A DNA stretch of 64,000 nt from Escherichia coli (lineage in GTDB: Bacteria; Pseudomonadota; Gammaproteobacteria; Enterobacterales; Enterobacteriaceae). Within the stretch, counting starts at the first letter, position 1. Every line of letters starts with the position of its first letter. The notes beneath the pieces were generated by a model. That model was not told the DNA's origin and searched no databases. It saw only the letters and a list, made by a program, of their open reading frames with translations. The stretch lies in NCBI RefSeq assembly GCF_044324875.1, contig NZ_CP172188.1; one strand, given 5' to 3'. A program made the translations under genes and the position numbers. Of the stretch, positions 1 through 64,000 are shown piece after piece.

Positions 1-149
1 CCAGCATCTCCGGGGATATCTCCTCCTCCGTAGCGAGCGTTTCTAATCGTTCGAGTATGTGGAAGGCTTTTTCCTGGGTAATCCTGGGTAATTCAGCGTT
101 ACGCTCTGCCAGTTGTGCGGGCGTTAAACCTTCAGACTTCATACACTCT
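1..149 (-). CDS. hypothetical protein, N-terminal fragment (gene runs off the window start)
   Basis: ATG at 149 on the minus strand with the frame open to position 1 (MKSEGLTPAQLAERNAELPRITQEKAFHILERLETLATEEEISPEML...); absent from the ORF track because truncated. Confidence 0.3.
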
Positions 150-449
150 CCTTTCGAAATAAACGTACTGATTAATCATGCCCAGGGGCATTTCGAGTTT
201 TTCCGCGATCTCACGGCGGGGAACACCACACTGATGAAGCTGCCGTGCCAGTTCTATATCGCTCTGCCGGTATTTGGCTGACGGATGAAAGTCACCTTTC
301 AGAATCATTCTGATCCCCAGTTCCCGCGCTTTAGTCCTGACAGCATCTCCGGTACGCCCGATCAGCCTCCCTATACTCTCGACTGTCATAGTTCCGGCAC
401 ACTGGCGGAGTATCATGATTTCTGCCCTTCTCCATCCCCGCCATCTCAC
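132..449 (-). CDS. putative DNA-binding protein with two helix-turn-helix-like segments
   Basis: 105-aa ORF; TVESIGRLIGRTGDAVRTKARELGI and VPRREIAEKLEMPLGMINQYV look like HTH motifs; true start uncertain. Confidence 0.4.
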   Translation of the reverse strand: MRWRGWRRAEIMILRQCAGTMTVESIGRLIGRTGDAVRTKARELGIRMILKGDFHPSAKYRQSDIELARQLHQCGVPRREIAEKLEMPLGMINQYVYFERRVYEV

Positions 450-596
450 GCTGACATCCTCTTAGACATAAACTCAACAAAACGAACTGCATCTTCAGAA
501 ACAACGCCGCATGACTTCAGCGAAAAACCGCCGAGAACCCTCGCCCAATGCGGGCGGGGAGGAAAGGCGGAAAAGCCCGAAGGGCTTTAAAAAAAA

Positions 597-1022
597 TCAT
601 TCCGGCGTTGACTGGTTTTGAACGTAAGCCCTGAGTGTTTCAATCGTTGCTCCTCCGGTACTACATGCAAAGTAGGCTCTCGACCAAAGCAAGCCTGTTT
701 TGCTCTGTGTTCGTAAATGTGTGTTTTGTTGACGTAGCAGACGTGACGATACTGATTTCAAATTATTCACCATTACGCTGACTGCCAGCTTTGGCGGATA
801 GGCAACCAGTAGATGTACATGATCTGCTTCTCCATCCATTTCAAGAATTTCGCATTCAAGTTTTGCAGCAGCGGAACAAAAAGCTTCCCGTAGTTGCTCT
901 ATCATGCAGCCGTCAAAAAGTTTTCTGCGGTATTTTGTAGTGAAAATTAAATGCACAACGAGCTTACTCACGCTGTGACGTTTCCGAAGGAATCCCTCAA
1001 GGGATTCATGCTGTTCGCTCAA
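597..1022 (-). CDS. tnpA: IS200/IS605 family transposase TnpA (Y1 HUH transposase)
   Basis: 141 aa; HVHLLV (HuH) motif and the size typical of IS200 TnpA. Confidence 0.85.
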   Translation of the reverse strand: MSEQHESLEGFLRKRHSVSKLVVHLIFTTKYRRKLFDGCMIEQLREAFCSAAAKLECEILEMDGEADHVHLLVAYPPKLAVSVMVNNLKSVSSRLLRQQNTHLRTQSKTGLLWSRAYFACSTGGATIETLRAYVQNQSTPE

Positions 1023-1078
1023 TTGAAAAAACGCCTCAATTTGTTAAAATGATTGAATAATATCAATGAGCGCTGAGT

Positions 1079-2257
1079 ATGTTAAGAGCGACAAAAGTAC
1101 GCATATATCCCACTACTGAACAGGCTGAGTATCTCAATGCCCAGTTCGGTGCGGTACGTTTTGCGTACAATAAAGCTCTTCACATCAAAAAACATGCTTA
1201 CCAGCGATACGGGGTGAATTTAAGTCCGCGCAAAGATTTAAAGCCGTTGCTGTCTATAGCGAAGAAGTCCCGTAAGTATGCCTGGCTCAAAGAGTTTGAT
1301 TCAATGGCATTGCAACAGGCAGTAATTAATCTTGATGCGGCATTTTCCAACTTTTTTAATCCGAAGCTGAAAGCACGGTTCCCGACGTTTAAACGTAAAC
1401 ACGGGAGACAATCGAGCTATCACTGCACCGGAATCAAGGTGCTGGATGATGCCATTAAGATCCCTAAACTGAATCTGCCGATAAAGGCGCGTATACACCG
1501 TGTAATTACGGGAAAAGTAACGAGCATAACAATTACTCGCAATGCCGCTGGGGAATATCACGCATCCATCCTTTGTGATGACGGTATTCCCGCGCCAGAG
1601 AAACCCACGTATCTGGAAGAAGAAAAGATTACTGGTGTGGACATGGGATTAACAGATTATGCCATCAAATCGGATGGTAATAAGGTTGGTAATCCTCGTC
1701 ATCTCATCAATGCCAGTCGTAATCTGCGACGCAAACAAAAAGCGTTATCCCGCAAGCAAAAGGGAAGCGCGAACCGTAAAAAGGCCAGAATCCGTCTGGC
1801 AGCGTTACACGAACGGGTGGCTAATGCCCGTGCTGATTTTCAACACAAGCTCTCTCGTGCAATTGTTGACGAAAACCAAGCGGTAATTGTCGAGACGCTG
1901 AAAACAGCCAACATGATGAAAAACCACAATCTGGCAAGAGCGATAGGTGATGCAGGCTGGCATAGCTTCATCACAAAGCTGGAGTACAAGGCAGCGGAAA
2001 AAGGCGTTCACCTGGTAAAACTCGACCAGTGGTTTGCCAGTTCGAAAACGTGCCATTGTTGTGGTTACAAAATGCCGGAAATGCCGCTTCATAAACGCAT
2101 CTGGCGATGCCCTGAATGTGGAGCAGAGCACGACCGCGATATCAATGCGGCGCTCAATATCCGGCAAAAAGGAATACTGGAACTAAAGGCGGCGGGACTC
2201 GTCGTTTCTGTCCATGGAGGCCAGCGTAAATCCGTCGAACAGACGGTAGCGGCCTGA
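1079..2257 (+). CDS. tnpB: IS605-family TnpB (RuvC-like RNA-guided nuclease, OrfB)
   Basis: 392 aa; N-terminus MLRATKVRIYPT..., C-terminal zinc finger CHCCGY...CPECGAEHDRDINAALNI typical of TnpB. Confidence 0.85.
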   Translation: MLRATKVRIYPTTEQAEYLNAQFGAVRFAYNKALHIKKHAYQRYGVNLSPRKDLKPLLSIAKKSRKYAWLKEFDSMALQQAVINLDAAFSNFFNPKLKARFPTFKRKHGRQSSYHCTGIKVLDDAIKIPKLNLPIKARIHRVITGKVTSITITRNAAGEYHASILCDDGIPAPEKPTYLEEEKITGVDMGLTDYAIKSDGNKVGNPRHLINASRNLRRKQKALSRKQKGSANRKKARIRLAALHERVANARADFQHKLSRAIVDENQAVIVETLKTANMMKNHNLARAIGDAGWHSFITKLEYKAAEKGVHLVKLDQWFASSKTCHCCGYKMPEMPLHKRIWRCPECGAEHDRDINAALNIRQKGILELKAAGLVVSVHGGQRKSVEQTVAA

Positions 2258-2300
2258 GAAGTGGGAAGCCTCGCCCGACAGGGCGGGGAGCAGTCACATA
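2140..2300 (+). ncRNA. predicted omega-RNA (reRNA) region at the tnpB 3' end / IS right end
   Basis: Inferred from the known position of the TnpB guide RNA scaffold over the tnpB 3' end and right-end hairpin (2269-2289); not demonstrated from sequence alone. Confidence 0.3.
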
Positions 2301-2846
2301 ATTCATTGCGTCATTAGGTAGCGGATTAGTTGGTTCGGCATTTGCCAGGGATTGAGATAAACGCGTGATTAATTTGACCATTCTCCGCTGCCGGAGGTTG
2401 TATCCTTCAGCTAAAGACAGGTAACTGGAAAGGGTATTGCTTAAGCGGGCGCGAAGCTGATCCGTGCCGTGACATTCAATAGCAACATCACGTAACGCAT
2501 CGACCAGTTCACGGTAAAGATGCGCTGCCATTCTGCAATCTGTGTCAGATGGTGCTTCATAAATTACCGTCAACCCCAGTTTTTCAGCCAGAGCGTGTTC
2601 TGCACGTGCTCCTGCGGACACATCCCATCCCTTAAGCAGATAGATCGCATCAGCAGAACGCACCATTGCCAGGCAAATATCCATGTATTCACTCTGGCAA
2701 AGGCCACCAGGTAACACAGCTGGATTCAGAACGATATGCCCTTCAGACATCAGCTCGCTCGCTTTCGCATTAAACGCCGCACGGTTGTAGTCTGGATAAC
2801 CAGTCATCGGCCCCGCGATGTAAATTTTCAAAACACGTTTCACCAT
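2154..2846 (-). CDS. DUF4406 / nucleoside 2-deoxyribosyltransferase-like protein; 3' part reads into the IS605 right end
   Basis: N-terminus MVKRVLKIYIAGPMTGYPDYNRAAFNAKASELMSEGHIVLNPA matches the DUF4406 pattern; start ATG at 2846 overlaps the stop of the upstream small ORF (TGATG); the frame below ~2300 runs through the IS hairpin and the tnpB 3' end. Confidence 0.45.
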   Translation of the reverse strand: MVKRVLKIYIAGPMTGYPDYNRAAFNAKASELMSEGHIVLNPAVLPGGLCQSEYMDICLAMVRSADAIYLLKGWDVSAGARAEHALAEKLGLTVIYEAPSDTDCRMAAHLYRELVDALRDVAIECHGTDQLRARLSNTLSSYLSLAEGYNLRQRRMVKLITRLSQSLANAEPTNPLPNDAMNYVTAPRPVGRGFPLLRPLPSVRRIYAGLHGQKRRVPPPLVPVFLFAGY

Positions 2847-3001
2847 CAAAATTTCCCCAAAATCGTGACGCAAAACATAAGCACTGCGAAAAGCTCAATA
2901 CCAAGCTCAAGTAGCGCCAACGCCCCGAAAAACAACACATAGAACAGGCCAATCTCATTCACAGATGGCTGGTGGATCGCACTTAAAGCTATAAGCATCA
3001 T
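2846..3001 (-). CDS. small hydrophobic protein (51 aa)
   Basis: GGAGGA Shine-Dalgarno before ATGATG at ~3001/2998; MMLIALSAIHQPSVNEIGLFYVLFFGALALLELGIELFAVLMFCVTILGKF; stop overlaps the start of the downstream gene. Confidence 0.35.
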   Translation of the reverse strand: MMLIALSAIHQPSVNEIGLFYVLFFGALALLELGIELFAVLMFCVTILGKF

Positions 3002-3037
3002 GTCCTCCAAACAGTTATCAGGAATGATATTAATGTT

Positions 3038-3050
3038 TTGTGTTAGAAAA
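3038..3050 (+). promoter_or_regulatory. copy of dispersed motif TTGTGTTAGAAAA, ~70 bp upstream of the Ref-like gene
   Basis: One of at least nine intergenic occurrences (see findings). Confidence 0.35.
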
Positions 3051-3118
3051 TCAATTTTGAATATCTAACTGTTTTGATCAATCATAGAAAAATAGCTGAA
3101 AAGTAAGAGGCAGCCATC

Positions 3119-3697
3119 ATGCAGAAACAGAGCTATTGGGAGAAACAGAGACAAAAAGCCATGCAAAAATTGGCTGACCCAGCCTGGCGAGAGGAACAAA
3201 GGGCAAAGCGCCTTCAACAAGCTCAACGCCAGCAGCAGCGAGCGAGAGAAAAAGCCGCATCGCCTGAATATCGGCAAAAGAAAATTGAAAAAGCAAAGCA
3301 ATATGAACAGCGGAGAAAAGATAAAGCTGTATCCGCTCCGCCCAAAAAAACACGCACGTCACGCGGCCTGAAGGGCAGATCACTCACAGCCGATGAACGC
3401 CGGATACAGACCGCTATCGGTACTCTCCCCTGCATTGCCTGCCATATTCACGGGCAACATAGCCCAGTGGTATCCCTGCACCATATCTTCGGGAGAACGG
3501 CAGAGAACGCACATAAATATGTCCTCCCTTTGTGTAAATGGCACCACCAGTACGCAGCGCCAGCCGAGGTCCGAGAACAATATCCCTGGCTGGTCCCTGT
3601 TCATGCTGATGGAAAAATAGGCGGAAAAGCAGATTTCATACGGCACAATGCCGATGAAATGGCGTTGTATCAGATGGCGATTGAATTAATAAATTAG
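3119..3697 (+). CDS. Ref-family (DUF968-like) HNH-type nuclease-like protein
   Basis: 192 aa; basic low-complexity N-terminus then LPCIACHIHGQ...SLHHIFG...LPLCKWHH Cys/His motifs; GAGG Shine-Dalgarno. Confidence 0.5.
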   Translation: MQKQSYWEKQRQKAMQKLADPAWREEQRAKRLQQAQRQQQRAREKAASPEYRQKKIEKAKQYEQRRKDKAVSAPPKKTRTSRGLKGRSLTADERRIQTAIGTLPCIACHIHGQHSPVVSLHHIFGRTAENAHKYVLPLCKWHHQYAAPAEVREQYPWLVPVHADGKIGGKADFIRHNADEMALYQMAIELIN

Positions 3698-3707
3698 TTT
3701 TCTAACA
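3698..3707 (-). promoter_or_regulatory. copy of dispersed motif (reverse orientation, TTTTCTAACA) just after the Ref-like gene
   Basis: Reverse complement of the TGTTAGAAAA core. Confidence 0.3.
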
Positions 3708-4028
3708 TTTTAAGTTGAATTGTAAATTTCTCCGATGTACATTCACTACCGATTGGCACACCGGTCAACTTTTTGAGACAAACTGTTTAGTTTTTCGTAT
3801 TATTGCCCCCGCCATACCTATGGCGGTGCAATATAGGTGGCTGAAAAGCCCCCGTTGACTCACGGTGTTCCAGCCTTTATTGCGCCGCCACCAGACCGTG
3901 GAACAGTCGATGGCGGCTCCGAAAGCAAGGAGTCACTACACTATGAACAACTACAGTCTTTTCCCATCACTCGTCGTCCACCACTCACGCGATAATCTGC
4001 ATTCTTTATTCGCGCTGGGGGAGTCAAA

Positions 4029-4196
4029 ATGACTGTTCGCTACCTCAACTTTCAAATCAAGAACATTACTGGCGGTTGCTATGACTGGTTTGTCACTCTC
4101 GGAAAAGAAGTGATTACCGGGAAGCTGGATGAAGTGAAAGCTAAAGCAATGGCCTACGCCTGCAAGCAAGCCCGGAAGAAATCCGCCAAAGCATAA
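4029..4196 (+). CDS. small hypothetical protein (55 aa), coupled to an upstream 29-aa ORF at 3943-4032
   Basis: GGGGGAG before ATG; ATGA overlap with the upstream mini-ORF; followed ~100 nt later by a terminator. Confidence 0.25.
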   Translation: MTVRYLNFQIKNITGGCYDWFVTLGKEVITGKLDEVKAKAMAYACKQARKKSAKA

Positions 4197-4301
4197 AATA
4201 CTGACTGTTGCGCCCTGGCATTATCGTGGGGTATATTTCTACGGCACCTTAGAAAAACGGGTGCCGGGATTGGAACCCCGGATAATGCAAAAGGCGACAC
4301 A

Positions 4302-4323
4302 GACGCCGAAAGCGTCTTTTCTT
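4302..4323 (+). terminator. rho-independent terminator candidate
   Basis: gacgc-cgaaa-gcgtc hairpin followed by ttttctt. Confidence 0.5.
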
Positions 4324-4329
4324 GTGTCA

Positions 4330-4508
4330 TGCCATCGCACAGCCATACGTAGCGTTTAGCTCAGAGATCAATGGTAGTGCTGGCTGGGCTGCCGAAAGGC
4401 AGGCCGGTTCCCTTTTGCGCCGGTAGTTCCAACCCAGTCAGTGCTACCGCCATTGAGATTGGAACCTCACGCGGTAGCTCCTTAAATTAGCAAAAGGAGG
4501 CTGCCAAT
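4330..4508 (+). promoter_or_regulatory. structured leader of antirepressor module A (differs from the leaders of modules B/C/D)
   Basis: Hairpins ctgcc-gaaa-ggcag (~4388-4401) and gttccaa...ttggaac (~4415-4458); AGGAGG before the ATG at 4509. Confidence 0.3.
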
Positions 4509-4724
4509 ATGGCTACTATCCCTACCCCAACTCATTCTGAATTTATCTGGCGTTTCTATTCCTGCCAAAAACACCTGTATATCTGCGTCATGGCTGCAAC
4601 CGAAGCAGAAGCTCGTTCATACCTTCCTGAAGAACCCTGCATTTTTGCCGCACGCTTCACTCTTGATGCGATGGAGATCCTCAATTACTGGAATCTGCCA
4701 ATGAACTGCGTGGAGGTGCACTGA
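4509..4724 (+). CDS. small protein upstream of the antirepressor (Icd-position ORF, module A)
   Basis: 71 aa; stop overlaps the ATG of the next gene (TGATG); paralogous to 28238-28462, 38110-38325 and 63376-63600. Confidence 0.6.
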   Translation: MATIPTPTHSEFIWRFYSCQKHLYICVMAATEAEARSYLPEEPCIFAARFTLDAMEILNYWNLPMNCVEVH

Positions 4725-5665
4725 TGAATCTGTCCATCTCTCAAAAAGCGACAATGACCAGCATTGAGATCGCGGAACTGGTAGGAAGTCGCCAAGATAG
4801 TGTGAAGAGAACTATCGAAACACTGGCTAAAAAGAGTGTGATCCAATTTCCACAATCTGTGGAAATTGAAAATAAACAATCAGTTGGCCCTCGTCGATTT
4901 TCCAAGGCTTACATCTTTGAAGGCGAACAAGGCAAGCGCGATAGTATCATTGTCGTCGCACAGCTCTCTCCGGAATTCACCGCCCGGCTGGTGGACCGCT
5001 GGCGCGAACTGGAGAATGCCAGGGGACCGTTAAAATCAAAAGCCGAAATCCTGGCTGAAATGGCGCAAATGCATCTTGAGCATGAACGCCGGATCAACGC
5101 CGTAAATGCCCAGGTAGCCGAGGTATCAGCACAAGTATCGATGGTCGCTGAAACACTCGAGCAAATAAAGAAAGGCAATATGCCGGAAGGCTACATTGGC
5201 TACCGCCAGCTGGCGGCGAAATGCGGCCTGACTGAAGCCAAATGTCGCAACCTGGTTAACGCTTACCGGATACCCACTGATACGCATGAGTTTTTGACTC
5301 CCGACGGTTTGCTTGCGCGACGCTCAATTGTGGCCCTGGCCCCCTTCCGGAAAGCCTTTAAGCAGGTTATGTCGGAGGCAGAACCACGCAACAAACGCTG
5401 GTATCATCCAAAGATGGGGATGTTTCAGGCAATCCACCATCCTGTGCCTGAAAGTCCAAAGGCAAACCTGTCGTTGCATACCGCCAGAGAGAGGATTAAA
5501 ACAGGGTATGCAATCGTATGCCGTCGAGCATCTTGGCCTGAAGGTGTATGGGTATGGCCCGAAGGTGGATCACGAAAGCACTGGCGCACTATCCGGGATG
5601 GGAAAATCCATGCGATTGATTTAGCTCCAGAGGATGTTGTTGCTACGGACTGGATTGTTAGTTAA
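4724..5665 (+). CDS. phage antirepressor-type protein (Rha-like N-terminal domain plus conserved C-terminal domain), module A
   Basis: 313 aa; N-terminus ...MTSIEIAELVGSRQDSVKRTIETL... resembles the Rha regulatory domain; C-terminal ~180 aa nearly identical to the module B and C proteins. Confidence 0.6.
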   Translation: MNLSISQKATMTSIEIAELVGSRQDSVKRTIETLAKKSVIQFPQSVEIENKQSVGPRRFSKAYIFEGEQGKRDSIIVVAQLSPEFTARLVDRWRELENARGPLKSKAEILAEMAQMHLEHERRINAVNAQVAEVSAQVSMVAETLEQIKKGNMPEGYIGYRQLAAKCGLTEAKCRNLVNAYRIPTDTHEFLTPDGLLARRSIVALAPFRKAFKQVMSEAEPRNKRWYHPKMGMFQAIHHPVPESPKANLSLHTARERIKTGYAIVCRRASWPEGVWVWPEGGSRKHWRTIRDGKIHAIDLAPEDVVATDWIVS

Positions 5666-5673
5666 TTACTGTT

Positions 5674-5695
5674 GCCCCGGCCTGTCCGGGGCTTT
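5674..5695 (+). terminator. conserved hairpin / terminator after the antirepressor gene
   Basis: ccccgg-cctgt-ccgggg followed by cttt; the same element follows modules B and C. Confidence 0.5.
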
Positions 5696-5724
5696 AACTA
5701 CTAAATAACCGGATTCTCCGCACG

Positions 5725-6009
5725 ATGAAGAAAATAGATTTCACTTACTCTGCTGCCACAATCCAGCGACGTTTCAGTCTCATAAGGGAAGTGGAACTAT
5801 CAAAAAACTGGTATCAAATTCTACTGGATGAAGAGTTTTCACTGATGGTTATAGCAGAAAAATTGGCTATGCCGAATGACCGGCACAAGGTCATAGCCAG
5901 CCTGGATCTGGTGACAAACAGATACTGGGAATCCGAGGAACTACTTGAAGTTGGCTTGATACGCGAGATGATAGAACAGGCTGTTCCCCTCCACTTACAG
6001 CAACCATAA
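5725..6009 (+). CDS. hypothetical protein (94 aa)
   Basis: ORF at the start of an AT-rich segment; no recognisable motif. Confidence 0.4.
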   Translation: MKKIDFTYSAATIQRRFSLIREVELSKNWYQILLDEEFSLMVIAEKLAMPNDRHKVIASLDLVTNRYWESEELLEVGLIREMIEQAVPLHLQQP

Positions 6010-6145
6010 TTGAAAGGTCTTAACGATAGTCTGCCACGAATAGTTACTTTCACTGCCTAAAGTTATTTAATTGCATTACAAAGTGTAAATTAGTAACATT
6101 AGAATCTCACACAGCACTATAACTATATGTTTTTTATGTAAAAGG

Positions 6146-6505
6146 ATGATAATCGTGGCTACTAAAATTAAACTTGAAAACCCTCAAACTGGCGAATCAA
6201 TCACCGGTTTTTATGGTTTTTCCTGGACTACATTCTTGTTTGGTGCTTTTCCAGCTTTGTTCAGGAAAGACTTTATAACTTTTATTGGGGTATTCGTAGT
6301 GATGCTGATACTGGCATTCCTCACAGCCGGAATTGGCCCGTGGATTGCCTCATTTATCTGGGCGTTCATGTATAATAAATATTTCACCGTAAATAAGATA
6401 AAACAAGGCTTCATTTTTGCTGGTTCTCACACAGAAAATGAGTTGGCTGCTAGCAAGCTAGGATTGTCATTAAATCAAAACAACTGCAAAACTATTACCG
6501 AGTAA
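6146..6505 (+). CDS. small inner-membrane protein (two hydrophobic segments)
   Basis: 119 aa; hydrophobic stretches FSWTTFLFGAFPALF and FIGVFVVMLILAFLTAGIGPWIASFIWAF; alternative GTG start at 6155 has better Shine-Dalgarno spacing. Confidence 0.45.
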   Translation: MIIVATKIKLENPQTGESITGFYGFSWTTFLFGAFPALFRKDFITFIGVFVVMLILAFLTAGIGPWIASFIWAFMYNKYFTVNKIKQGFIFAGSHTENELAASKLGLSLNQNNCKTITE

Positions 6506-6545
6506 TAGCCAAAAAGCAGGCTTAATAGTAAGCCTGCTATGTCAA

Positions 6546-7367
6546 TCACGAATCTCTCTGACAATTCAGAAACATAAACGCCCGCTTGTCTGTTAAATCC
6601 GTAACATAATACTCTCTCATGCCTGTAGGTTTTATTCTACGAGCATATACAAACTTATGAACTGGTTGTTTTTCCCCATAACTTACATCAGTCCTAAATT
6701 CATCAACCACGCTACCATCTTTTTCGACTTCCTTCCTCACCAGCTTATTTTCTAATGCTGGCTTTAATTCGTCCATGCCACTAAAAGCATCCTGGCCTGT
6801 ACTATTGCCTCGATTTCCGCGCGGCAAATCCCAGGAGAAATAAGTGCCATAGTCAGTAATCACACGATCCCAGACTCCGGTATCCCCCATATAGTTAGAG
6901 CGCTTTCCATTGTAGGTTACAGCCACTTTACAGGAGTACGTTTCTTCATTCCCTCCAGCCTTACTCGCTGTGGTTGCAGGGATATTTTGGATAGATGCGC
7001 TTACGTCATCTTGCGTTAATTCCTCAACTGGAGCAAATTCATATATGGGTGTGCCGAGGCTATTTAAATATAACTTATATCTAACCCTAAGCGCACTTCC
7101 ATCTGAGAATTCATACGTTCCCAGGCATTGGAGCTTATTTTTTTCTCTTATCTCATTGATCTGATAATAAGCATCAATTACAGAGATTGCTTCCTGATCG
7201 TCCTTCAGCAGTTCATTATAATCATCAATTAACATCTGTCTGGTTTTAGGGGCATTGCAGTCAATTTTGCTAAAATCATAAGCAAAGGCAAATGTGGGAA
7301 CAGAGAGAGCAACAACAGTAGCAAGTATTGTTGAGGAACATCTTTTTCCATTTTTTATAAAAAACAT
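6546..7367 (-). CDS. secreted / periplasmic protein of unknown function
   Basis: Start chosen at MFFIKNGKRCSSTILATVVALSVPTFAFA (signal-peptide-like, GGAG 8 nt upstream); the ORF track extends to 7430; AT-rich. Confidence 0.5.
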   Translation of the reverse strand: MFFIKNGKRCSSTILATVVALSVPTFAFAYDFSKIDCNAPKTRQMLIDDYNELLKDDQEAISVIDAYYQINEIREKNKLQCLGTYEFSDGSALRVRYKLYLNSLGTPIYEFAPVEELTQDDVSASIQNIPATTASKAGGNEETYSCKVAVTYNGKRSNYMGDTGVWDRVITDYGTYFSWDLPRGNRGNSTGQDAFSGMDELKPALENKLVRKEVEKDGSVVDEFRTDVSYGEKQPVHKFVYARRIKPTGMREYYVTDLTDKRAFMFLNCQRDS

Positions 7368-7607
7368 TTCATTAACTCCATACTTTACCATCTTAGCCGC
7401 GAGCGCGGTCCCTAAAACCATTAACTTCACTGCACCGTTCCTTCATGCAATCAAAATGACTTTTATGTTATAAAAATAATCAGCCAAATCAACATGATTT
7501 AGGCCAAATGCGTATTCCGCTCTATTCGATCACGGATTGGCATCGAAGTCCGATCAGCGATTCGCATCCATTCGATCAACCGGGAACTTAACTTTTTCTA
7601 CCGCTTT

Positions 7608-8363
7608 TTAACGCGTTTTTTCGCTGCTTTCCACTACCGGGGGATTTTTCCTCAGTGACTCTCCCTGAAGGACCACTCGGTGTGAGTTATGTACCAGTCT
7701 GTCCAGGATGGCATCTGCTGTTGTTGGGTTCTCCATCAGACCATGCCATTTATCTACCGGGAACTGGCTTACCACTATCGTGCTGCTTTGTCCGTAACGA
7801 TCCTCTATGAGCTCCAGAAGGTCATTACACTGGGCGTTACTTAACTGTTCCAGCCCCAGATCGTCCAGGATTAGAACCTGTATTTTTTGCAACTGTTTCA
7901 GATATTTCAGCCAGCTGCCATCAACACGTCCCTGAGCCAGTTGTTCCAGTAATCGCCCGGTTCTACAGTACCGGACGCTGTGTTTCTGTCGACATGCCTG
8001 TTCGCCCAGCGCATTGGCTATCCAGCTCTTGCCACATCCTGTCGGACCGGTTATCAGCAGGTTTTTCCTGTGGGTTATGTAGTGGCCGTTCAGCAGTTCT
8101 CTCATCTGTTCAGCCCGCAGACCTCTTGAGGCCGGATAGCGCAGCCCTTCCGGTGTTGCCTGGTATTTCAGGCCGGCATTTTTTCTCAACCGTGCCACAC
8201 GGCTGTTTTCCCTGCTCAGAAGCTCGTCATCAACCAGCAGCGTCAGCCTTTCCTCGAACGACAGTTCGTCGTAGGTCTGAGGCGTTTCCCGCTGCCGTAT
8301 CAGGCTCCCGGCCATCGCCGGGAGTTTCAGTTGGGTCAGTTTGTTTAACAGGTTATCACTCAT
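7608..8363 (-). CDS. istB: IS21-family transposition helper ATPase IstB
   Basis: Walker A GPTGCGKS, DExx-like LILDDLG; start set at MSDNLL with AAGGAA Shine-Dalgarno; the ORF track extends upstream to 8606. Confidence 0.85.
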   Translation of the reverse strand: MSDNLLNKLTQLKLPAMAGSLIRQRETPQTYDELSFEERLTLLVDDELLSRENSRVARLRKNAGLKYQATPEGLRYPASRGLRAEQMRELLNGHYITHRKNLLITGPTGCGKSWIANALGEQACRQKHSVRYCRTGRLLEQLAQGRVDGSWLKYLKQLQKIQVLILDDLGLEQLSNAQCNDLLELIEDRYGQSSTIVVSQFPVDKWHGLMENPTTADAILDRLVHNSHRVVLQGESLRKNPPVVESSEKTR

Positions 8364-8379
8364 ACTGTTGTTCCTTCTG

Positions 8380-9915
8380 TCAGTGGTAGTAGCCCGGACC
8401 ACGCAGGTTTTCATGCTCTGAAGCATATGCCGGATGTTGTTCGCCCTGGCGGGATAATGGAAGCTCCAGGTTCTCCCGATGGTGACGCAGCAGATTGTCG
8501 ATAAAGCGTCTGTCAGGGGCGTTATAGTGCAGGGCAACGTAACAGGCCTTTTCCAGCCGTTCCGGGCCGTATTTTTTCTGAAGTGCCAGCAGCCCCAGAA
8601 CTGCACGATAAGCCAGTTCCGGATGGGGTTTTGCCTTCAGCATGGATTCAACCACCCGGCCTGTGGACGGGCCCGTACGTTTTCCCTGCTCGATCAGGCG
8701 TTCCGGTGTCCATGTCCCGTGCTGCCGGTGGCGCTCTGGCATGTGAAGCGGATTGGTTGTGTGTTTATATTCATGTGTGCTGCGCGGATGTTGCGCCACA
8801 CACTGCCCCTTGTGCCAGAGCTGTACCACCGACTGCCCCGCCTTCAGTGACAGACGCTGACCGACCAGTTCGTGTGGAACGGAGTACCAGTGACGGGCAT
8901 ATTCAACGTGGTAGTCAGGGCCAACCTTCACAGCTTTGTATTCCGTGTATTCATAAGGTGCCAGAGGCAGCGGAGAGAGTGCTGGCGCATCCAGTATGCG
9001 GAAGCGTTCTGCACGGGTTTGATTGCCGTACCCCTTCATTGGCCGGTTATTCATGTCTGTCAGTAACTCCCTAAGGCGCGCATTCAGCGCCCTGAGCGTG
9101 TGGAAGGTTTCATTACGGATGCGGGCAAGAAGCCATCGTTCAACGATGAGGACGCCGTTTTCTGCTTTTGGTTTATCTTTAGGTTTGCGTGGTCGGGCCG
9201 GGATGATAACCGTGCCATAGTGCTCAGCCAGTGCCTGATAACTGTCGTTGATGACAGGCTCATATCGATCGGCCTTTTTCACTGCGCTTCTGAGGTTATC
9301 GGGGATGAGCAGCTTCGGTACGCCGCCCAGGAAGGTCAGGCAACGGCTGTGGGCATTTAACCATGACATCATGTCCTGACCTTCGCACGCTTCAACGTAG
9401 GTATAGTTGGACGCCCCCATTACGGCCACGAAGATTGCCACGCGGCGTATCTCACCGGTGTCCGGATTAATAACAGGAACCGTAGGACCACAGAAGTCGA
9501 TAAAAAGCTTTTCGCCGGCACGATGCTCCTGGCGCATGGAGAGACGTCGCGTTTTTTTCCACTCCCGGTAGCAACGGCAGAAGTGCGAGTATCCCATCGC
9601 TTTGTTACCCGCCTGTGCCTTGTATTCCATCCACAACAGTTGCCGCGTCACACCTGGTTTTCTCATTTCCGTATCGAAGTACAACATGTCAGGCATTACA
9701 AGCTCTGATGCAAAGGTGTCTTTGGGCGGAAAAATGAGTTTCTCCAGCGTGTCATGGGATATATCAGCAGGTAATGGCCATGACAGAGAAGAGGCTTTGA
9801 AGCGGGCAAGAACCTCAAAAACGGTTGAGGCGCTGATGTGTAACGTCAGTCCGATACAACGGTTAGTCAGCTTCTTGTCGAACTTGAGCTGAAGGATCTT
9901 AAAACAGGTTTCCAT
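8380..9915 (-). CDS. istA: IS21-family transposase IstA
   Basis: ~511 aa from METCF... (AGGAG Shine-Dalgarno); N-terminal HTH and a DDE-type core; the ORF track extends to 10026. Confidence 0.85.
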   Translation of the reverse strand: METCFKILQLKFDKKLTNRCIGLTLHISASTVFEVLARFKASSLSWPLPADISHDTLEKLIFPPKDTFASELVMPDMLYFDTEMRKPGVTRQLLWMEYKAQAGNKAMGYSHFCRCYREWKKTRRLSMRQEHRAGEKLFIDFCGPTVPVINPDTGEIRRVAIFVAVMGASNYTYVEACEGQDMMSWLNAHSRCLTFLGGVPKLLIPDNLRSAVKKADRYEPVINDSYQALAEHYGTVIIPARPRKPKDKPKAENGVLIVERWLLARIRNETFHTLRALNARLRELLTDMNNRPMKGYGNQTRAERFRILDAPALSPLPLAPYEYTEYKAVKVGPDYHVEYARHWYSVPHELVGQRLSLKAGQSVVQLWHKGQCVAQHPRSTHEYKHTTNPLHMPERHRQHGTWTPERLIEQGKRTGPSTGRVVESMLKAKPHPELAYRAVLGLLALQKKYGPERLEKACYVALHYNAPDRRFIDNLLRHHRENLELPLSRQGEQHPAYASEHENLRGPGYYH

Positions 9916-10307
9916 AGTGCTCCTGGATTTTCTCTTTCTGGACATTGACGTCTCCACTGGTTTAAACACGGCAATGGAGACTGTGGTGAAAAGAGTTAAT
10001 TCCCGGAGTGACTGGCAGGATGCCAATCAATGATCGGAAGCATGCCAAATCGTGATCGATTGTGATGCCAAACTGTGATCGGAGATGGATGCCAAATCAT
10101 GATCGATTCGAATGCCAAACTGCGATCGATTCAGATGCCATTTTGCAGCCAAATTTCTGTCAAAAAATAAAATCCACAAAAAGTGGTTGACACTATTTTG
10201 GAAATCACAAACTGCACATAATCCATCGCGCTAACGGCTCCCGTTGAAGGTTCTTTTGACGATTAACTTTCAGCCGAAGCGCGGTAGGGAGTCATAACGC
10301 CAAAGCA

Positions 10308-10331
10308 GGCCGCCATGTGCGGCCTTTTTTT
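10308..10331 (+). terminator. rho-independent terminator candidate between the IS21 end and the next gene
   Basis: ggccgc-catgt-gcggcc followed by a T7 run. Confidence 0.4.
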
Positions 10332-10358
10332 GTATCCGTCATCCGTGGAGGAAGGACA

Positions 10359-11012
10359 ATGGAAAAGATCGCAATATTCAGCCTGACCACCAGCAAGCCT
10401 CAAATGCTCACTGCAATACTGAAAGACGGTGCTCTCATTATTAACGAAGTAAAACCCCTTCCCGCGTCAGCATTGGAGCAAAAGCAAAAAATTCCTCCAG
10501 CTATAGCAGCCCTGCGGAAAAGCAAATTTAAGGTACTGGTAGACGAAATTACGCCAACGATCTCCGCTGGCACCGGAGCAAGCCAGGTTACTCTCAAGAC
10601 CCGTCATGCCGATGGCAGAGCAGCAATCATCGTCGGGATGGAAAGATACAGAGAGTTAAAACTCCAGAAGCTATTATCCCTGCCGCAAAATAACAAAGGT
10701 GCTTTCGAAATCCCTGACTCCATCGTTGACACCGAATACAACGGTAACGGAGAAGAAGTCTACCGGGTGAACTGGCAGGATATCAGGCCGGAACATATTC
10801 TGATGGTCCTGTGTTGCTACGCGACCGTATACCACAACGTTGCCAGTGCAGATTACGTAGAGCAGATGACCGGCACAGTCGAGAAAGAGCAAAAAACAGG
10901 CATACTCGCTTCGTTCCTGTCCATTATTGGGCATGAAAAAGTTGAAGCAGGCACCTCCCAGCCAAAGTCACTGGCTGGGAAAGAAGTTGATGAAGATACC
11001 GTGATACTTTGA
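10359..11012 (+). CDS. hypothetical protein (217 aa)
   Basis: GGAGGAAGGA Shine-Dalgarno before the ATG at 10359; no recognisable motif. Confidence 0.45.
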   Translation: MEKIAIFSLTTSKPQMLTAILKDGALIINEVKPLPASALEQKQKIPPAIAALRKSKFKVLVDEITPTISAGTGASQVTLKTRHADGRAAIIVGMERYRELKLQKLLSLPQNNKGAFEIPDSIVDTEYNGNGEEVYRVNWQDIRPEHILMVLCCYATVYHNVASADYVEQMTGTVEKEQKTGILASFLSIIGHEKVEAGTSQPKSLAGKEVDEDTVIL

Positions 11013-11348
11013 TCACATTAGTAGCTTTGTTAACTCCCTCAATACCAGGTAGAAGAGTAACAAAAACACTGACGTGGATACCTGCTGAGTTAAAGAAGCA
11101 CTAATGAATTTATTCAATAAATCAATCAGCTTATTAAAAATATTCATCTTTTCGAATCCATTCGATCGGTAAATAACACCCAGCTCACTATCGAGCTGGT
11201 CCACGCCTTAAGATTAATGAAAGTCACTTGTTGACAGTCAATAAATTCCAGGGTGGCGAAAAAACTCTGTCTATACGGATAGTGCTTGCATTTTACTCTT
11301 TCTGCGTGTAGCGTATATACACAGGTTGCACGCACGAATGGAATTATT

Positions 11349-11630
11349 TTGATTAAGTCATTTCGCCATAAAGGGCTTGAACGCTTTTTCAAGACAGGTT
11401 CAACCGCAGGCATTCAGGCCAAACATGCGGTTAAGCTACGCATTCAATTGACTGCGCTTAATACAGCTAAACGCCCGGACGATATGTCTGCGCCTGGATG
11501 GGAATTGCACCCTCTAAAGGGGGCGGACCTTAAAGGTCACTGGGCAATATCGGTAAACGGTAACTGGCGACTTACCTTCCGATTTGAAGGAGAAGACGCA
11601 ATTCTAGTTGACTATCAGGATTATCATTGA
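11349..11630 (+). CDS. higB: HigB-type toxin (plasmid-killer / RelE-like fold)
   Basis: [17 protein letters not shown]...[40 protein letters not shown] closely resembles Rts1-type HigB; probable TTG start at 11349. Confidence 0.7.
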
Positions 11631-11638
11631 GGAACACT

Positions 11639-11920
11639 ATGAGTCGTATGCATAATCCCGCGCATCCAGGCGCGGTTCTTCGTGAATATTTGGGAGACAT
11701 GTCAGTCACAGACGCCGCTGCGGCATTAGGCATTACTCGCACGGCGCTTTCCCGAATTCTGAATGAAAAAGCAGGTATATCTGCTGATATGGCACTTCGT
11801 CTGGAGTCCGCTCTTGGAACCAGTGCCGAAATGTGGACCGGTATGCAATCCCAGTATGAGCTTTGGGTTGCTTCGCAAACCACTCGCCCAAACATCCGTC
11901 CATTATTTTTCCACGCATAA
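11639..11920 (+). CDS. higA: HigA-type antitoxin (HTH, XRE-like)
   Basis: [18 protein letters not shown]...[14 protein letters not shown]...; start overlaps the higB stop region; GAGGA Shine-Dalgarno. Confidence 0.7.
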
Positions 11921-12012
11921 TTTCACAGCGTCACCAGGCCTGGTGACGCTGCTTTCTCGCATTTCACACCCTGCATACAGTTTTCCCCAGGTTATGACTG
12001 AGGGGCTTTGTT

Positions 12013-12342
12013 ATGGGCTATAGCAGACTCGACGATAGGTACATTGAAGACGATATTTTTCGTGCGCTGTTTCACCAGGAAATGATTAAGCGGGTATCGG
12101 AGTATCACTCTGATAATTTCCAGTACACGATAAAGATTGATGAAGTATATCGTTCAGACCTTGCAGCCTACAGGGCGTATGGCAATGCAGATTTGCGCTG
12201 GGTATTCCGGGTGCTGGTGGGCCATGAGTCAGAAATGGAAGAAATGCCCGCCGGGACCACGTTAACTCTTCCTGATGTGGCATGGCTGAGGAATAAGATC
12301 CGTGATTACGCGAGCGCGGAACCGGAGATAGAAAATGCCTGA
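12013..12342 (+). CDS. hypothetical protein (109 aa), first gene of a two-gene operon
   Basis: ORF; its stop overlaps the start of the next gene by 8 nt. Confidence 0.45.
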   Translation: MGYSRLDDRYIEDDIFRALFHQEMIKRVSEYHSDNFQYTIKIDEVYRSDLAAYRAYGNADLRWVFRVLVGHESEMEEMPAGTTLTLPDVAWLRNKIRDYASAEPEIENA

Positions 12343-13525
12343 TTTCCTGAAAAACCAGGACGGGCGCTATATCACTGACGGCCTGTCCTCTAAGGACTTC
12401 ACGCGTTTATTCGACCTTATCAGGAAAGAACAAACCCGTAAGCGCCGGCAAGCTCACCGGACGCTGACGCCAGGTAGACTGAGGAACAAATCCGCCGAAG
12501 ATATTCTCAAGTTAGGGAAGAAAAAAGGCGGCACGTTCTTCACGCGAGACGACCTGAAAGGTTTCGAAAAGCTACGGAGTAAAACGCGCGAAAAATATGA
12601 CAGCAAGACGGCTGGCATCACATACGCCCAGCTGGTGGCATCCAGCCAGGCAATCGATATTAAGCGTGCAAATAACGCCGTGGATGACGGATCTGGTATC
12701 AAAAGAGCTACACCCGTATCTCTTCGCCACAATGTGATTAATATCCGCGTAGAAGCATCGGATATATCCGTCCACCAGCACCATATCGTCCGGATACGCT
12801 TTGAAGAATGGGATCAGATGGTTGATGATATCGCAGAAGACGATAAATCAGCTCTCAAAATCACTAAATCACTGTGCGCCGGGCGAGTGTCTTTCGATTG
12901 TGACTGTGGTCGTCATCAATACTGGTATCGTTACATCGCCACTGCGGGTAACTTTGCCCTGGCACCGCCAAAAGAATACGCCTATCCAAAAGTTCGCAAC
13001 CCGAAGCTGCAAGGCGTCGCCTGTAAACACGTGATCCACTCAATGACGCGGTTACAGTCCGCCAGTTGGCAAATGAGTATTGCTCGTGCGCTACAAAAGG
13101 CTGCAACGCAAATTGCATTTGGTGACGATCGCCGCCGTACAACCAAACACTTCTCAAAAGAAGACGAGAAGGAGTTTAATCGCAATCGTAGCAGTAAAAC
13201 AAACGTTGAAGCCGCCAAACGCGAATGGAGGCTCTATCAGAAGCGCCAGGCAGCTTTAAGTACAAAACTGGCAAAGGACAACGGCAATATCGACAAGCTA
13301 CGTGACCAATTGACCAGGGCCAGAAAGTTGTCAGACGCACAGAAAAAACGGGCGGCTGCAAAAGAAGCGGCCTTGCAACGTGAGAAACAGAAAAATAAGG
13401 AACTTCAGCAACGCCTTGCCGATCAGTTCGCACTGAAGAAGCAGGCGTTCATTGATGCGCTTGTCATGGCTGGAACACCACCAGCACAAGCTGAAAAAAT
13501 GTTCATGGAGTACATAAAAAATTAA
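12335..13525 (+). CDS. hypothetical protein with a SWIM-like zinc-finger motif and a basic coiled-coil C-terminus
   Basis: CAGRVSFDCDCGRHQ...GVACKHVIH (CxC...CxH spacing); Lys/Arg/Glu/Gln-rich C-terminal 130 aa. Confidence 0.5.
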   Translation: MPDFLKNQDGRYITDGLSSKDFTRLFDLIRKEQTRKRRQAHRTLTPGRLRNKSAEDILKLGKKKGGTFFTRDDLKGFEKLRSKTREKYDSKTAGITYAQLVASSQAIDIKRANNAVDDGSGIKRATPVSLRHNVINIRVEASDISVHQHHIVRIRFEEWDQMVDDIAEDDKSALKITKSLCAGRVSFDCDCGRHQYWYRYIATAGNFALAPPKEYAYPKVRNPKLQGVACKHVIHSMTRLQSASWQMSIARALQKAATQIAFGDDRRRTTKHFSKEDEKEFNRNRSSKTNVEAAKREWRLYQKRQAALSTKLAKDNGNIDKLRDQLTRARKLSDAQKKRAAAKEAALQREKQKNKELQQRLADQFALKKQAFIDALVMAGTPPAQAEKMFMEYIKN

Positions 13526-13526
13526 C

Positions 13527-13552
13527 AAAGGTGGGTTTATCCCACCTTTTTA
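13527..13552. terminator. bidirectional terminator between convergent genes
   Basis: aggtggg-tttat-cccacct flanked by A and T runs. Confidence 0.5.
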
Positions 13553-14277
13553 TTAGCATCGCATTTAATTTTTTCAAGTGAATCAGAAAGCTTTGAGAGA
13601 ATCTCCTCAAGTGTCTCCCTGTCATTTGTATCACCCGAACGAAAAGATGAGTTTTTCACGGCAGTAAAAAATTCATAAAAATCATCCAACGAATTTAAGC
13701 TCTCACCTTTCTCTCTATATAATTTAATAACATGACGGATATCGCTATCCACACATTCAATCTGTTCCCTAACTTCTTCTACCTTTCTTTTTAATGATTC
13801 ATGTTCTTCTTTTTCTTTTTCAAGACGCTCTTCAACGTCTTTCCGTTTCTTAGTAAGATCATTAATGTCTCTGTTAATTTTTCTTACTTGTTCTTTTTTG
13901 TCTTCAATTTTATCTATCTCTCTCAATTTAGCGTATATTGTGCCAGTCACCATAGAAATTAGTAAAGTTAACATTGGGGCTAATATTGAAGCCACAACAC
14001 CATAAATAAAAGGCAAGACAAAATGAGCTACGAATGAGGGTACAAAAACATTCCCAAATAATGGAATCTTTTCCCCAACAAACACCATAGATAATGTATA
14101 CATAACATCATCTTTTGACTTCAACAATATAAATATATCTCGCCAGTTAGAAATTAAAAATGAAATAAAAATGTAGGCAAAAACCTTATTAAACAACTTA
14201 TCTTTTACAGCATCTTCTATCAGATTTTGGGCGGATGATTTTTCATTTTCCTTTTCTATTGATGAATCAGTGCTCAT
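13537..14277 (-). CDS. membrane protein with a long C-terminal coiled coil (unknown function)
   Basis: 246 aa; hydrophobic segments (FAYIFISFLISNW; VFVPSFVAHFVLPFIYGVVASILAPMLTLLISMV) then a K/E-rich heptad-like region; visibly AT-rich. Confidence 0.5.
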   Translation of the reverse strand: MSTDSSIEKENEKSSAQNLIEDAVKDKLFNKVFAYIFISFLISNWRDIFILLKSKDDVMYTLSMVFVGEKIPLFGNVFVPSFVAHFVLPFIYGVVASILAPMLTLLISMVTGTIYAKLREIDKIEDKKEQVRKINRDINDLTKKRKDVEERLEKEKEEHESLKRKVEEVREQIECVDSDIRHVIKLYREKGESLNSLDDFYEFFTAVKNSSFRSGDTNDRETLEEILSKLSDSLEKIKCDANKKVG

Positions 14278-14337
14278 ATAATCACCAAATATTTAAACCT
14301 TGATTTTATGTAAAATCGGCCCTCCAGACTGCCAAAC

Positions 14338-14718
14338 TTAAACACCAACTAGGCTTTCAAGAGGAATGCCAAACTGGGAATGTAAACGACGAATCATAGG
14401 TAACGTTAAATTTCGTGTCCCATTTAGCACTTCGTAAACACGATTTGACTTACCAATCGCCGGTTCCAGATCCTTCACGGTCAACCCTTGCTATTCCATA
14501 CGGGATTTAATGGCTTCAATAGGTGATGGCGGCTCAATTGGGTAATGTTTTTTCTCGTACTCCTCAATGAGAAGACACATAACCTCCAAGAAATTACCTT
14601 CCGGGGTGTTCGTTTCCGGTTCGTTATCGAACATCGGTTCTACCGCACGCAGTGCGGCCTCATAATCTTGTTCTGTACGGATAGTTTTAATGTTCATTAA
14701 TTCCAAAGGAAAGCCCAC
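14338..14718 (-). pseudogene. higA-like antitoxin gene (N-domain plus HTH) interrupted by an in-frame TAG
   Basis: 75-aa ORF ...IKSRME then TAG at 14491-14493; the same frame continues QGLTVKDLEPAIGKSNRVYEVLNGTRNLTLPMIRRLHSQFGIPLESLVGV to TAA at 14338, resembling the E. coli K-12 HigA C-terminal HTH. Confidence 0.45.
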
Positions 14719-14753
14719 TTGTTAAGTGGGCTTTTTGTATGTGTTTTACTATA

Positions 14754-15092
14754 TCAGGCTGCTTTTTTATTCAGGTTCCGCTGAGAAATAAATTTTTCAG
14801 CAGTATTGATACGACTTAACTCTTCCTGAACGCGCATGTCATTTTCGACTTCCCACAGGTCTACTGCGGTCTGGAGATTAATCCAAAAATCTACAGAAGT
14901 ATCGAATGCTTTTGCCAGGCGATATGCCATATCCATCGTTAGCTTACGATTATTATTAACAAGAGCACTTACGGTGTTACGATGAACATGAAGTATTTCT
15001 GCTAACTCGTTGATCTTCAGCTCTAACGGCTCCAGGTATTCGTACAGCAGGATATCACCTACGGTCGTCGGTTTTCTGGTTGCCTGTTTCAT
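14754..15092 (-). CDS. higA: HigA-family antitoxin (HTH), second TA pair
   Basis: KPTTVGDILLYEYLEPLELKINELAEILHVHRNTVSALVNNNRKLT...FWINLQTAVDLW matches the HigA antidote pattern. Confidence 0.7.
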   Translation of the reverse strand: MKQATRKPTTVGDILLYEYLEPLELKINELAEILHVHRNTVSALVNNNRKLTMDMAYRLAKAFDTSVDFWINLQTAVDLWEVENDMRVQEELSRINTAEKFISQRNLNKKAA

Positions 15093-15162
15093 TTTTTGCC
15101 CTTACTAGCGTGCGTATTAAGTGGACTCTGGTCAGAACCCGGTCCGTAACCGGGTATCTGTT

Positions 15163-15465
15163 TTAGTATTTGTGAGGGTCGAGATACAAGTCCTCGGCCT
15201 TTCCGTTAACCCACTTAAAAATTAACCTATATTGCTTATTCACCCTTACTGATGAATAGCCATTTAGCTTCCCTGACAGTTCCTCATACCGATTACCTGG
15301 TGGTGATCTTAAATCCTTACAGGTAGTTGCGGCATTGATAATGTCCAACTTCCGTGACAATGTCATATGAATATCAGGAGGTATCTTTCTATGTGGTGTT
15401 GAAAATTCAAAAAAATCATCAAGCCACGCATCCCTGAAATCCTTTATGTTAATTTTTTTGGTCAT
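15163..15465 (-). CDS. higB: HigB-like killer toxin, second TA pair
   Basis: ...DLRSPPGNRYEELSGKLNGYSSVRVNKQYRLIFKWVNGKAEDLYLDPHKY resembles the plasmid-killer (HigB) family; lies immediately upstream of the antitoxin. Confidence 0.65.
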   Translation of the reverse strand: MTKKINIKDFRDAWLDDFFEFSTPHRKIPPDIHMTLSRKLDIINAATTCKDLRSPPGNRYEELSGKLNGYSSVRVNKQYRLIFKWVNGKAEDLYLDPHKY

Positions 15466-15627
15466 TAGTCATTTGATCCTCCGTGATGATTACCGAATGC
15501 CATAACTATAGCGCACTGTTGCACTGTGCGCAAGTGCATTTTATGAATTCCCCCTCCTTCATCCAAAATCACAATCTCCCGAAAATCTTCCTTTCGATAC
15601 CTGACAGATCGACCTTTGAGGATGCTT

Positions 15628-16419
15628 ATGGGCCGTTTTGACGAATGGTTTGCTGACGATGCAAACCTGGCAAGTAAGGAGTCAGAACATGACAGCACGC
15701 AGAGAGAAACGCCAGCACCGATTGAAGCGAATGCAGGAGGCGCGCCGGAACATGGCAATACCGGTTCGGATTCATTCAGCATTCTGGAAGAGCAACCCGC
15801 CGCCAAAGCTGATAGCCATGATAATTTTGCTGATAGCAACGGTGGCCTTACTTCGGATGCTGGCGAATCAGATATAGCCATACTTCCATCTTCCCTGGCT
15901 GGCAGAGAACCGACTCCACAGTTAAAAGCACGCTATAACGGGCATAAAGCCTTTAACGACCAAATCCGCGCAGACTGGATGCTGATTATTGAATCCAGCC
16001 CAGACGCGTTTCAGGCTCTCTTATATCGACCAGATGTTGGCACATATGGGGTAGTCAGCGACGAAACAGGAGAAGAGTCATTCACCGAACTGGATAACAA
16101 CCAACGCGAACTGACTTACCAGGAACCTGAAATCGTTTATGTGCTGGATAACCCTGACGGGCGTGACTCTTTCCATGCGATTGACGCAGACGGTGAGCAG
16201 GATGGCTTAACCGATGATGTTCTGATTCTGCGTATTGCAGCAAATAACGTCCCCGTCGGCTCAATTCTTGAATGGAATGAAGAGATGGTAAACGGCGTAG
16301 CGCGCCGCTGGTGGTACGTGCACCGTATTTTTAGCTACGGCACACAGCATGTTGGTTCGCTTTACTACTGCATACCTGCCAGGAATTTTGATACGACTCA
16401 AAACGGAGTGATCGAATGA
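15628..16419 (+). CDS. phage virion morphogenesis protein (unknown role)
   Basis: First gene of a four-gene overlapping operon that ends in a spike-like gene; GAGGA Shine-Dalgarno; start at 15628. Confidence 0.4.
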   Translation: MGRFDEWFADDANLASKESEHDSTQRETPAPIEANAGGAPEHGNTGSDSFSILEEQPAAKADSHDNFADSNGGLTSDAGESDIAILPSSLAGREPTPQLKARYNGHKAFNDQIRADWMLIIESSPDAFQALLYRPDVGTYGVVSDETGEESFTELDNNQRELTYQEPEIVYVLDNPDGRDSFHAIDADGEQDGLTDDVLILRIAANNVPVGSILEWNEEMVNGVARRWWYVHRIFSYGTQHVGSLYYCIPARNFDTTQNGVIE

Positions 16420-17183
16420 CTTCAAATAAAACCCTCCTGGCGCGAACAGGTGAATGGCAAACCTCACGCACAGGAAAATTCCAGACCACGGGCTTTGAAA
16501 ACGTGGATAACGCGTTTGCGACGCTAATCAGCAACATTTTTTCTGATATCTTACTGGTGGCCCCCGCGCCGGAAGAAAAACGCTTTGCGTCATTCCTGAA
16601 TCGTCCACCAGCAGAGCGTGTCTATGTGGCCCGTTTCGACAATGCGATCGAGTTTCTTAAAGCAGTTCGTCGCGCAAATGCCGGGCAAGGGAGAAAACCT
16701 GAAAACCAGAACATTAACCGGGATGCTCTCCCCCTGGTCAATATCTCACGCAATATGGATATCAATTATATCAACGATGATCAGCAGATTGACCGCAAAA
16801 AAGTAGCCAGTTTTTGCGAACCGGATACCGGAATGCCTTTAGCAGAACTGGAATACACCCAGGCCATTCTGACGTATGACGTTACGTTAATGGCAACTGA
16901 TAAAGCGACCATGAGTCTGATGTGTAATTCGCTGGGCGCACGGCTTCGCCTGATGACAGGTACACAATTTGAAGCAACCACTCACCTTGTTCGTGTCCCG
17001 GTCCCGCTGATTAGCTCGATACAGGATGCCAAAGAAGTCGGCTTTACGGATGTTTCAGCACCAATTGGAGAAGAGCGTATTTATGCCACACAAGCGCCGA
17101 TAAGTGTGATTGCAGACGTGATCACAGCATGGGAGTTGGACGCAAAACGTATTATTACCGAAACCTCGATATCTATGGGGTGA
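16416..17183 (+). CDS. phage structural / baseplate-associated protein (unknown)
   Basis: Overlapping start/stop coupling within the operon. Confidence 0.4.
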   Translation: MTSNKTLLARTGEWQTSRTGKFQTTGFENVDNAFATLISNIFSDILLVAPAPEEKRFASFLNRPPAERVYVARFDNAIEFLKAVRRANAGQGRKPENQNINRDALPLVNISRNMDINYINDDQQIDRKKVASFCEPDTGMPLAELEYTQAILTYDVTLMATDKATMSLMCNSLGARLRLMTGTQFEATTHLVRVPVPLISSIQDAKEVGFTDVSAPIGEERIYATQAPISVIADVITAWELDAKRIITETSISMG

Positions 17184-17186
17184 TAA

Positions 17187-18167
17187 GTGGCCCAGGAGTT
17201 ACAACAATATTTTCTACAGTCAGTGCTCATTAACGATAACAAAGTGCCACGAGACTGGATTTTTACCGCAGTATATGTAGAAAAAACCAGCCTCAAAGCC
17301 CCTTTGCTAAAACTGGAAATTCATGACGCTACCGGCACCGTAATTGATGACTGGAAAGCCAAATACGGTGCATCGCTGGTGGCTGAAATGGGCGATCCAA
17401 ACGGTAATGCAGGCACTTTTAAAACAGATTTCTTTGTTACGTCTGCAATGCTGGCTGGTGATGTTGTTACCGTTATTGCTGTCAGTGAAGACGTGCGCAG
17501 GTTTAAGATCCCCTCCCCGCGCACAAATTTACATACCAACAAAACACCAGACGCTATATTCAAGGCATATTCCGGCAAGCTTAAAATTACCAGCAGCGTG
17601 CTAAAACGCGCAGTTACATATCATCTGAATGCCGGTGACAAACCGTCAAAAATGCTTTCGGAGATAGCGCGAGACAAAGGTGCATTATGTTGGGTATGCC
17701 GGGGGGAATTTAACTTTTACACCCTGGATGATCTGATGAAGCAAACGCCATCATTTACCTACGAGGGGAATAACCCTAAAGCAGAATACACTTTGTCCAA
17801 AATGCGCCTACTCCAACAGGAACATGCGACAACAGCAAAGAATCAATATCGTTTTGTTGGGTATTCCATGACCGATGGCTACGTCGAATATGGCGATAGC
17901 TCACTCCCAGTGCGTTATATATCCGACTCTGATATGGAAACTCTTCGCAATATGCAGCTGTCTCTCGTCCCCAAAATGGATATAGAAGTCGCAGGCAATC
18001 CGGATATAAAACCGGGAATGGTAATAGAGATTATCGTATACCGCTATGACCAGGAAAACCGCATTGATGAATCAATGCCCCGCAAGCTGATAGTAAAAAA
18101 TGTTGCGCACTTTGAAGACCGCGTAGGCTACACAACACGAATGATATTAGGAGTGCCGAACAAATGA
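17187..18167 (+). CDS. baseplate / tail-associated protein (unknown)
   Basis: 326 aa; stop overlaps the start of the spike-like gene. Confidence 0.4.
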   Translation: MAQELQQYFLQSVLINDNKVPRDWIFTAVYVEKTSLKAPLLKLEIHDATGTVIDDWKAKYGASLVAEMGDPNGNAGTFKTDFFVTSAMLAGDVVTVIAVSEDVRRFKIPSPRTNLHTNKTPDAIFKAYSGKLKITSSVLKRAVTYHLNAGDKPSKMLSEIARDKGALCWVCRGEFNFYTLDDLMKQTPSFTYEGNNPKAEYTLSKMRLLQQEHATTAKNQYRFVGYSMTDGYVEYGDSSLPVRYISDSDMETLRNMQLSLVPKMDIEVAGNPDIKPGMVIEIIVYRYDQENRIDESMPRKLIVKNVAHFEDRVGYTTRMILGVPNK

Positions 18168-18817
18168 AGCGTAGAGCGCAAATTGTTGGAACTGTGCACC
18201 CGGCAGGGCTTATGCGTGCTCAGGTCCGTGTTTTACCAGACTGGAATGGCGTTCCTGATGACGATCTACCCTGGGCAGAATACCTGTTACCCATAGGTAA
18301 CGCGTTTGTACCTACAGTAAAAGGCGACCTGGTATGGGTAGAGTTTCCTTATCTGGATGTTAATGGTCGAATTGATACCAGACGCCCAATGATAGTTGGC
18401 GCAGCTCAGGATGCGCCTGGCGGAGTACCAAACGTCGCGCCGGAGGCGTCAGGCAATGGTAGCGGCTGGACGCCACCAGAAGTAGACGGAGCGCCTCCCC
18501 GCCCGCAATTTTCGGCGACAAAAGATTTCGTGATTCACCGCAACAATGTGCTCGAAGTGCGAACGGCTGGCGGTGGATATGAAATAGCGAATACGGCAGC
18601 AGGCTCAAGGATTGGAATGAATGAATCAGGGCAGATATACATCATTGGTCCGGCTGATGTAGTAGTGAATGCGGGAGGGAGTGTTAACGTCAAATCAGCC
18701 GATAACATCAGCGTTAATGGCAAAAACATTACTGTGACAGCCGACGAAAATATTGATTTCAAGGCTGGAGGCACCTTCCAGGCTATCGCAAGCAACTTTG
18801 ATTTCAAGAAGGGATAG
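18164..18817 (+). CDS. baseplate central spike protein (gpV-like)
   Basis: N-terminal region VRVLPDWNGVPDDDLPWAEYLLPIG... and a Gly-rich C-terminal repeat-like region (ISVNGKNITVTADENIDFKAGG) resembling gpV-type spikes. Confidence 0.5.
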   Translation: MKRRAQIVGTVHPAGLMRAQVRVLPDWNGVPDDDLPWAEYLLPIGNAFVPTVKGDLVWVEFPYLDVNGRIDTRRPMIVGAAQDAPGGVPNVAPEASGNGSGWTPPEVDGAPPRPQFSATKDFVIHRNNVLEVRTAGGGYEIANTAAGSRIGMNESGQIYIIGPADVVVNAGGSVNVKSADNISVNGKNITVTADENIDFKAGGTFQAIASNFDFKKG

Positions 18818-18826
18818 AAAACACAT

Positions 18827-18870
18827 CCAATTGTGTTAGATAATTGAACAGAATTTTCTAACACAATTGG
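18827..18870. promoter_or_regulatory. perfect 14-bp inverted repeat carrying the dispersed motif in both orientations, upstream of rdgC
   Basis: CCAATTGTGTTAGA (18827-18840) ... TCTAACACAATTGG (18857-18870), 16-bp spacer. Confidence 0.45.
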
Positions 18871-18876
18871 TGAAAC

Positions 18877-19782
18877 ATGAGATCAGTCGCTTTCAAAAAC
18901 ATCTTCATCTATCGTCTTTCACGTGAAGTTAACTGGAGTGCCGCAGAAGTATCCGATGCTCTTAGCAAATTCGTGTTTACTCCTTGCGGTTCTCAGGACA
19001 CAGCTAAAGTCGGTTGGACACCTGTTCTTGGTGACAACCTCACCCATGAATACCAGGGTTTTCTGCTAATACAGCATAAGCGAGAAGAAAAAATTCTCCC
19101 CTCGCAGGTGCTCAAGGAAGAGTTGCAGAAAAAAGTCCTGAAACTCGAAGAAGAGCAAGCCCGCAAGCTGAAGAAAACGGAAAGAGACAGTCTTAAAGAT
19201 GAAGTCCTGCATTCCCTTTTGCCTCGCGCGTTCACGAGAAAATCACTCGCCAAAATCCTGATCGACCGCAGCAACCATCTGGTATTCGTTGAGGCAAGCA
19301 GCGCCAAAAAGGCAGAGGACCAGCTGGCTTTATTGCGAAAATCGCTCGGCAGCCTGCCTGTCATTCCATTCACACCACGCGAACCGCTGGAAATTACAAT
19401 GACCGAGTGGTTTAAAAACGGCTTCCCTGCCGGATTTACAGCAGGTGAAGACGCCACATTAAAGGGTCTGCTCGATAATGGTGGTGCCGTTCGCTGCAAC
19501 AAAGTTGATCTACAGTCCGACGAGATTATGTCTCACATTGAGGCGGGGAAAGTAGCTACGACCGTTGCAATTAACTGGATGGAACGCGCGTCGTTCAGAG
19601 TCAACGATGATATGAGTATCAAAGCCCTGACATTCTGTGATGATCTCTATGACCAGAACGACGATATCGACCGGGAGGATGTAGCACAACGATTTGATGC
19701 TGATTTCGTGCTCTTTACGGGCGAATTATCTGCACTGTTTAACGCGCTGGTGGAGGCCATTGGCGGTGAAGCAGAACGATAA
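18877..19782 (+). CDS. rdgC: recombination-associated protein RdgC homologue
   Basis: 301 aa; near-colinear similarity to E. coli RdgC as I recall it ([35 protein letters not shown]..., [26 protein letters not shown]). Confidence 0.85.
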
Positions 19783-19798
19783 TAACCGACAGCTTGTT

Positions 19799-20446
19799 GT
19801 GAGTCTTTGTGATTTTACGGGGGCAATGGTTGCCCCCTGGCTGGAATACGGTGTCGATGCCGCTATCGTCGATCCACAGCACTTATCGACCAGTGACGAG
19901 CGGATGCAATCAGGTGCCGTTCTGACGCGTATTAGTGCGATCATCGATAGCGATGAAGTATACGCTTTTCTTCGTAAGAATTTGCAGCGCATCGTGTTTC
20001 TGGCCGGGTTCCCACCGTGTACTGACCTGGCTGTTTCCGGCGCGCGCTGGTTTTCTGACAAGGCTAATAAAGATCCGGTTTTCCAGTTCAAAGCAATGCA
20101 GGTTGTCTGGCAGTGTTACGACATTGCAAAGATGATTGGTTGCCCGTACATGATTGAAAACCCGGTCAGCCAAATATCGACATTCTGGCGTAAACCTGAT
20201 CACATCTTCCATCCTTACCACTTCACTGCATATTGCAAGGAAGACAATTACACCAAAAAAACATGCCTCTGGAGCGGGCAAGGCTTTGTCATGCCTGATG
20301 CCCTAATGGACGAATCATTAGGCAAGCCAGATAACAGAATCCATACCGCGCCACCTGGACCTGAAAGGGCTAATTTTCGAAGTGCTACTCCGCATGGATT
20401 CGCAAAGGCAGTTTTCGAAGCGAATAAGGGGGTGCTCTATGAGTAA
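19799..20446 (+). CDS. DNA cytosine-C5 methyltransferase-like protein (short; start uncertain)
   Basis: LCDFTGAM (motif I-like), GFPPC (PC catalytic motif-like), MIENPV (ENV-like); candidate starts GTG 19799 or ATG 19826; the frame is open from 19694. Confidence 0.4.
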   Translation: MSLCDFTGAMVAPWLEYGVDAAIVDPQHLSTSDERMQSGAVLTRISAIIDSDEVYAFLRKNLQRIVFLAGFPPCTDLAVSGARWFSDKANKDPVFQFKAMQVVWQCYDIAKMIGCPYMIENPVSQISTFWRKPDHIFHPYHFTAYCKEDNYTKKTCLWSGQGFVMPDALMDESLGKPDNRIHTAPPGPERANFRSATPHGFAKAVFEANKGVLYE

Positions 20447-21344
20447 ATCTATAGCAAGCATAGCCATAGAAAAACAGGATACGATGGCTGAAATTAGCTA
20501 TATGCGCACCATTCGGACTCAGGATGAATATGAGCGCCCGATCTTCAAATGGGTAGGCGGTAAATTCTCAGAGTTGCCTACAGTGCTTGAGCATCTACCA
20601 CACGGCAAGCGGTTAATAGAACCATTCGTTGGTGGCGGTTCCGTATTTACAAATGCAGGATTTCGCCACAACCTGCTTAATGATATTAACGGTGACCTGA
20701 TTAACTTCTATCAGACATTGCAGCGAGAAGGACATTCGCTCGTCACGCTGTCATATAGTTTTTTCCAAAATTACAACAACGCTGACGCTTACCTCGAAGT
20801 GCGTGAGGCATTTAACAGAGGAAAGTATGACCAGCTACATCATGCTGCCGCCTTTTTGTACCTTAATCGGCACTGTTTTAATGGCGTAACGCGGTACAAC
20901 CAAAATGGCGAGTTCAACGTGGGGTATGGCAAATACAAAGCGCCCTACTTCCCACATGCAGAGATGGAGGCATTTTTGGCTGATGACGTACTCAAAAACA
21001 CGTCCTTTGTATCAGGTGACTTTGCTGGCGTCATCGAGGCGGCTGGTGAAGGCGATGTGATTTTTTGCGATCCGCCGTATGAACCGCTGCCGGATACAGA
21101 AGGGTTTACCAGTTATTCAGGAAATAGCTTCCGTTTCGACGAACAGAAACGGCTGGTATCTCTATTGGTGGAAGCCCACCAGCGCGGCGCTAAGGTAGTG
21201 ATAACAAATAGTGGTGCGCCAAACATCCGTGAACTATATGAAGGAAACGGGTTTAAAGTACATCATATGGCAGCCAGACGGTCGGTTTCCTGCAAGGCGT
21301 CAACACGTGTAGTTGCTAACGATATAATTGCAATAATGAAGTAA
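20439..21344 (+). CDS. dam: DNA adenine methyltransferase (Dam-like, N6-adenine)
   Basis: FKWVGGK, EPFVGGGSVF, DPPY motifs; AAGGGGG Shine-Dalgarno; start overlaps the upstream stop. Confidence 0.8.
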   Translation: MSKSIASIAIEKQDTMAEISYMRTIRTQDEYERPIFKWVGGKFSELPTVLEHLPHGKRLIEPFVGGGSVFTNAGFRHNLLNDINGDLINFYQTLQREGHSLVTLSYSFFQNYNNADAYLEVREAFNRGKYDQLHHAAAFLYLNRHCFNGVTRYNQNGEFNVGYGKYKAPYFPHAEMEAFLADDVLKNTSFVSGDFAGVIEAAGEGDVIFCDPPYEPLPDTEGFTSYSGNSFRFDEQKRLVSLLVEAHQRGAKVVITNSGAPNIRELYEGNGFKVHHMAARRSVSCKASTRVVANDIIAIMK

Positions 21345-21372
21345 AAAACGCCGCAGTAGCGGCGTTTACTTT
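21343..21372. terminator. bidirectional rho-independent terminator (mainly serving glnS on the minus strand)
   Basis: aacgccgc-agta-gcggcgtt with T-runs on the minus-strand side. Confidence 0.55.
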
Positions 21373-21392
21373 TTCATGTGGCGAAATACCTA

Positions 21393-23054
21393 TTAACCTA
21401 ACTTCGCCCAGGTATCACGCAGCCCAACGGTGCGGTTAAATACCGGTTTTTCCGCCGTAGAATGGCGGCTATCGAGGCAGAAGTAACCTTCACGCTCAAA
21501 CTGGAATGCTTTACCCGCAACCGCATCTTTCAGCGACGGTTCAGCAAAGCCCTGTTTGATCACCAGCGATTCCGGGTTAATCACCGACAGGAAATCATCC
21601 GCAGCACCTGGGTTAGGCACGCTGAACAGACGATCGTACAGGCGGATTTCAACCGGCAGCGCATGTGCCGCGCTCACCCAGTGAATAACGCCTTTCACTT
21701 TACGACCATCTGCCGGATCTTTGCTTAAGGTGTCGGCGTCATAAGTACAGAAGATGGTGGTGATATTGCCTTCGGCATCTTTCTCCACGCGTTCAGCCTT
21801 AATGACGTAAGCATTACGCAGACGCACTTCTTTACCCAGCACCAGACGTTTGTACTGCTTGTTAGCTTCTTCGCGGAAATCGGCGCGGTCGATCCAAATC
21901 TCACCGCTAAACGGCACCTGACGGCTACCCATTTCCGGTTTGTTCGGATGGTTCGGCATGGTGACCATTTCGCCTTCGCCCTGGTAGTTTTCGATAACCA
22001 GTTTCACCGGATCGATAACCGCCATTGCGCGCGGCGCATTTTCGTTGAGATCTTCACGGATGCAGGATTCCAGCGACGCCATCTCAATGGTGTTGTCCTG
22101 CTTGGTCACGCCGATGCGTTTGCAGAACTCACGAATAGAAGCCGCAGTGTAACCACGACGACGCAGACCGGAAATGGTCGGCATACGCGGGTCATCCCAG
22201 CCTTCAACGTGTTTGTCGGTCACCAGCAGGTTCAGCTTACGCTTGGACATCACGGTGTATTCCAGATTCAGGCGCGAGAATTCGTACTGGCGCGGGTGAA
22301 CAGGAATGGTGATGTTGTCCAGCACCCAGTCGTACAGGCGACGGTTGTCCTGGAACTCAAGCGTACACAGAGAGTGCGTAATACCTTCCAGCGCATCGCT
22401 GATGCAATGGGTGAAGTCGTACATCGGGTAGATGCACCACTTGTTGCCAGTCTGGTGGTGTTCAGCAAATTTAATGCGGTACAGCACCGGATCGCGCATT
22501 ACGATAAATGGCGACGCCATGTCGATTTTCGCACGCAGGCAGGCTTTACCTTCTTCAAAACCACCGGCACGCATTTTTTCGAACAGCGCCAGGTTCTCTT
22601 CAACGCTGCGATCGCGGTACGGGCTGTTTTTACCCGGCTGCGTCAGGGTGCCGCGGTATTCGCGGATCTGTTCCGGCGTCAGTTCGTCAACATACGCCAG
22701 GCCTTTGTTGATCAGTTCAACAGCATAGGCGTGGAGCTGATCAAAATAATCGGAGGAGTAACGGATGTTGCCAGACCAGTGAAAACCTAACCATTCAACG
22801 TCGTTTTTAATCGACTCGACGTACTCGATATCTTCTTTTACCGGGTTAGTGTCGTCGAAACGCAGGTTGCACTGGCCTTTATAGTCCTGGGCGATCCCGA
22901 AGTTCAGGCAGATAGATTTCGCATGACCAATATGCAGATAGCCATTCGGTTCCGGCGGGAAACGGGTATGTACTGTGGTGTGCTTACCACTGGCCAGATC
23001 TTCATCGATGATCTGACGAATAAAGTTAGTCGGGCGGGCTTCTGCCTCACTCAT
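21393..23054 (-). CDS. glnS: glutamine--tRNA ligase (GlnRS)
   Basis: 553 aa, colinear with E. coli GlnS over the whole length as I recall it (HIGH motif, VMSKR motif); C-terminus ...WAKLG. Confidence 0.95.
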
Positions 23055-23224
23055 TGTGGATTCCTCAAAGCGTAAACAACGTATAACAGCGTATGATCTT
23101 ATAAGCCGAATAGGCTGACAACCACTAGTTGATTAGAAATTGCTTTCTATCGTTATTTCAATAATGAGCTTTTTCATTAAGCCCACTTTTGCGCATAAGT
23201 AAATTAATGACAAATGGTACACAA

Positions 23225-23289
23225 TTGGAACCAAAAAGGATGTAAAGGTGCACCAAATTAGTGGTGTATTGGTGCACCTTTGGTTCAAG
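23225..23289. promoter_or_regulatory. palindromic partition-site-like element downstream of the parA/parG operon
   Basis: TTGGAACCA ... AAAGGTGCACCAA-12 bp-TTGGTGCACCTTT ... GGTTCAAG; related 9-mers recur upstream of parA (24270-24480). Confidence 0.4.
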
Positions 23290-23322
23290 ACTTTTTAAGT
23301 TCTAAAACCAACCTGAAAGACT

Positions 23323-23610
23323 TTATTTTGCTTCCTCAGACTCCGCTAACATGAGGATAGCATGGCGGATCATATTCAATTTGCTACGATTATGCTTTTT
23401 ACTTAACGCATCAAGTACCTGGTACTCGTATTCATTGAAACCAACACGAATAGATTTAAAATCACGTGGAGCGTCCTTATCGAGCACTTTGTTGTCTTCT
23501 GGTTGCTCACCCGGCACCAAATCAGCCTTACTTGCAAAATCCTCAATTCGGCGTTCAAGATCGGGGTCTTTTACTTCGGGGGCTTTTACCGATTTACGAG
23601 GCTTAATCAC
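23323..23610 (-). CDS. small partition protein (ParG-like, second gene of the ParA operon)
   Basis: 95 aa, directly downstream of and overlapping the Walker-type parA; C-terminus ...LNMIRHAILMLAESEE consistent with a ribbon-helix-helix-type centromere binder. Confidence 0.6.
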   Translation of the reverse strand: MIKPRKSVKAPEVKDPDLERRIEDFASKADLVPGEQPEDNKVLDKDAPRDFKSIRVGFNEYEYQVLDALSKKHNRSKLNMIRHAILMLAESEEAK

Positions 23611-24244
23611 TTAATAACTCCTTAACCAACATCTGGATTTCACCTTTAGCTTTCCCGTTGTCCATCTCAACAACGCCCTTCCCTTCAGCCATGCAATCGC
23701 GGTAAACCTTACGATCACGAATGATGGTTTTCAGCAACTTCAGTTGCGGATATTCAGCCAGGTACTCTTTGGCCTCATTGGTTTCATTCACAACCGGATT
23801 GGATGGGGCCATTGTTAAGACTGCGAACGCCTTAATGCTAGGATTAGGCATCAGGTCCAAAGCCTCTTCAAACACTTCAACAAAGTGTGCCAGCGTGTCT
23901 AAATCTGGTTGAGATGGTCTGAATGGGACCAACACAATATCTGCAGCGGTTATGCCTGTACGCATCTCTTTGCTATCGCGCCCGGCTGTATCAACAACTA
24001 CAAATTCATAACGCTTATCCAGATCGAGAAGTGTTTCTCGAATATTACCAAACTTCTGGACACAATGAATTACAGGAGAAACCTCTGCCGTGTTACGGTC
24101 AGCGGCCCAGCGGGCAGCTGTTCCTTGCTTGTCTGCATCTAGTAACACTACATCCTTATTTTCGCGGGCAAGCTCCGCACAGATGTTTACGCTTGTGGTT
24201 GATTTTCCACAGCCACCTTTTTGGCTGACTACCAATATAATCAT
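23603..24244 (-). CDS. parA: ParA-family partition ATPase (small, type Ib-like)
   Basis: KGGCGKST deviant Walker A; 213 aa. Confidence 0.8.
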   Translation of the reverse strand: MIILVVSQKGGCGKSTTSVNICAELARENKDVVLLDADKQGTAARWAADRNTAEVSPVIHCVQKFGNIRETLLDLDKRYEFVVVDTAGRDSKEMRTGITAADIVLVPFRPSQPDLDTLAHFVEVFEEALDLMPNPSIKAFAVLTMAPSNPVVNETNEAKEYLAEYPQLKLLKTIIRDRKVYRDCMAEGKGVVEMDNGKAKGEIQMLVKELLSD

Positions 24245-24269
24245 ATCCGTTCCTCGGTGTTATTTTGGT

Positions 24270-24480
24270 ATCAAACTGGTTCCAAACAGAAGCCTTATTG
24301 ATGCGGTTTTGGCTCTATAGTGGAGTCATTATGCTTTGCAAAAGTATAACACTAATCATTCTAAATTTGCCCTCTGTTGCATCCTGTTTAACACGAAATC
24401 AGCACTAAATTGGAACCAGATACAAAGCAGCACCATAACAACACCGTTTTGGTACTAAAAGAGCACCAAACTAGAACCAT
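24270..24480. promoter_or_regulatory. parA upstream region with repeated TGGTTCCAA / TTGGAACCA and GCACCAAA motifs
   Basis: Short repeats shared with the element at 23225-23289. Confidence 0.35.
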
Positions 24481-24488
24481 AACGGTAT

Positions 24489-24516
24489 AAAAAAGGCTGC
24501 AAATTGCAGCCTTTGA
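24489..24516 (-). terminator. rho-independent terminator after parR
   Basis: Perfect palindrome GGCTGCAAATTGCAGCC flanked by A6 (plus) / T6 (minus). Confidence 0.55.
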
Positions 24517-24529
24517 AGATGTAGATTGG

Positions 24530-24901
24530 TTAATCAGGGAGTGAGTTTGCCAAATTCTGAGCAGAGCGGCTTTTCGGAACGCCTGGTTTTTTTACATCCT
24601 CTGAGACAGAGGTTTTTCCTTCAGTAGGTTCCCGAACTTCATGCGAAATTTCAAGAAACGAAACCAGCATTTTTCTGATCACTTCAGAGCTATTATCACC
24701 GGATAAAAGCGATGCCAACATGGGAGGTAATCTGCTATCAACCTCGCCAAGAGCGATACCTGCAAGCATCGCAGTGCGCACCATATCATTGCGATCACTT
24801 AATGGATGGGCCTCAATTTTTGCCACAGCATATTGCTCACTGGCGTAAGCGTTAAGATCTGAACGAAGATAAAACATTATTTTTCGACGTTCTTTAGACA
24901 T
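24530..24901 (-). CDS. parR: ParR/StbB-like centromere-binding protein
   Basis: 123 aa directly downstream of parM; similar in size and N-terminal character to plasmid R1 ParR. Confidence 0.6.
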   Translation of the reverse strand: MSKERRKIMFYLRSDLNAYASEQYAVAKIEAHPLSDRNDMVRTAMLAGIALGEVDSRLPPMLASLLSGDNSSEVIRKMLVSFLEISHEVREPTEGKTSVSEDVKKPGVPKSRSAQNLANSLPD

Positions 24902-24911
24902 GGCAACCTCA

Positions 24912-25871
24912 TCAACCGATAGATTTTAGACCATATACAAGAGCAAGTTGTGGATCATCAGCAACGAAAAACCTATCGTCACGAATGTTTACCTGCTCAC
25001 GGATAGCATCAGCAACAAGCGGCGCGCCGCCACCAATTACCATAACATGTGTGTATCCTTTGAAATCACTGATCACATCCAGTACGCGTGTACGGAGTCG
25101 CTCTATGCTTGACGAAATGGCTTTCTTAACATCATCAATAGCAGACGGATCGTTAATATTGTCGGTCAGATAATCCTCATCATCTCGATTAATGATTAAT
25201 TGATCGACGTTATAATTAGAGGTTTCGGTATTAGCTTTTGCAAGTGCCTGTCTGACCTCTTTAGTTACCAGCGAAACGCCGAGATTAGAATCGCCAAATA
25301 CGCGAGAAACGGCGGTCATTTGCCCGGCAACCATCGACACATCCAGAGTAGTCCCGCCAAGATCAACAATAAGCACAGAATGCGCTGGCACAAGGCTGTC
25401 GCACAGACCGATCCCTGCGGGTATTGACTCCGGGCGCACAGTCACTTTTTTGATAGTAAAAACCTGACCTTTGTTAAGGGTGACTGGTCGCATCAGGCTG
25501 GCCTTTTTCCGCTCAATATTTTTCATGTTGTATTGTGCGTCGTCGTCATAAAACTCTGCCAGTGGCAACGTGACTACTATTTCCACTTCTTGAGGCTCAA
25601 TGCCACTTGTAAGCAGGGCATGATGAACAGCAAGCACATTAAGCGGGCTGTATTGCCATTCAACGTTATTCGTTGGCAGAGCATCCGGCGAGATCAAGTC
25701 ATATGAATATTTTTCGTCATCAATGATGTAGTTAAACGTTTTTCCTGCGCCAAATGTGGCGGACCATCCACGTTTAAAACTGTTCGGGCAGATATGGGTT
25801 CGAGTTTCCCCGTCTTGTTCCCACAGCATTTTGATATTGGTAGAACCATCGTCGATAAAAATGCGCATCAT
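24912..25871 (-). CDS. parM: ParM/StbA actin-like plasmid segregation ATPase
   Basis: MMRIFIDDGSTNIKM..., WQY..NV.AVHHALLTSG, ESIPAG, IVDLGGTTLDVS, GYTHVMVIGGGA: colinear with R1 ParM as I recall it; start at MMRIF. Confidence 0.85.
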   Translation of the reverse strand: MMRIFIDDGSTNIKMLWEQDGETRTHICPNSFKRGWSATFGAGKTFNYIIDDEKYSYDLISPDALPTNNVEWQYSPLNVLAVHHALLTSGIEPQEVEIVVTLPLAEFYDDDAQYNMKNIERKKASLMRPVTLNKGQVFTIKKVTVRPESIPAGIGLCDSLVPAHSVLIVDLGGTTLDVSMVAGQMTAVSRVFGDSNLGVSLVTKEVRQALAKANTETSNYNVDQLIINRDDEDYLTDNINDPSAIDDVKKAISSSIERLRTRVLDVISDFKGYTHVMVIGGGAPLVADAIREQVNIRDDRFFVADDPQLALVYGLKSIG

Positions 25872-25964
25872 ATTGCTCCACTTCTGAGACACATTTGAGA
25901 AAGAATTGAATCTTATATGAGAAAACAAAATAAAACCAGAAGTTGAGAGAGCAAAAAGCACCAG

Positions 25965-26032
25965 ATTTGAGACAAACCAGAGACAAACCAGAGACAAACT
26001 AGAGACACACTAGAGACAAGTATGAGAAACAA
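25965..26032. repeat. parC-like centromere iterons upstream of parM
   Basis: Five to six tandem ~11-bp units GAGACAAACCA / GAGACAAACTA / GAGACACACTA / GAGACAAGTAT. Confidence 0.6.
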
Positions 26033-26090
26033 GAAATCTTAAGAGTGAAAATCACAAAGTGGAGAAGATTTAAGAAAAAGGAGGTGTTAG

Positions 26091-26375
26091 ATGAGTGCAA
26101 TAGCGACCTGTGACACAGTTTGTTCCGGTCATGGAGGATTCCCTCCGCGACCTGTAGCAGAAACAGTTTCCTGGTTTACCGTAAATGGAAAGCCAGTTGT
26201 TGTAGATGGTGCCATGTTTCCCAGTCACACTGACGGTAACAGTGCACATCCAGGGGCAGCTGTATCGACGCGAGTATGGTTTTCGATAGGTGGAAAGGGA
26301 GTTGTCTGTGTAGGCGATCCGCTTTCTTGTGGTTCTGTTATCGCCAACGGCGAGGATATTTTTCAGGTTGCATAA
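26091..26375 (+). CDS. PAAR-like spike-tip protein
   Basis: 94 aa; Cys/His/Gly-Pro pattern CDTVCSGHGGFPP...HPGAAVS...GDPLSCGSV typical of PAAR-repeat proteins; strong AAGGAGG Shine-Dalgarno. Confidence 0.55.
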   Translation: MSAIATCDTVCSGHGGFPPRPVAETVSWFTVNGKPVVVDGAMFPSHTDGNSAHPGAAVSTRVWFSIGGKGVVCVGDPLSCGSVIANGEDIFQVA

Positions 26376-27181
26376 TGCTTGATTCAATAGGTGAAGTTAA
26401 AGCCTTCAAAATTCTGTCAGATGCCGGTATCTCTACACCAGAATCTATAACCATAAGCCGGGCAGCTTCTGTAAAAGCCTCATCGCTCGCCAGCGCCATA
26501 CAGGGAATAGTTCACGCCGATAAAACCTATCCTGATTCTGTTTCGGCCTGGACTACTCAATTGCTTGGCTTTTCTGAACAGCTCAATGAGGCCAGCAAAG
26601 CGTCTTCATCACTGGCTGATTCTCTTTCCCCATACACCAAGCCATCAGAGCTGTTACAGATGAAGATTGGCTGGGAATGCTACGCAAAAGGTAACGAGCT
26701 GACCCCCATACCTGCTTTCGCCCTTGTTGAGGGAATGGGGAATGTTTCCATTCCGCAATCTCTAACGGACGCATTGACGGCGCTAAAACTTGATGCTCTG
26801 AAAACCGCCATGAACGCCATTAACGCAAAAATTGAAGCTGCCGGAAGTGCTGGTGGTGGTGAAAGCAATGGTGGACAGGGTGGTGCTGGGGGCGCTCAGG
26901 CTCCAGTCATTACTCAGGATGAAATTGATGCTTTACGGGAAGCAGTGACAGCCGCCGAAGTTTTACTCTCCGAAATTAACTCAGCAAGTGAGGGTGTCGT
27001 AGCCCTTACAGGTCGCATTAAAACGTCAACCACTCAGGCAACCAAAGGTTTAGAGAACGCTGTCGCCATCACGTTAACTGGTTCTCTACTGGATGATGCA
27101 GTAATGAGTCCGGCAATCAGTTTAATCATGCCACAAGGCGTTATTGATGCGCTCCAAAAGAACACCAAAAAGGAACCATAG
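26375..27181 (+). CDS. hypothetical two-domain protein with a Gly-rich linker, coupled to the PAAR gene
   Basis: Start ATG overlaps the PAAR stop (TAATG); internal linker AAGSAGGGESNGGQGGAGGAQAPV. Confidence 0.45.
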   Translation: MLDSIGEVKAFKILSDAGISTPESITISRAASVKASSLASAIQGIVHADKTYPDSVSAWTTQLLGFSEQLNEASKASSSLADSLSPYTKPSELLQMKIGWECYAKGNELTPIPAFALVEGMGNVSIPQSLTDALTALKLDALKTAMNAINAKIEAAGSAGGGESNGGQGGAGGAQAPVITQDEIDALREAVTAAEVLLSEINSASEGVVALTGRIKTSTTQATKGLENAVAITLTGSLLDDAVMSPAISLIMPQGVIDALQKNTKKEP

Positions 27182-27206
27182 AAACACCACTTAGGCACAC
27201 AAAAGG

Positions 27207-27710
27207 ATGTATATTGGTACATGTTTAACACCAAAAATGAACCTGAAGAGGATGGTTTTGAAAAAGATAATTTTGATTGTAATTGCGCTTTTAGCCATTT
27301 CTGGAATTTACCGAACAACGACGGCAGTTATCGAACACATCAGGTATGTCCGATCGCTTGAAGACTCAAAATCACAACTGGAAAGCACGAACAACACGCT
27401 TTCTACCGCATTACAGTTAAGTGAGAACGCTCGCTCAGCCATGCTGACCGAAAACGAAAGAATTAAAGCACTGGAAAAGGAGTACCAGCGCAAAACAGCA
27501 GAACTGAATGCCAACCTAATCAAACAACGAGAGGAAAGCCAGAATGAAATCACTCGCCTTGAAAATGCGTTGCGCCGTGCTGGGATTAACGATGTGCGTG
27601 TGCCTGATGACGTTATCAGGATGCAGCGGGAACGGGCAAAAGCCATCAACCAGCGTGCCAGTGAAAATTACCGTAGAAGCCACCAGCAAGCCGCAGGCAA
27701 ATCTGATTGA
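27207..27710 (+). CDS. i-spanin (Rz-like): N-terminal membrane anchor plus coiled coil
   Basis: Hydrophobic IILIVIALLAISGIY then heptad-rich region; start ambiguous (27207, 27237 or 27252). Confidence 0.55.
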   Translation: MYIGTCLTPKMNLKRMVLKKIILIVIALLAISGIYRTTTAVIEHIRYVRSLEDSKSQLESTNNTLSTALQLSENARSAMLTENERIKALEKEYQRKTAELNANLIKQREESQNEITRLENALRRAGINDVRVPDDVIRMQRERAKAINQRASENYRRSHQQAAGKSD

Positions 27711-27870
27711 TTACTCCCCTTGTTTAGTGCCAGAGGACACGCCAGTGCTGTTAAACAAGTATCCGACATACGCTGAACAGTTATTCAGCACGATCGACGA
27801 ATGCAACCAACGAAACGCACTGAATAACCAAAGAAACAGGGAGATTTGGGAAGGGAAGGGGCGGCAGTGA
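27544..27870 (+). CDS. o-spanin (Rz1-like lipoprotein), overlapping Rz in another frame
   Basis: Signal peptide with lipobox LSGC; Pro-rich mature part; begins inside the Rz gene in a different frame and extends past it; GAGAGGAAAG Shine-Dalgarno. Confidence 0.6.
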   Translation: MKSLALKMRCAVLGLTMCVCLMTLSGCSGNGQKPSTSVPVKITVEATSKPQANLIDYSPCLVPEDTPVLLNKYPTYAEQLFSTIDECNQRNALNNQRNREIWEGKGRQ

Positions 27871-27896
27871 GCTTCACAAAATCTATATAGCTATTT

Positions 27897-27909
27897 TATG
27901 TTAGAAAAA
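27897..27909 (+). promoter_or_regulatory. copy of dispersed motif (TATGTTAGAAAAA) ~50 bp upstream of the module B promoter
   Basis: See findings. Confidence 0.35.
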
Positions 27910-27961
27910 TAATTTGAATTTTCGAACATAAACAATAAAATAAATCATCAAAAATTTGATG

Positions 27962-27990
27962 TTGATCTTCCATGTTTTCAGGCTTATATT
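27962..27990 (+). promoter_or_regulatory. sigma70-like promoter of module B
   Basis: TTGATC - 17 bp - TATATT; identical sequence in module D and, reverse-complemented, in module C. Confidence 0.5.
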
Positions 27991-27996
27991 CACGCC

Positions 27997-28237
27997 GTTG
28001 CAGCAAATTCTGCGACCGGGTTTAGCAGCCTGAATGTACATGCGGACAACCGCAGATATCCGATATTGCGGTATTTTTGTGTCCGTAAAACCATGTTACG
28101 CCCGAATTATGGTGGGGCGTGATGGGGAGGCTTCGGCCTGCTGGTTTCATGTACGCCAGTCTGCTAACCCCGTCACGTCCTGCCACCCGTTTAGCAGCGG
28201 GTAGCAGGTTGTTAAACCTGTACATGAGGCCGTAACT
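27997..28237 (+). ncRNA. structured leader with an embedded c4-like antisense regulator and two target sites (module B)
   Basis: Elements TTAGCAG/GTACATG at 28022-28042 and 28191-28226 (the second abuts the GAGG Shine-Dalgarno) are complementary to CATGTAC/CTGCTAA at 28148-28167; the complementarity is kept by compensatory changes in modules C and D. Confidence 0.5.
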
Positions 28238-28462
28238 ATGGTTAATGCCAATCCTTGCTCACGTCCAGAATTCATCTGGCGTTTTCACTCCCTGCAAAAA
28301 CACTGCGATCACTTCGCAATTGCCGCAACTGAAAAAGAAGCCCGTTCTCTGATCCCTGATCAGTATGGTGTTCTTACTGGTCGTTTCTCTACTTCCCCAC
28401 AACCAAACACTAATCCCTGGTATCGCAATATTACCAATCCCGGAATTGCGGAGGCACACTGA
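28238..28462 (+). CDS. small protein upstream of the antirepressor (Icd-position ORF, module B)
   Basis: 74 aa; TGATG coupling to the next gene. Confidence 0.65.
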   Translation: MVNANPCSRPEFIWRFHSLQKHCDHFAIAATEKEARSLIPDQYGVLTGRFSTSPQPNTNPWYRNITNPGIAEAH

Positions 28463-29382
28463 TGGATATCTGCATTCTTGAAAAGCCATCAATGACCAGC
28501 ATTGAGATCGCGGAGCTGGTGGGAAGTCGTCCAGATAACGTAAAAATATCAATAGAGCGCCTGGCTAAATCTGGAGTTATTCAACTTCCTGCATTGCAGG
28601 TTTTCGAAAAAATCAATAACTTAGGACTACGCCGTAGTGTCGAGGCTTACGTCTTCGAAGGCGAGCAAGGCAAACGAGACAGCATTATTGTCGTTGCGCA
28701 GCTCTCTCCCGAATTCACCGCCCGGCTGGTGGACCGCTGGCGCGAACTGGAAGAACAAGTACGCCAGCCGTTGACCGAAATAGAGATGATCGCCGCAATG
28801 GCTGCAAATGCAGTTCAGCAGCAAAAGCGGCTTCATGTTGTTGAGTCAAAGGTTAGCCAGGTTGCTGAAACCGTCGAGCAGATCAAGAAGGGCAACATGC
28901 CAGAAGGTTACATTGGCTACCGCCAGCTGGCGGCGAAATGTGGCCTGACTGAAGCCAAATGTCGCAACCTGGTTAACGCTTTCCGGATTCCCACCGATAC
29001 GCATGAGTTTTTAACTCCAGATGGTTTGCTTGCGCGACGCTCCATTGTGGCCCTGGCCCCCTTCCGGAAAGCCTTTAAGCAGGTGATGTCGGAGGCAGAA
29101 CCACGCAACAAACGCTGGTATCATCCGAAGATGGGGCTGTTTCAGGCAATCCATCATCCTGTGCCTGAAAGCCCAAAGGATAATCTGTCACTACATACCG
29201 TCAGAGAGAAGATCAGGACTGGATACGCAACAGTGTGTCGTCGTTCTTCCTGGCCTGAAGGTATATGGGTGTGGCCCGAAGGTGGATCACGAAAGCACTG
29301 GCGCACTATCCGGGACGGGAAAATCCATGCTATTGATTTAGCGCCAGAGGATATTGTTGCTACGGACTGGATTGTTAGTTAA
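28462..29382 (+). CDS. phage antirepressor-type protein (Rha-like N-domain), module B
   Basis: 306 aa; N-terminus ...MTSIEIAELVGSRPDNVKISIERL...; conserved C-terminal domain. Confidence 0.65.
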   Translation: MDICILEKPSMTSIEIAELVGSRPDNVKISIERLAKSGVIQLPALQVFEKINNLGLRRSVEAYVFEGEQGKRDSIIVVAQLSPEFTARLVDRWRELEEQVRQPLTEIEMIAAMAANAVQQQKRLHVVESKVSQVAETVEQIKKGNMPEGYIGYRQLAAKCGLTEAKCRNLVNAFRIPTDTHEFLTPDGLLARRSIVALAPFRKAFKQVMSEAEPRNKRWYHPKMGLFQAIHHPVPESPKDNLSLHTVREKIRTGYATVCRRSSWPEGIWVWPEGGSRKHWRTIRDGKIHAIDLAPEDIVATDWIVS

Positions 29383-29389
29383 TTACTGT

Positions 29390-29413
29390 TGCCCCGGCCT
29401 GTCCGGGGCTTTC
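29390..29413 (+). terminator. conserved hairpin / terminator after module B
   Basis: ccccgg-cctgt-ccgggg followed by cttt. Confidence 0.5.
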
Positions 29414-29417
29414 GTGA

Positions 29418-29822
29418 CTAAAAATCTGTTCGCTGTCGCCATGCGTTTTTTAACTCAGGAATATCCGCCATTTCAATTAACTTGCGAAGTCCAGCACTGA
29501 CTTTCCCATTGCCAACCATAGCAAGCCAATCTCTTACAGCTTTCGGCATGTAGAGCGTTGCAGTTACCGGCTCTTCAACCCTGGCAGGACATCCGCATAC
29601 AGGCCATTTAATTGATTCCATAACTTCGGATGCCGGGGTGAGGGCGGGGACATTGAGTATATCTCTACCAGAAAACTGGATAACGATCCGTTCAGCGAGC
29701 GAGAGTATCTCACTTTCGGCAAGAATTGATGCCAACTGCGCCTCAACAAGAAAGCGACTTGTTGTGTTCAGAGAGTGGCTCTTAGCGCCATTTTTATACG
29801 AAACAAAGATTCGATACGCCAT
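29418..29822 (-). CDS. hypothetical protein (134 aa)
   Basis: ORF; its start lies 12 bp from a copy of the dispersed motif (29834-29848). Confidence 0.45.
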   Translation of the reverse strand: MAYRIFVSYKNGAKSHSLNTTSRFLVEAQLASILAESEILSLAERIVIQFSGRDILNVPALTPASEVMESIKWPVCGCPARVEEPVTATLYMPKAVRDWLAMVGNGKVSAGLRKLIEMADIPELKNAWRQRTDF

Positions 29823-29980
29823 AACTCTAATGATTTGTGTTAGAAAACTAAAATTAAATCACATAACAACATGTGTGTTAATAGATTTTATTTTACTAAA
29901 CCTATTGACTAAATCACAAAGTAGGTATTGTTAGCCCGTCAAAAGAACCTTCACGCCGCGCCCGAATTTAGGGCTTAACC

Positions 29981-31678
29981 GTGAATAAAAACATTCAGCC
30001 AGCTCGTGATCGCGAGCGCGAGATTATGAATCGGGCGGCAAGCGTCATGGCTATGACCGTCGATCCGACCACCGATGCAGCAGGCAACATGATTGCTGAC
30101 CAGGCAGTAATGATGGAAAACCTGGATAAAGCAATCCAGAAAGTGCCTATGTTTGAAGGCGTAAATCCAGAGGTCGCTCGTCAGATCACTGGTGGGTGGG
30201 CTATGTCTCTGCATGAGTATAAACGTCAACATGGTCATTACCCGGCAAGTGACATCCTGGCGAACGCACACATGGCTCTTGAACGCCTGATGACTGAATG
30301 TGCCAGTGATACCCATGAAGGCACGGGTAAGGCAATGTTTGAGTCTGTCGCGCAATCAATGCGTAGCTCTGACGGCGTAATGAAAGTTGCTCAATATGCT
30401 GCTCTAATTCTGCCTGCCTCTCTGGGCGCTGCTACCAGTGATGCCTGTACTTTTGTTCCTTGTGATCGTGACGAGTCAAATATTTATGAACTGGTCAACG
30501 TAGCAGGCACAAAATTCGGCACCTTCAAACAAGGTGACGAACTGAATATGCAGTCAGCTGGTGTTTATTCTCAAATGAAGCGCCTGTATACCCTTTCCAC
30601 TAAAGGGGATGGCAGCACCAAAACCTTCCAGTTCGACATCCAAAATTTTGAGGGACAATCCTGCCCGCTTCGCGCTGGTTATAACAAACTGCTGATCAAC
30701 CGCAAACCGTCCAAAGTTGACGACGGCGATGGCAACCTTTATTTCAATGCTAAAGACAGCAAAGGTAATGCTTTCTCAGCGACTGCCAAAGTTGCCTATG
30801 ACACTGGTGTCATTGACATTACATTTACCCAGGCTCCGCCAGAAGGTACTGAAATTGCTGTTCAGGTCGAAATTAACATCGAGCGCAATCCAAGCCTGAT
30901 TCCGGTGATCAACCAGGCTATGCGTAAGTACGAAGTTCGTCCGTCCCAGTACGTAATTGCTTCCGAACACACCGTAATGTCCGCTTCCGATTTAAGCCGT
31001 GAACACGGCCTTGAATTGGCGGCACTTCAGTTCTCCGCAATGCGGAACTGGATCTCCCATGAAACCGACATCATGCGTCTGCGCACCCTGGTATTCCATA
31101 CCGTTTATGGTCGTGAATTTGATGTGGCTCTGCCTGAAGCTCAAAACTATGAGTCCTGGGTCGGCCTCCTGCGCCACGCAGTAAACGCCCTGTCTCAGGA
31201 AATGGCAAACCGCACCCTGACCACAGGTATTCGCGGTGGCTTCGCAGGTGGTGACGCAGCTAACTTCCTGCGTTCTCTGCCTCCACAGCACTTCCAAATC
31301 GCGCCGGGCTACGTTCAGTCACCGTATGTGCAGTACATCGGCACCCTGTTTGGCACGATTCGTATTTACGAAGTGCCGCAGCCTGTGTGTGAGCAATTCA
31401 AGGCTCAGGGATATGACTTAGGTCTGGATGACATTTATTTCTATGGTCGCGGTGAAGGCATCGGTAAAGCCGGGCTGATCGCTGGTGATGCGGTCCCAGC
31501 AATCCCGTATGTGCACGAAACCAATCCATCTCTCGTTAACCGCACCACTCTCTGGGGTAGTGCTATCAACGAAGTCCACCCGCGCAACGGTGAGAATTAT
31601 TTCGCCCGCCTGCGTCTGACTCGTGCCAAAGAAGGTGCTATCGACATGCTGACAGGCAAGGTTAACGAAAAAAAGTGA
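29981..31678 (+). CDS. large virion structural protein (possibly major head protein)
   Basis: 565 aa; GTG start with AGGG Shine-Dalgarno; function inferred from position at the head of a structural operon and from size only. Confidence 0.35.
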   Translation: MNKNIQPARDREREIMNRAASVMAMTVDPTTDAAGNMIADQAVMMENLDKAIQKVPMFEGVNPEVARQITGGWAMSLHEYKRQHGHYPASDILANAHMALERLMTECASDTHEGTGKAMFESVAQSMRSSDGVMKVAQYAALILPASLGAATSDACTFVPCDRDESNIYELVNVAGTKFGTFKQGDELNMQSAGVYSQMKRLYTLSTKGDGSTKTFQFDIQNFEGQSCPLRAGYNKLLINRKPSKVDDGDGNLYFNAKDSKGNAFSATAKVAYDTGVIDITFTQAPPEGTEIAVQVEINIERNPSLIPVINQAMRKYEVRPSQYVIASEHTVMSASDLSREHGLELAALQFSAMRNWISHETDIMRLRTLVFHTVYGREFDVALPEAQNYESWVGLLRHAVNALSQEMANRTLTTGIRGGFAGGDAANFLRSLPPQHFQIAPGYVQSPYVQYIGTLFGTIRIYEVPQPVCEQFKAQGYDLGLDDIYFYGRGEGIGKAGLIAGDAVPAIPYVHETNPSLVNRTTLWGSAINEVHPRNGENYFARLRLTRAKEGAIDMLTGKVNEKK

Positions 31679-31824
31679 TGGTGGCGAACGTGTCGGTATC
31701 ACCAACGTCACTTGACGTAGATGAAGGTGAAACTATCGCCGCGAACACTTCAAAGGCACAGAAAAAAACAAAGCAGAAGTAAGGCAAAAACACGCCCCTG
31801 ATTAAGGGGCGTTCAGGAGAAAAA

Positions 31825-32103
31825 ATGGCAAACATTCAAGTAACTATCACGCCATCTGACGCAACAGACAAATCTTTCACTGTTGAGTCAGATCACCCTG
31901 AAATTGTCCGGGTTGATGGCACTACATGTACCGCTCTTAAGGCCGGGCAGGCAGTGCTGACAATCAAAACAAATGACGGCAATAAAACCGCACAGTGCAC
32001 AGTCACTGTTAGGGAGGCACATAAAAGCGTAAGCACCGTCAGTGTTGAACCAACTACGAAAGAAGTAACCGTAGGCGATAACTTCACGGTAAGCGAATCC
32101 TGA
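31825..32103 (+). CDS. Ig-like (Big_2-type) domain protein, possible capsid/tail decoration
   Basis: 92 aa; beta-rich pattern ...FTVESDHPEIVRVDGTTCTALKAGQAVLTIKTNDG..CTVTV. Confidence 0.45.
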   Translation: MANIQVTITPSDATDKSFTVESDHPEIVRVDGTTCTALKAGQAVLTIKTNDGNKTAQCTVTVREAHKSVSTVSVEPTTKEVTVGDNFTVSES

Positions 32104-32170
32104 TCAGAGGCTGCCCATTAACCGTGGGTAGCCTTGCCTCGTTCTCTCGCTTTAGAGGATAAGAACCAGC

Positions 32171-33829
32171 ATGAATAAGATTAGTTTTTCGGTAGGGCAG
32201 GCAGCTGGCGTTGCTGTAATGTCAGTAAATGCTGACGCTACCCTCACCAATACCAGCGGTGGCGCATCCGTCTTTGCTGGGCTTGTAATATCGCGTCGTG
32301 GCGCACCGGGTAAGGTACTGAAAGTTGACGATGCGACTTATCAAAGCGTATTAGGTTCACCGATTCACCCTCGCCAGGGCGCGGCATTTGAACCATATCG
32401 CCACGTGGAGCGTGCAGTAAAAGGCGGCTCTGGATATGTCGTTCGAGTTTGCGCTAAAGACATGAAGGTGCCGGGTATTTCTGTTTCCGTTGTGGGCAGA
32501 GCAAAAGCGGCAAAGGCGAGTAAAGAACTTTCCGTTGAACCAACTGAAACCACAGTAAATCCAGGTGACACATTAAGCGTTGGTGTTGCTTCAACTGCAA
32601 CGACTCAATCAGTGACCTTCACACCCAAAGAGACGCCCCAGATTAAAGGTGGAGAGAAGGCATTATTCTTCATCAAAGATGGTGATGCATCTCAAAATCG
32701 CACGTTATCACTAACTCGCGATGATGAAGAAAGCGAACTCTTTACGCTGACGCTGAAAGAAAAACAAACCGATGGGTCCATTGAGGTGCTGGAAAGCCAC
32801 CAAGTGTCTTTCAATCCAGAAGGCACCAACGACATGGGCCAACCAGCATGGATTCCGACACTGCTTGAAAGCCAGTCCTCTCGCATTGGTGCCGTACTGG
32901 CAGATAATGCAGAAGCATCCGCTGCTCAACTCATTTTTGAGGATGTAGCTTTTGAAGGTGGTACTGATGGAAATCTGTCCGAAATTAACGCTGCAGACTA
33001 TCTGGAAGCATTAAAGGTTCTCGAAGCTTCAGAGGTTAATTACACCGCATTGCTGTCACTGGGTTGTTATGACGCATCCGCCTTAGCCGCAATCAAAAAG
33101 CTGGCTGAAGATGTTCGCGTAGACATGTTCTATGACCTGAAGGGCAACCAGACACCTGAAAACGCTATTTCAGAAGCGAAAAGCCATAGTTTTGGCGGCT
33201 CACATCAACCAAGCCGTTACTACTTCCCACTTTCCTGCCGAGATACCTTCACTGGGATGAATGTCGTCTATGGCATTAGTTGCGACGCATTCGTAGCGAA
33301 AGCAAAAGGAGTTGCGCTGGTACCGGATGTTGGTGGTTGGCATTACGCACCCGCAGGTATATCACGCGCGATTATTGATCGACAGAACATTGCCCGAATT
33401 CCAAATATCGGTGCGGTTGATCGTGAAGCGTTCGTTCTTGCGCGCATTAATCCAGTTTCAGTTGCTGCTGACGGGTCCGTTTACATTGACGACTCTTTAA
33501 CAACTTACAGCAAAAACAACTATCTGCGATTCCAGCATGTGTCTTCCTTGATGAACGCCATCGCCAGAGATTTCTATGAAGTAGCTCAGGCGATTAAGCA
33601 CGAACCGGATGGCATTACCAAAGAAACGCTAATGAAAGCAATGACTGAATTGCTTGACCGTTACGTTGCAGCCGGTGCGCTGGTTACTCCACGTGACAAG
33701 TCCCAGGGTGAAGATCCATATGTTGTTCAGGTTGTCCAAAAGGACATCGATCTGTGGGAAGTGTCCTGGTCTGTTTGTCCGACCGGTACAGCTCGCCGAA
33801 TCGTCGGTAAGCCAATTCTGATGCGCTGA
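32171..33829 (+). CDS. tail sheath-like protein
   Basis: 552 aa; C-terminal region GGWHYAPAGISRAIIDRQNIARIPNIGAVDREAFVLARINPV resembles the conserved sheath C-domain; PAAR and spike genes elsewhere fit a contractile tail. Confidence 0.45.
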   Translation: MNKISFSVGQAAGVAVMSVNADATLTNTSGGASVFAGLVISRRGAPGKVLKVDDATYQSVLGSPIHPRQGAAFEPYRHVERAVKGGSGYVVRVCAKDMKVPGISVSVVGRAKAAKASKELSVEPTETTVNPGDTLSVGVASTATTQSVTFTPKETPQIKGGEKALFFIKDGDASQNRTLSLTRDDEESELFTLTLKEKQTDGSIEVLESHQVSFNPEGTNDMGQPAWIPTLLESQSSRIGAVLADNAEASAAQLIFEDVAFEGGTDGNLSEINAADYLEALKVLEASEVNYTALLSLGCYDASALAAIKKLAEDVRVDMFYDLKGNQTPENAISEAKSHSFGGSHQPSRYYFPLSCRDTFTGMNVVYGISCDAFVAKAKGVALVPDVGGWHYAPAGISRAIIDRQNIARIPNIGAVDREAFVLARINPVSVAADGSVYIDDSLTTYSKNNYLRFQHVSSLMNAIARDFYEVAQAIKHEPDGITKETLMKAMTELLDRYVAAGALVTPRDKSQGEDPYVVQVVQKDIDLWEVSWSVCPTGTARRIVGKPILMR

Positions 33830-33866
33830 TTTATAACCCCCGCTAAATGATGCGGGGGAGAGAGGT

Positions 33867-34607
33867 TTGAATATGAAAAATTATACTGCTGATCCTTTTA
33901 TGCGTGCGATTTTCGGTTCTGGCTGCTTTGAAAGCGGTGATAAATCCACGCAGGACAATAATGATAACGCCATGCTGGAAAGCGCAGGACAGAAAGGAAA
34001 GGACACTCAACCAAAGCCCAAAGACGACATTGAAACCGCGATGATGGAAGCGGTTGAATCCCGTGCACAAGGTGATATGCGCAGCCTGGCAGCTTCCATG
34101 ATTGCTGGTTGGGTTGAAGATGGTGATCCGGAGGCTGACTCATTTGATGCATTAGCAATCACTATGGCTGGCCTGGCTGATATCGATGAAGACACCGATT
34201 TCACCGATGAGCAAATCGATGCTTATAACGATGCTCTCGCAGCTCTTGCTGATGCAGCTGTTGCGCTTGGCGCTGATCAGGACGATGTAACCGAAATGAT
34301 CGACGATGAAGATGACTCAGCTGCCGAACGTGTTTATGACGCTCTTTCCGAAAGCGACACCGACATGATGGAAACAGCTATTGCCATTTACACCGTTGCT
34401 GGTGGTGATAGCGCAATGCTGGAAGCGGTACGTAAAAAAGTGGTTCGTGATGGCAAGGTTACCATCATCCGTAAACGCCCGCGTCCTCGCCGCATGACGT
34501 CATTGCAAAAACAGGCGCTGAAAAAAGCACGCCGCAAAGCACATACATCCGTAGCGAATATCAACCGCAAAAAATCAATGCGCATTCGCAAAAAACGCGG
34601 TTTGTAA
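33867..34607 (+). CDS. acidic protein with a basic C-terminal tail (unknown; possibly internal virion protein)
   Basis: 246 aa; D/E-rich body, C-terminus RKRPRPRRMTSLQKQALKKARRKAH...KKRGL. Confidence 0.4.
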   Translation: MNMKNYTADPFMRAIFGSGCFESGDKSTQDNNDNAMLESAGQKGKDTQPKPKDDIETAMMEAVESRAQGDMRSLAASMIAGWVEDGDPEADSFDALAITMAGLADIDEDTDFTDEQIDAYNDALAALADAAVALGADQDDVTEMIDDEDDSAAERVYDALSESDTDMMETAIAIYTVAGGDSAMLEAVRKKVVRDGKVTIIRKRPRPRRMTSLQKQALKKARRKAHTSVANINRKKSMRIRKKRGL

Positions 34608-34655
34608 GTGACATAGGCCGCCTGCAAAGGTGGCCTCTACCTGGGAGAAATAGCT

Positions 34656-35252
34656 GTGTATTGCGGAGCAAGTTTAGCTGATGGCATAAGCCCTTTTTTA
34701 AAGGTTTATATTATAAACGAGTCCAATACAGATATGGTGGTCGGCTATATTGGAGAAGGTTCGTCGGCGGAATTAGCATCACTATGGCAATCCCCATTTG
34801 AAGATAAAGCTATGGGAAGTTTGTTAGGCTCAATTAGTGAAGCAGCGTCATCATTTGCCAGCATAGTTCAAAATTTAAGTGGACTGACAAGCAAAAGCCG
34901 ATTCAATTCCACGTTAATCTGGGAAGGACAACAGCCACCAGAGTTCAATCTTGTGCTGGATTTCTTAGCAACATCCAATGCAAAAATTGAAGTTAATGAC
35001 GCAATTACAACCTTATTGAAAATGGCCTCTCCAGAGTTAAATGACGTTGCGCCAATGGGAAGGATTCCTGAAACAGTCACAATTAATATTGGCAGAAACG
35101 TCCTGCTAACTGGCGTTGTTATCAAAAGCGTGAGTTACCAACTGGACGCCCCGCGCACACCGGAAGGCTATTTCACTCATAACACGGTAACCCTGCAATG
35201 CAGCGGTAACACATCGATCAACCGTAGCAATATCTCATCTGTTTTTGTGTAG
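34656..35252 (+). CDS. tail tube-like protein (tentative)
   Basis: 198 aa, downstream of the sheath-like gene; size and position only. Confidence 0.3.
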   Translation: MYCGASLADGISPFLKVYIINESNTDMVVGYIGEGSSAELASLWQSPFEDKAMGSLLGSISEAASSFASIVQNLSGLTSKSRFNSTLIWEGQQPPEFNLVLDFLATSNAKIEVNDAITTLLKMASPELNDVAPMGRIPETVTINIGRNVLLTGVVIKSVSYQLDAPRTPEGYFTHNTVTLQCSGNTSINRSNISSVFV

Positions 35253-35260
35253 GAGTATTT

Positions 35261-35752
35261 ATGTCCGGTTTTGCAAATACAAAAGCCGATATGGCCTTTC
35301 TAAAATCCCGGTTTAATAAAAACCTGGCTGCAGGCGAAAAACTTATTGGTTCTGAATATTGGATGACCATTAAGGGTTACGAACATCTGTCTGTACTAGT
35401 TCGTACAGCTCAGTTACCAGAAATGACACGTGAAGATGTGGAGGATTACGCCCCTGGTGGCATGAAATTCAACCAGCACGGACCATTACGCAACTCTGGT
35501 GAATTTCAGGTCACATGCGCGGAAACTATCGAAGGCGCAGTTCTCGCCGCTGTAAAACAGATGGTATACGGAAAAGAATATCTGGAAATTACCTTACAGG
35601 CGGCGGCTGAATCGAATAGCGGTAACCATAAAGGTCTGATCCGCACATATTCTCATTGCAAAGTGTATTCCGACGCCGTGGACTTCTCATCCGAAGACGT
35701 AACGGCGGTCGTTAAACCTTCCCTGCGCATTGTTTACAACTGGGCGGAATAA
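35261..35752 (+). CDS. hypothetical phage structural protein
   Basis: 163 aa ORF in the structural operon. Confidence 0.4.
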   Translation: MSGFANTKADMAFLKSRFNKNLAAGEKLIGSEYWMTIKGYEHLSVLVRTAQLPEMTREDVEDYAPGGMKFNQHGPLRNSGEFQVTCAETIEGAVLAAVKQMVYGKEYLEITLQAAAESNSGNHKGLIRTYSHCKVYSDAVDFSSEDVTAVVKPSLRIVYNWAE

Positions 35753-35806
35753 TCCCTATCCCGCCCTTGTGGCGGGAACATCCTTGTTATTGAGTTGTAG
35801 GCAACA

Positions 35807-36358
35807 ATGACACCAATTGAATTATTAGAAAGCGTTAAAGAGCGATTTAATCCGCTGCTTGTGCGTGAAGAAGAAACGTTGAAAGCATTCCTGATCAAAG
35901 CTCTGACCACGTATCAGGACAGGGCAGGGGTAGTGAAAACGTTAAAACTTGAAAGAGCTGGTGGTACTGCAATCCCGTTGCCAGAAGATTATCTCTCTCT
36001 GGTTCATGTTACCGACAACAACGGCCTGTTGGTCTATTCGGATGAATTATCCGGCTTTATTGAATTAGAGCTAACAGGTTCAGAACGCTGGCCTTTTCGA
36101 ATGCTGTATCTGGTTAATCTACGCGACAGAAAGCTGGATGAATGGCAAGTGCCTCCTGCAATCATTGGAATGCTAGAGGAATATCTGGAGGCGCTTATCA
36201 ATGTAAGAAATGTCGCCCGGCAGCGTAGAGCGTCCATCGACGGGAAATTTGACTACTCCGATCTGCCCGATGAAGCCACGCTATATGCCCGCGTGCAGGA
36301 GATTGAGGAAAAAATGTCCTCAAACCGGGCCATTATTCCGGGGGCTACCATTTTTTAA
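35807..36358 (+). CDS. hypothetical phage structural protein
   Basis: 183 aa ORF in the structural operon. Confidence 0.4.
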   Translation: MTPIELLESVKERFNPLLVREEETLKAFLIKALTTYQDRAGVVKTLKLERAGGTAIPLPEDYLSLVHVTDNNGLLVYSDELSGFIELELTGSERWPFRMLYLVNLRDRKLDEWQVPPAIIGMLEEYLEALINVRNVARQRRASIDGKFDYSDLPDEATLYARVQEIEEKMSSNRAIIPGATIF

Positions 36359-36373
36359 CGCTGGAGGCGCAGA

Positions 36374-37081
36374 GTGAGTATTTTCAGCAGCGTTGGTAGA
36401 ACGTTGACCACCGCATTGTCATTTAACACGAAATCATTCACCAGCAACCTCATTAGCGACATTCTTGATAAAGCCATATCAGGCGGCGGGGTAAGCGGGA
36501 ATTACAGTAGCGATATTGCCTACGGGAAAAATATTGTTGCTGCCGCTATGCGCATCCGTTACGCCCAGGGGTGGCAGTGGACCGTTGAAGTGGATGGTCT
36601 GAACGGCTTCGATATGTTCGTGAAGGATATCACCTACAGCAGTGGGAACATCGAGACAGAAAGCAAGGTGATCGGTAGCGTAGAATTCAGCAAGCCAACC
36701 TATGTTAGCGCCGGACCGGTCACTATGACCGTGAGGGATACCGAAGATGGCAAGATCATGGACTGGTTCAAAGAGCGTCGTTCTCGTGTAACAAATCCTG
36801 ATGGAACAATAAACCTTCCTCCGGAATATCTGATGAAAATCCGTGTCTACCGGGTAACTCAGGACGGCGGAAAAGAACTGGAAGAAGAAATGCGCGTATT
36901 TCCTACACAACTTGGGGAAATCACTCGCTCACGTGATCAGGTGTCAGAGTTCTTGTCATACCCAATCACTTTCCAGAAATACACATCCGCAGGCTCAGGT
37001 GTTTCTGCTTTGGTCAACGGTGCCGCTGGCATGGCTACAAGTGCCCTGAAAAATACTGCCAGTAACATAATTAAATTTTAA
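36374..37081 (+). CDS. hypothetical phage structural protein
   Basis: 235 aa ORF in the structural operon. Confidence 0.4.
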   Translation: MSIFSSVGRTLTTALSFNTKSFTSNLISDILDKAISGGGVSGNYSSDIAYGKNIVAAAMRIRYAQGWQWTVEVDGLNGFDMFVKDITYSSGNIETESKVIGSVEFSKPTYVSAGPVTMTVRDTEDGKIMDWFKERRSRVTNPDGTINLPPEYLMKIRVYRVTQDGGKELEEEMRVFPTQLGEITRSRDQVSEFLSYPITFQKYTSAGSGVSALVNGAAGMATSALKNTASNIIKF

Positions 37082-37083
37082 AA

Positions 37084-37106
37084 AGCCCCGGACAGGCCGG
37101 GGCAAC
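37084..37106. terminator. conserved hairpin / bidirectional terminator (shared by the structural operon and module C)
   Basis: ccccgg-acagg-ccgggg between convergent genes. Confidence 0.5.
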
Positions 37107-37111
37107 AGTAA

Positions 37112-38110
37112 TTAACTAACAATCCAGTCCATAGCAATAACATCCTCTGGAGCTAAATCAATAGCATGGATTTTCCCGTCACGGATGGTGCGCCAGTGCT
37201 TTCGTGATCCACCTTCGGGCCATACCCATACACCTTCAGGCCAGGAAGAACGACGACACACTGTTGCGTATCCAGTCCTGATCTTCTCTCTGACGGTATG
37301 CAGTGACAGATTATCTTTTGGGATTTCCGGTAAAGGATGATGGATTGCCTGAAACAGCCCCATCTTCGGATGATACCAGCGTTTGTTGCGTGGTTCTGCC
37401 TCCGACATAACCTGCTTGAAGGCTTTCCGGAAGGGGGCCAGGGCCACAATGGAGCGTCGGGCAAGCAAACCATCTGGAGTTAAAAACTCATGCGTATCGG
37501 TGGGAATCCGGTAAGCGTTGACAAGGTTGCGGCATTTGGCTTCAGTCAGGCCACATTTCGCCGCCAGCTGGCGGTAGCCAATGTAGCCTTCCGGCATATT
37601 GCCTTTCTTGATTTGCTCGACGGTTTCAGCGACTTTGGACACTTGTGCCGATACCTCGGCTACCTGGGCATTTACGGCGTTAATCCGGCGTTCATGTTCA
37701 AGATGCATTTGCGCCATTTCAGCCAGGATTTCGGCTTTTGATTTTAGCGGTGAGTGCTCCGGTATTAATTGCTTAATACGAAAATAGCTGTTTACCAGCT
37801 CACGTTGCACTTGCCAGGCCAGATCGTCATTGAATGACTTAACAATCATTAGATAACCGGACTCAGTGAACACGCGCAAACCGCGCGGGGGGACATTAAT
37901 TCCAAAAGTGTCAAAAACGCCCTTTTCAGAGTAATCAATAAGATAGGTATCTACACCATCAACAAAACGGTGCTTGTTACGATGGAAAGTTGTTTTAGCT
38001 AATCCTTTTGGTCGCTCGTGCACCTCATCAATCATCTCAAAGGTCACTACACGCTGATTTTTATATTCGAGAGTCGGGAATGGTTTGTTATTGATAGTTA
38101 CTGCGTCCAT
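37112..38110 (-). CDS. phage antirepressor-type protein with a KilA-N/ORF6N-like N-domain, module C
   Basis: Start at MDAVTINNKPFPTLEYKNQRVVTFEMIDEVHERPKG... (TAATG coupling with the upstream small ORF); C-terminal ~180 aa nearly identical to modules A and B; the ORF track extends to 38197. Confidence 0.6.
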   Translation of the reverse strand: MDAVTINNKPFPTLEYKNQRVVTFEMIDEVHERPKGLAKTTFHRNKHRFVDGVDTYLIDYSEKGVFDTFGINVPPRGLRVFTESGYLMIVKSFNDDLAWQVQRELVNSYFRIKQLIPEHSPLKSKAEILAEMAQMHLEHERRINAVNAQVAEVSAQVSKVAETVEQIKKGNMPEGYIGYRQLAAKCGLTEAKCRNLVNAYRIPTDTHEFLTPDGLLARRSIVALAPFRKAFKQVMSEAEPRNKRWYHPKMGLFQAIHHPLPEIPKDNLSLHTVREKIRTGYATVCRRSSWPEGVWVWPEGGSRKHWRTIRDGKIHAIDLAPEDVIAMDWIVS

Positions 38111-38325
38111 TAATGCACCTCCACGCAGTTCATTGGGCGGTTCCAGTAGGTCAAAACGTCCAGGGCATCGAGTTTGAAGCGAGCCGCAAAAATGCACGGA
38201 TCTGTAGGAAGAAATGAACGCGCTTCAGCCTCAGTAGCTGCCATTACGGTGATATAGGTGTGTTTTGTGCAGGAATAAAAGCGCCAGATGAATTCTGGAC
38301 GTGAGCAAGGATTGGCATTAACCAT
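38110..38325 (-). CDS. small protein upstream of the antirepressor (Icd-position ORF, module C)
   Basis: 71 aa; paralogue of 4509-4724. Confidence 0.65.
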   Translation of the reverse strand: MVNANPCSRPEFIWRFYSCTKHTYITVMAATEAEARSFLPTDPCIFAARFKLDALDVLTYWNRPMNCVEVH

Positions 38326-38566
38326 AGTTACGGCCTCATGTACAGGTTTAACAACCTGCTACCCGCTGTCAAACAGGTGGCAGGGCGTGACAGGGTTGAC
38401 AGACTGGCGTACATGAAACCAGCAGGCCGAAGCCTCCCCATCACGCCCCACCATAATTCGGGCGTAACGTGGTTTACGGACACAAAAATACCGCAATATC
38501 GGAAATCTGCGGATGTCCGCATGTACATTCAGGCTGTCAAACCTGGTCGCAGAATTTGCTACGACG
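38326..38566 (-). ncRNA. structured leader with a c4-like antisense regulator (module C)
   Basis: Minus-strand elements TTGACAG/GTACATG (targets) and CATGTAC/CTGTCAA (antisense) in the same arrangement as module B. Confidence 0.5.
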
Positions 38567-38571
38567 GCGTG

Positions 38572-38600
38572 AATATAAGCCTGAACATCTGGAAGATCAA
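38572..38600 (-). promoter_or_regulatory. sigma70-like promoter of module C
   Basis: Reverse complement of TTGATC-17-TATATT. Confidence 0.5.
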
Positions 38601-38653
38601 CATCAAATTGTTGATGATTTATTTTATTATTCATGTTTGAAAATTCAAATTAT

Positions 38654-38666
38654 TTTTCTAACACAA
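38654..38666 (-). promoter_or_regulatory. copy of dispersed motif upstream of the module C promoter
   Basis: TTTTCTAACACAA on the plus strand = TTGTGTTAGAAAA on the minus strand. Confidence 0.35.
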
Positions 38667-38789
38667 TACGAAAGGGAGTGAAAATTATTCTCCAGCGTTA
38701 ACCCAAACAAAATTATGTGTGCTGGAGGGTTGCTCATTTCCCGTCAGCACCCACGCCCTCAACGATAGCGGGTAGGGAAGGAAGCGCAA

Positions 38790-39088
38790 TTTTGAGGGCA
38801 TTTTTTACATCATCAATCCATATGTAATGAAGGCATTCTTTACACATTTCAATAATATCAATCAGTTAGCACAGTGAATGATAATAAAAAAGCGCAATAA
38901 GAATGCACGATACGCACGATATTGGTTGAGGGTAATTTTTACATAATCCTTATATATCAATATGTTATATAAAAACACAACTTACCAATAACAAGATACA
39001 TGCAATTAAGATGTAAAAATTGCCCTCAATTGCCGATCGTTAAGGGCAAATTCTACACCTTGAGAGGGGTGTAAAAATTGCCCTTAAG
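38790..39088. repeat. iteron cluster downstream of repE (copy-control / incompatibility-type repeats)
   Basis: Repeats of TGAGGGCA(A/T)TTTTTACA and inverted copies (for example 38791-38812, 38926-38946, 39010-39029, 39041-39088) in an AT-rich region. Confidence 0.55.
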
Positions 39089-39839
39089 ACTGCTGATAGG
39101 TAAATTTTATCCTGGTAACTTTGCCGCCTTCCGTCACCTCTGAGAAGACTATTTTCATTTTTGTATTTTTTTCAATCTCTGCTACAGCCTTCGTTAAAAA
39201 ACTTCTCTTAAATTCGGCATACCGCTGATAGCTTTTTGGTAACCCATAACGCTCCCGCATCCATTCGACGCCAAGTATGGCAAAGCCGCTTCCATCATCC
39301 TTCCTGTACTGGCATAAGGACTCATAAAGCCGCATAGAATAAGGATTTGTAAGGCGAGATACTTCGGTAAAATTCAGCCTTGTGAATCTCTTATCAAGCA
39401 GAGTAAAAAACGGCATGAGATATGGATTAAGATGAATAATGTAAGTCCCACGCCGTGGTGAATAGGCATCCTTAATCATCCAAGGATAAGACTCATAACT
39501 GTCTTCTGATTCGGTCGATTCATCAGGGTTATATATCGTAACTTTCTTCTCGCTAAGACCTGAAATGGCCTTACGAATATCCTTGCTGGCTTCAGCAGAG
39601 GGCAAATTATACATCTCTGCATATTCGTTGACCGTCAACTCACAGGCACCTGAACCAAGAACGCCATCCTTAGAAGCATAGCGAAGCCTTCCCACCACAA
39701 TAAACAACAGTCGCTTTTGGTCGCGAGTCAGGTGATAAGCAGCCTCCGTGATCTCATTGGCTTGTGCCAAACTACGACTAATAGGTGTCGCTGACTCAAT
39801 CAGGCTGACGGCTTTTGCTGTTAATTCCGCTCTGTTCAT
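39084..39839 (-). CDS. RepE-like iteron-binding replication initiator (mini-F type)
   Basis: ...EAAYHLTRDQKRLLFIVV..., FGLTSAEASKDIR-like NLPSAEASKDIRKAISG, YESYPWMIKDAYSPRRGTYIIHLNPYLMPFF, NPYSMRLYESLCQYRKDDGSG closely resemble F-plasmid RepE as I recall it; start at 39839 (ATG) or 39872 (TTG). Confidence 0.75.
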   Translation of the reverse strand: MNRAELTAKAVSLIESATPISRSLAQANEITEAAYHLTRDQKRLLFIVVGRLRYASKDGVLGSGACELTVNEYAEMYNLPSAEASKDIRKAISGLSEKKVTIYNPDESTESEDSYESYPWMIKDAYSPRRGTYIIHLNPYLMPFFTLLDKRFTRLNFTEVSRLTNPYSMRLYESLCQYRKDDGSGFAILGVEWMRERYGLPKSYQRYAEFKRSFLTKAVAEIEKNTKMKIVFSEVTEGGKVTRIKFTYQQS

Positions 39840-39863
39840 AACCCTGTGTGATCCTTCAAATGG

Positions 39864-40125
39864 TGAGGGCAATTTTTACATCACTTTGAGGGCAATTACT
39901 ACACCTTTTGAGGGCAAATCTTACACCTTCTGAGGGCAAATCTTACACCGATCGTATCTAATTGAGGGCAAATCTTACACCAGACTCCTCTACAGCCCGC
40001 GCCACTACTGGCTCCAGCGACGCCTAAAAAGGATCTAAAAAGGATTAAAAATGGAAAAAGGTTTATAAAAATACTCTGTGGATATGTGAGTAGCGTCACT
40101 TAAGGTGTAAAAATCACCCTCAATA
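39864..40125. repeat. origin-type iterons, AT-rich tract and DnaA-box-like site upstream of repE
   Basis: Five direct ~19-22-bp iterons TGAGGGCAAATCTTACACC (39864-39981), one inverted copy (40105-40123), A-rich tract 40030-40075, TGTGGATAT (~40078-40086) one mismatch from a DnaA box. Confidence 0.6.
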
Positions 40126-40227
40126 ATCGCTTCTCGACCGGCAAAGATCTTCATTCAATCCCCATCGCAAATCACACACTCCCTATCCTCTGGAAAATGA
40201 ACAGATACCTGCTTTTCGGAGGAATAA

Positions 40228-41049
40228 TTGAACATTCCAAAATTTCCATTGCCTTCCCGTCCTGAGACAGAAATTCAGTTCCACGCCCCTACCGTGAAGG
40301 ATGCGCTGAAATATTCTGACCTGAACCCGGCAGAAGATGAGGCAACTACTACAGAGTACCTTAACTCGATGCAGGATGGTGAAATTAACGACAGTGCTAA
40401 CTGGACAGTTCAGGATCGCAGAACTGCTCTTTGGTGGATATTTGTTAATTCGCGCCCCGATGCAGTAATGACCTACTCCTATGAGTGCAGTCACTGCGGT
40501 AATACGCATCATGCAGATATTAACCTAAGCGACCTGGCCCAAACAGTAGAAATACTCACTGTACCTCCTTACGTGAAAACCAACGTACCAGTAAATGGAG
40601 TACCAACTAACTGGATACTTAAACCATTAACCGGGAAAGGCGCGGAACTCCTTGAACGAATGCGAGCGTCACTTCCTGATATGAAAAGCCCCGAATACAG
40701 TGCTGGCGTGGCACGGATGCGGATTGCTGAACTCGCTTTATGCACGGCGCTTGAAGACGATCCGGAGGACTTCACGCAGGCCGCTAACCGACGCTTTGAC
40801 ATCATTGAAAGCATGGCGCTTGAAACCGAATTTACACCGCTTGTGGCTCGCATACAGCTTATGCAAAAAGACCTACGCCACGGCCTGAAGATGTCTATTG
40901 AGAGAGGCAAAAGCCGCCTGATCCTGCCTCCGCAACATTGCAAAAACGCTAAGGAGGGTGCAGACGTGACTACCACGCTGTACGTCACCTTTCACAATAG
41001 AGAGTTTATCCCATCAATTAGATCTGAATGGATGGCTAACCATTATTAA
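40228..41049 (+). CDS. hypothetical protein with a Cys/His cluster
   Basis: 273 aa; TTG start with strong GGAGGA Shine-Dalgarno; CSHCGNTHH. Confidence 0.45.
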   Translation: MNIPKFPLPSRPETEIQFHAPTVKDALKYSDLNPAEDEATTTEYLNSMQDGEINDSANWTVQDRRTALWWIFVNSRPDAVMTYSYECSHCGNTHHADINLSDLAQTVEILTVPPYVKTNVPVNGVPTNWILKPLTGKGAELLERMRASLPDMKSPEYSAGVARMRIAELALCTALEDDPEDFTQAANRRFDIIESMALETEFTPLVARIQLMQKDLRHGLKMSIERGKSRLILPPQHCKNAKEGADVTTTLYVTFHNREFIPSIRSEWMANHY

Positions 41050-41103
41050 CAACCTGACTCTGTATGGATATCAGCCCGTTAGTGACGTTGAACAATTGCC
41101 ACA

Positions 41104-44100
41104 ATGGCGAGCACTCCATATGTCAAAAGCCCTAGAAGAAAAATACAAAGCTCAAGCCGGGAAACGTTGATCGCCGCTGGCAAAAGAGAGGTTATTTTGA
41201 AAGAGAATAAAGACCGTATCGCAATAATTGACGCTATTCAGGGGGCGAGCACAAACGAACTTAAGGCTCTTGCTGAGATCAAAGACGCCATTCTCTCTGG
41301 TAGAGGGTCTATAACTCAACTTGGTGAAAATCAAGGTAAAGTAAGTCAAAGACTATCCCGTAGACGCATAGCAAGCGAACCCTATGTCTCTGGTGATGCC
41401 AAGAATACCCAAGCTAACCCATATATAAAACGCCTTCCGATGAAAAAAGGGAGGACGCAGGTCAACAACGGAGAAGAACGTCTCATTGTTGCAACCAACA
41501 CATCAGAGCGCGTTCATTTTGCGTCATCACGCCAGTCCGCCCAAAAGTTGAAAGGTTCTGTGCCAGTAGCCGCTAATTCTGCTCCTCTTGAACCACAATC
41601 CCCCCAAAGCCAAAAAGGACCGCTTCGGGATAGTAATGGACGCTTTGTATCCCAGAAAAACAACGAAGATATAGCCAGAAAAAAAGAATGGCAGAACGCA
41701 CGTAAGGCCGACGCCAAACTACAAGAAGGCTTCCTCCGGAAATTAGGCTCCATTATAGGGGTAGATGGCAATCAGTCTTCCAGTGAAGAGTCTTTAACAG
41801 ATGCCGCAGGTGTCGGCGCTGGTGGTCCGTTGTGGATGGCTGCTCGCGGCATGTACGACATTACTAAAGAGATCACAGGTAAAGCAGAATCTCTTAAAGA
41901 ATGGGTAGAAAAGGGGAAAGGTGAGGCTTTATCTTCGAAAGCGACATCACCAGCTATCACTTATCCGGCGGTGGTGAATACTCAAAAAGCAACCTCTGCA
42001 ACAGCATTTAATAATGCTGTTGAGACAAAATCAGCACAAGCAGTAGAAGAGCAAACAAAAATTCTTCAGACCAATGACAACAAAATAATTGATGGTCTGG
42101 AAAATGTCTCCGACGAAGTAGTTAAGCTACGCAAATCAGTATCTTCTGGGAATAAGTTCGGCTTAAGTGATCTCTGGAGAAATCGAGCAAGCAGAAGAAA
42201 TAAAATCAATATTGGCGATCAGGCTGGTAAAAATAAACGGAACAAACCGAAAAGGAAAGGTCGCAATCTGGGGAAAAATGCCCTTTCTGTTGGTGAAAAA
42301 GCCGCTGCCGGAACCGCTGCTGCTGGAGCTGGTGCCGGAGCTGCAAAGACTGTTAAAACAAAGGTTAGTAAAGCCAAAGACATCAGCACCACAAGCGACG
42401 CATCTAAGGGTATTGCTAAAGAAACAAAAAACACAGCAAAGGCAGTTAAGCCAGCAGGTGTTGTTGCCGAAGAGGCCACAATTAAAACAGGTGAAACTGT
42501 TGCAAAGAAAAAAACCGAATCCGTAGCCCTCAAAAGTGCTGCAAAAATAGGTGTTAAATCAGCTGCTTCTACAGCTGCAAGAGCTATCCCGATCATCGGA
42601 TCGCTGGCTATGGCGGGATATGACGCTATAGATGGTTACACTGATACAGATGCGCAAAAGGCAGCCTTTGGATTAAGTGACGATGATGCTGTATCCGAAC
42701 AGCAAAAAACGGCTTACGCAACAGCTAATGTGCTCGATATGGGGGGCTTGGTGTCGGGCGCAACGAACTTGATAGGGAAAGGAATTTCTGCGCTAGGATT
42801 TGAAAGAGCAGGTGAAAAACTTCAGAATTTTGATACCGGAGATATTGCTCGTGGTGTTAACGGCGCGGTAGATATCACCAAATCTGTTTTTGGTAACCTT
42901 AAGGATACATTTTTATCCACTGACGAAAACACGAAACAAGTAAAAAAAGCTGTTGAAGACGGCACAAAAAAAACTGTCGATGCGATTCATTCTCTTGGTG
43001 AACAATTACAAGGTGGGCGTAATGGCGAGGATGGAGTTGGTGAGCACGGGTATACTTCTCCAACTGAATTTAGTGCACCTGCCAACAACACCATTGCAGC
43101 GGATCTGAATATTGGCGGCAGCAACGCTAAAAACCGCAATTACCGAAATAATAATCTCGGCAATCTTGTTTTTGCCAACCAGGAAGGGGCGACGCTGGAA
43201 TCGCCAAATGCAAAAGGTGAACAACGTTTTGCGCGATTTAACACACCTGAAGAAGGGATCAGGGCACTGGCAAACCAGGTTTCCAGCTATTACAACGGCA
43301 CCAGTGCCGCAGCGGGATATCAGAAGTTACAGACGGTATCCAGCATCATTTCAAAATGGGCACCGCCAAATGAGAACAATACTAACCAATATATTGATAA
43401 CGTCAGTAAATATCTTGGTGTATCGCCTAATGAAAAAATAGATGTCAGCAAACCAGAAGTTATGACGCAATTAGTTCGTGCAATTGCGACGAAAGAAGGC
43501 GGAAATCCGGCAGTTAATAATGAGTTCATTAAGAACGCACTTGGAGCATTTAACACAAACACTGGTCGATGGGAGGGACAATTCTCTGACGAAACATTGG
43601 CGCGGATTAATAAAATTCAGAAAGAAAATGGTGGTCAGCTAATTGCCCGCGATTCGCAATATAGTGTTGGTCGCAAGGTAAAATATGCTAATGGAAAATC
43701 TCCAGCTCAACCAGTTTTGAATGCCGTTCCGACAGCAACACAACAGCCAATTGAGGTTGCACAACATGCCCAGGCAGTCAAAAAGCCACAAAAAACAGGT
43801 AACCAACCACAACCGATTAATCCAGAGAACGCTGATGTTAATACCGGCTCTCCATCGAGTTTGCTTGAGCGGTTAATCACAATAAATGAAAGCGGAATCA
43901 GTGGTGCAAGTAATTTATTTGGCGGCGCGGCTACCAGCCTTGCTGGAACAAGTCTGGACCTGGTAAAGGATTTTGCGTTAGCTACTTCGTTTGGTTCTAT
44001 ATCTTCGCTTTCCGAAAAAGCGAAAGGAATGGATCAGGCTCTTACTGAAAAGATATCCAGCTTAACCGGTAAATCTTTTGGATTTAAAAAAGCTTCTCAA

Positions 44101-45168
44101 GTGGCTGATATCGCAACAGCCATACAACAAAAACGCACTGTTAATCACGATACAGAAATCATTGATCTACTTCCGGGAGATCAAGTATCCCCTTCTACTC
44201 CGAAAACTCCACAGCAGGAGCAGGCTCTGGCAATCAACCAGGCTATGGAGGGCTTTTCGTCTGCAGCGCCAGCACCGAAAACCCCACAGCAGGAGCAGGC
44301 TCTGGCAATCAGCCAGGCTATGGCGGGCTTTTCGTCTGCAGCGCCAGCACCGAAAACCCCACAGCAGGAGCAGGCTCTGGCAATCAACCCGGCTATGGAG
44401 GGCTTTTCGTCTGCAGCGCCAGCACCGAAAACCCCACAGCAGGAGCAGGCTCTGGCAATCAGCCAGGCTATGGCGGGCTTTTCGTCTGCAGCGCCAGTAG
44501 TTACCTCTGGAAAACGAACTATCACGGCACCAAGTGATGTGCAGATTTATGACAACGGCTACAAGGTGGTTACAGGTGAGGATAAGAGCTTCTTTGGTTC
44601 GCTATTTGATTCCACGGTGTCAGGGCTTAAACAGACAGGAACCGCAGTAATTCCTGCCGTTGGCGATAACCTTTCACGACTTGTTGGGGGGATTGATAGT
44701 ACAGGGATATTGAACGATCTTGTAATGCAGTCTACTGGGCAGAATAGTGCGATTGCGCGAGCTATTAGCCCATTAACAAGAAATGTTGGAGACTGGTTGA
44801 ATGGGGGGATTCAACAAACCGCTAATAGCATTAGGGGAATAGCAACTGGTGCCAATAACGCCATATTTGGCTCTGCTTCAGCTGTGCAAGAACCTTTTCT
44901 TGCTATGCCGCCACAACTCCCTACTGTAACCGATCTCGCACGAAGCGGAATAAGACAACCATTAACTACTGACACTATAAATAACGATCCTGCTATGTTG
45001 AAGGCGCTGGATAACATCTGCTCTATCCTGAACGATCTGCTGAATGTGAACAAGAACAATACAAAAGGCGATCCGGATAATGTTGTCAAAACATCGCAGC
45101 CGCAGCCGCGACCACGTGCGAGCACAACTATTAATGACCAGTCGCTGGATGCTCTGCTTGAGGATTAA
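41104..45168 (+). CDS. tail tape-measure-like protein with an internal putative peptidoglycan-hydrolase-like region
   Basis: 1354 aa; Ala/Gly-rich helical stretches, internal 25-aa tandem repeats, and the region NRNYRNNNLGNLVFANQEGA...GGNPAVNNEF; located immediately upstream of baseplate genes. Confidence 0.55.
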   Translation: MASTPYVKSPRRKIQSSSRETLIAAGKREVILKENKDRIAIIDAIQGASTNELKALAEIKDAILSGRGSITQLGENQGKVSQRLSRRRIASEPYVSGDAKNTQANPYIKRLPMKKGRTQVNNGEERLIVATNTSERVHFASSRQSAQKLKGSVPVAANSAPLEPQSPQSQKGPLRDSNGRFVSQKNNEDIARKKEWQNARKADAKLQEGFLRKLGSIIGVDGNQSSSEESLTDAAGVGAGGPLWMAARGMYDITKEITGKAESLKEWVEKGKGEALSSKATSPAITYPAVVNTQKATSATAFNNAVETKSAQAVEEQTKILQTNDNKIIDGLENVSDEVVKLRKSVSSGNKFGLSDLWRNRASRRNKINIGDQAGKNKRNKPKRKGRNLGKNALSVGEKAAAGTAAAGAGAGAAKTVKTKVSKAKDISTTSDASKGIAKETKNTAKAVKPAGVVAEEATIKTGETVAKKKTESVALKSAAKIGVKSAASTAARAIPIIGSLAMAGYDAIDGYTDTDAQKAAFGLSDDDAVSEQQKTAYATANVLDMGGLVSGATNLIGKGISALGFERAGEKLQNFDTGDIARGVNGAVDITKSVFGNLKDTFLSTDENTKQVKKAVEDGTKKTVDAIHSLGEQLQGGRNGEDGVGEHGYTSPTEFSAPANNTIAADLNIGGSNAKNRNYRNNNLGNLVFANQEGATLESPNAKGEQRFARFNTPEEGIRALANQVSSYYNGTSAAAGYQKLQTVSSIISKWAPPNENNTNQYIDNVSKYLGVSPNEKIDVSKPEVMTQLVRAIATKEGGNPAVNNEFIKNALGAFNTNTGRWEGQFSDETLARINKIQKENGGQLIARDSQYSVGRKVKYANGKSPAQPVLNAVPTATQQPIEVAQHAQAVKKPQKTGNQPQPINPENADVNTGSPSSLLERLITINESGISGASNLFGGAATSLAGTSLDLVKDFALATSFGSISSLSEKAKGMDQALTEKISSLTGKSFGFKKASQVADIATAIQQKRTVNHDTEIIDLLPGDQVSPSTPKTPQQEQALAINQAMEGFSSAAPAPKTPQQEQALAISQAMAGFSSAAPAPKTPQQEQALAINPAMEGFSSAAPAPKTPQQEQALAISQAMAGFSSAAPVVTSGKRTITAPSDVQIYDNGYKVVTGEDKSFFGSLFDSTVSGLKQTGTAVIPAVGDNLSRLVGGIDSTGILNDLVMQSTGQNSAIARAISPLTRNVGDWLNGGIQQTANSIRGIATGANNAIFGSASAVQEPFLAMPPQLPTVTDLARSGIRQPLTTDTINNDPAMLKALDNICSILNDLLNVNKNNTKGDPDNVVKTSQPQPRPRASTTINDQSLDALLED
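44200..44500 (+). repeat. four in-frame tandem ~75-bp repeats inside the tape-measure-like gene
   Basis: Unit encodes APAPKTPQQEQALAI(N/S)QAM(E/A)GFSSA; read directly from the sequence. Confidence 0.8.
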
Positions 45169-45173
45169 TACTG

Positions 45174-45548
45174 ATGCTTTACGAAATAGACGCAAGACTT
45201 CAAACGAATGAGAGCGGTGTCATTATTGCAGAAGGAAGTACCGCAGCATGGATGGCCCGACTTGACGAGTGGCTACGAACCCCTGAAGGGAGTGTTTATG
45301 GTTTACCCTCTTGGGGGAGTCCAATGGAAGAATTTAAGCATGAACCATTCGGCTCTGAAACTTCGCACATAGTTGAAGTGGCTATTGAAGGGAGAATGAT
45401 GAAAAAACTACGACAAGACTTGCCAGGTTTGGATGTGCAGGGGATTCGTTGCACATCAATTTCTGAAGATTCTTTATTAATTAGTTTTTATGCGAAAGGT
45501 GGGAGCATGGATATTGTTATGCAGAAATCAAGTGGGGTGGGCGCGTGA
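45174..45548 (+). CDS. baseplate wedge protein (gp25/GpW-like)
   Basis: 124 aa; LRTPEGSVYGLPSWGSPMEEFKHEP resembles the GpW/gp25 motif. Confidence 0.45.
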   Translation: MLYEIDARLQTNESGVIIAEGSTAAWMARLDEWLRTPEGSVYGLPSWGSPMEEFKHEPFGSETSHIVEVAIEGRMMKKLRQDLPGLDVQGIRCTSISEDSLLISFYAKGGSMDIVMQKSSGVGA

Positions 45549-46975
45549 CGATTACAGAATTACTGGACAAATTTAACGCTAAGTTAAATGAAAACACATG
45601 GTGGTCACGATTTGTAAATAGTCAGTTTGTGCAGATGCACGCTATATTCGGATCACAGCTTATTTATATTGCCCGTACATTTGCAAGCCGCGGCCTCACT
45701 GAGGGACTTATTTCAACGGCTACGCGCCGCTCAAGTATTTTAGCGGTTGCTGAAGACCGTAGCTACGTAGGGCGATTTGTTAGTGCTTCATACGGAACAA
45801 CGTCTATAACCAATAAAACTGATCGGGATATTACATTACCAGCCGGGGCTGAATTGCTTGCCAATGACCAAACACCTTTGGCAATTATTAACAGTGTTGT
45901 AATTCCTGCTGGAGGAACTGTTTCTGGCGTAGAAACTAAACAGCATGAAGCTGTTAGCGTTACATTTGATATTGAGAAGGAAACTTTATTTCTGACATTG
46001 TTGCTTTCCAGAGAGTTAACAAAAGAAGTCTCTAGCCTGGATGTTTATGTTATTACAGATGGCGTAGAAGAAAAATGGACATATAACCCATTATTTAGAA
46101 TGTCCAGAGACAAGAGTAAGCACTATTCATTGGCATATAAACCTACAGAACAACTTGGAGTCAAGTTTGGTGATGGTTCTATGGGTATGATGCCTCCAGC
46201 AGGCTGTCAGGTTCGAATCGATGTTATGGCTAGCCTTGGCGACTATACTTTGGCTGAAGGACAAAAGTTAGAACCGGCTGGAAATATCGCTCAATATGTG
46301 GAGTCACTTGAGTTTAAAACTGATTCGATCATTACCGGTGGTAGTGGTATGGAAACTACAGAAGAAACTCGAAATCGTGCTCAGTATTATGTTGCATACG
46401 ATGAACAAGTGGTATGGGGCGGTGATTATCGCCAATTCATTCAGAATGTTGTTCATGGAACTTCATGGTTGAACGTTTGGGGCGAAGCGTTACAAGAGAA
46501 AATAACTGGGTTTGACGTTCGAAACATCAACAAAATTTTCTTTTGCGGACATAAGCCGGGTGTAAGCCAGGCTCAGCTAAAATCAGAAATACTGAAAGCT
46601 CTAGAGAATGTTCCAAATGAGTTGAACAAGCGGTTCGAGTATGTAGATACAAATGAACAGCCATTTACTATAAATTTTACAGGTATTGCACGTAAAAATG
46701 TTCTGATAGACGACGCTCAAAATGCTATTAAAGCAGCATTGGAAGATAATTTTGGTCGTGATTCGTCATCATTTAGTTTATTACTACAGAGTGATGATGA
46801 TTCTCAGCAATGTTATGCACAGGTAAAAGTTAAAGATATTTGGCGAGTAATAGAATCGCTGGATATGTTTCTCTCTTATGACATAACAATACAAAATATG
46901 AAAGATGCAGTTTACTTTAATGACTTCATTTATCTTGACGTGAAATCTTCCACGTTCAGCATTTCTTACCCGTAA
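45545..46975 (+). CDS. baseplate J-like protein
   Basis: 476 aa, directly after the gp25-like gene with overlapping start; order and size typical. Confidence 0.4.
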   Translation: MTITELLDKFNAKLNENTWWSRFVNSQFVQMHAIFGSQLIYIARTFASRGLTEGLISTATRRSSILAVAEDRSYVGRFVSASYGTTSITNKTDRDITLPAGAELLANDQTPLAIINSVVIPAGGTVSGVETKQHEAVSVTFDIEKETLFLTLLLSRELTKEVSSLDVYVITDGVEEKWTYNPLFRMSRDKSKHYSLAYKPTEQLGVKFGDGSMGMMPPAGCQVRIDVMASLGDYTLAEGQKLEPAGNIAQYVESLEFKTDSIITGGSGMETTEETRNRAQYYVAYDEQVVWGGDYRQFIQNVVHGTSWLNVWGEALQEKITGFDVRNINKIFFCGHKPGVSQAQLKSEILKALENVPNELNKRFEYVDTNEQPFTINFTGIARKNVLIDDAQNAIKAALEDNFGRDSSSFSLLLQSDDDSQQCYAQVKVKDIWRVIESLDMFLSYDITIQNMKDAVYFNDFIYLDVKSSTFSISYP

Positions 46976-46985
46976 TGAGGTTAGC

Positions 46986-47831
46986 ATGAAAGATAATTGG
47001 CTTAAGGAACGATTAACTAAAGTAAAGCAGGATTCACATCTCTGGAGTGCCTTTATAGACGCTTTACAGGATGTCTGGAATGAGGCAGTAGAACCAATAT
47101 TAACAAGAATAAGTAACAGAAAATCCTTCTTCACTATGGACAGTGAGGATATGGATGCCCGCATTGCTGAATACGGGCGTTTTTTCGTTATCACTGAAAA
47201 AGATAATGCCCGTAGGCCAATGCTTCTGGCGCAGCGTTTAGATGAAGTGCACTTTAAAGGTACTATCTTGCCTATTGAGCAGACATTCTGGCGTGAATTC
47301 GGTTGTATTCCTGTTAGTTGGGAACCGCTGTATGCACCTGTAAATATAGAAAAACACCCCTATGGTTCATATTTTGCGACCGAAATAGAAATACCTACGG
47401 CACAGGCTCAATTCGGTGAGTTCTTCCTGACATCAAGGGGGCTGGTCGTTGTTGATCAGAACAAGCTATATCGCTCATATGGAGAGCAGGATAAAGAAGC
47501 CGCTGTGCAGAAATTGTTATCTGACTTCGAAACAGTAATAGCCCCTTTGTTGCCATTGCATATTGTTTTTGATGGCGTCTCGTTTCGGCTTAGTGCTGTA
47601 TTCCCTGAAGTGGCAGAAATACTAAATTGCCTGTCTACGGATGTTTCGGTAATTGAAGGTGTTTATGTTACTGAGAGTATGGCTGATATGCTATCCCGTA
47701 GTGATACCTCCTGCCAGGTAAACAATATTTCTCTTAACGCCATACCGAACAGAACGGCAGAAAAGCAATTACATCTTGATGTAACCCCACTCGATGCGTG
47801 GCCTTTGGATTACCACCTTCAACCTGTTTAA
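46986..47831 (+). CDS. baseplate / tail-fibre attachment protein (tentative)
   Basis: 281 aa ORF in the baseplate operon. Confidence 0.35.
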   Translation: MKDNWLKERLTKVKQDSHLWSAFIDALQDVWNEAVEPILTRISNRKSFFTMDSEDMDARIAEYGRFFVITEKDNARRPMLLAQRLDEVHFKGTILPIEQTFWREFGCIPVSWEPLYAPVNIEKHPYGSYFATEIEIPTAQAQFGEFFLTSRGLVVVDQNKLYRSYGEQDKEAAVQKLLSDFETVIAPLLPLHIVFDGVSFRLSAVFPEVAEILNCLSTDVSVIEGVYVTESMADMLSRSDTSCQVNNISLNAIPNRTAEKQLHLDVTPLDAWPLDYHLQPV

Positions 47832-47925
47832 TAATTCTTCCCCCAAATGCGGGGGAAGAACAACGGAAATCACAAACTGAGCATACTCTCCTTTGGTTCA
47901 TTGCTTATGAAGGGGCTATGTTCGT

Positions 47926-48372
47926 ATGGCTGAAAATTTAAAGGCAAGAGATGGTAACCGCCTGTATAAGGCGCAATTGCTTTCCTACTATTATTCACGC
48001 CGCGCTGAGTCGGCGATCGGCAAAGGTGCGCGTTTTGTTATCTCTAAGGCGTATTGGTGCAAATCTAGTCTGGTAACTGCTAATGGTGCAGGAGGCTGGA
48101 ATATAGCGGACATTCCACTCGATTTTAAATTGAGTAACGCTCAACAGTTTGCTGTGTCCGATCTGATATTGTCCAGTGTGGATGGGATTATCACTATCAA
48201 TGCAGCCTTCCCTCAAGAAAGAATGCCGGATAACACGCCTTACGACTTTAACACGCTTGTGCTTGTGGATGCTGAGGAACAGGCTTTTGCTGTGCTTTGC
48301 ACCCAGCAAGACACCCTCTATAAAGGTAAACGTTACAGTATTCTCATGACAATCGAGCAAGTTGAGGGTTGA
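47926..48372 (+). CDS. hypothetical tail protein
   Basis: 148 aa; stop overlaps the tail-fibre start. Confidence 0.35.
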   Translation: MAENLKARDGNRLYKAQLLSYYYSRRAESAIGKGARFVISKAYWCKSSLVTANGAGGWNIADIPLDFKLSNAQQFAVSDLILSSVDGIITINAAFPQERMPDNTPYDFNTLVLVDAEEQAFAVLCTQQDTLYKGKRYSILMTIEQVEG

Positions 48373-51257
48373 TTATGGGTGCTGATAAAACGAACAACAT
48401 AATGACACTATCCTCTGGTGTCTCACAGCCGTTGCTTGCTGATGTTCAATATTTCGAACTCTATAGTAGTTCGGCTCTTAACAGAAAACTTAAAAATATT
48501 GTTTTGCCGGGCTTTTACTGTGGATTTGAACCGGTTCCCGGCACAGGGTTGAGTGTCCGTATAACTTCTGAAAACTCAGAAGGTAAAGGGGCTGCTTCAG
48601 TAGATGTAAATAATGTTCAGATATCCGTTCAGCAAATAGAAGATGTGACTGTCTCGGTAAAGGCAGGGGCTACCAACATTATTGTGCTGGAAGCCAATTT
48701 TGAACATGGTGTAAAAACGACACAGGTAGATAGCGCATCTTCTGTCAGTGCTGCAAGAATTTACGCGCGTACGGACAATACTATTGGGCAGAATCAAATT
48801 GAATTATGTCGAGTTATCGTGCCTAGCGGCGCAACGGCTGTGACTAAAGAAATGATTGTGCTTAAATACCGGGTTAACCGTGCTGTTGGTGTCGAATTCT
48901 CTAATGAAATAAGCAGTACAGAAGAAAGAAAAGCGGCTACACCTCTGGCTGTCAAAACTCTCCATGATTTGGTTGATACAAAAGCCCCGATCAACAGCCC
49001 GAATCTGACAGGAACGCCAACAACACCAACAGCGCCACAGGGGACTAATAATACCCAGATCGCAAGCACGGCTTTCGTTATGGCCGCGATTGCCGCACTT
49101 GTAGATTCGTCACCTGATGCACTTAACACTCTGAACGAACTGGCCGCCGCGCTTGGTAATGATCCGAACTTTTCCGCGACAGTGACTCGCCTGATTGGAG
49201 AAAAAGTTGCCAAAGATGGCGACACCATGACAGGTAAACTTAATCTGCCGCAGACCTCTGCATTCGGCATCAATACCAACAACAGACTGGGGGGGAACTC
49301 TCTGACGCTGGGCGATCACGATACCGGAATTAAACAGGAAGGAGACGGCGTATTGTCCGTGTTCGCCAACGGCCAGCGTGTGTTCCTTTTCACGGAAAGA
49401 AGTATTACCTCATTAAAAGAGCTTCTGATAGGGGATGCACGTTATAGCACCGGTGGTGATGTGTATGGCAGTCAGTGGGGAGACGGTTGGTTGAGTTCCT
49501 GGTTAAGTGCTCGCTTTGCAGAGTGTGCCAACGCCAGCCATAACCACCCTTGGAGCCAGATTACCGACGTACCAGCAGCCAGCCTCACTCAGAGCGGCAT
49601 TGTACAACTTAGTAGTGCCATCAACAGCACTTCTGAAACATTAGCTGCAACTCCAAAAGCGGTTAAAGCTGCATACGATCTAGCAGCCGGAAAGGCACCA
49701 TCCAGTCATACACACCCCTGGAATCAGATCACTGGTGTGCCAACAGCTTCATTGACAGCGAAAGGCATCACTCAGCTCAGTAGTGCTACTAACAGCACGT
49801 CTGAAGTGCTGGCCGCCACACCAAAAGCTGTCAAGGCTGCATATGACCTGGCTAACGGGAAGTATACAGCCCAGGATGCAACCACGACACAAAAAGGGAT
49901 AGTTCAGCTCAGTAGCGACACCAACAGCACTTCTGAAACATTAGCTGCAACTCCAAAAGCGGTTAAAGCTGCATACGATCTAGCAGCCGGAAAGGCACCA
50001 TCCAGTCATACACACCCCTGGAATCAGATCACTGGTGTGCCAACAGCTTCATTGACAGCGAAAGGCATCACTCAGCTCAGTAGTGCTACTAACAGCACGT
50101 CTGAAGTGCTGGCCGCTACACCGAAAGCGGTTAAAGCTGCATACGATCTAGCAGCCGGAAAGGCACCATCCAATCATATACATCCCTGGAATCAGATCAC
50201 TGGTGTGCCAACAGCTTCATTGACAGCGAAAGGCATCACTCAGCTCAGTAGTGCCACTAACAGCACGTCTGAAGTGCTGGCCGCTACACCGAAAGCGGTT
50301 AAAGCTGCATACGATCTAGCAGCCGGAAAGGCACCATCCAGTCATACACACCCCTGGAATCAGATCACTGGTGTGCCAACAGCTTCATTGACAGCGAAAG
50401 GCATCACTCAGCTCAGTAGTGCTACTAACAGCACGTCTGAAGTGCTGGCCGCTACACCGAAAGCGGTTAAAGCTGCATACGATCTAGCAGCCGGAAAGGC
50501 ACCATCCAATCATATACATCCCTGGAATCAGATCACTGGTGTGCCAACAGCTTCATTGACAGCGAAAGGCATCACTCAGCTCAGTAGTGCCACTAACAGC
50601 ACGTCTGAAGTGCTGGCCGCTACACCGAAAGCGGTTAAAGCTGCATACGATCTAGCAGCCGGAAAGGCACCATCCAATCATATACATCCCTGGAATCAGA
50701 TCACTGGTGTGCCAACAGCTTCATTGACAGCGAAAGGCATCACTCAGCTCAGTAGTGCCACTAACAGCACGTCTGAAGTGCTGGCCGCTACACCGAAAGC
50801 TGTCAAGGCTGCATACGATCTGGCAAACGGAAAACAACCGGCAGATGCCACGCTCACTGCTCTGGCAGGACTTGCCACTGCAGCAGATCGGTTGCCTTAT
50901 TTTACCGGAGCAGACCGCGCAGCGCTGACAACCCTTACAGCTATTGGTCGCGCTATTATCGCTAAGGGCAGTATAAAAGATGTCCTCAATTACCTTGGTT
51001 TAGGAGAAGGCTCGGCGCTACCCGTTGGTGTGCCTGTTCCATGGCCCACCGCCACACCGCCAGCAGGCTGGTTAAAGTGCGACGGGCGCGCCTTTACAAA
51101 AGAACAATATCCTGTTCTGGCCAGAGTCTACCCGACCCTCCGTCTTCCCGATTTACGCGGTGAGTTTATCCGTGGATGGGACGACGGGCGAAAAGTTGAT
51201 ACAGGGCGCGATTGCTTTCACGGCAAGGGGTACAAGTTTTTCTCATTACGGAGGTAA
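48369..51257 (+). CDS. tail fibre protein with variable C-terminus encoded in the invertible segment
   Basis: 962 aa; about seven tandem ~60-aa repeats containing ATPKAVKAAYDLA...H.HPW.QITGVP (classic fibre repeat); the last ~85 aa lie inside the invertible segment. Confidence 0.7.
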   Translation: MIMGADKTNNIMTLSSGVSQPLLADVQYFELYSSSALNRKLKNIVLPGFYCGFEPVPGTGLSVRITSENSEGKGAASVDVNNVQISVQQIEDVTVSVKAGATNIIVLEANFEHGVKTTQVDSASSVSAARIYARTDNTIGQNQIELCRVIVPSGATAVTKEMIVLKYRVNRAVGVEFSNEISSTEERKAATPLAVKTLHDLVDTKAPINSPNLTGTPTTPTAPQGTNNTQIASTAFVMAAIAALVDSSPDALNTLNELAAALGNDPNFSATVTRLIGEKVAKDGDTMTGKLNLPQTSAFGINTNNRLGGNSLTLGDHDTGIKQEGDGVLSVFANGQRVFLFTERSITSLKELLIGDARYSTGGDVYGSQWGDGWLSSWLSARFAECANASHNHPWSQITDVPAASLTQSGIVQLSSAINSTSETLAATPKAVKAAYDLAAGKAPSSHTHPWNQITGVPTASLTAKGITQLSSATNSTSEVLAATPKAVKAAYDLANGKYTAQDATTTQKGIVQLSSDTNSTSETLAATPKAVKAAYDLAAGKAPSSHTHPWNQITGVPTASLTAKGITQLSSATNSTSEVLAATPKAVKAAYDLAAGKAPSNHIHPWNQITGVPTASLTAKGITQLSSATNSTSEVLAATPKAVKAAYDLAAGKAPSSHTHPWNQITGVPTASLTAKGITQLSSATNSTSEVLAATPKAVKAAYDLAAGKAPSNHIHPWNQITGVPTASLTAKGITQLSSATNSTSEVLAATPKAVKAAYDLAAGKAPSNHIHPWNQITGVPTASLTAKGITQLSSATNSTSEVLAATPKAVKAAYDLANGKQPADATLTALAGLATAADRLPYFTGADRAALTTLTAIGRAIIAKGSIKDVLNYLGLGEGSALPVGVPVPWPTATPPAGWLKCDGRAFTKEQYPVLARVYPTLRLPDLRGEFIRGWDDGRKVDTGRDCFHGKGYKFFSLRR
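49540..50830 (+). repeat. tandem ~180-bp in-frame repeats in the tail-fibre gene
   Basis: Near-identical units with few substitutions (for example SSHTHPW versus SNHIHPW). Confidence 0.8.
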
Positions 51258-53036
51258 TTTCGACATTGGGTCTGGTTATTCAATCAATAACTACGACCAA
51301 TAGTTGTTTCTAACAACCAAGATTTTCCCGACCTTCATGAGGGCCTTTAACGAGGTGATGGGGTTAACATGTAACCATTCGTCCTGGTAACATTGTTTAA
51401 TTATATGGTATGCAGGCTATAAACGTTGGTTTAGGAGAAGCGGCGCTATGCGTTGGTGTGCCTGTTCAGTGGCCCCCGCCACACCGCCATTGCAGGCTTA
51501 ATTAAATTGTGAGGGCGCGTTTACAAAAGAACAATATCAGTTCTGGCCAGAAAACCCGACCCTCCGCTTCCCGATTTAGCGGTGCGATATCCGTGGATCA
51601 CTATGACGAGACGAAAGGTTGATACACGGGCGTGCCTCTTTGGAGTTTCGCCCTTGGGACTATCGTATCCGGTTTTGATGCGCCGATGCATACCGGAGAT
51701 TTCAGGTTACGTGGTCGGCTGCCACACAAACGGATGGTGACGCATTTAACCTGATCACCTGGGGGTATAAATGGCAAAAAGTGGATATTTGATGCATCCC
51801 AACCGGTGCACAAAGATATGACTGGCGGACTTACCACCAGCAAAACAGCCTGCCACAATATGGGATTTAACTATATCGTGAAGGCGGCGTATACCGTTAC
51901 TGAACGGCATAGAGCCGCAGTGGCGCTGGCCAGCTGCAACGCCAGAAACCTTGTGATATCCAGGCGTTCAGCTCGTCGATATAATCCAGCACGGCGGGCA
52001 GTTTTGCCGTTTCTTCCAGTTTCAGACTGCGACCTGCCCGCCGTTTGGGTTGATAGGTCGACGGCTTCACGCCTGGATCCACCCGGCACTGGCGTTGCAG
52101 TTGGCAAGTCTCCAGCTCTGCGGCTCTATGCCGGCTCAGTATCACGCCGCCCACGATTACCGTTCCAGGTATCCCATGGTGTGGCAGGCTGTTTTGTGGT
52201 GGTGTCCGCCGGTAATCACCCGGTTGAGGTGCATCAGAACGGGGTTCCCGTTTTCCGTTTATACCGTCTCCCGCGGTGATTAGGGTTACATGCGTCCCAA
52301 ATCCGTTCAGTGTGGCAGTCCGAAACCACGTAACCCGATATCCTCCGGTATGCATTATCATCACGAACCGGAGTACGATAGTCCCAAGGGCGAGATACTG
52401 AAAGTAGCGCACGCCCGGTATCAACCTTTCGTCCGTCATATCCACGGATAAACTCACCGCGTAAATCGGGAAGACGGATCGGTTAGACTCTGGCCAGAAC
52501 AGGATATTGTTCTTTTGTAAACGCGCCCTCACAATGTAACCAGCCTGCTACGGCGGTGTGACGGTGATACCCTTCGCATACAGGCTTCTGATAGAGGTCA
52601 GAATAGTAGCCTGCATACCATTGTCTGACATTACCACGATGTTACGAGGATCGCTGAATGTTGTCCCGTCCGGCATTTTGAAGGCCCTCACGAAGGTCTG
52701 TAATGGAATCTTCATTGTTGAATCCCATGCCGACTATCCCCGAGGTTCCCGTAGTGTCCTGGTTATAATAATCCAGCATTGCTGTTCTTAACAGCGTTGC
52801 CCCTTGTGCGGACAGCAACTTACGTCCTGTATCAACTTTGCGCCCGTCGTCCCATCCACGGATAAACTCACCGCGTAAATCGGGAAGACGGAGGGTCGGG
52901 TAGGCTCTGGCCAGAACAGGATATTGTTCTTTTGTAAAGGCGCGCCCGTCGCACTTTAACCAGCCTGCTGGCGGTGTGGCGGTGGGCCACGGAACAGGCA
53001 CACCAACGGGTAGCGCCGAGCCTTCTCCTAAACCAA
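50995..53036. other. invertible tail-fibre segment (Cin/Gin-type) with ~210-bp inverted repeats plus two degenerate internal repeat copies
   Basis: IR-L 50995-51205 and IR-R 52826-53036 are near-identical inverted copies beginning with TTGGTTTAGGAGAAGG; degenerate copies at ~51425-51640 (direct) and ~52440-52570 (inverted, partial); invertase gene starts 67 bp beyond IR-R. Confidence 0.6.
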
Positions 53037-53102
53037 CGTTTATCTCTCAAATCCTCCCCACATTATCTCAGTACTTTAACCACTCAAAAGGGAGTATTTT
53101 TA

Positions 53103-53675
53103 ATGCTGATTGGCTACATACGTGTGTCAACAAATGACCAAAACACAGATTTGCAACGCAATGCATTAATGTGCGCAGGATGTGAACAGATTTTTGAGGA
53201 CAAAATGAGCGGAACCAAGTCGGAACGACCAGGCCTGAAACGCGCTTTAAAGTGCCTTAAAAGAGGGGATACATTGGTGGTCTGGAAGCTGGATCGGTTG
53301 GGTAGAAGAATGAAACACCTCATTGCTCTCACAGAAGAGCTACGCGCAAAAGGTGTCAATTTTCGCAGTCTGACGGATTCAATCGATACCAGCACTCCGA
53401 TGGGAAGGTTCTTTTTTCATATGATGGGTGCACTGGCAGAAATGGAGCGTGAACTGATAGTTGAGCGCACGCTGGCAGGACTGGCTGCTGCGCGATCACA
53501 AGGAAGAGTTGGAGGACGTCGCCCGAAACTGACGAAGGAGCAGCATGAGCAGATCGCAAGATTGCTCCAGAAAGGGTATGACAGAAAGCGGCTGGCAATT
53601 ATCTATGATATTGGACTGTCAACGATCTACCGCTATCACCCTGTTGGGACTGTCATAACGCAACCTGAAATGTAA
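53103..53675 (+). CDS. serine DNA invertase (Hin/Gin/Cin/Pin family)
   Basis: MLIGYIRVSTNDQNTDLQ..., RPGLKRAL, LVVWKLDRLGR, C-terminal HTH; 190 aa. Confidence 0.85.
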   Translation: MLIGYIRVSTNDQNTDLQRNALMCAGCEQIFEDKMSGTKSERPGLKRALKCLKRGDTLVVWKLDRLGRRMKHLIALTEELRAKGVNFRSLTDSIDTSTPMGRFFFHMMGALAEMERELIVERTLAGLAAARSQGRVGGRRPKLTKEQHEQIARLLQKGYDRKRLAIIYDIGLSTIYRYHPVGTVITQPEM

Positions 53676-53891
53676 TTCTTTTTCAAATAATGAAACGCCG
53701 CGTGGATGCCATTTATCGCACAAGATAGAGTGCATTTATCGCGCGGCGCATCATCATTTGTTGATATGCGAATGTATCCAATAAGCATATGTCTCCCTTG
53801 TATGCTAAGGATACGATCCTAGAAGATGTCCTGTAAGGAAATAACAAACTGACTAAGTTAGTGGCGCATTAGATGTTATTTCTGGAGGGGT

Positions 53892-54218
53892 ATGTTTGCA
53901 GATTATGAAAATCTGGCTGTAGTAGTCATAACATCCCTACTAAGTGGAACCGGCGTATTCCTTCTCGGAGTTAGAGACGGGCGCATTTCTGCGTCCCTGC
54001 TCAATCTTGCGAGTGAATTGTTTACTGCGGTAACAGCCGGGCTTGCGGGGTATGGGGTGGCGGTTAGCCAAGAATGGCCTGAAGGTATCATTTTCTGCGT
54101 TGTTCTGATTGCCAGTAACAACGGTAGTGAAATTTTACAGGGCTTGAAGTCCAGAGCTAGTAACGTCTTGAATCTCTTAAGCGTAATAGCGAATGGGGGA
54201 AAAGGTGGAGAGAAATAA
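53892..54218 (+). CDS. holin-like small membrane protein (LydA-position)
   Basis: 108 aa with ~3 hydrophobic segments; first gene after the invertase, as in the P1 lydA position. Confidence 0.4.
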   Translation: MFADYENLAVVVITSLLSGTGVFLLGVRDGRISASLLNLASELFTAVTAGLAGYGVAVSQEWPEGIIFCVVLIASNNGSEILQGLKSRASNVLNLLSVIANGGKGGEK

Positions 54219-54664
54219 TGGGTAACTTTGGAAATTATTTCATTTTTATCATGGCATTTGTTGCCATCATTGACCGTTTCATTTTTCGTCGCAAGAGTGT
54301 TGAGATTTTGAGTATTGGTGACGCTGTAGTGAAAGAATCCGCTATAGCATTTCCTGTTTCGCTACGTGTTAAGCGAAGCTGGGTCAGCAATGCTCAAATC
54401 GAATATTGGTTGCAAGACCTGAAAAATCCATCTGTGGTTATTTCAGGGAAAACGCGACCAGTTGACGCCTCAAAACGCGGTGAGAGAGAAGAGTATTTGC
54501 TCATCGATACGAAATATCTTGAGCCAACGAAGTGGGATCTGAAAGTCACATTGACTAACGGTAACTGCCGACTGAATCCGCTTTATCGCATTTTCCCTAT
54601 CAATGACTGCATAGAGCGCCAGTTTACGATCGAAAAGCGTAAAGGAGACTGGGATGTCAAATAA
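54218..54664 (+). CDS. membrane-anchored protein (antiholin / LydB-position, tentative)
   Basis: 148 aa; N-terminal hydrophobic segment NYFIFIMAFVAIIDRFIF; ATGA coupling. Confidence 0.35.
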   Translation: MGNFGNYFIFIMAFVAIIDRFIFRRKSVEILSIGDAVVKESAIAFPVSLRVKRSWVSNAQIEYWLQDLKNPSVVISGKTRPVDASKRGEREEYLLIDTKYLEPTKWDLKVTLTNGNCRLNPLYRIFPINDCIERQFTIEKRKGDWDVK

Positions 54665-55274
54665 GAATAATTATGTTCTTCTTAATTATGATGAGTTAAA
54701 CGAAAAGGGGCTGGCAAAACTCGTCAAAGAAATCAGCAAAGGTGGTTACAAGATAGCGAGGGTGATCCCTGCAAGTAATGGCAGGAAGAAAGATGGGATC
54801 ATGACGCGCACGTTTACCCTTATTGGTATTGATGAACAGACAATGGAAGTTCAGGTTAACGATACCGGTGATATATCTGGGATCAAACTGAATGGTAAAA
54901 CAGTACCGTTCAAGCCAGTAAAAACAATGTCGGCTTTGGGGCAATCTCTTGCGGCTTTATTTAATCGCGGAGCAACTTCTTTCCAGAAGTCATTAGCTCG
55001 AAAACTTGCTCGTGCAGCAAAAAATATTGATGACGGAAATAAGAAGCGGCAGGGAGTTAAATCTAACGCTCAGAAATTAGCTGAAGCGAAAGAATCACGT
55101 GATGCACTCCGTGAAGATATCGCTAATGCTAACGACAAACTGTCTAAACTCCAGAGCAAGTCAGACAAAGTAATACAAGATACGGGTAACGTTAAAGCTG
55201 CCTTGTCTCAGGAAGTAGCTAAGACACGTGCTCTTAAAGAAGAAATCGCGCGCCTGGAGGATGAGCATGATTAA
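54654..55274 (+). CDS. hypothetical protein (Hdf-position, tentative)
   Basis: 206 aa; coiled-coil C-terminus; assignment by synteny with the P1 darA operon as I recall it. Confidence 0.3.
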   Translation: MSNKNNYVLLNYDELNEKGLAKLVKEISKGGYKIARVIPASNGRKKDGIMTRTFTLIGIDEQTMEVQVNDTGDISGIKLNGKTVPFKPVKTMSALGQSLAALFNRGATSFQKSLARKLARAAKNIDDGNKKRQGVKSNAQKLAEAKESRDALREDIANANDKLSKLQSKSDKVIQDTGNVKAALSQEVAKTRALKEEIARLEDEHD

Positions 55275-57192
55275 CAATCCTTTACGAATTAATATTCAGT
55301 CTACTTTTGCTGATACGATCCCCGGCTATATGCCAAGTCGCTGGTCTTCAGAAGAATTAAGCGAAGATGACCTGATTTTTGAGGCGGCGACCTTAGAAGA
55401 TATTGAGCTTGCCTATATGGGCAATGAAATTCTGGTTGTGTCTGACGAAGCTATGTTTGAGTCCATAACTACAACCAGAATTCGGTTAGCTCAAACAATG
55501 CGAGCTTTCGTCCGTGCGCTGAATCGTGGCCTGAATGGTACGAATATTATGGCAGGGACTGATGAAGCTGGGACCGATGAAAATGGACGTAATTGTATTG
55601 GAGGTGCGATTATCGGTCGTGTACGTCGGGTAGCTAATATCCCTGTTTTGACCGCGCAGATACCGCTTACTGACGGGCAGAGTACAAGCATAATTTTCCA
55701 CTCTCCAACAGCTGACGGGGCAAAAATAAAGAGTAACGACGAGCTTGTTGCATTTCAGTTTTTACTTAATAAACGTAACGTAACTCACGTTGTCGCCCCG
55801 ATTGGTGGGAGAGATGTTTCTTTAAGCCAGGTATGCCAGGCGCTATCTAATTTGATTGAGCGTAACAGCGAAAAATTTAAGAAAGCAAAAGAGCGCCAGG
55901 ACAAAATGAAGGCAGATATTGAGAGTTATCTCAATGAAGCAGATAAACTGGCAGAAGAACGGTCAATAATGATTGATCAGGTGGAAGTTGCGCAACGTGG
56001 GCTGACTGAAAAGCGTGCTGCTCTTACGGAGATGCAAAAAAAACTTGATGCCCAGAAAGCCATCAACGAGGAATTACAAGCAAAACGCGATAAATTGTTG
56101 TCTGCTAAAGGTGAAAAAACGAAAGAACGAGCGTTTAGTGACCAGCTGCGACATGTAAAACATAATCTTGCCATTGACGGAAAAACAGTGCTGGATAATG
56201 GCGCTGAAGTTAATTATGTCACGTCCGGCAGTGATAATTTCGTTACGATAGTAGCACCTGAAGGTAAATTCAGTATTGATGCCAGTGCTGTCAAAGGAGG
56301 CAGTTTGGCAGATGCTGCAACTAAATTACTTAAAGCCTACCGAGAGCATAACGCAGATAAATATAAAGTTGATGTGTTACCAGGCCAGCAGGAAGACCCC
56401 GAACCACCACAGACAGACCCCGAGACGAACCCAGTATCACAACCAGAGAGCCAGGATGTAGGTAAATACCACTATGCACTTCAATCTCGCCCGGCTGGTG
56501 TTGGTGCTGTGCCGGATGGAAATAAAGCCGTGCTTGATCGTCCTGACCAGGCTGATCAGTATTACGAATATGCTCGTCACGGTATCATTACGTATGACCG
56601 TAAACTGACAGATGAAGAAGTCAGCCAGTACGAGTTGCTCTATCTTCCTGATGAAGATGAGCTGAAAGATTTTGCAGGCCAATTGGTTGTGTCCAGCATG
56701 TCGAAACATATTGATGGCTATGTAGACCTGTTTGGCAGTGACCTGAAAACATTCAAGGCGCAAGTGAAAATTCTTTTCCGCAAAGCGTTTCCAAATGTGG
56801 CGTATCCACTTGGTGATGGGGAGAACCTTTTCATTATGGACGTGTATAACGCCCTTCAAAATCATTCAAGCGAAGTAAAAACAGAGCATGTGGTTGAGCC
56901 GGAATCACAACCACAACCAGCACCAGAACAGGAGCCGGAGCCAGAAGAAGTTGGTGAATCAGCAAGTGAAGCTGATCAGGAAGCAGATAAAGCGCTGGAG
57001 TACCTGAAATCCGTGCCGGAGCAGTTTACATCCCGCGATCTGACGGTCATCAGTGCTGAACTTGATCATGTGCAGGAAGCAGCGAACGCTCTAATCAGTG
57101 CAGGTCGATACGACGAGAACGAAGCCACTGTGGGTGCAGCAGTTGACTACCTGATCAATATTCTGGCTGAAATTCAGCAGGGAGGTGTTTAA
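55267..57192 (+). CDS. large protein in the DarA position (possible antirestriction / capsid-associated protein)
   Basis: ~641 aa; assignment by synteny and size only (P1 DarA is ~639 aa as I recall it); start overlaps the upstream stop. Confidence 0.3.
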   Translation: MINNPLRINIQSTFADTIPGYMPSRWSSEELSEDDLIFEAATLEDIELAYMGNEILVVSDEAMFESITTTRIRLAQTMRAFVRALNRGLNGTNIMAGTDEAGTDENGRNCIGGAIIGRVRRVANIPVLTAQIPLTDGQSTSIIFHSPTADGAKIKSNDELVAFQFLLNKRNVTHVVAPIGGRDVSLSQVCQALSNLIERNSEKFKKAKERQDKMKADIESYLNEADKLAEERSIMIDQVEVAQRGLTEKRAALTEMQKKLDAQKAINEELQAKRDKLLSAKGEKTKERAFSDQLRHVKHNLAIDGKTVLDNGAEVNYVTSGSDNFVTIVAPEGKFSIDASAVKGGSLADAATKLLKAYREHNADKYKVDVLPGQQEDPEPPQTDPETNPVSQPESQDVGKYHYALQSRPAGVGAVPDGNKAVLDRPDQADQYYEYARHGIITYDRKLTDEEVSQYELLYLPDEDELKDFAGQLVVSSMSKHIDGYVDLFGSDLKTFKAQVKILFRKAFPNVAYPLGDGENLFIMDVYNALQNHSSEVKTEHVVEPESQPQPAPEQEPEPEEVGESASEADQEADKALEYLKSVPEQFTSRDLTVISAELDHVQEAANALISAGRYDENEATVGAAVDYLINILAEIQQGGV

Positions 57193-57560
57193 TGACCATC
57201 TCTGTTTTAGACCGCCTGAAATTAGGTAAAGAGCTATCAGATCTAATGCAGGCGCAGAAAACTGCGCCAGTATTGCAACGCGTCACCATTGGTAAGCAGA
57301 TTGTTGATGTGATGCTGAAATTGGGCCTGGGGACTGCCGCGCAACCGGCAGCGGAACCGCAACAACAGGCTGATCCTGTTGTAGATGAAGTCCCTAAGAT
57401 AGTGACTGACTTCCTGGGCGGTGTGTTCACAAAGTCCACACAAATGGAATTTATTGATGCGCTGCGTGGGATCTCAAACTATGTTGGCGAGTTCCTTACG
57501 TTGGAGCAGGCTAAAGAGCAGACCATAAGCTGGGTGAAAGCTAACGGTTATGCCGGGTAA
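57192..57560 (+). CDS. hypothetical protein (DdrA-position, tentative)
   Basis: 122 aa; start overlaps the upstream stop. Confidence 0.3.
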   Translation: MTISVLDRLKLGKELSDLMQAQKTAPVLQRVTIGKQIVDVMLKLGLGTAAQPAAEPQQQADPVVDEVPKIVTDFLGGVFTKSTQMEFIDALRGISNYVGEFLTLEQAKEQTISWVKANGYAG

Positions 57561-57642
57561 TCAAAAGGGGCTGAAATGCCCCTTTCACTTATCTGTTCTC
57601 ACATAAATCACACACTTTTTACACTCACAGCTTTCTCTATAG

Positions 57643-59040
57643 TTGGAGTGTATTTTGAACAAATCAGTTACTTCTGCGCTTTCCGAGGCCGCAGATATTA
57701 ACAGCGTCATTGCTCTGGTTTCTTCATTAGAGAGGAAAGAAACACGCCTGGGGCGAAGTAGCTACGTAGTCACCAGCAAAGGTGCAGAGGTAAAGACGGC
57801 TTTTAAGGTCGTTGATGCCAGCAGTCTGATCATTTCGAACAACCTTGACGGTACGATTAACCCGGCCTTCCCGGAAGAACTCCAACCACGAGATCGTACC
57901 CGGCTATCCAGCAAACTCCAGGTTAACCGTATTGCCTCCAATTTACGCCCGGCACAATTAACGGATTCCGGTATGAGCAGCCACGGAGCGCCGATAGTTG
58001 GTCCGGACAACGTTGTTGAATCCGGCAACGGAAGGAGTATGGGTATCTGGCGTGCCTATGAGCAAGGACAGGCGGATGAGTATCGCCAGTACCTGATCGA
58101 CCATGCGAAAGAGTTTGGTCTGAATCCTGACGAAATTTCGCAAATGTCTATGCCTGTACTGGTGCGAGAAAGACTCACAGATGTAGACCGCGCTCAATTT
58201 GCCCGCGATTCAAACATTAGTGATCTGCAAGAGATGGCAGCAAGTGAAAAAGCGTATGCGGATGCGCAATTTCTCACTGAGAGCGTCATGGCGCTATTTA
58301 ATCCTTCAGATGATGGAAATCTGCTGGCGCGGTCCAATGATGCGTTTATTCGTGCGTTTTTGCGCGAAATTGGCGATACAGCGACGGCAGGCTTGCTTAC
58401 TGCCGATGGGCGTCCCACGAAACAGCTTATCGATCGCATCCAGAATGCAATTTTTGCCAAAGCGTACAAGGATGAAAGGCTTGTTCGGCTGGTGTCGGAA
58501 GAGCCAGATCCGGAAATGCGTAATATCCTGACCGCATTAAATACGGCAGCCAGCGATTTTGCGCAAATGCAGTCGCTGTCTGGCGACGCTCACCATGACG
58601 CAGTAACAGGCTTAGTGGACGGTATAGAGCAGGTTAATGGCCTGGATACACAGGCGATAGCAGCACTCCAGGAAGCAATTAATCTTGTTCGTGAAGCCAA
58701 AGACAACGGTCAGGCCGTTGAAGAAGTGATCGCCCAAAGGGGGTTATTCGGCGACAGTACACCGGAAGCTGAGGCATTGGCGTTATTCATCGTAGCAAAT
58801 AATCGCAGTGCGAAGCGTATGGGGGCAGCATTCAAAAAAATGGCGCAAAAAATCAACGACGAGCTGACTCATAAACAACAGGCATTGGGCGATATGTTCG
58901 GCGGTGGCGATGTTGATCTGCGTCGTATTTTGTCTGCTGTATCTGATGAAATTGAGGGTGAATTTGGCGAAGGGAAAGGTCTGAACTTTGCTATGTTTGA
59001 AAATTCTACAGATCTAAATAATTGCCGTACGGAAAACTAA
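57643..59040 (+). CDS. hypothetical protein, possibly virion-associated
   Basis: 465 aa; TTG start (alternative TTG at 57655); segment HGAPIVGPDNVVESGNGRSMGI is faintly ParB/Srx-like. Confidence 0.35.
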   Translation: MECILNKSVTSALSEAADINSVIALVSSLERKETRLGRSSYVVTSKGAEVKTAFKVVDASSLIISNNLDGTINPAFPEELQPRDRTRLSSKLQVNRIASNLRPAQLTDSGMSSHGAPIVGPDNVVESGNGRSMGIWRAYEQGQADEYRQYLIDHAKEFGLNPDEISQMSMPVLVRERLTDVDRAQFARDSNISDLQEMAASEKAYADAQFLTESVMALFNPSDDGNLLARSNDAFIRAFLREIGDTATAGLLTADGRPTKQLIDRIQNAIFAKAYKDERLVRLVSEEPDPEMRNILTALNTAASDFAQMQSLSGDAHHDAVTGLVDGIEQVNGLDTQAIAALQEAINLVREAKDNGQAVEEVIAQRGLFGDSTPEAEALALFIVANNRSAKRMGAAFKKMAQKINDELTHKQQALGDMFGGGDVDLRRILSAVSDEIEGEFGEGKGLNFAMFENSTDLNNCRTEN

Positions 59041-59104
59041 ACCAACCGCTGAAATCACATACTGATTATGCTGCCGCAAAACTGGAAACAATTTGCGGTG
59101 ATTC

Positions 59105-60787
59105 ATGGCAACGAAAGACAAAAACAAAGGCTTTCTGTCAGCATTGAAGAAAGCCTTCAACGGTGGTGATGTTACGCCCGCCGATCCGGTCGTTTTTACG
59201 AGCGGGCATAGTGTCGTTGCTCGTTCCGGCCTGTCTGCTTTACGTCCAGGTATACTGGGGAGCAACAGCGATGGCATGACGAGTGCAGCAGATTCAATTT
59301 CTTTATCCGCTGAACTGCCCGGCGAGCGCCTGCAAAAGTACAACATCCTGGAAACGATGGCTAAAAGCCCGACTATCTCGACGGCTTTAAATATTCACAT
59401 TGCACATGCGCTTGCGCCTTCAAAAAAAACCGGACAAGCATTCATCCTTTCGCCAAAGGATGGTTCCGATGCTGAGGCAGTAAGTAGATGTGAAGAGTTA
59501 ACTGCTGATTTGGGGGCGATGATTAATGACGGACTTCCTTCATGGGCCATGATTATGGCGATCTTTGGGGTGTCTTATGTCCGCCCTTATGCTGAACAGG
59601 GCAGGGGGATAACAGGCATTGAGTCCAGTTATTACACTCTGCCACACTTCGTCCAGGAGTTTTATCGTGGTAGCCAGCTGGTAGGTTTCAGTGGTGATTA
59701 CATCCTGGATACGCATAGTTTGCGCAGAGTAATAACCGAACCGTGGAATCTGGTTTCCATGAAAAATCCCTATTGGACGCCACAGCATAAAGTTATTCCG
59801 GTTAGCTACGGCACAAAAGGGTACTCACTGTTAAGTGATCAGGCTGATAAGCCGTTAATGGAGACGCAGAATTACGGGACTTCATTCCTGGAATACAGCT
59901 ATGAACCTTACCTTAATTTATGTGCTTCGCTCGCCGCGCTGAAATCAACGCGAAATAATGCAGCCAAAATTGACCGCCTGATTGCTCTTACGACGAACAC
60001 ACTGGACCCGGTTAATGCGGCGAACTATACGCGTGGCGTCAGCCAGGCATTGAAGCGTCATAGTGACTTGGTGGCGCAAAGGTCGATTAATGCCAACGCT
60101 ATTCCGACTGTGCTTAACCATCTGATACCTGTTATGGGAGACGGGAAGAACGGCATCACCATTGATACGCAATCCATACCCGCAGATATCAGTGGTATCG
60201 AAGACGTTATGTTTCACCTCCGGCAGCTTGCTGCAAGCCTCGGCATTGACGCAACAATGCTTGGCTGGGCTGATCAGATGAGCGGAGGGCTTGGAGAAGG
60301 CGGCTGGCAGCAAACTGCTATCCAGGCTGCATTGCGTGCGAACTGGATCAGACAGGCCGCCCAGCGAACTATTTATCGGCTTCTGGACATTCACCTCGCT
60401 TATAAATACGGCAAGGTTTACACCGAAACAAACCGCCCTTATGACGTGCAATTCAACTCAATGAACACTGCTATCCAGGAAGAGGAAAACCGAGAACTGG
60501 ATGCACGCGCCAACTTTGTTGCTGTCATCTCCCAAATTATGGACCAGATCCAGAATAACCCGAAACTGGCTGGTAGCGACGCGTTTATGCGTTATCTGTT
60601 CACTGAGCAGTTGCACATCGACGATGACACTCTCAACACCATGATCAAAGAGTTTAAGGCGAATGAATCAGAGCAAAACAACGAGCATGGTATGTACGAA
60701 TCCGCGCCGTTGTCGTCCGGTGACGATCCGGAAAACTGGACGCCAGAACAGTTAATAAACTTTGCAAAATTTGTGATGAGCAATTAA
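59105..60787 (+). CDS. portal-like protein (tentative)
   Basis: 560 aa immediately upstream of a protease/scaffold-like gene; size and position only. Confidence 0.4.
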   Translation: MATKDKNKGFLSALKKAFNGGDVTPADPVVFTSGHSVVARSGLSALRPGILGSNSDGMTSAADSISLSAELPGERLQKYNILETMAKSPTISTALNIHIAHALAPSKKTGQAFILSPKDGSDAEAVSRCEELTADLGAMINDGLPSWAMIMAIFGVSYVRPYAEQGRGITGIESSYYTLPHFVQEFYRGSQLVGFSGDYILDTHSLRRVITEPWNLVSMKNPYWTPQHKVIPVSYGTKGYSLLSDQADKPLMETQNYGTSFLEYSYEPYLNLCASLAALKSTRNNAAKIDRLIALTTNTLDPVNAANYTRGVSQALKRHSDLVAQRSINANAIPTVLNHLIPVMGDGKNGITIDTQSIPADISGIEDVMFHLRQLAASLGIDATMLGWADQMSGGLGEGGWQQTAIQAALRANWIRQAAQRTIYRLLDIHLAYKYGKVYTETNRPYDVQFNSMNTAIQEEENRELDARANFVAVISQIMDQIQNNPKLAGSDAFMRYLFTEQLHIDDDTLNTMIKEFKANESEQNNEHGMYESAPLSSGDDPENWTPEQLINFAKFVMSN

Positions 60788-60800
60788 CCGGAGGGAAATA

Positions 60801-61799
60801 ATGCAATCACTGAATACTGTTACGGATCGCTTCTCCCTGGTAGAGAAAATCCGCAAACACACACCGCAGAACAACCGAAATTACGTCATTCAGTCGGTAC
60901 GAGACACATTCAACTCGCCAGAAACAAAAGAGCGTATCGCGCTGGGTGAGATGTATGGTTATTACGGTCATGGTCGCCGGGCGATGCACTATAACAAAAC
61001 GAAAAGCCTGAACTTGCCGGAAGTCTCTGTTGTGATGGTAGATGGGAAGCCTGTTGTATTGGAGAACGTGCCATCCAACAGGACTATCGACATTTCGATT
61101 GACGACAACGGCATTGTTACCCATACGCAGGAAATACTGGATACAGACACCGGGCGTATTGTTCAGGGGATGATAAATTCTGGCGCCGGTGGTTGGTCAT
61201 GGGCTACATCTGGTCCAGACTCATCGGTATCCCTGGTAAAGTCTTTCCACGGCTTTGATTACGTAACTGTGCCTAACTATATCAGCCTCGACAAGAAAAG
61301 CCTGATGCTTGAATCAGCAGAAGAGCGCGATGCGGCTATTCATGCAGCACTTATCGAACAAGGTTTTACCGATAACGCTGCCACGGATCTGGTTCACCAC
61401 TTTTCAGCGATGAAAAATCAGCAAGCCATGCTCGAGTCTGCACATCGTGAAGCCCTGGAATCAGAATTAATGCTCCTTGAAGCGGAAAATATGCAACTTC
61501 GCGACAAATTACGAAACCAGGCTGCAATGATGGAAAGCCAGGGCGAAGATGCGAAGAAATGCCGCCGTATTTTGCGTGATGCTATCCAGGAAATGCCTGT
61601 TTTTATCAGTGCAGAACAACGCCGGGCGCTCTGCCGTATGCAGTCTGAAGATGATGCTCGCATAGTGGCTGCGATGCTTGAATCTCTGGGGGCAAATGCG
61701 ACTTATGGCTTACCGATATCAGGCAAGAAAGAGGCGGAGTTATCACCGAAGGAGAACAAAAATACCACACCGTTACTCTTCGTTTCGCGACGGGCGTAA
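60801..61799 (+). CDS. prohead protease / scaffold-like protein (tentative)
   Basis: 332 aa; GEMYGYYGHG motif near the N-terminus and a helical C-terminal half. Confidence 0.4.
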   Translation: MQSLNTVTDRFSLVEKIRKHTPQNNRNYVIQSVRDTFNSPETKERIALGEMYGYYGHGRRAMHYNKTKSLNLPEVSVVMVDGKPVVLENVPSNRTIDISIDDNGIVTHTQEILDTDTGRIVQGMINSGAGGWSWATSGPDSSVSLVKSFHGFDYVTVPNYISLDKKSLMLESAEERDAAIHAALIEQGFTDNAATDLVHHFSAMKNQQAMLESAHREALESELMLLEAENMQLRDKLRNQAAMMESQGEDAKKCRRILRDAIQEMPVFISAEQRRALCRMQSEDDARIVAAMLESLGANATYGLPISGKKEAELSPKENKNTTPLLFVSRRA

Positions 61800-61815
61800 C
61801 CGTTACATGAAGTTA

Positions 61816-61828
61816 AATTTCTAACATA
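61816..61828 (-). promoter_or_regulatory. copy of dispersed motif (reverse orientation) after the protease-like gene
   Basis: AATTTCTAACATA = reverse complement of TATGTTAGAAATT. Confidence 0.3.
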
Positions 61829-61911
61829 GTGTATTTATATACACTGTTGATCCTGTTCGATGTGATCGAGTAGGATCGCGGTCACTGCTCCGGTAGCGAC
61901 TGCCAAAAAAG

Positions 61912-61937
61912 CAAAAGCCGCTGAGAAGCGGCTTTTG
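61912..61937 (+). terminator. rho-independent terminator candidate
   Basis: agccgc-tgagaa-gcggct followed by TTTT. Confidence 0.55.
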
Positions 61938-61999
61938 GGTGTATAAATCCTCGGACATAGATTTATACGGTAGATAGATTTTTTTCACGGAACTATCTG

Positions 62000-62962
62000 G
62001 TGAGTATTTTAAATTCAGTTTCAGTAACTTTCAACACTTCTGAGTATAAAAACAACACTGAATACCACAAAAAAATCAAAGGTCATCAGTTGAGTTTTTT
62101 TGCTCGCCACTGTGGTTTTCTTTCCCCTTCACATAGCGCCATTATTGCCGAGTTCGCCAACCTGGCAGGGGCTACCGATGAATACATGATCCGTCGTTCA
62201 TATGCTGATATGTCCGAGATTACAGGACGCAGTATTTCTACTGTGCGCCGGGCATTTGCTGAAGCGACGAAGTGCGGAATGCTTGTTAAGCAACATCAGG
62301 TAGCGAATAACAATGCTCAGGTGTGTAACGTATACCGGTTTACAACACAATTTCTCCACTTCATTCATGTAGCAATGGAGATAGGGGGTAAGCAGGGCAT
62401 CAAATTTGCGAACGCCACAAAACTGGTTAAGCAGTTGATTTCAAATGTTCGGTATTTTTTTGAAACTGGGAACCCCCTGTTCAAATTGAACAAGTCCCCC
62501 CATGTTCAAAATGAACAGCCAATAGAAAATAAGAGTCACTCTATAGCCAAAAGAAGAGAAAGATCATGCGCGGTTCAGCCAAAGGCTTCACCAGCAGATA
62601 GTTCCCAAGCGGATAATGGATTACTGGATAAAAAACCAGTAATCAGGGAGGAACATACCAACCACTGCCTGGCGGCGGCAAAAGCGAGAGCTGCAAAGCG
62701 TCGTTCAGACGAGGGGCACGCAAAACGGCAGGCTCTGTATCGTACCGCTGAAAAGCTGGCAAAAAAATTTGCATGGATACGTAGTGCCGCTACCGCAGTG
62801 AATAAGCCTAAACAATCCAGTGCCCTGGATTTCTCAATGGATTATTCTGGCTCCCAGGGGTGTGCAACCATTGGTGAAGCCTTTGACCTGATGAAACAGC
62901 GTGGCTATCGGTCTGAATTTGACCGGGAGGATTGGTCAATCCCTGCGGGATTTAGGGGATGA
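62000..62962 (+). CDS. HTH-containing protein, possibly a replication initiator or regulator
   Basis: 320 aa; MSEITGRSISTVRRAFAEATKCGML HTH-like; basic C-terminal region; preceded by palindromes and a GATC cluster. Confidence 0.35.
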   Translation: MSILNSVSVTFNTSEYKNNTEYHKKIKGHQLSFFARHCGFLSPSHSAIIAEFANLAGATDEYMIRRSYADMSEITGRSISTVRRAFAEATKCGMLVKQHQVANNNAQVCNVYRFTTQFLHFIHVAMEIGGKQGIKFANATKLVKQLISNVRYFFETGNPLFKLNKSPHVQNEQPIENKSHSIAKRRERSCAVQPKASPADSSQADNGLLDKKPVIREEHTNHCLAAAKARAAKRRSDEGHAKRQALYRTAEKLAKKFAWIRSAATAVNKPKQSSALDFSMDYSGSQGCATIGEAFDLMKQRGYRSEFDREDWSIPAGFRG

Positions 62963-63012
62963 CCTGTGTGTCTACAAAGCATCCCAATGATCGGAAAATG
63001 CTCGCTCGATGA

Positions 63013-63027
63013 TTTGTGTTAGAAAAT
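63013..63027 (+). promoter_or_regulatory. copy of dispersed motif upstream of the module D promoter
   Basis: TTTGTGTTAGAAAAT. Confidence 0.35.
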
Positions 63028-63100
63028 TAATTTGCTGTTTCTAAATCGGAATGTATGATCTGCATCATCGACTGAAGTCATCCATTGCTGAAATTTTTAG

Positions 63101-63129
63101 TTGATCTTCCATGTTTTCAGGCTTATATT
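63101..63129 (+). promoter_or_regulatory. sigma70-like promoter of module D
   Basis: TTGATC-17-TATATT, identical to module B. Confidence 0.5.
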
Positions 63130-63135
63130 CATGCC

Positions 63136-63375
63136 GTCGTAGCAAATTCTGCGACCAGGTTTGACAGCCTGAATGTTAGTGCGGACAACCGCAGATTTCC
63201 GATATTGCGGTATTTTTGTGTCCGTAAACCGCGTTACGCCCGAATTATGGTGGGGCGTGATGGGGAGGCTTCGGCCTGCTGGTTTCACTAACGCCAGTCT
63301 GTCAACCCTGTCACGTCCTGCCACCTGTTTGACAGCGGGTAGCAGGTTGTTAAACCTGTTAGTGAGGCCGTAACT
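63136..63375 (+). ncRNA. structured leader with a c4-like antisense regulator (module D)
   Basis: TTGACAG/GTTAGTG at 63161-63181 and 63329-63364; complementary CACTAAC/CTGTCAA at 63286-63305. Confidence 0.5.
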
Positions 63376-63600
63376 ATGGTTAATGCCAATCCTTGCTCAC
63401 GTCCAGAATTCATCTGGCGTTTCCACTCCCTGCAAAAACACTGCGATCACTTCGCAATTGCCGCAACCGAAAAAGAAGCCCGTTCTCTGATCCCTGATCA
63501 GCATGGTGTTCTTACTGGTCGTTTCTCTACTTCCCCACAACCAAACACTAATCCCTGGTATCGCAATATTACCAATCCCGGCATTGCGGAGGCACACTGA
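63376..63600 (+). CDS. small protein upstream of the antirepressor (Icd-position ORF, module D)
   Basis: 74 aa, near-identical to the module B copy. Confidence 0.65.
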   Translation: MVNANPCSRPEFIWRFHSLQKHCDHFAIAATEKEARSLIPDQHGVLTGRFSTSPQPNTNPWYRNITNPGIAEAH

Positions 63601-64000
63601 TGGATATCTGCATTCTTGAAAAGCCATCAATGACCAGCATTGAGATCGCGGAGCTGGTGGGAAAACGTCATGACAATGTGAAGCGTACCATTGAAACATT
63701 AGCCGAATCCGGCGTTATTGTTCGTCCTCAAATTGAGGATGAACCAAAAATAGATGTAATGGGGCGTTCTCGATTAATTCAGGTGTTCCGATTTAGCGAC
63801 GAGCAAGGCAAACGAGACAGTATCATTGTAGTCGCACAGCTTTGTCCTGAGTTTACTGCCCGGCTGGTGGACCGCTGGCGCGAACTGGAAGAACAAGTAC
63901 GCCAGCCGTTGACCGAAATAGAGATGATCGCCGCAATGGCTGCAAATGCAGTTCAGCAGCAAAAGCGGCTTCATGTTGTTGAGTCAAAGGTTAGCCAGGT
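63600..64000 (+). CDS. phage antirepressor-type protein (Rha-like N-domain), module D, truncated by the window end
   Basis: MDICILEKPSMTSIEIAELVGKRHDNVKRTIETL...; frame open to position 64000. Confidence 0.6.
   Translation, partial: MDICILEKPSMTSIEIAELVGKRHDNVKRTIETLAESGVIVRPQIEDEPKIDVMGRSRLIQVFRFSDEQGKRDSIIVVAQLCPEFTARLVDRWRELEEQVRQPLTEIEMIAAMAANAVQQQKRLHVVESKVSQ

Follow-up and report, generated by a model that had tools for sequence, protein, structure and literature searches.

A complete IS605-type insertion sequence with tnpB and a predicted omega RNA at the 3′ end of a DUF4406 gene in Escherichia coli

The window (the whole 64-kb stretch of Escherichia coli DNA that was analyzed) contains at 521-2297, on the plus strand, a complete insertion sequence (IS) of the IS200/IS605 family, 1777 bp in length and of the IS605 type (Table 1). 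The host replicon is a D6-like phage-plasmid, and the insertion interrupts a DUF4406 gene of 207 codons at codon 183. The divergent open reading frames (ORFs) and their Pfam and NCBIfam matches bear out a first-pass annotation, made from the sequence alone, that had described an IS200/IS605 element with tnpB and a divergent tnpA. The TnpA catalytic residues are present (H68-V-H70, Y133, and then Q137), and the RefSeq annotation of an identical copy gives tnpA the same coordinates. TnpB aligned with ISDra2 TnpB (8bf8/8exa) over residues 4-382 with an E value of 4e-79; its RuvC triad is intact, with D188, E272, and D354 aligning with D191, E278, and D361 of ISDra2, and its zinc finger retains the cysteines C325, C328, C344, and C347. 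Between the two genes, both divergent promoter candidates score 10/12 and have a TG extension; scans for promoters and terminators gave counts that did not exceed those in shuffled sequence, and these sites are candidates only. We are highly confident in the account as a whole, namely, that of a complete, recent IS605-type IS inserted after TTCAG in the 3′ part of DUF4406, with TnpB and a predicted omega RNA whose guide would come from the right flank.

Table 1. Features of the insertion sequence and its surroundings (positions in the window)
Feature	Position	Strand	Basis or remark
Stranded DUF4406 3′ remnant, last 24 codons (LKSCGVVSEDAVRFVEFMSKRMSA) plus stop	446-520	-	Beyond the left end of the IS
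Target pentanucleotide TTCAG	516-520	+	Directly 5′ of the left end; TnpA cleavage/insertion site, presumed TnpB TAM
IS200/IS605 insertion sequence	521-2297	+	Identity to norW copy and reconstructed 63-nt empty site
Left-end subterminal structure	528-570	+	Outer stem 528-532/566-570 around GAGAA (533-537) plus inner hairpin 538-559; ssDNA fold
tnpA, Y1 HUH transposase, 141 aa, TTG start	597-1022	-	Pfam Y1_Tnp, E=1e-38; NCBIfam transpos_IS200, 137 bits (cut-off 55)
Intergenic region, sigma-70-like promoter matches	1023-1085	tnpB 1023-1050 (+); tnpA 1085-1057 (-)	Consensus only
tnpB, RNA-guided endonuclease, 392 aa	1079-2257	+	Pfam HTH_OrfB_IS605, OrfB_IS605, and Cas12f1-like_TNB, each E≤2e-18; NCBIfam guided_TnpB, 356 bits
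IS-derived tail of fused ORF, 47 codons plus stop (2154-2156)	2154-2297	-	Antisense to tnpB 3′ end and omega scaffold
Predicted omega-RNA scaffold, 116 nt	2182-2297	+	Synonymous constraint, covariation, RNAalifold, ISDra2 layout
Omega stem 1	2187-2194 with 2200-2207	+	Predicted
Omega pseudoknot	GACU 2196-2199 with AGUC 2292-2295	+	Predicted
Omega stem 2	2211-2215 with 2261-2265	+	Predicted
Omega stem 3a	2218-2226 with 2248-2255	+	Predicted
Omega stem 3b	2232-2236 with 2242-2246	+	Predicted
Omega stem 4	2269-2276 with 2281-2288	+	Predicted; is the right-end hairpin
Right-end subterminal hairpin (omega stem 4)	2269-2288	+	Followed by terminal ...AGCAGTCAC; right-end cleavage after 2297
Predicted template of 16-nt guide ATAATTCATTGCGTCA	2298-2313	+	Inferred from ISDra2 rule: guide directly 3′ of right end
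Native part of DUF4406 gene, codons 1-183	2298-2846	-	Pfam DUF4406, E=2e-33; DNA and protein alignment with pAPEC201603

Matching subterminal palindromes had been reported at both ends, and the two hairpins, CCTCGCCC-AATGC-GGGCGGGG at 539-559 and CCTCGCCC-GACA-GGGCGGGG at 2269-2288, indeed lie there in the same orientation, as the only two matches to the CCTCGCCC/GGGCGGGG motif within the 64-kb window. The IS ends (CGAAAAACC... and ...CAGTCAC) have no terminal inverted repeats. The boundaries were set by a reconstructed empty site of 63 nt, a sequence that IS-free plasmids contain without a mismatch. In IS-free pAPEC201603, ...GCATGACTTCAG is joined directly to ATAATTCATTGCG..., after which the DUF4406 gene runs for 24 more codons; the insertion lies directly 3′ of TTCAG, without target duplication (empty site TTCAG/ATAATT, with the slash at the joint). 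Perfect matches to this joint were obtained from at least 35 complete E. coli plasmids and from 44 PLSDB plasmids, in every case within DUF4406. An IS is present in the span of 480-2846 originally noted for an IS and a DUF4406-type gene, with its start at 521 rather than 480. The Y1 (HUH) transposase, the imperfect subterminal palindromes, and the (T)TCAG target without duplication are those of the IS200/IS605 family, and the element is of a textbook and already known type, here precisely mapped. Chance is excluded by the domain E values, the identical 1782-bp stretch in another genome, and the exact empty sites in dozens of plasmids.

Apparently, the IS is still active and was recently inserted. 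The 1782 bp at 516-2297, comprising the IS and the common TTCAG, recur without a single difference in norW of E. coli TUM9803. We compared ten independent insertion sites, nine of which were scored by an identical TnpB together with identical ends. The target was TTCAG at eight sites, ATCAG at one, and GTCAG at one; the right flanks were unrelated, the ends were identical, and none of the sites had a target duplication. A base-for-base copy at another locus and exact proteins at ten or more sites argue for recent transposition. Exactly this TnpB is recorded in 192 contigs, and exactly this TnpA in 223; among the proteins of their 90%-identity clusters are some with names from Klebsiella, Salmonella, and Yersinia. 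Decay is visible among relatives: many plasmid relatives lack tnpA (L008 to L010), and another (L007) is truncated on the left and has lost 13 nt within the omega scaffold. In the window copy, however, both ORFs are intact and all catalytic residues are present, and this, with the perfect copy elsewhere and the spread of the exact proteins over at least ten different sites, makes it very improbable that we are looking at a decaying relic, or at a domesticated, nuclease-dead TldR-like TnpB, rather than at a mobile, nuclease-competent IS. The left flank of one relative (L022) is absent from the window.

The 3′ end of tnpB and the right end appear to encode a structured guide-RNA scaffold that ends at the IS boundary and that would be transcribed as an omega RNA. 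Synonymous change is suppressed from about position 2180, with third-codon-position invariance of 0.7 to 0.9. In an alignment fitted to the omega model, with diverged lineages taken from IMG/VR, the five predicted helices showed compensatory changes in 15 of 38 pairs, contributed by only three or four of those lineages, and 96.8% of cells were paired; none of 500 shuffles reached the observed level, and slid controls gave at most 6 compensatory pairs. RNAalifold predicted the same helices (covariation term, -4.41). An alignment of seven close relatives (A8) contained no double changes, and its shuffles were equally good. The pseudoknot pairs showed invariance and no covariation, and relative L032 breaks one of them; a pseudoknot longer than 4 bp was considered and rejected when its extension failed, and the fourth pair (U2199-A2292) is not conserved. 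The order and spacing of stem 1, the pseudoknot, and stems 2, 3a, 3b, and 4 are the same as in the omega RNA of ISDra2 (Deinococcus radiodurans; PDB 8exa/8h1j), with positions within ~5 nt of their ISDra2 counterparts, and in both elements the scaffold overlaps just the dispensable C-terminal tail of TnpB. The conserved structure and this ISDra2-like layout uphold the earlier placement of a scaffold at the tnpB 3′ end and right end, with its start moved from 2140 to about 2182. The guide had likewise been assigned to the right flank, near 2300-2320; by the ISDra2 rule it would start at 2298. TTCAG followed by ATAATTCATTGCGTCA is intact in IS-free plasmids.

Part of this conservation does have a cause at the DNA level. 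Stem 4 is the right-end hairpin bound by TnpA as single-stranded DNA, and searches of Rfam (at an E value of ≤1 and at gathering thresholds) returned no omega-RNA family and no above-threshold match in the region, the sole match being a weak one to HgcC (RF00062) at 2198-2304 on the plus strand (16.7 bits versus a gathering threshold of 50), of which the region is not a member. That the 116 nt are kept only as a right-end DNA signal for TnpA, and not as RNA, is nonetheless highly unlikely, since conservation and compensatory changes reach ~90 nt upstream of the hairpin, through stems 1, 2, and 3b, and since the helix layout reproduces that of the ISDra2 omega RNA. Stems 1, 2, and 3b are not known to be required at IS200/IS605 right ends. 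The predicted omega RNA also recalls the HgcC/sotRNAs of tnpB 3′ ends: the HgcC match includes the terminal hairpin, and HgcC has a tetraloop like that of the right end.

On the other side of the right end, the DUF4406 domain (PF14359) spans residues 16-105 of the listed ORF with a score of 114.9 bits (cut-off, 22), and the insertion point lies well downstream of it. This ORF (2154-2873, minus strand) begins at a TTG upstream of the native start, the ATG at 2846, and, as had been observed, stays open across the right-end hairpin and on into the 3′ part of tnpB. The DNA at 2298-3000 is 99.4% identical to pAPEC201603. IS-free DUF4406 orthologues are 207 aa long and end in LKSCGVVSEDAVRFVEFMSQRMSA, and a tail of LKSC.VVSED.V is common to the aligned proteins of pAPEC201603 and phage D6. 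The first-pass annotation had proposed an insertion at the 3′ end of a DUF4406-type gene and an IS-derived C terminus; the empty site in pAPEC201603, with its 24 further codons, establishes the former, and the different ends of the IS-free pAPEC201603 and D6 proteins establish the latter for the present 47 C-terminal amino acids. The orthologue comparison had been set beforehand as the refuting test, and the same C terminus was not found in IS-free pAPEC201603 or D6. Despite 239 codons without interruption, we give practically no credence to a native long ORF that IS-like sequence merely overlaps, since IS-free orthologues end 24 codons past the junction in another, partly conserved tail, the displaced 24 codons still lie at 446-520, and the same IS-derived stop closes unrelated flank ORFs in two other copies (L017 and L020).

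The 230-aa "DUF4406" protein found here and in two other public assemblies is accordingly an insertion artifact, its true C terminus having been displaced. The insertion lies within a long leftward operon and may be polar on genes downstream of DUF4406; it may also affect DUF4406 function.

By analogy with the family, TnpA (Y1 HUH) would mobilize the top strand in single-stranded form, recognizing both subterminal hairpins and cutting 3′ of (T)TCAG on the left and after ...GTCAC on the right. The element landed 3′ of TTCAG at DUF4406 codon 183, leaving the last 24 codons beyond its left end, and the fused ORF gained 47 codons that are read antisense to the 3′ end of tnpB. TnpB, presumed to be active, would bind an omega RNA made up of the last ~116 nt of the IS and ~16 nt of the right flank and would cut IS-free copies of the site, TTCAG plus ATAATTCATTGCGTCA. 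Such cutting would favor retention or homing of the element.

The nearest named IS is ISEc46, with ~78% DNA identity over the full length. The two elements align end to end and share divergent tnpA and tnpB, the same hairpins, the last ~110 nt without a difference, and the right terminus ...GTCAC. In contrast, the TnpB proteins are ~83% identical, and ISEc46 has TTAG in place of TCAG as its target and GTAAA in place of GAGAA 5′ of the left hairpin. Identification of the element as ISEc46 or an isoform was rejected on the basis of the 78% identity and the different target (TCAG versus TTAG). By ISfinder convention, copies of the same IS share roughly ≥95% DNA identity, and ISEc46 is thus a different IS. 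The IS609-like/insQ elements of IncI and P1-like plasmids share 89 to 91% identity with the window IS over tnpB and both ends, and their target is likewise TCAG; these elements (~1.34 kb) lack tnpA and are nonautonomous, whereas the window copy is autonomous.

Across relatives, GAGAA at the left end goes with the target TCAG and GTAAA goes with TTAG. A rule of pairing between guide and cleavage site is known for IS608, and the short motif 5′ of the left hairpin, which here tracks the target as natural covariation only, fits that rule. IS608 (Helicobacter pylori) likewise has a Y1 HUH transposase, subterminal hairpins, and a fixed tetranucleotide target without duplication; it differs in its target (TTAC, here TCAG) and in gene orientation. 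In ISDra2, tnpA and tnpB are co-oriented, whereas in the window IS they are divergent. ISDra2 also differs in its TAM/target (TTGAT, here TTCAG) and in most TAM-contact residues, Y52, S56, K76, T123, and N124 not being conserved in our TnpB. These contacts were rejected as the cause of the TCAG/TTAG difference, as the two groups, except for M76/I, have identical residues at the aligned positions. Because the ISDra2 contacts are not conserved and do not distinguish TCAG-type from TTAG-type proteins, TAM specificity cannot be read from the TnpB sequence; we infer that the TAM is identical to the TnpA target (T)TCAG.

Literature searches found no characterization of this IS element. The main value of the analysis is a clean annotation, with nothing surprising to a specialist: the ends, the (T)TCAG target, and the predicted omega scaffold are now fixed for a widespread and only generically annotated enterobacterial IS, and a candidate TAM and guide are defined for this TnpB, which is rather closely related to the ISDra2 enzyme employed for editing. 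A bolder and rather doubtful reading is that RNA-guided cutting by this copy is a weapon in conflict between sibling phage-plasmids, directed at the DUF4406 gene of incoming or coresident IS-free relatives. It is suggested by the guide template at 2298-2313 and the TTCAG TAM, both of which dozens of IS-free D6-like phage-plasmids from E. coli, Salmonella, and Shigella carry intact. Were it true, a relative would be either excluded or converted to the IS-bearing form, as in a gene drive.

One relative (L010) is chimeric, its TnpB being of the ISEc46 type and its left end of the TCAG type. Together with the TCAG/TTAG switch, it provides a natural system in which to ask what keeps the target choice of TnpA and the TAM specificity of TnpB in step.

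The right flank of the element (positions 2298 to 3000) had matches in ~80 E. coli plasmids (identity as high as 99.4%), where the stretch was always annotated as DUF4406 and carried no IS. In the IS-free plasmid pAPEC201603, the empty site reads ...GCATGACTTCAG directly followed by ATAATTCATTGCG...; the IS therefore occupies 521 to 2297 (1,777 bp), directly 3′ of TTCAG (516 to 520), with no target bases duplicated and none lost. The empty site was also reconstructed as a 63-nt joint by deleting 521 to 2297 in silico. This joint was present at 100% identity in many plasmids and at ≥99% identity in 35 complete E. coli plasmids and 44 PLSDB plasmids (Escherichia, Salmonella, and Shigella), and each match listed lay within DUF4406, save for one record in which the stretch was unannotated. 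The backbone belongs to a phage-plasmid resembling phage D6; the aligned portions of the first 5 kb share 93.7% identity with D6. A copy of the IS that interrupts norW in the chromosome of E. coli TUM9803 was identical at 1,782 of 1,782 compared positions (megablast, complete E. coli genomes).

ORF listing, Pfam and NCBIfam scans, and a motif search recovered the divergent tnpA and tnpB genes and matching subterminal hairpins described in the first-pass annotation; the G+C-rich hairpin motif occurred just twice in the 64-kb window. A further strong hairpin beside tnpA, kept in all relatives, is likely the tnpA terminator; as tnpA and the interrupted operon point the same way, it could also stop transcripts from running on into the genes downstream.

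Features of the element and its predicted omega RNA (negative positions are counted from the right end)
Feature	Position	Strand or orientation	Details
tnpA	597-1022	minus	141 aa; Y1_Tnp E=1e-38 (Pfam), transpos_IS200 137 bits (NCBIfam)
tnpB	1079-2257	plus, divergent from tnpA	392 aa; HTH_OrfB_IS605, OrfB_IS605, Cas12f1-like_TNB; guided_TnpB 356 bits
G+C-rich hairpins	539-559 and 2269-2288	one shared orientation	nearly identical
tnpA-side hairpin	572-596	minus	AAAGCCC-TTCG-GGGCTTT; 3′ of tnpA stop; ssDNA z-score -4.6
Fused DUF4406 ORF	2154-2873	minus	DUF4406 E=2e-33; crosses right hairpin into antisense of tnpB 3′ end
Stem 1	-111..-104 with -98..-91		ISDra2 -116..-111 with -91..-86
Pseudoknot	-102..-99 with -6..-3		ISDra2 -105..-103 with -5..-3
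Stem 2	-87..-83 with -37..-33		ISDra2 -84..-81 with -35..-32
Stem 3a	-80..-72 with -50..-43		ISDra2 -77..-71 with -48..-42
Stem 3b	-66..-52		ISDra2 -70..-49
Stem 4 tetraloop	-21..-18		ISDra2 -20..-17

The DUF4406 ORF does read through the right-end hairpin into the tnpB 3′ region, and the suspicion that its C terminus is IS derived was borne out by IS-free orthologues, which lack the long C terminus (207 aa in pAPEC201603 and 203 aa in D6, with the start ATG equivalent to window position 2846). Compared with the uninterrupted gene, the insertion lies exactly behind codon 183 (Tyr, 2300 to 2298). The native tail, LKSCGVVSEDAVRFVEFMSQRMSA, is conserved in part in D6 (LKSCNVVSEDGV...); its 24 codons and stop are stranded at 446 to 520, and 47 IS-derived codons (VTAPRPVGRG...FLFAGY) replace them. 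The IS-internal stop at 2154 to 2156 also ends unrelated flank ORFs that enter two other IS copies (L017 and L020). The Pfam domain covers residues 16 to 105 of the listed ORF, well upstream of the junction, so the insertion leaves the catalytic core intact. DUF4406 lies inside a long leftward operon that also contains genes for a DNA-binding protein, a metallophosphoesterase, and DUF968 as well as several small genes, so the 1.8-kb IS may be polar. Another contig, L022 (GCA_965255965.1, CBDGJA010000029.1, ~5250 to 5400), carries the same right junction and 230-aa fusion protein as the window. Its left end abuts a different C-TTCAG, ~46 nt upstream of the gene for the metallophosphoesterase, which in pAPEC201603 lies ~3 kb further down the operon; this implies that ~3 kb beside the left end was deleted, perhaps when two IS copies recombined.

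Both IS ORFs are intact. In TnpA, the HUH motif (H68 and H70) is accompanied by a C-terminal Tyr133 followed by Gln137. TnpB matched ISDra2 TnpB (8bf8/8exa/8h1j) with an E value of 4e-79; D188, E272, and D354 align with catalytic D191, E278, and D361, and both CxxC pairs are present. The exact TnpB and TnpA proteins were recorded in 192 and 223 contigs, respectively, and the 90%-identity clusters to which they belong contain proteins named from E. coli, Klebsiella, Salmonella, and Yersinia. Nine more insertion sites were recovered via the exact protein. Across the ten independent sites that these make with the window's own, the left target was TTCAG in eight, ATCAG in one, and GTCAG in one, the termini were invariant, and the right flanks were unrelated, a pattern that is the hallmark of IS200/IS605 transposition and recent mobility. 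One plasmid copy (L007, E. coli MS 196-1, NZ_CP146684.1, 601 to 2111) looks decayed: it lacks the left end along with a portion of tnpA, and a 13-nt deletion has taken out the pseudoknot strand together with the 3′ arm of omega stem 1. Isolated 38-nt right-end copies (window 2260 to 2297, hairpin plus terminus; 100% identical) occur in unannotated DNA of E. coli plasmids H120 to H124, where the rest of the IS is absent.

Among relatives, the target correlated perfectly with the motif immediately 5′ of the left-end hairpin. Elements with GAGAA (the window type and 87 to 91% identical relatives, tnpA-less forms included) insert after TCAG, and those with GTAAA (ISEc46, Enterobacter and Serratia relatives, and the 68% lineage L036/L037) insert after TTAG. 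Guide/cleavage-site pairing is known for IS608, and the G-to-A change opposite C-to-T would fit pairing of that type. A tnpA-less element (L010, pMTY1586_IncY, NZ_CP135714.1, 301 to 1630) has an ISEc46-type tnpB, 79% identical to that of the window, and a window-type left end with GAGAA, inserted after TTCAG; it is a natural chimera in which TnpA-type target and TnpB lineage are mismatched.

The first-pass annotation also expected an omega-RNA scaffold at the tnpB 3′ end and right end, and synonymous constraint, compensatory pairs, and the ISDra2 layout all support the predicted structure. Six lineages that differ by 9 to 24% overall were compared at the third codon positions of tnpB: the invariant fraction was between 0 and 0.3 in each 30-nt window across 2000 to 2179 and climbed abruptly to between 0.7 and 0.9 across 2180 to 2239, and the 40 nt past the tnpB stop were 88% invariant. 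MFE folding and RNAalifold gave five helices in 2187 to 2288. Close relatives offered no informative variation for covariation; a covariance model built from them located the element, again 3′ in tnpB, in more distant IMG/VR relatives (L036/L037, L060, L069, L056, and L032). In the resulting 15 sequences, an alignment fitted to the model and with changes stemming from few lineages, pairing is kept in 96.8% of cells, and compensatory double changes occur at 15 of the 38 pairs, a value reached in 0 of 500 shuffles (slid controls, ≤6). RNAalifold returned the same helices with a favorable covariation term (-4.41). The pseudoknot core was invariant, with no covariation support.

Counted from the right end, the helices agree within about 5 nt with those of the solved ISDra2 omega RNA (Nakagawa et al. 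2023, PMC10097598), and in both the pseudoknot strand sits in the stem 1 loop. The predicted scaffold overlaps only TnpB residues 368 to 392, which correspond to a C-terminal region that is disordered in ISDra2 TnpB. A putative guide would be templated from 2298 (ATAATTCATTGCGTCA...). With TTCAG as the TAM, it would match the IS-free site and not the occupied site, where the guide sequence is preceded by GTCAC. Rfam gave just a subthreshold HgcC match in the omega region (2198 to 2304; 16.7 bits, E of about 1); HgcC was earlier linked to right-end-like motifs of tnpB 3′-end RNAs (PMC4615843).

Third-codon-position invariance was also raised at tnpB 1079 to 1168 and 1799 to 1888 (0.5, versus ~0.2 elsewhere). 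The latter overlaps an invariant block at ~1858 to 1895 (GCAATTGTTGACGAAAACCAAGCGGTAATTGTCGAGAC), within which the codon for the RuvC glutamate falls; this stretch may bear some additional signal, for instance an internal promoter for the omega RNA. The scaffold model also gave weak opposite-strand matches downstream of the main element at two other loci (L026, 3006 to 3112, minus, 23 bits; L027, 2968 to 3048, minus, 16 bits), which could be relics of the end of another, related IS.

ISEc46 was the nearest named IS among the matches, with ~78% DNA identity, ~83% TnpB identity, and a different target, differences that indicate a related but distinct IS. The tnpA-less derivatives, 89 to 91% identical (one record annotates IS609/insQ), adjoin psiA on IncI-type plasmids and lpa on P1-like plasmids. 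The finding is real and was correctly interpreted at first pass, and base-level annotation of it is now possible; the IS is an ordinary mobile element that agrees throughout with the established IS200/IS605 and TnpB-omega paradigm, with nothing unexpected.

Elsewhere in the window, Rfam identified four genes for C4 antisense RNA, each scoring above the gathering threshold (4244 to 4454, 27984 to 28190, 38373 to 38578 [minus], and 63123 to 63328). Three of the four are preceded by c4-a1b1 target elements, and the C4 RNA at 4367 to 4454 has an isrK match ahead of it (4244 to 4322), which implies several immI-like immunity modules within 64 kb of a D6-like phage-plasmid.

What the first reader, a model, noticed from the sequence alone, without database searches (positions are those of the whole stretch)
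3038..63027. Dispersed 13-bp motif TTGTGTTAGAAAA at many intergenic sites: candidate operator of a master repressor
The core GTTAGAAAA with flanking TTGT/TATG occurs at 3038-3050, 3698-3707 (reverse), 18831-18843 and 18854-18866 (as a perfect 14-bp inverted repeat), 27897-27909, 29834-29848, 38654-38666 (reverse), 61816-61828 (reverse) and 63013-63027. All are intergenic and lie upstream of operons (the Ref-like gene, rdgC, three antirepressor modules, the structural operon at 29981). Scattered, asymmetric operators of this kind are how P1 C1 repressor controls its regulon, and the motif loosely resembles the P1 C1 operator consensus as I remember it (ATTGCTCTAATAAATTT). No repressor gene is obvious in this window, so it may lie outside.
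Basis: partly seen in the sequence, partly recalled or inferred. Interest (0 to 1): 0.65.

Follow-up and report, generated by a model that had tools for sequence, protein, structure and literature searches.

The report
Operator sites of D6-type prophage repressor
The scattered GTTAGAAAA motif is real and is most likely the set of binding sites through which the master repressor of a D6-like (P1-family) plasmid prophage keeps its lytic genes off. It is the same control logic as phage P1 with a different DNA word, and the repressor is predicted to fold like the replication-terminator protein Tus.

Summary
GTTAGAAAA occurs 7 times against 0.8 expected. A position weight matrix finds 12 half-sites at 9 loci, scoring 15.9-32.9, with the next best window position at 8.9 and 0.1 expected. 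All lie between genes.

The window is a D6-like P1-family plasmid prophage, about 95% identical to phage D6. The sites sit where phage P1 has C1 operators: before and after ref, before hrdC-dmt, before repL, and before three C4-icd-antirepressor modules. In the complete D6 genome the same motif also lies 19 nt before c1 and 76 nt before lpa; both genes are outside the window. The c1-proximal site is conserved in relatives whose C1 is only 68-90% identical. P1 lacks the motif. A Leclercia relative (C1 30% identical) has a different repeated word at c1.

The site is an asymmetric word of about 20 bp, TrTGTTAGAAAAyTAAwTT. It occurs singly or as an inverted pair at one fixed spacing (36 bp). Late operons carry a separate box, AAATCACAnACT.

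The verdict is a D6-lineage C1 operator set, a new member of a known kind. No binding data exist.

Unexpectedly, the D6 C1 model (pLDDT 95) matches only Tus among solved structures.

The parts
3038..3073 (+). Operator upstream of the ref-like gene (3119-3697). Strong half-site TTGTGTTAGAAAA at 3038-3050 and a weak inverted partner at 3061-3073. It lies between ref and a divergent gene.
   Evidence: PWM score 28.9, partner 5.2 at the fixed offset. The block is conserved in 4 relatives while the flanks diverge. Position equivalent to P1 Oref.
3698..3710 (-). Single operator immediately after the ref stop codon. It abuts a promoter-like TTGAAT-17-TACATT (3715-3743) that reads towards the isrK-like RNA, C4 RNA, icd and ant genes.
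   Evidence: PWM score 26.0; not in the training set. Promoter-like hexamers. P1 has Omat at the equivalent place, the 3' end of ref.
7463..7475 (+). Weak single site TTATGTTATAAAA, 33 nt upstream of the simB-like gene (6546-7430, minus strand).
   Evidence: PWM score 17.6; not in the training set; identical in D6 at 72202.
18831..18866 (.). Paired (dyad) operator, TTGTGTTAGATAA-N10-TTTTCTAACACAA, 11 nt upstream of the hrdC/rdgC-like gene (18877-19782), which heads the methylase operon.
   Evidence: PWM scores 19.6 and 24.2. Perfect 14-bp inverted repeat. In D6 both half-sites are kept while 5 of the 10 spacer bases differ. A promoter-like hit at 18815-18844 overlaps the left half-site. Position equivalent to P1 Odmt.
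27896..27931 (+). Paired operator in front of an extra immunity module: a1b1 element 27984-28036, C4 RNA 28105-28190, icd 28238-28462, ant 28462-29382.
   Evidence: PWM scores 30.9 and 23.4. Promoter-like TTGAAT-16-TAAAAT at 27914-27941 lies inside or next to the dyad. Rfam C4 and c4-a1b1 hits. Ant family assignment. Position equivalent to P1 Oc4.
29835..29847 (+). Single operator between a divergent gene of unknown function (29418-29822, minus strand; 13 nt away) and the major capsid gene (29981, 134 nt away).
   Evidence: PWM score 31.2, no partner. Conserved in D6 at 54208. The late-promoter-like box for the capsid gene is at 29911-29922.
38631..38666 (-). Paired operator in front of a second extra immunity module on the minus strand: a1b1 element 38578-38526, C4 RNA 38458-38373, icd about 38325-38110, ant 38197-37112.
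   Evidence: PWM scores 32.3 and 15.9. Rfam hits. Ant family assignment. Promoter-like TTGAAT-16-TAAAAT.
61817..61829 (-). Weak single site TATGTTAGAAATT, 18 nt after the head-protease gene and 171 nt upstream of repL (62000-62962).
   Evidence: PWM score 16.6; not in the training set; the D6 orthologue scores 13.0. The neighbourhood is equivalent to P1 OrepL.
63014..63049 (+). Operator after repL and in front of the immunity module shared with D6: a1b1 element 63123-63175, C4 RNA 63243-63328, icd 63376-63600. Strong half-site 63014-63026, very weak partner 63037-63049.
   Evidence: PWM score 32.9, the best in the window; partner -6.1, still above the 99th percentile of background. Identical in D6 at 21267. 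Rfam hits. Position equivalent to P1 Orlf/Oc4.
4367..4454 (+). Fourth C4 antisense RNA, part of the isrK-like/C4/icd (4509-4724)/ant (4724-5665) module. This module is downstream of the 3698 operator and is a probable target.
   Evidence: Rfam RF01695, 76.7 bits; isrK-like RNA at 4244-4322. Ant family assignment.

Best explanation
The motif is the operator of the D6-lineage C1 repressor, the distant homologue of phage P1 C1.

The elementary site is an asymmetric word of about 20 bp, (T/A)T(G/A)TGTTAGAAAA(T/C)TAA(T/A)TT. Each word is probably bound by one repressor molecule. It occurs in two forms: as a single ('monovalent') site, or as two inverted words with an invariant 10-bp gap between the 13-nt cores ('divalent', 36 bp in all).

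The sites lie on or next to the promoters of genes that must be silent in the plasmid-prophage state:
- in the window: ref, the hrdC-methylase operon, repL (lytic replication), and the C4-icd-antirepressor immunity modules;
- outside the window: lpa (the late-gene activator) and c1 itself (autoregulation).

In the divalent sites a -35-like TTGAAT hexamer sits in the centre of the dyad, so bound repressor would block RNA polymerase. When the repressor is inactivated by antirepressors, all these promoters fire. Lpa then switches on late operons through a separate box, AAATCACAnACT.

What is shown: the motif, its statistics, its geometry, its positions, its conservation and its lineage specificity.

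What is inferred: that C1 is the binding protein, that one monomer binds per word, and that binding occludes promoters.
For: 1. Identity of the element. The window is collinear with phage D6 (77.8 kb down to 20.3 kb of the D6 record, reversed) at about 95% identity.

2. Positions match P1. P1's curated record places C1 operators before ref, at the 3' end of ref, before c4-icd-ant, before kilA-repL, after repL, before uhr-hrdC-dmt, before lpa, around pmgR/pmgS, and elsewhere. The GTTAGAAAA sites fall at the equivalent places in the window and in D6. The D6 lpa site is 76-88 nt before the lpa ATG, compared with 71-87 nt for P1 Olpa.

3. Autoregulatory site. The core ends 19 nt before the c1 ATG in D6. 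It is invariant in plasmids whose C1 is 90, 80, 70 and 68% identical, while upstream sequence diverges.

4. Lineage specificity. P1 has no position scoring above 10.3, whereas true sites score 13-33. Leclercia plasmid pE1_003 (C1 30% identical) lacks the motif. It has CCTTAGAATCTA four times in 30 kb, including about 50 nt before its c1.

5. The repressor is a true C1 relative. D6 C1 and P1 C1 are 21% identical over 240 aa (E = 2e-8). Both match PHROG family phrog_1678 over their full length.

6. Geometry. All 14 strong partner half-sites in 5 elements sit at exactly the same offset. The other sites are truly single, mirroring P1's monovalent and divalent operators.

7. Promoter-like hexamers overlap the dyads at the immunity modules and at hrdC.

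8. Late operons carry a different, strand-consistent box: 9 hits against 1.7 expected, all on the plus strand.

9. The P1 paradigm is established. C1 binds 22 dispersed operators with the asymmetric 17-bp consensus ATTGCTCTAATAAATTT and controls repL and lpa (PMC8546580).
Against: - No binding, footprint or expression data exist for any D6-type C1.
- The repressor gene of this particular replicon is not in the window, so its presence is inferred from relatives.
- Three of the strongest sites belong to paralogous immunity cassettes and are not independent.
- Promoter predictions are weak (9 of 12 hexamer matches). None passes the tool's threshold upstream of ref.
- The orientation of single sites relative to the downstream gene is not consistent.
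- The sequence similarity of the motif to the P1 operator is not above chance.
- The D6 genome paper (Gilcrease & Casjens 2018, PMC5800970) could not be read. I cannot exclude that it already lists these sites, although its GenBank record annotates none.
Confidence: 0.85

Rival explanations
1. The word is the binding site of a different DNA-binding protein. Candidates are another regulator encoded by the element (a Cro/Coi-like switch protein, or the small 'DNA-binding protein' in the operon divergent from ref) or a host nucleoid protein. In this reading C1 recognises something else.
For: Nothing here identifies the binding protein directly. D6-like elements encode several unassigned small DNA-binding proteins. 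The motif is AT-rich, as are many sites for nucleoid proteins.
Against: The set of controlled genes reproduces the P1 C1 regulon, including c1 and lpa. The motif changes when C1 changes (P1 and Leclercia). It stays constant across C1 variants of 68-100% identity. No other repeated intergenic word that could serve as the C1 operator was found apart from the late box.
Confidence: 0.08
2. The word is part of a special promoter class, either an upstream or -35 element for an element-specific activator or the late-gene activator Lpa, rather than a repressor site.
For: TTGTGT resembles a -35 hexamer. The sites precede operons. The 29835 site lies in front of the capsid operon.
Against: Late operons have their own box, AAATCACAnACT, followed by a -10, always co-oriented with the gene. 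This parallels P1's AAGTGACTT -22 box. GTTAGAAAA sites occur in both orientations, as inverted pairs, directly after a stop codon (3698), and between the likely promoter and the ribosome-binding site of c1. The controlled genes are early or immunity genes, not late ones.
Confidence: 0.04
3. There is no function. The excess reflects AT-rich composition, or copies carried along with duplicated immunity cassettes.
For: The cassettes at 27.9, 38.6 and 63.0 kb are paralogous and share sequence around the site.
Against: Six other loci have unrelated flanks. The expected count is 0.1 against 12 observed. Sites are strictly intergenic. They are conserved as islands in diverged alignments. Dyad spacing is fixed.
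Confidence: 0.02

Closest known systems
Phage P1/P7 C1 repressor and its dispersed operators (Oref, Omat, Oc4, OrepL, Odmt, Obanab, Olpa, Oc1 and others; 17-bp asymmetric consensus ATTGCTCTAATAAATTT)
   Same: - The repressor is homologous: same PHROG family, 21% identity.
- The site is an asymmetric word of about 17-20 bp with an AT-rich 3' tail.
- There are many copies scattered over a 90-kb plasmid prophage, as both single and inverted-pair forms.
- The same target genes are involved: ref, the region after ref, the c4-icd-ant immunity module, repL, hrdC-dmt, lpa and c1.
   Different: - The DNA word is different. No window site is within 3 mismatches of the P1 consensus, and the similarity is not above chance.
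- The divalent form is 36 bp with a 10-bp gap between the cores. P1's Obanab is 28 bp with overlapping tails.
- D6-type C1 is 345 aa, with a C-terminal helical hairpin of about 65 aa that P1 C1 lacks.
- The window has four antirepressor modules where P1 has one.
- The Lxc co-repressor was reported as not detected in a D6-like plasmid (PMC6799933).
Tus-Ter replication-termination complex of E. coli (a monomeric protein on an asymmetric 23-bp site; tus is autoregulated through TerB just upstream of its start codon)
   Same: - In AFDB50, Tus-family proteins are the first neighbours after the C1 family itself.
- Both act on asymmetric sites of about 20 bp.
- Both have a site immediately upstream of their own gene: TerB 11-12 nt and the D6 operator core 19 nt before the ATG (PMC8707476).
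   Different: - There is no significant sequence homology: hhalign probability 8-16%, and the C1 profile finds nothing in the PDB.
- The DNA words are not significantly similar (P = 0.07 to 0.7).
- The function differs: transcriptional repression at many promoters, against polar arrest of replication forks.
- TM-score is only about 0.4, so domain arrangement differs.
P1 Lpa-dependent late promoters (-22 box AAGTGACTT plus a -10 hexamer)
   Same: A second dispersed intergenic word in the same kind of genome. The window has its own version, AAATCACAnACT followed by a -10, in front of the late operons.
   Different: It is a different word, always co-oriented with the gene, and lies in front of morphogenesis and lysis operons. 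GTTAGAAAA sites are none of these.
Lambda-type CI/Cro operators (OL, OR)
   Same: Repressor sites that overlap lytic promoters and include autoregulation.
   Different: Lambda operators are symmetric 17-bp sites for helix-turn-helix dimers, clustered at two loci next to the repressor gene. Here the word is asymmetric and scattered over the whole genome. The repressor has no helix-turn-helix or Pfam domain.

Membership tests
P1-type C1 repressor/operator regulon | A C1-family repressor gene on the same replicon | not testable with these tools
   The window has no C1 homologue (tblastn, best E = 0.11). By collinearity with D6 the gene lies beyond the window's right end. The rest of this replicon is not available.
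P1-type C1 repressor/operator regulon | Close relatives that carry the motif encode a C1 homologue | tested here: met
   D6 gene 1 is annotated 'prophage repressor, similar to P1 C1'. It is 21% identical to P1 C1 with E = 2e-8. Both match phrog_1678 over their full length. The gene is present in 149 plasmids.
P1-type C1 repressor/operator regulon | An asymmetric operator word of about 17-20 bp, used singly and as inverted pairs | tested here: met
   The consensus from 55 distinct sites is TrTGTTAGAAAAyTAAwTT. About half of the strong sites have no partner. The rest have one at a single fixed offset.
P1-type C1 repressor/operator regulon | Many copies dispersed over the genome, in intergenic regions | tested here: met
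   There are 12 half-sites at 9 loci in 64 kb and 17 at 15 loci in D6, against 0.1-0.2 expected. Intergenic enrichment gives P = 6e-9 in the window and 4e-13 in D6.
P1-type C1 repressor/operator regulon | Sites at the promoters of the operons that C1 controls in P1 (ref, immunity module, repL, dmt operon, lpa) | tested here: met
   The P1 operator map comes from the curated record. The window and D6 sites are at the equivalent genes. Overlap with promoters is only predicted.
P1-type C1 repressor/operator regulon | A site at the repressor's own gene (autoregulation) | tested here: met
   The site is conserved just upstream of the c1 start (core ends 19 nt before the ATG in D6) in D6 and in four relatives with C1 of 68-90% identity. 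This lies outside the window.
P1-type C1 repressor/operator regulon | Match to the P1/P7 operator consensus ATTGCTCTAATAAATTT (same immunity specificity) | tested here: not met
   No match with 3 or fewer mismatches in the window. Similarity of the two consensus words gives P = 0.37. Conversely, P1 has no D6-type site. This is therefore a different specificity within the kind.
P1-type C1 repressor/operator regulon | The motif changes with the repressor lineage | tested here: met
   P1 has its own word. C1 variants of 68-100% identity share the same word. The Leclercia element, with C1 30% identical, has CCTTAGAATCTA at c1 and three other intergenic sites. Only one distant lineage was examined.
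P1-type C1 repressor/operator regulon | Physical binding of C1 and repression in vivo | not testable with these tools
   This needs EMSA or footprinting, ChIP-seq and reporter assays.
Lpa-dependent late promoters | A conserved box about 22 nt upstream of the start site plus a -10, co-oriented with late operons | tested here: not met
   Late operons carry AAATCACAnACT instead: 9 hits, all on the plus strand. GTTAGAAAA sites occur in both orientations and in front of early or immunity genes.
Tus-Ter type protein-DNA complex | The binding protein has the Tus fold | tested here: met
   [not shown]
Tus-Ter type protein-DNA complex | Sequence-level homology to the Tus family (Pfam PF05472) | tested here: not met
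   No Pfam hit even at E of 10 or less. The C1 profile finds nothing in the PDB. hhalign probability is 8% and 16%, although the aligned register is the same in both runs (C1 R159 to Tus R232).
Tus-Ter type protein-DNA complex | A Ter-like DNA word | tested here: not met
   TerB (AATAAGTATGTTGTAACTAAAGT) and the c1-proximal operator share TATGTT...CTAAA. The alignment score is not significant (P = 0.07), and for the consensus words P = 0.57-0.73.
Tus-Ter type protein-DNA complex | Polar arrest of replication forks or helicases | not testable with these tools
   This needs 2D-gel or helicase-blocking assays.

The most novel reading that the evidence does not exclude
The C1 repressors of P1- and D6-type phage-plasmids may be structural, and possibly evolutionary, relatives of the replication-terminator protein Tus. 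Under this reading each asymmetric GTTAGAAAA word of about 20 bp is read by one C1 monomer in the Tus manner, with beta-strands in the major groove. That would explain the long-known oddity that P1 C1 uses asymmetric operators. It would also link the origin of the enterobacterial Tus-Ter fork trap to mobile-element repressors: Tus homologues also sit on about 1,300 plasmids. And it raises the possibility that C1-operator complexes are polar roadblocks. I found no paper making this link, and no C1 structure has been solved.
Probability: 0.5. Interest if true: 0.75.

Novelty: new member of a known kind. Interest (0 to 1): 0.42.

Why it matters
D6-like phage-plasmids are common in E. coli, Salmonella and Shigella: 149 plasmid records carry this C1 and hundreds share the backbone. 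They are studied as carriers of resistance genes.

Knowing the operator word has three practical uses:
- It defines the immunity group of these elements.
- It predicts the whole repressed regulon from sequence alone. Here that regulon includes four separately repressed antirepressor cassettes.
- It gives a handle for induction, curing or engineering.

It also provides a second, very diverged example of the P1 way of organising immunity, which is useful for working out how C1 reads DNA.

The predicted Tus-like fold of C1, if confirmed, would connect two textbook systems not known to be related. It would also make the origin of Tus experimentally approachable.

Tried and rejected
- P1 operator consensus in the window: no match with 3 or fewer mismatches. 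The elements are not of the same immunity specificity.
- P1-type late-promoter pattern (AAGTGACTT plus a -10): no convincing hits. Reading the upstream regions instead revealed a different late box.
- Unbiased k-mer enrichment: the top words (GATCTAGCAGCC, CAGCTCAGTAG and others) turned out to be 168-bp tandem coding repeats inside the tail-fibre gene, not regulatory sites.
- Similarity of the motif to the P1 operator and to Ter: not above chance. It is not used as evidence.
- Sequence-level link between C1 and Tus: none from Pfam, none from the C1 profile against the PDB, and hhalign probability is only 8-16%. The homologue search with Tus returned only close relatives. Divergent plasmid Tus sequences had to be fetched by tblastn, and they raised the probability only slightly.
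- Literature: the D6 genome paper is not held. Searches for the motif string, for D6 plus operator, and for C1 plus Tus found nothing relevant.
- Plasmid pK91 (L006) is a degraded chimera. Only its c1-proximal site was informative.
- Site orientation relative to downstream genes or to the origin showed no consistent rule and was not pursued.

Full report
WHAT THE WINDOW IS

Megablast places the window on Escherichia phage D6, a P1-family plasmid prophage, at about 95% identity. A whole-window comparison shows collinearity with D6 coordinates 77.8 kb down to 20.3 kb, in reverse orientation. The window has extra insertions relative to D6:
- a transposase at about 7.5-10.1 kb;
- two additional antirepressor cassettes at about 27.9-29.4 kb and 37.0-38.7 kb.

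Hundreds of E. coli and Salmonella plasmids share this backbone. In D6, the repressor gene c1 (227-1264) and the late activator gene lpa (4161-4553) lie beyond the window's right end. tblastn finds no C1 homologue in the window.

THE OBSERVATION

GTTAGAAAA occurs 7 times against 0.8 expected. The 13-mer with up to 2 mismatches occurs 9 times against 2.3 expected. I built a 24-nt weight matrix from 16 sites in the window and in D6. It gives 12 half-sites in the window scoring 15.9-32.9, with a clean gap to the next score of 8.9. Four of the 12 were not in the training set. Simulated sequence gives 0.1 such sites.

All cores are intergenic. Against a deliberately generous ORF model, P = 6e-9. 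In the curated D6 annotation, 16 of 17 half-sites are outside coding sequences.

ANATOMY

The consensus from 55 distinct sites in six elements is (T/A)T(G/A)TGTTAGAAAA(T/C)TAA(T/A)TT, with TGTTAGAAA almost invariant. The word is asymmetric.

About half of the strong sites stand alone. In the window these are the sites after ref and at 29835; in D6 and its relatives they include the sites at c1, next to cre and at pmgS. The rest have an inverted partner, always at exactly the same offset: 13-mer, 10 bp, 13-mer, 36 bp in all. The background matrix score averages -36, whereas partners score up to +31.

At hrdC, the window and D6 keep both half-sites while 5 of the 10 spacer bases differ. In four aligned ref-upstream regions and five c1-upstream regions, the word is an invariant island within diverging sequence.

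WHAT THE SITES CONTROL

PHROG and Rfam searches identify the neighbouring features:
- a Ref endonuclease gene;
- an RdgC-like gene heading the methylase operon;
- repL;
- a simB-like gene;
- four C4 antisense-RNA/icd/antirepressor modules. Three of these have a1b1 target elements, each 50-110 nt downstream of a strong dyad.

The curated P1 record lists C1 operators at the equivalent places: Oref, Omat (at the 3' end of ref), Oc4, OrepL, Orlf, Odmt, Olpa, OpmgRa/b and others.

In the complete D6 genome the motif also appears at these positions:
- 19 nt before the c1 ATG;
- 76-88 nt before the lpa ATG (P1 Olpa is 71-87 nt before lpa);
- around pmgS and pmgR;
- before pdcB;
- next to cre.

This is the P1 C1 regulon rewritten with a different word.

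LINEAGE SPECIFICITY

D6 C1 is a genuine but distant C1 homologue. It is 21% identical to P1 C1 (E = 2e-8), and both proteins cover PHROG family phrog_1678. P1 has no D6-type site, with a best score of 10.3. The window has no P1-type site.

Plasmids whose C1 is 90, 80, 70 or 68% identical to D6's keep the word before c1. The two closer relatives also keep it before lpa and before and after ref; no site was scored before lpa in the 70% relative, and the 68% relative is a degraded chimera that retains no lpa.

A Leclercia phage-plasmid whose C1 is only 30% identical lacks the word. It has CCTTAGAATCTA four times in 30 kb, all intergenic, one about 50 nt before its c1.

RIVALS

Late promoters are excluded. 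Late operons carry AAATCACAnACT followed by a -10-like hexamer: 9 hits against 1.7 expected, all co-oriented with the gene. This is the counterpart of P1's AAGTGACTT -22 box.

Chance, or hitch-hiking with duplicated cassettes, is excluded by the statistics, by the six loci with unrelated flanks, and by the conserved islands.

A different binding protein cannot be formally excluded without biochemistry. But it would have to reproduce the C1 regulon and change together with C1.

MECHANISM

Shown: the positions and the geometry.

Predicted only: promoter-like hexamers overlap the dyads. At two immunity modules, TTGAAT-16-TAAAAT sits with its -35 in the dyad centre. At hrdC, a -10-like GATAAT lies inside the left half-site. 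Nothing passes the tool's threshold before ref.

Each of three immunity modules also has a second, operator-free promoter-like TTGATC-17-TATATT further downstream. This is like P1's P1c4.

The inferred mechanism is promoter occlusion by one C1 molecule per word. Established knowledge of P1 supports the general model: 22 dispersed operators with an asymmetric 17-bp consensus, and control of repL and lpa (PMC8546580).

UNEXPECTED LEAD

The C1 family is small: 59 clusters at 50% identity among 1.84 billion proteins. It has no Pfam domain and no solved relative.

I built an AlphaFold2 model of D6 C1 from a 47-sequence alignment. It is confident, with pLDDT 94.8 and pTM 0.83. Three structure comparisons agree:
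- Foldseek gives four significant PDB hits, all Tus-Ter complexes, with E = 8e-8 to 4e-7 over about 305 columns. The next hit has E = 0.35.
- In AFDB50, once the C1 family itself is passed, the neighbours are Tus proteins from many gammaproteobacteria.

Tus, like C1, acts on an asymmetric site of about 20 bp. Tus also has such a site (TerB) 11-12 nt before its own start codon (PMC8707476).

The sequence evidence is sub-threshold. hhalign probability is 8-16%, though both runs give the same register, placing C1's invariant R159 on Tus R232. The DNA words are not significantly alike.

I found no paper linking C1 and Tus. I therefore report this as a structural prediction that offers a rationale for asymmetric operators, not as established homology.

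VERDICT

These are the operators of the D6-lineage C1 repressor, a new specificity within the known P1 kind. They differ from P1 in the divalent-site geometry and in controlling several antirepressor cassettes.

Two caveats apply. There are no binding data. And the D6 genome paper could not be read, so prior description cannot be ruled out, although the GenBank record annotates no operators.

Noticed in passing
window 10202, 15566, 26049, 29911, 40169, 47867, 53839, 57605, 59052 (all + strand): A second dispersed box, AAATCACAnACT, followed 3-5 nt later by a -10-like hexamer. It lies in front of late operons (mat, gp7, capsid, pmgB/sit, tail-fibre R/S, lydA, portal and others). There are 9 hits against 1.7 expected. 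It is probably the D6-lineage counterpart of the P1 Lpa-dependent late promoter.
   Followed up: partly
[not shown]
   Followed up: yes
window 4367-4454, 28105-28190, 38373-38458 (-), 63243-63328: There are four C4 antisense RNA genes, each with icd and an antirepressor gene. Three have c4-a1b1 target elements. Two of the cassettes (about 27.9-29.4 kb and 37.0-38.7 kb, inverted relative to each other and flanking the capsid-to-tail-tube operon) are absent from D6 at these places.
   Followed up: partly
window 4244-4322 (+): A match to Rfam isrK (an Hfq-binding sRNA), 59 bits, just upstream of the first C4 RNA. It sits where the other three modules have the a1b1 element.
   Followed up: no
window ~7509-10148: A GC-richer insertion absent from D6, between simB and mat. 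It carries a 548-aa transposase-family ORF (8380-10026, minus strand) and a second ORF (7608-8606, minus strand). It is probably an insertion sequence.
   Followed up: partly
window 49500-50900: Six or seven tandem 168-bp repeats inside the long tail-fibre gene (48369-51257). These account for the most over-represented k-mers in the window. They are coding repeats, as in P1 gene S.
   Followed up: partly
window 3074-3087; alignment A3: A conserved TTGATCAATCAT block containing a Dam site (GATC) lies directly downstream of the ref operator. It is invariant in four diverged relatives except for one base. It may be the -10 region, or a methylation-sensitive element like those annotated at P1 kilA and cre.
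   Followed up: no
L009 (Leclercia plasmid pE1_003) 4068, 9475, 19209, 24322: A distant C1 lineage (30% identical) has its own repeated intergenic word, CCTTAGAATCTA, including one copy about 50 nt upstream of its c1. It is a candidate third operator specificity in the family.
   Followed up: partly
plasmid collection; e.g. L012-L015: About 1,290 plasmids, mostly conjugative (IncC and others), encode a Tus homologue about 29% identical to E. coli Tus. Tus-family proteins are therefore common on mobile elements.
   Followed up: no
L001 116-123 and relatives (alignment A1, columns 57-64): About 80 nt upstream of the c1-proximal operator there is a second invariant island, TTTTCTAA, which is a partial inverted half-site. 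It is followed by a conserved ATCCTTTACTCA. These may be a second, weak operator and the c1 promoter.
   Followed up: no

Follow-up and report, generated by a model that had tools for sequence, protein, structure and literature searches.

A predicted P1 immI-type operon with two stages of antisense RNA control in a D6-like phage-plasmid of Escherichia coli

The whole of the 64,000-nucleotide stretch of DNA that we analyzed (the window) is a D6-like (P1-related) phage-plasmid. Between its ref gene (3119-3697) and position 4330 there is no open reading frame longer than 72 codons, which raises the question of what, if anything, positions 3700-4330 encode. A first-pass annotation described them as a non-coding stretch with hairpins and two coupled mini-ORFs that could encode a small RNA or a leader peptide. 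The term non-coding is wrong for 4029-4196, which is a conserved protein gene. The guess of a small RNA is right but falls short by one, since the sequence points to both a C4-type antisense RNA (3816-3895) and an IsrK-family sRNA (4244-4322). It is probable that the region contains a pair of genes for small regulatory RNAs, a mini-gene that is a relic, and a genuine gene of 55 codons, and on balance we favor the view that it is the upstream half of a compound, two-stage operon like immI of P1, carried by a D6-like phage-plasmid. The unit does not end at 4330, where the first-pass annotation closed its span, but runs on into a second C4 RNA (C4-II), an icd-like gene and the antirepressor gene ant. 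The region is thus a known and ordinary kind of system with its C4 modules in tandem, an arrangement that recurs in several lineages, and our findings do not overturn the established picture of P1-type immunity.

The coordinates of the features are collected in Table 1. Two minus-strand ORFs were treated as spurious: the one at 3951-4169 runs antisense to a gene whose coding signature on the plus strand is clear, and the one at 4154-4330 overlies an RNA gene. No tRNA or tmRNA was found in the region. A scan for terminator-like sites returned 9 against 3.9 ± 2.4 expected in 3 kb, so a short hairpin by itself is not significant. Plasmid pSa1423 (L005), which carries many small indels resembling sequencing errors, was excluded from all inferences.

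Table 1. Features of the region and of the unit downstream of it (window coordinates).
Feature	Position	Strand	Description
Candidate promoter Pa	3698..3743	+	Block TTTTCTAACATTTTAAGTTGA 3698-3718; -35 TTGAAT 3715-3720; 17-nt spacer; -10 TACATT 3738-3743
Candidate promoter Pb	3775..3803	+	GAGACA, 17-nt spacer, TATTAT; predicted start near 3810; 9/12 in promoter scan
Leader hairpin	3810..3825	+	CGCCAU-ACCU-AUGGCG; C4-I basal stem starts with its 3' arm (6 nt)
C4-I, divergent C4-type antisense RNA (predicted)	3816..3895	+	Outer stem, two inner hairpins, 3' ...GCCACCA tail
C4-I exposed segments	3856-3861; 3866-3872	+	a' loop UGACUC; single-stranded b' UGUUCCA
C4-I targets in mRNA leader (predicted)	3899-3905; 3930-3935	+	b2-I UGGAACA; a2-I GAGUCA; exact complements of b' and a'
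29-codon ORF	3943..4032	+	AAGGAG 3927-3932, 10 nt before ATG at 3943; internally deleted icd remnant, kept as putative translated coupling ORF
orf85 (D6 orf85, phrog_7786)	4029..4196	+	55-aa conserved protein; PHROG E = 3.6e-43
Candidate IsrK promoter	4208..4237	+	TTGCGC, 18-nt spacer, TATATT; -10 ends 7 nt before IsrK 5' end at 4244
IsrK-family sRNA	4244..4323	+	Hairpin 1 GCACC...GGTGC 4244-4264; hairpin 2 CGGG...CCCG 4265-4280; terminator stem 4301-4317, then U-tract to 4323
IsrK motifs	4269-4277; 4287-4294	+	b1 AUUGGAACC (hairpin-2 loop); a1 GCAAAAGG
C4-II, canonical C4 antisense RNA	4367..4454	+	RF01695 76.7 bits; z = -5.5; same unit, beyond 4330
C4-II targets	4458..4502	+	b2 AUUGGAACC 4458-4466; a2 GCAAAAGG 4490-4497; a2 overlaps icd Shine-Dalgarno
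icd-like gene	4509-4724	+	71 aa; NF033153 E = 3.3e-13
Antirepressor gene ant	4724-5665	+	313 aa; phrog_63 anti-repressor Ant E = 2.8e-60

The leader, C4-I and the gutted icd gene

Two candidate promoters, neither of them close to consensus, precede the first RNA. Pa matches the consensus at 8 of 12 positions and hence was not listed by the promoter scan. The block TTTTCTAACATTTTAAGTTGA at Pa is nevertheless identical in L040, a relative whose orf85 protein is only 62% identical, and nearly identical in the L029, L032 and E. fergusonii lineages, where the surrounding DNA is 52-69% identical. In Pb, GAGACAAA is invariant and the -10 stays TAnnAT in all lineages that carry C4-I; L040, which is without C4-I, also lacks Pb. 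A terminator-like hairpin with a T-run is present at 3751-3766. The first hairpin of the first-pass annotation is present as CGCCAT-ACCT-ATGGCG, about 10 nt away from the position given there (~3820-3836). All of its pairs are maintained (100%) in 9 distinct variants, among which there are one compensatory change of C-G to U-A and five changes to G-U wobble; its pair statistics are not significant (59/500 shuffles), the pairs being compatible and the sequences barely varying.

The RNA that begins within this hairpin, C4-I, scores 40.2 bits (E = 1.6e-5) against the Rfam C4 model RF01695, which is below the gathering score of 45. Its relatives score 36.5-39.5 bits; in L075 and L076 the RNA found in this place reaches 48.1 bits and comes with an a1b1 of its own. 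Both the MFE and the centroid structures of C4-I take the C4 shape, in which an outer stem surrounds two hairpins and a single strand lies before the closing strand. The MFE is -36.2 kcal/mol (z = -4.6 vs shuffles). The outer stem lines up with that of canonical C4 RNAs without a shift in register, and 13 of 17 pairs show compensation within the family. One variant has the mismatch A-C in the stem. Co-variation of structure pairs within C4-I is not significant (173/500 shuffles); here too the pairs are compatible and the sequences barely vary. Identity among relatives is 91-96% for C4-I, 91-100% for C4-I together with its two target sites and 82-100% for C4-I with the leader, so that these form a conserved island against flanks at 40-78%. 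The GCCACCA tail that follows the stem is the only sequence feature that bears on a predicted excision by RNase P.

The exposed a' and b' segments of C4-I have exact complements in the mRNA leader, and a2-I falls within the Shine-Dalgarno sequence of the 29-codon ORF. A single match to the pattern TGGAACA-N(10-40)-GAGTCA exists in the 64-kb window, where 0.06 would be expected, and it lies exactly between C4-I and the ATG. Since the a' loop is only 6 nt long, compared with about 12 nt in canonical C4 RNAs, the predicted pairings are short (6 and 7 bp). The calculated energies of the two duplexes are -9.5 and -8.7 kcal/mol, values matched by 17 of 2000 shuffled leaders. Neither C4-I nor either target site varies among the D6-like and E. 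fergusonii-like variants, so no matched changes between the RNA and its targets are seen there. We dropped a second possible target at the orf85 Shine-Dalgarno sequence (GGAGTCA, 4020-4026), where most relatives have GGGTGTC or GGGGGTC. Likewise, an upstream a1/b1 decoy for C4-I at 3753-3769 was rejected; its pairing is weak (-13.6 kcal/mol, with 120 of 2000 shuffles as good), and neither L032 nor the E. fergusonii lineage conserves it. Only in L075 and L076 does the first C4 have a real a1b1.

As the first-pass annotation described, the 29-codon ORF has an AAGGAG ribosome-binding site and overlaps the 55-codon ORF, which it does through ATGA. The ATG at 3910, given as the start of orf86 in D6, has no Shine-Dalgarno sequence and shows no conservation in the E. 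fergusonii lineage, so we rejected it in favor of 3943. The ORF aligns at the DNA level with the intact 61-aa Icd-like gene of E. fergusonii and S. dysenteriae plasmids, an orthologue that matches NF033153 (E = 1.8e-12), and the alignment is to the interior of the icd gene with large deletions. Because this homology is one of DNA alignment, we call the ORF a remnant and not a member of the Icd family. It is open in 29 of 29 variants, none of its indels shifts the frame (-3, +9), and wherever it is a short separate ORF and the orf85 start could be located, the ATGA overlap is preserved. Its first 78 nt are 35% C and 9% G (C/G 3.9). The ORF is a gutted icd gene that has likely been kept as a translated coupling ORF while its peptide sequence drifts. 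The suggestion of a leader peptide therefore applies loosely: the ORF behaves like a translated coupling ORF, but it is a deleted icd gene and no classical attenuation leader. Conservation in relatives, which had been proposed as a check on both mini-ORFs, is seen for orf85, and for the 29-codon ORF it extends to the frame but not to the peptide.

orf85 and the IsrK/C4-II module

The pN/pS of orf85 is about 0.1-0.25, and orf85 is a real protein gene under purifying selection. In the five loci examined, which represent four plasmid lineages, it either heads an immI-like operon or lies within one. A profile search of 1.84 billion proteins gave matches to only 13 representative clusters, four of which are long repeat proteins and probably spurious. 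We found no sequence match for orf85 in Pfam, NCBIfam or PDB. Its AF2 model (pLDDT 68) has four strands and a C-terminal helix, for which a Foldseek search of PDB produced no fold match, the best matches having E > 2; matches to archaeal Hfq are in this range and are not meaningful. Distant homologues lie in a Mu-like early region (L078-L080) with no C4 or isrK nearby. We suggest that orf85 may be a modulator of lysogenic immunity.

Downstream of orf85, the two later hairpins and the terminator of the first-pass annotation are all in the sequence, and the terminator is one of the sites returned by the terminator-like scan. They are parts of one RNA: 4244-4322 matches the Rfam isrK model RF01394 over its full length with 59.4 bits (gathering score 50, E = 1.7e-11), and the match in D6 scores 59.1 bits. 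The further marks of membership seen in the sequence are a promoter-like site, the terminator at 4301-4323 and, downstream on the same strand, C4-II, icd and ant. The candidate promoter was read from the sequence and lies below the promoter-scan cut-off; TTGAAT...TATGAT or TATGGT sites occupy the equivalent place before isrK in L075 and L040.

The b1 and a1 motifs of this RNA pair with b' and a' of C4-II at -8.8 and -15.0 kcal/mol, and the C4-II/target duplexes b2 and a2 have energies of -8.8 and -13.9 kcal/mol. The a1/b1 of IsrK, the a'/b' of C4-II and the a2/b2 of the icd leader show perfect three-way co-variation in four specificity types. In the fold of the read-through RNA, IsrK pairs in cis with C4-II. 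By these sequence matches, the IsrK-family sRNA is the predicted equivalent of the a1b1 element of C4-II. The icd-like gene has a C-rich, G-poor start (C/G 2.9) and overlaps ant through ATGA, and both genes are annotated in D6. Two annotated CDSs, the RefSeq 'ash family protein' (4371-4490) and D6 orf84 on the minus strand, overlie C4-II.

A proposed two-stage mechanism and its alternatives

In P1, the corresponding operon reportedly works through RNase P processing, a block of icd translation, Rho polarity and icd-ant coupling. In the first stage of the mechanism that we propose, Pa (about 3715-3743) and/or Pb (3775-3803) would transcribe a leader containing C4-I, and RNase P together with 3' trimming would excise C4-I from it, by analogy with P1 C4. 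Its a' and b' segments would then pair with a2 (3930-3935) and b2 (3899-3905), covering the Shine-Dalgarno sequence of the 29-codon ORF. Only the translation of this gutted icd would matter: ribosomes finishing it would restart at the ATGA and make orf85, and under the C4-I block no orf85 would be made. The bare C-rich, G-poor start of the ORF would also let Rho halt transcription before the second stage. In that stage, the promoter-like site at 4208-4237 would give a 79-nt IsrK-type RNA ending at the terminator, while read-through would reach C4-II, icd and ant. Since the b1/a1 motifs of IsrK are the same as the b2/a2 motifs of the icd leader, we propose that IsrK would compete for C4-II and so free icd and ant from repression, in the manner of short IsrK in Gifsy-1.

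The RNA family matches, folds, complementarities, conservation, co-variation and the coding signature of orf85 are direct results of the analysis. We infer the promoters, the RNA processing, the translational repression, the coupling, the Rho polarity, the decoy action and the role of orf85 from sequence, and we regard the whole two-stage explanation, with C4-I gating orf85 and an IsrK decoy relieving icd and ant, as reasonably likely. A larger joint proposal is tentative and would require several things to hold at once. The locus would be a serial antisense cascade in which C4-I gates orf85 and a Rho-polar flow into IsrK, C4-II, icd and ant. In several phage-plasmid lineages, immI regions would be accompanied by orf85 as a small immunity factor not recognized before, one that might, for instance, help or antagonize the C1/Ant switch. 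RNAs of the IsrK type would in general be the long-unexplained a1b1 "second targets" of C4, acting as anti-antisense decoys. We consider this combination possible, on the doubtful side.

It is conceivable instead that C4-I and the 29-codon ORF are decaying, functionless relics of a duplicated c4-icd cassette, that only orf85 and IsrK/C4-II/icd/ant work, and that orf85 is read from an upstream promoter. The icd part is clearly degraded, C4-I scores under the Rfam threshold and shows no detected co-variation, and L040 has orf85 with no C4-I at all. Furthermore, in L075 the stretch of leader that separates the first C4 from orf85 no longer has b2 and retains little of a2, whose pairing is weak (-7.8 kcal/mol), so control of orf85 by the first C4 is not universal. 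A relic should decay like its flanks, however, whereas C4-I and its targets are far better conserved than theirs (91-100% vs 40-78%). The C4-I fold is intact, the frame of the 29-codon ORF and its ATGA overlap survive in-frame indels, and the cassette is strictly linked to orf85, which is present in all 32 IMG/VR contigs that carry the C4-I core pattern. Given this conservation, decay of the first module is unlikely. The leader hairpin raises a separate issue, as its perfect 6-4-6 inverted repeat (16 bp), directly 3' of a promoter-like -10, could be a DNA operator for a repressor and not an RNA hairpin. The arms in D6, L029 and the E. fergusonii lineage (CGCTAT/ATGGCG, TGTCAT/ATGGCA and CGTCAT/ATGGCG) keep G-U wobble pairs and break the DNA symmetry, which fits RNA pairing and not a DNA palindrome and makes an operator very improbable.

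Two other explanations center on the 29-codon ORF. If it encoded a functional small peptide, such as a micro-protein or toxin, the upstream RNA could be antitoxin-like in the manner of a type I toxin-antitoxin pair, and the good Shine-Dalgarno sequence, the conserved start, the always-open frame and the adjoining antisense-type RNA would all be expected. Its substitutions, however, are mostly non-synonymous (5-6 to 1 synonymous; pN >= pS). The product varies in sequence, with many positions differing, and in length, being 29, 31 or 61 aa or fused to orf85; it is not hydrophobic and has no match in PHROGs or Pfam, and the ORF aligns to the interior of icd with large deletions. We thus see scarcely any prospect of a functional peptide. 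We give even less credence to a classical transcription attenuator, or the 3' end of ref, in which the hairpins would be terminators and anti-terminators and the mini-ORF a translation-sensing leader peptide. Such an arrangement would account for hairpins, a short ORF and a terminator in series, and for the terminator-like hairpin upstream, but the terminator at 4301-4323 lies 100 nt past orf85 and not after the leader ORF, which runs straight into orf85 with no terminator after it. The hairpins are parts of RNAs that significantly match the models of two families, the mini-ORF has no regulatory codon run, and folds of 3805-4330 gave no alternative terminator/anti-terminator pairing that involves it.

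Relation to P1, Gifsy-1 and P4, and significance

The proposed two-stage operon shares much with P1/P7 immI (a1 b1 - c4 - a2 b2 - icd - ant1/2). Its RNAs are of the C4 family (RF01695) and lie in the leader of the operon controlled, two exposed segments are complementary to sites upstream of and on the Shine-Dalgarno sequence of icd, icd is predicted to be translationally coupled to the next gene, and target copies a1/b1 lie upstream. As in P1/P7 hetero-immunity, there are specificity variants with matched changes, here of four types. Unlike in P1/P7, two C4 modules stand in series in one transcription direction. C4-I differs in its 6-nt a' loop and is without a1b1 in this lineage, the first-module icd is gutted to 29 codons, and the output of that module is the 55-aa orf85 rather than an antirepressor. 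Moreover, C4-I specificity is invariant whereas that of C4-II diversifies, and the second-module a1b1 ends in an intrinsic terminator and matches the isrK model. The same tandem order of C4, orf85, isrK, C4 and icd is present in the distant L075 and L076 lineage; the literature that we covered, which excluded the D6 genome paper (Gilcrease and Casjens 2018), yielded no description of the tandem layout.

The second module also resembles the Gifsy-1 IsrK locus (isrK-orf45-anrP-isrJ; PMC4825925). Common to both are an IsrK-type RNA, which at 4244-4322 scores above the RF01394 gathering score, a promoter-like site, an intrinsic terminator that must be read through before the antirepressor gene, a middle hairpin complementary to a structured RNA just downstream, and a small upstream ORF whose translation is coupled (here, by prediction) to the antirepressor (PMC4825925). 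The short IsrK of Gifsy-1 acts in trans to switch on translation of the read-through RNA, and the loop of hairpin 2 is the site of the activating mutations G28 and G31; Hfq binding and translational trans-activation by IsrK are known for Gifsy-1 only (PMC4825925). Compared with Gifsy-1 by its published description, in which orf45 overlaps the structured RNA, our locus has a clear C4 (76.7 bits) and a separate icd, has no antQ or isrJ neighbors, and belongs to a plasmid prophage. The c4-a1b1 motif is an Rfam family of its own, RF03163 (Weinberg et al. 2010, PMC2864571). It matches 4231-4284 weakly, at 22.4 bits and below its gathering score, in overlap with isrK, and the same position in L040 scores 42.4 bits as c4-a1b1 and 69.4 bits as isrK. 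Given these overlapping matches, the two models capture one type of element. Elsewhere in the window, the three remaining C4 modules have c4-a1b1 in its classical form (53-55 bits). A comparison with P4 immunity, also drawn by the IsrK authors (PMC4825925), holds in that a processed leader RNA (processing being predicted here) pairs with repeated complementary sites up- and downstream, as in seqA - CI RNA - seqC. Unlike C4, the P4 CI RNA is of a different RNA family and acts through transcription termination, not a primary block of the ribosome-binding site.

The RNA genes are marked neither in the annotation of D6 itself nor in that of RefSeq for the D6-like plasmid that we examined; spurious CDSs ("ash family protein", orf84) are annotated over them instead, and the first C4 copy escapes the Rfam threshold. 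The locus is natural material for testing the role of the a1/b1 sites of C4 systems, as it offers four matched specificity types of IsrK, C4 and icd leader together with a natural C4-II deletion. It connects the IsrK story of Gifsy-1 with the C4 story of P1, and it points to a small conserved protein, orf85, that heads immunity operons and may be under antisense control.

Composition of the locus

The locus is real, and known kinds of element in a tandem arrangement account for it. The first-pass annotation had described a non-coding stretch at 3700-4330 with hairpins, two mini-ORFs and a terminator, and all of the features it listed are present in the sequence. Its first hairpin occupies 3810-3825, ~10 nt off the position assigned to it, and its two late hairpins and terminator are not separate but together form one object that matches the Rfam IsrK family. 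A canonical C4 antisense RNA (C4-II) lies just beyond that stretch, and a second, weaker C4 match (C4-I) begins within the first hairpin. No tRNAs were found at the locus. All of our functional statements about the locus are inferred from its sequence. A literature search that stopped short of the D6 genome paper returned no description of C4-I, of a coupling ORF derived from icd or of where orf85 sits in such operons.

Features of the locus and related modules, in window coordinates
Feature	Position	Strand	Remarks
Y1 transposase	597-1022	-	IS200/IS605-type element, 597-2257
TnpB/Cas12f-like	1079-2257		same element
C4-I	3816-3895	+	40.2 bits (gathering score 45), E = 1.6e-5
orf86	3910-4032		D6 authors' annotation
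29-codon mini-ORF	3943-4032
orf85	4029-4196		D6 annotation
orf84	4154-4453	-	D6 annotation
IsrK	4244-4322		full model length, 59.4 bits (gathering score 50), E = 1.7e-11
C4-II	4367-4454		76.7 bits
"ash family protein"	4371-4490	+	RefSeq CDS
icd-like gene	4509-4724		D6 annotation
antirepressor (ant)	4724-5665		D6 annotation
istB	7608-8606	-	IS21-type element, 7608-10026
istA	8380-10026	-	same element
a1b1-C4-icd-ant module	27984-29382	+	complete
a1b1-C4-icd-ant module	38578-37100 approx	-	complete
a1b1-C4-icd-ant module	63123-64000	+	complete

Over the 1.1 kb around the locus, identity is 96.8% to Escherichia phage D6 (a plasmid prophage related to P1) and 100% to several 93-kb plasmids of E. 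coli. Positions 3700-4240 were found in 119 plasmid records, nearly all of them non-mobilizable and ~90 kb in size, from Escherichia, Salmonella and Shigella hosts. The RefSeq record pF374-2 annotates orf85, the "ash family protein" and the icd-like gene, and none of the annotated records examined for the locus carries an RNA gene annotation there. The "ash family protein" CDS and orf84 overlie the C4-II and IsrK RNA genes, and both are probably annotation artefacts. D6 is without the IS200/IS605-type element at the equivalent place; the IS21-type insertion lies ~2 kb downstream of ant.

C4-I and its predicted leader targets

Folded alone, C4-I takes the C4 shape, in which a long outer stem is combined with two hairpins inside it and an unpaired single strand (-36.2 kcal/mol, z = -4.6). 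The 6-nt loop of its second hairpin, UGACUC (3856-3861), is the exact complement of GAGUCA (3930-3935), which sits within the AAGGAG Shine-Dalgarno sequence of the 29-codon ORF, and its single strand UGUUCCA (3866-3872) is the exact complement of UGGAACA (3899-3905). This pair of target motifs occurs at the given spacing once in the 64-kb window, versus 0.06 occurrences expected, and pairing this good was reached by only 17 of 2000 shuffled leaders. The C4 RNA of P1 blocks icd translation, and C4-I and its leader targets show the same layout.

Across relatives, identity is 82-100% for C4-I and its leader, 52-69% for the upstream DNA and 40-78% for the mini-ORF. Because C4-I barely varies, its pair-count statistics are uninformative (97.6% of cells paired, one A-C mismatch, 173 of 500 shuffles equally good). 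At the family level it is in register with canonical C4 RNAs, with 13 of 17 outer-stem pairs compensated. The first hairpin is a leader hairpin, and its 3' arm forms the beginning of the C4-I stem. It is paired in 9/9 variants, and its one compensatory and five wobble changes agree with pairing in RNA and disrupt the symmetry of the DNA. All 32 IMG/VR contigs with the exact C4-I core also carry orf85.

At the end of ref, ATTGAATTAATAAATTA (3672-3700) matches the P1 C1 operator consensus at 13 of 17 positions, and a repressor of the operon may bind there. The relative L040 has a similar TAAATTT core ahead of the conserved promoter block.

IsrK, C4-II and the specificity of the C4 RNAs

The loop of IsrK hairpin 2, b1 (AUUGGAACC), repeats the icd-leader site b2 (4458-4466), and a1 (GCAAAAGG), which follows that hairpin, repeats the leader site a2 (4490-4497) on the icd Shine-Dalgarno sequence. 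Both a1/b1 and a2/b2 are complementary to the a' and b' segments of C4-II. In D6-like elements these six sites always co-vary and define four types (a = GCAAAAGG or GUCAAAGG; b = UUGGAAC, UUGAGAC or UUGGUCU), and this joint change indicates that the IsrK, C4-II and icd-leader RNAs interact. A promoter-like TTGCGC, 18-nt spacer and TATATT end 7 nt ahead of the IsrK 5' end, with equivalent sites in the relatives L040 and L075.

In the passages of PMC4825925 on Gifsy-1, short IsrK acts in trans on the read-through RNA, switching on translation of a coupled ORF and the antirepressor. The activating mutations (G28 and G31) fall in its middle hairpin, and immediately downstream is a processed RNA with complementarity to IsrK; for this behaviour those passages draw a comparison with the P4 CI RNA, not with P1 C4. 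Given this published behaviour and the complementary Rfam consensus lines (isrK loop UUGGcA, C4 UgCcAA), we infer that IsrK would be the a1b1 element of a C4 system, competing for C4.

The relative L020 (IMGVR_UViG_2579778873_000001) has a natural deletion, equivalent to ~4270-4458, from the IsrK b1 repeat to the icd-leader b2 repeat. The 3' half of IsrK and the whole of C4-II are missing, as if the two identical copies of the target had recombined; the L020 sequence also differs downstream of icd codon ~35.

The window holds five C4-type RNAs in 64 kb; D6 has only one such module, adjoining repL. The three further modules (C4 68.8-71.7 bits, c4-a1b1 53.5-55 bits) have combinatorially different a'/b' specificities, and the a1/b1 and a2/b2 sites of each module match its own a'/b'. 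In a duplex-energy matrix the best partner of every one of these five C4 RNAs is its own leader. The a' segment of C4-I is orthogonal to the other C4 RNAs, and its b' core GUUCCA happens to occur also in C4-II of this particular specificity type.

The icd relic and orf85

In plasmids of E. fergusonii and S. dysenteriae, ref and C4-I (38-39.5 bits) are followed by an Icd-like gene that is intact (61 aa; NF033153, E = 1.8e-12) and by orf85, after which there is no IsrK/C4-II/icd/ant module. DNA alignment identifies the mini-ORF as this icd gene, internally deleted but with its start and last few codons kept. It is open in 29/29 distinct variants examined. D6-type variants have 29 or 31 codons, with in-frame indels in L029 and L032 (-3, +9 nt), and the overlap ATGA joins its stop to the orf85 start wherever that start is locatable; in three E. 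fergusonii-type variants the intact 61-codon gene is followed by a 60-nt gap to orf85. In L004 and L006, plasmids of the E. fergusonii/S. dysenteriae group, this gap (2850-2909) holds a strong hairpin, GCTGGTGG-CTTGTT-CCACCAGC, and orf85 has its own GAGGA Shine-Dalgarno sequence there.

Substitutions in the mini-ORF are mostly non-synonymous (pN at least equal to pS), and on this comparison its conserved property is translation into orf85, not the encoded peptide. In one variant, L033, a +1 insertion makes a single 84-aa reading frame of the mini-ORF and orf85. Protein clusters P0001, P0002 and P0005 (83-85 aa) end in orf85, consistent with such a fusion as judged from length and C-terminal part. 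The first 78 nt of the mini-ORF are 35% C and 9% G, and the downstream icd start is alike (29% C, 10% G), a composition that would be expected of Rho entry sites. In P1, the block of icd translation leads to Rho-dependent termination before ant.

Judged by its sequence, orf85 is a real gene. Comparison with five lineages gives a pN/pS of 0.1-0.25, and its match to phrog_7786 is full-length. It is rare (16 clusters in a 5.8-billion-protein set, 13 representatives in 1.84 billion), and searches of Pfam, NCBIfam and PDB and for a similar fold gave no match. Distant homologues (57 aa; 3001-3174 in L078-L080) lie in the early region of an unrelated ~65-kb phage, adjoining a Mu gp6-like gene, with no C4 or IsrK match nearby. 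In L040, a 62% identical orf85 directly follows the same conserved promoter block, without C4-I, and isrK (69 bits), C4 (80 bits), icd and a short ant lie downstream. L075 and L076 have a distant homologue (P0021), detected by profile search only, behind a leader in which b2 is lost and a2 is no more than weak. Their order is ref, a1b1-like, C4 (48.1 bits, above threshold), orf85, isrK (61 bits), C4 (79.5 bits), icd and repL, so that a distant lineage, too, has the tandem arrangement.
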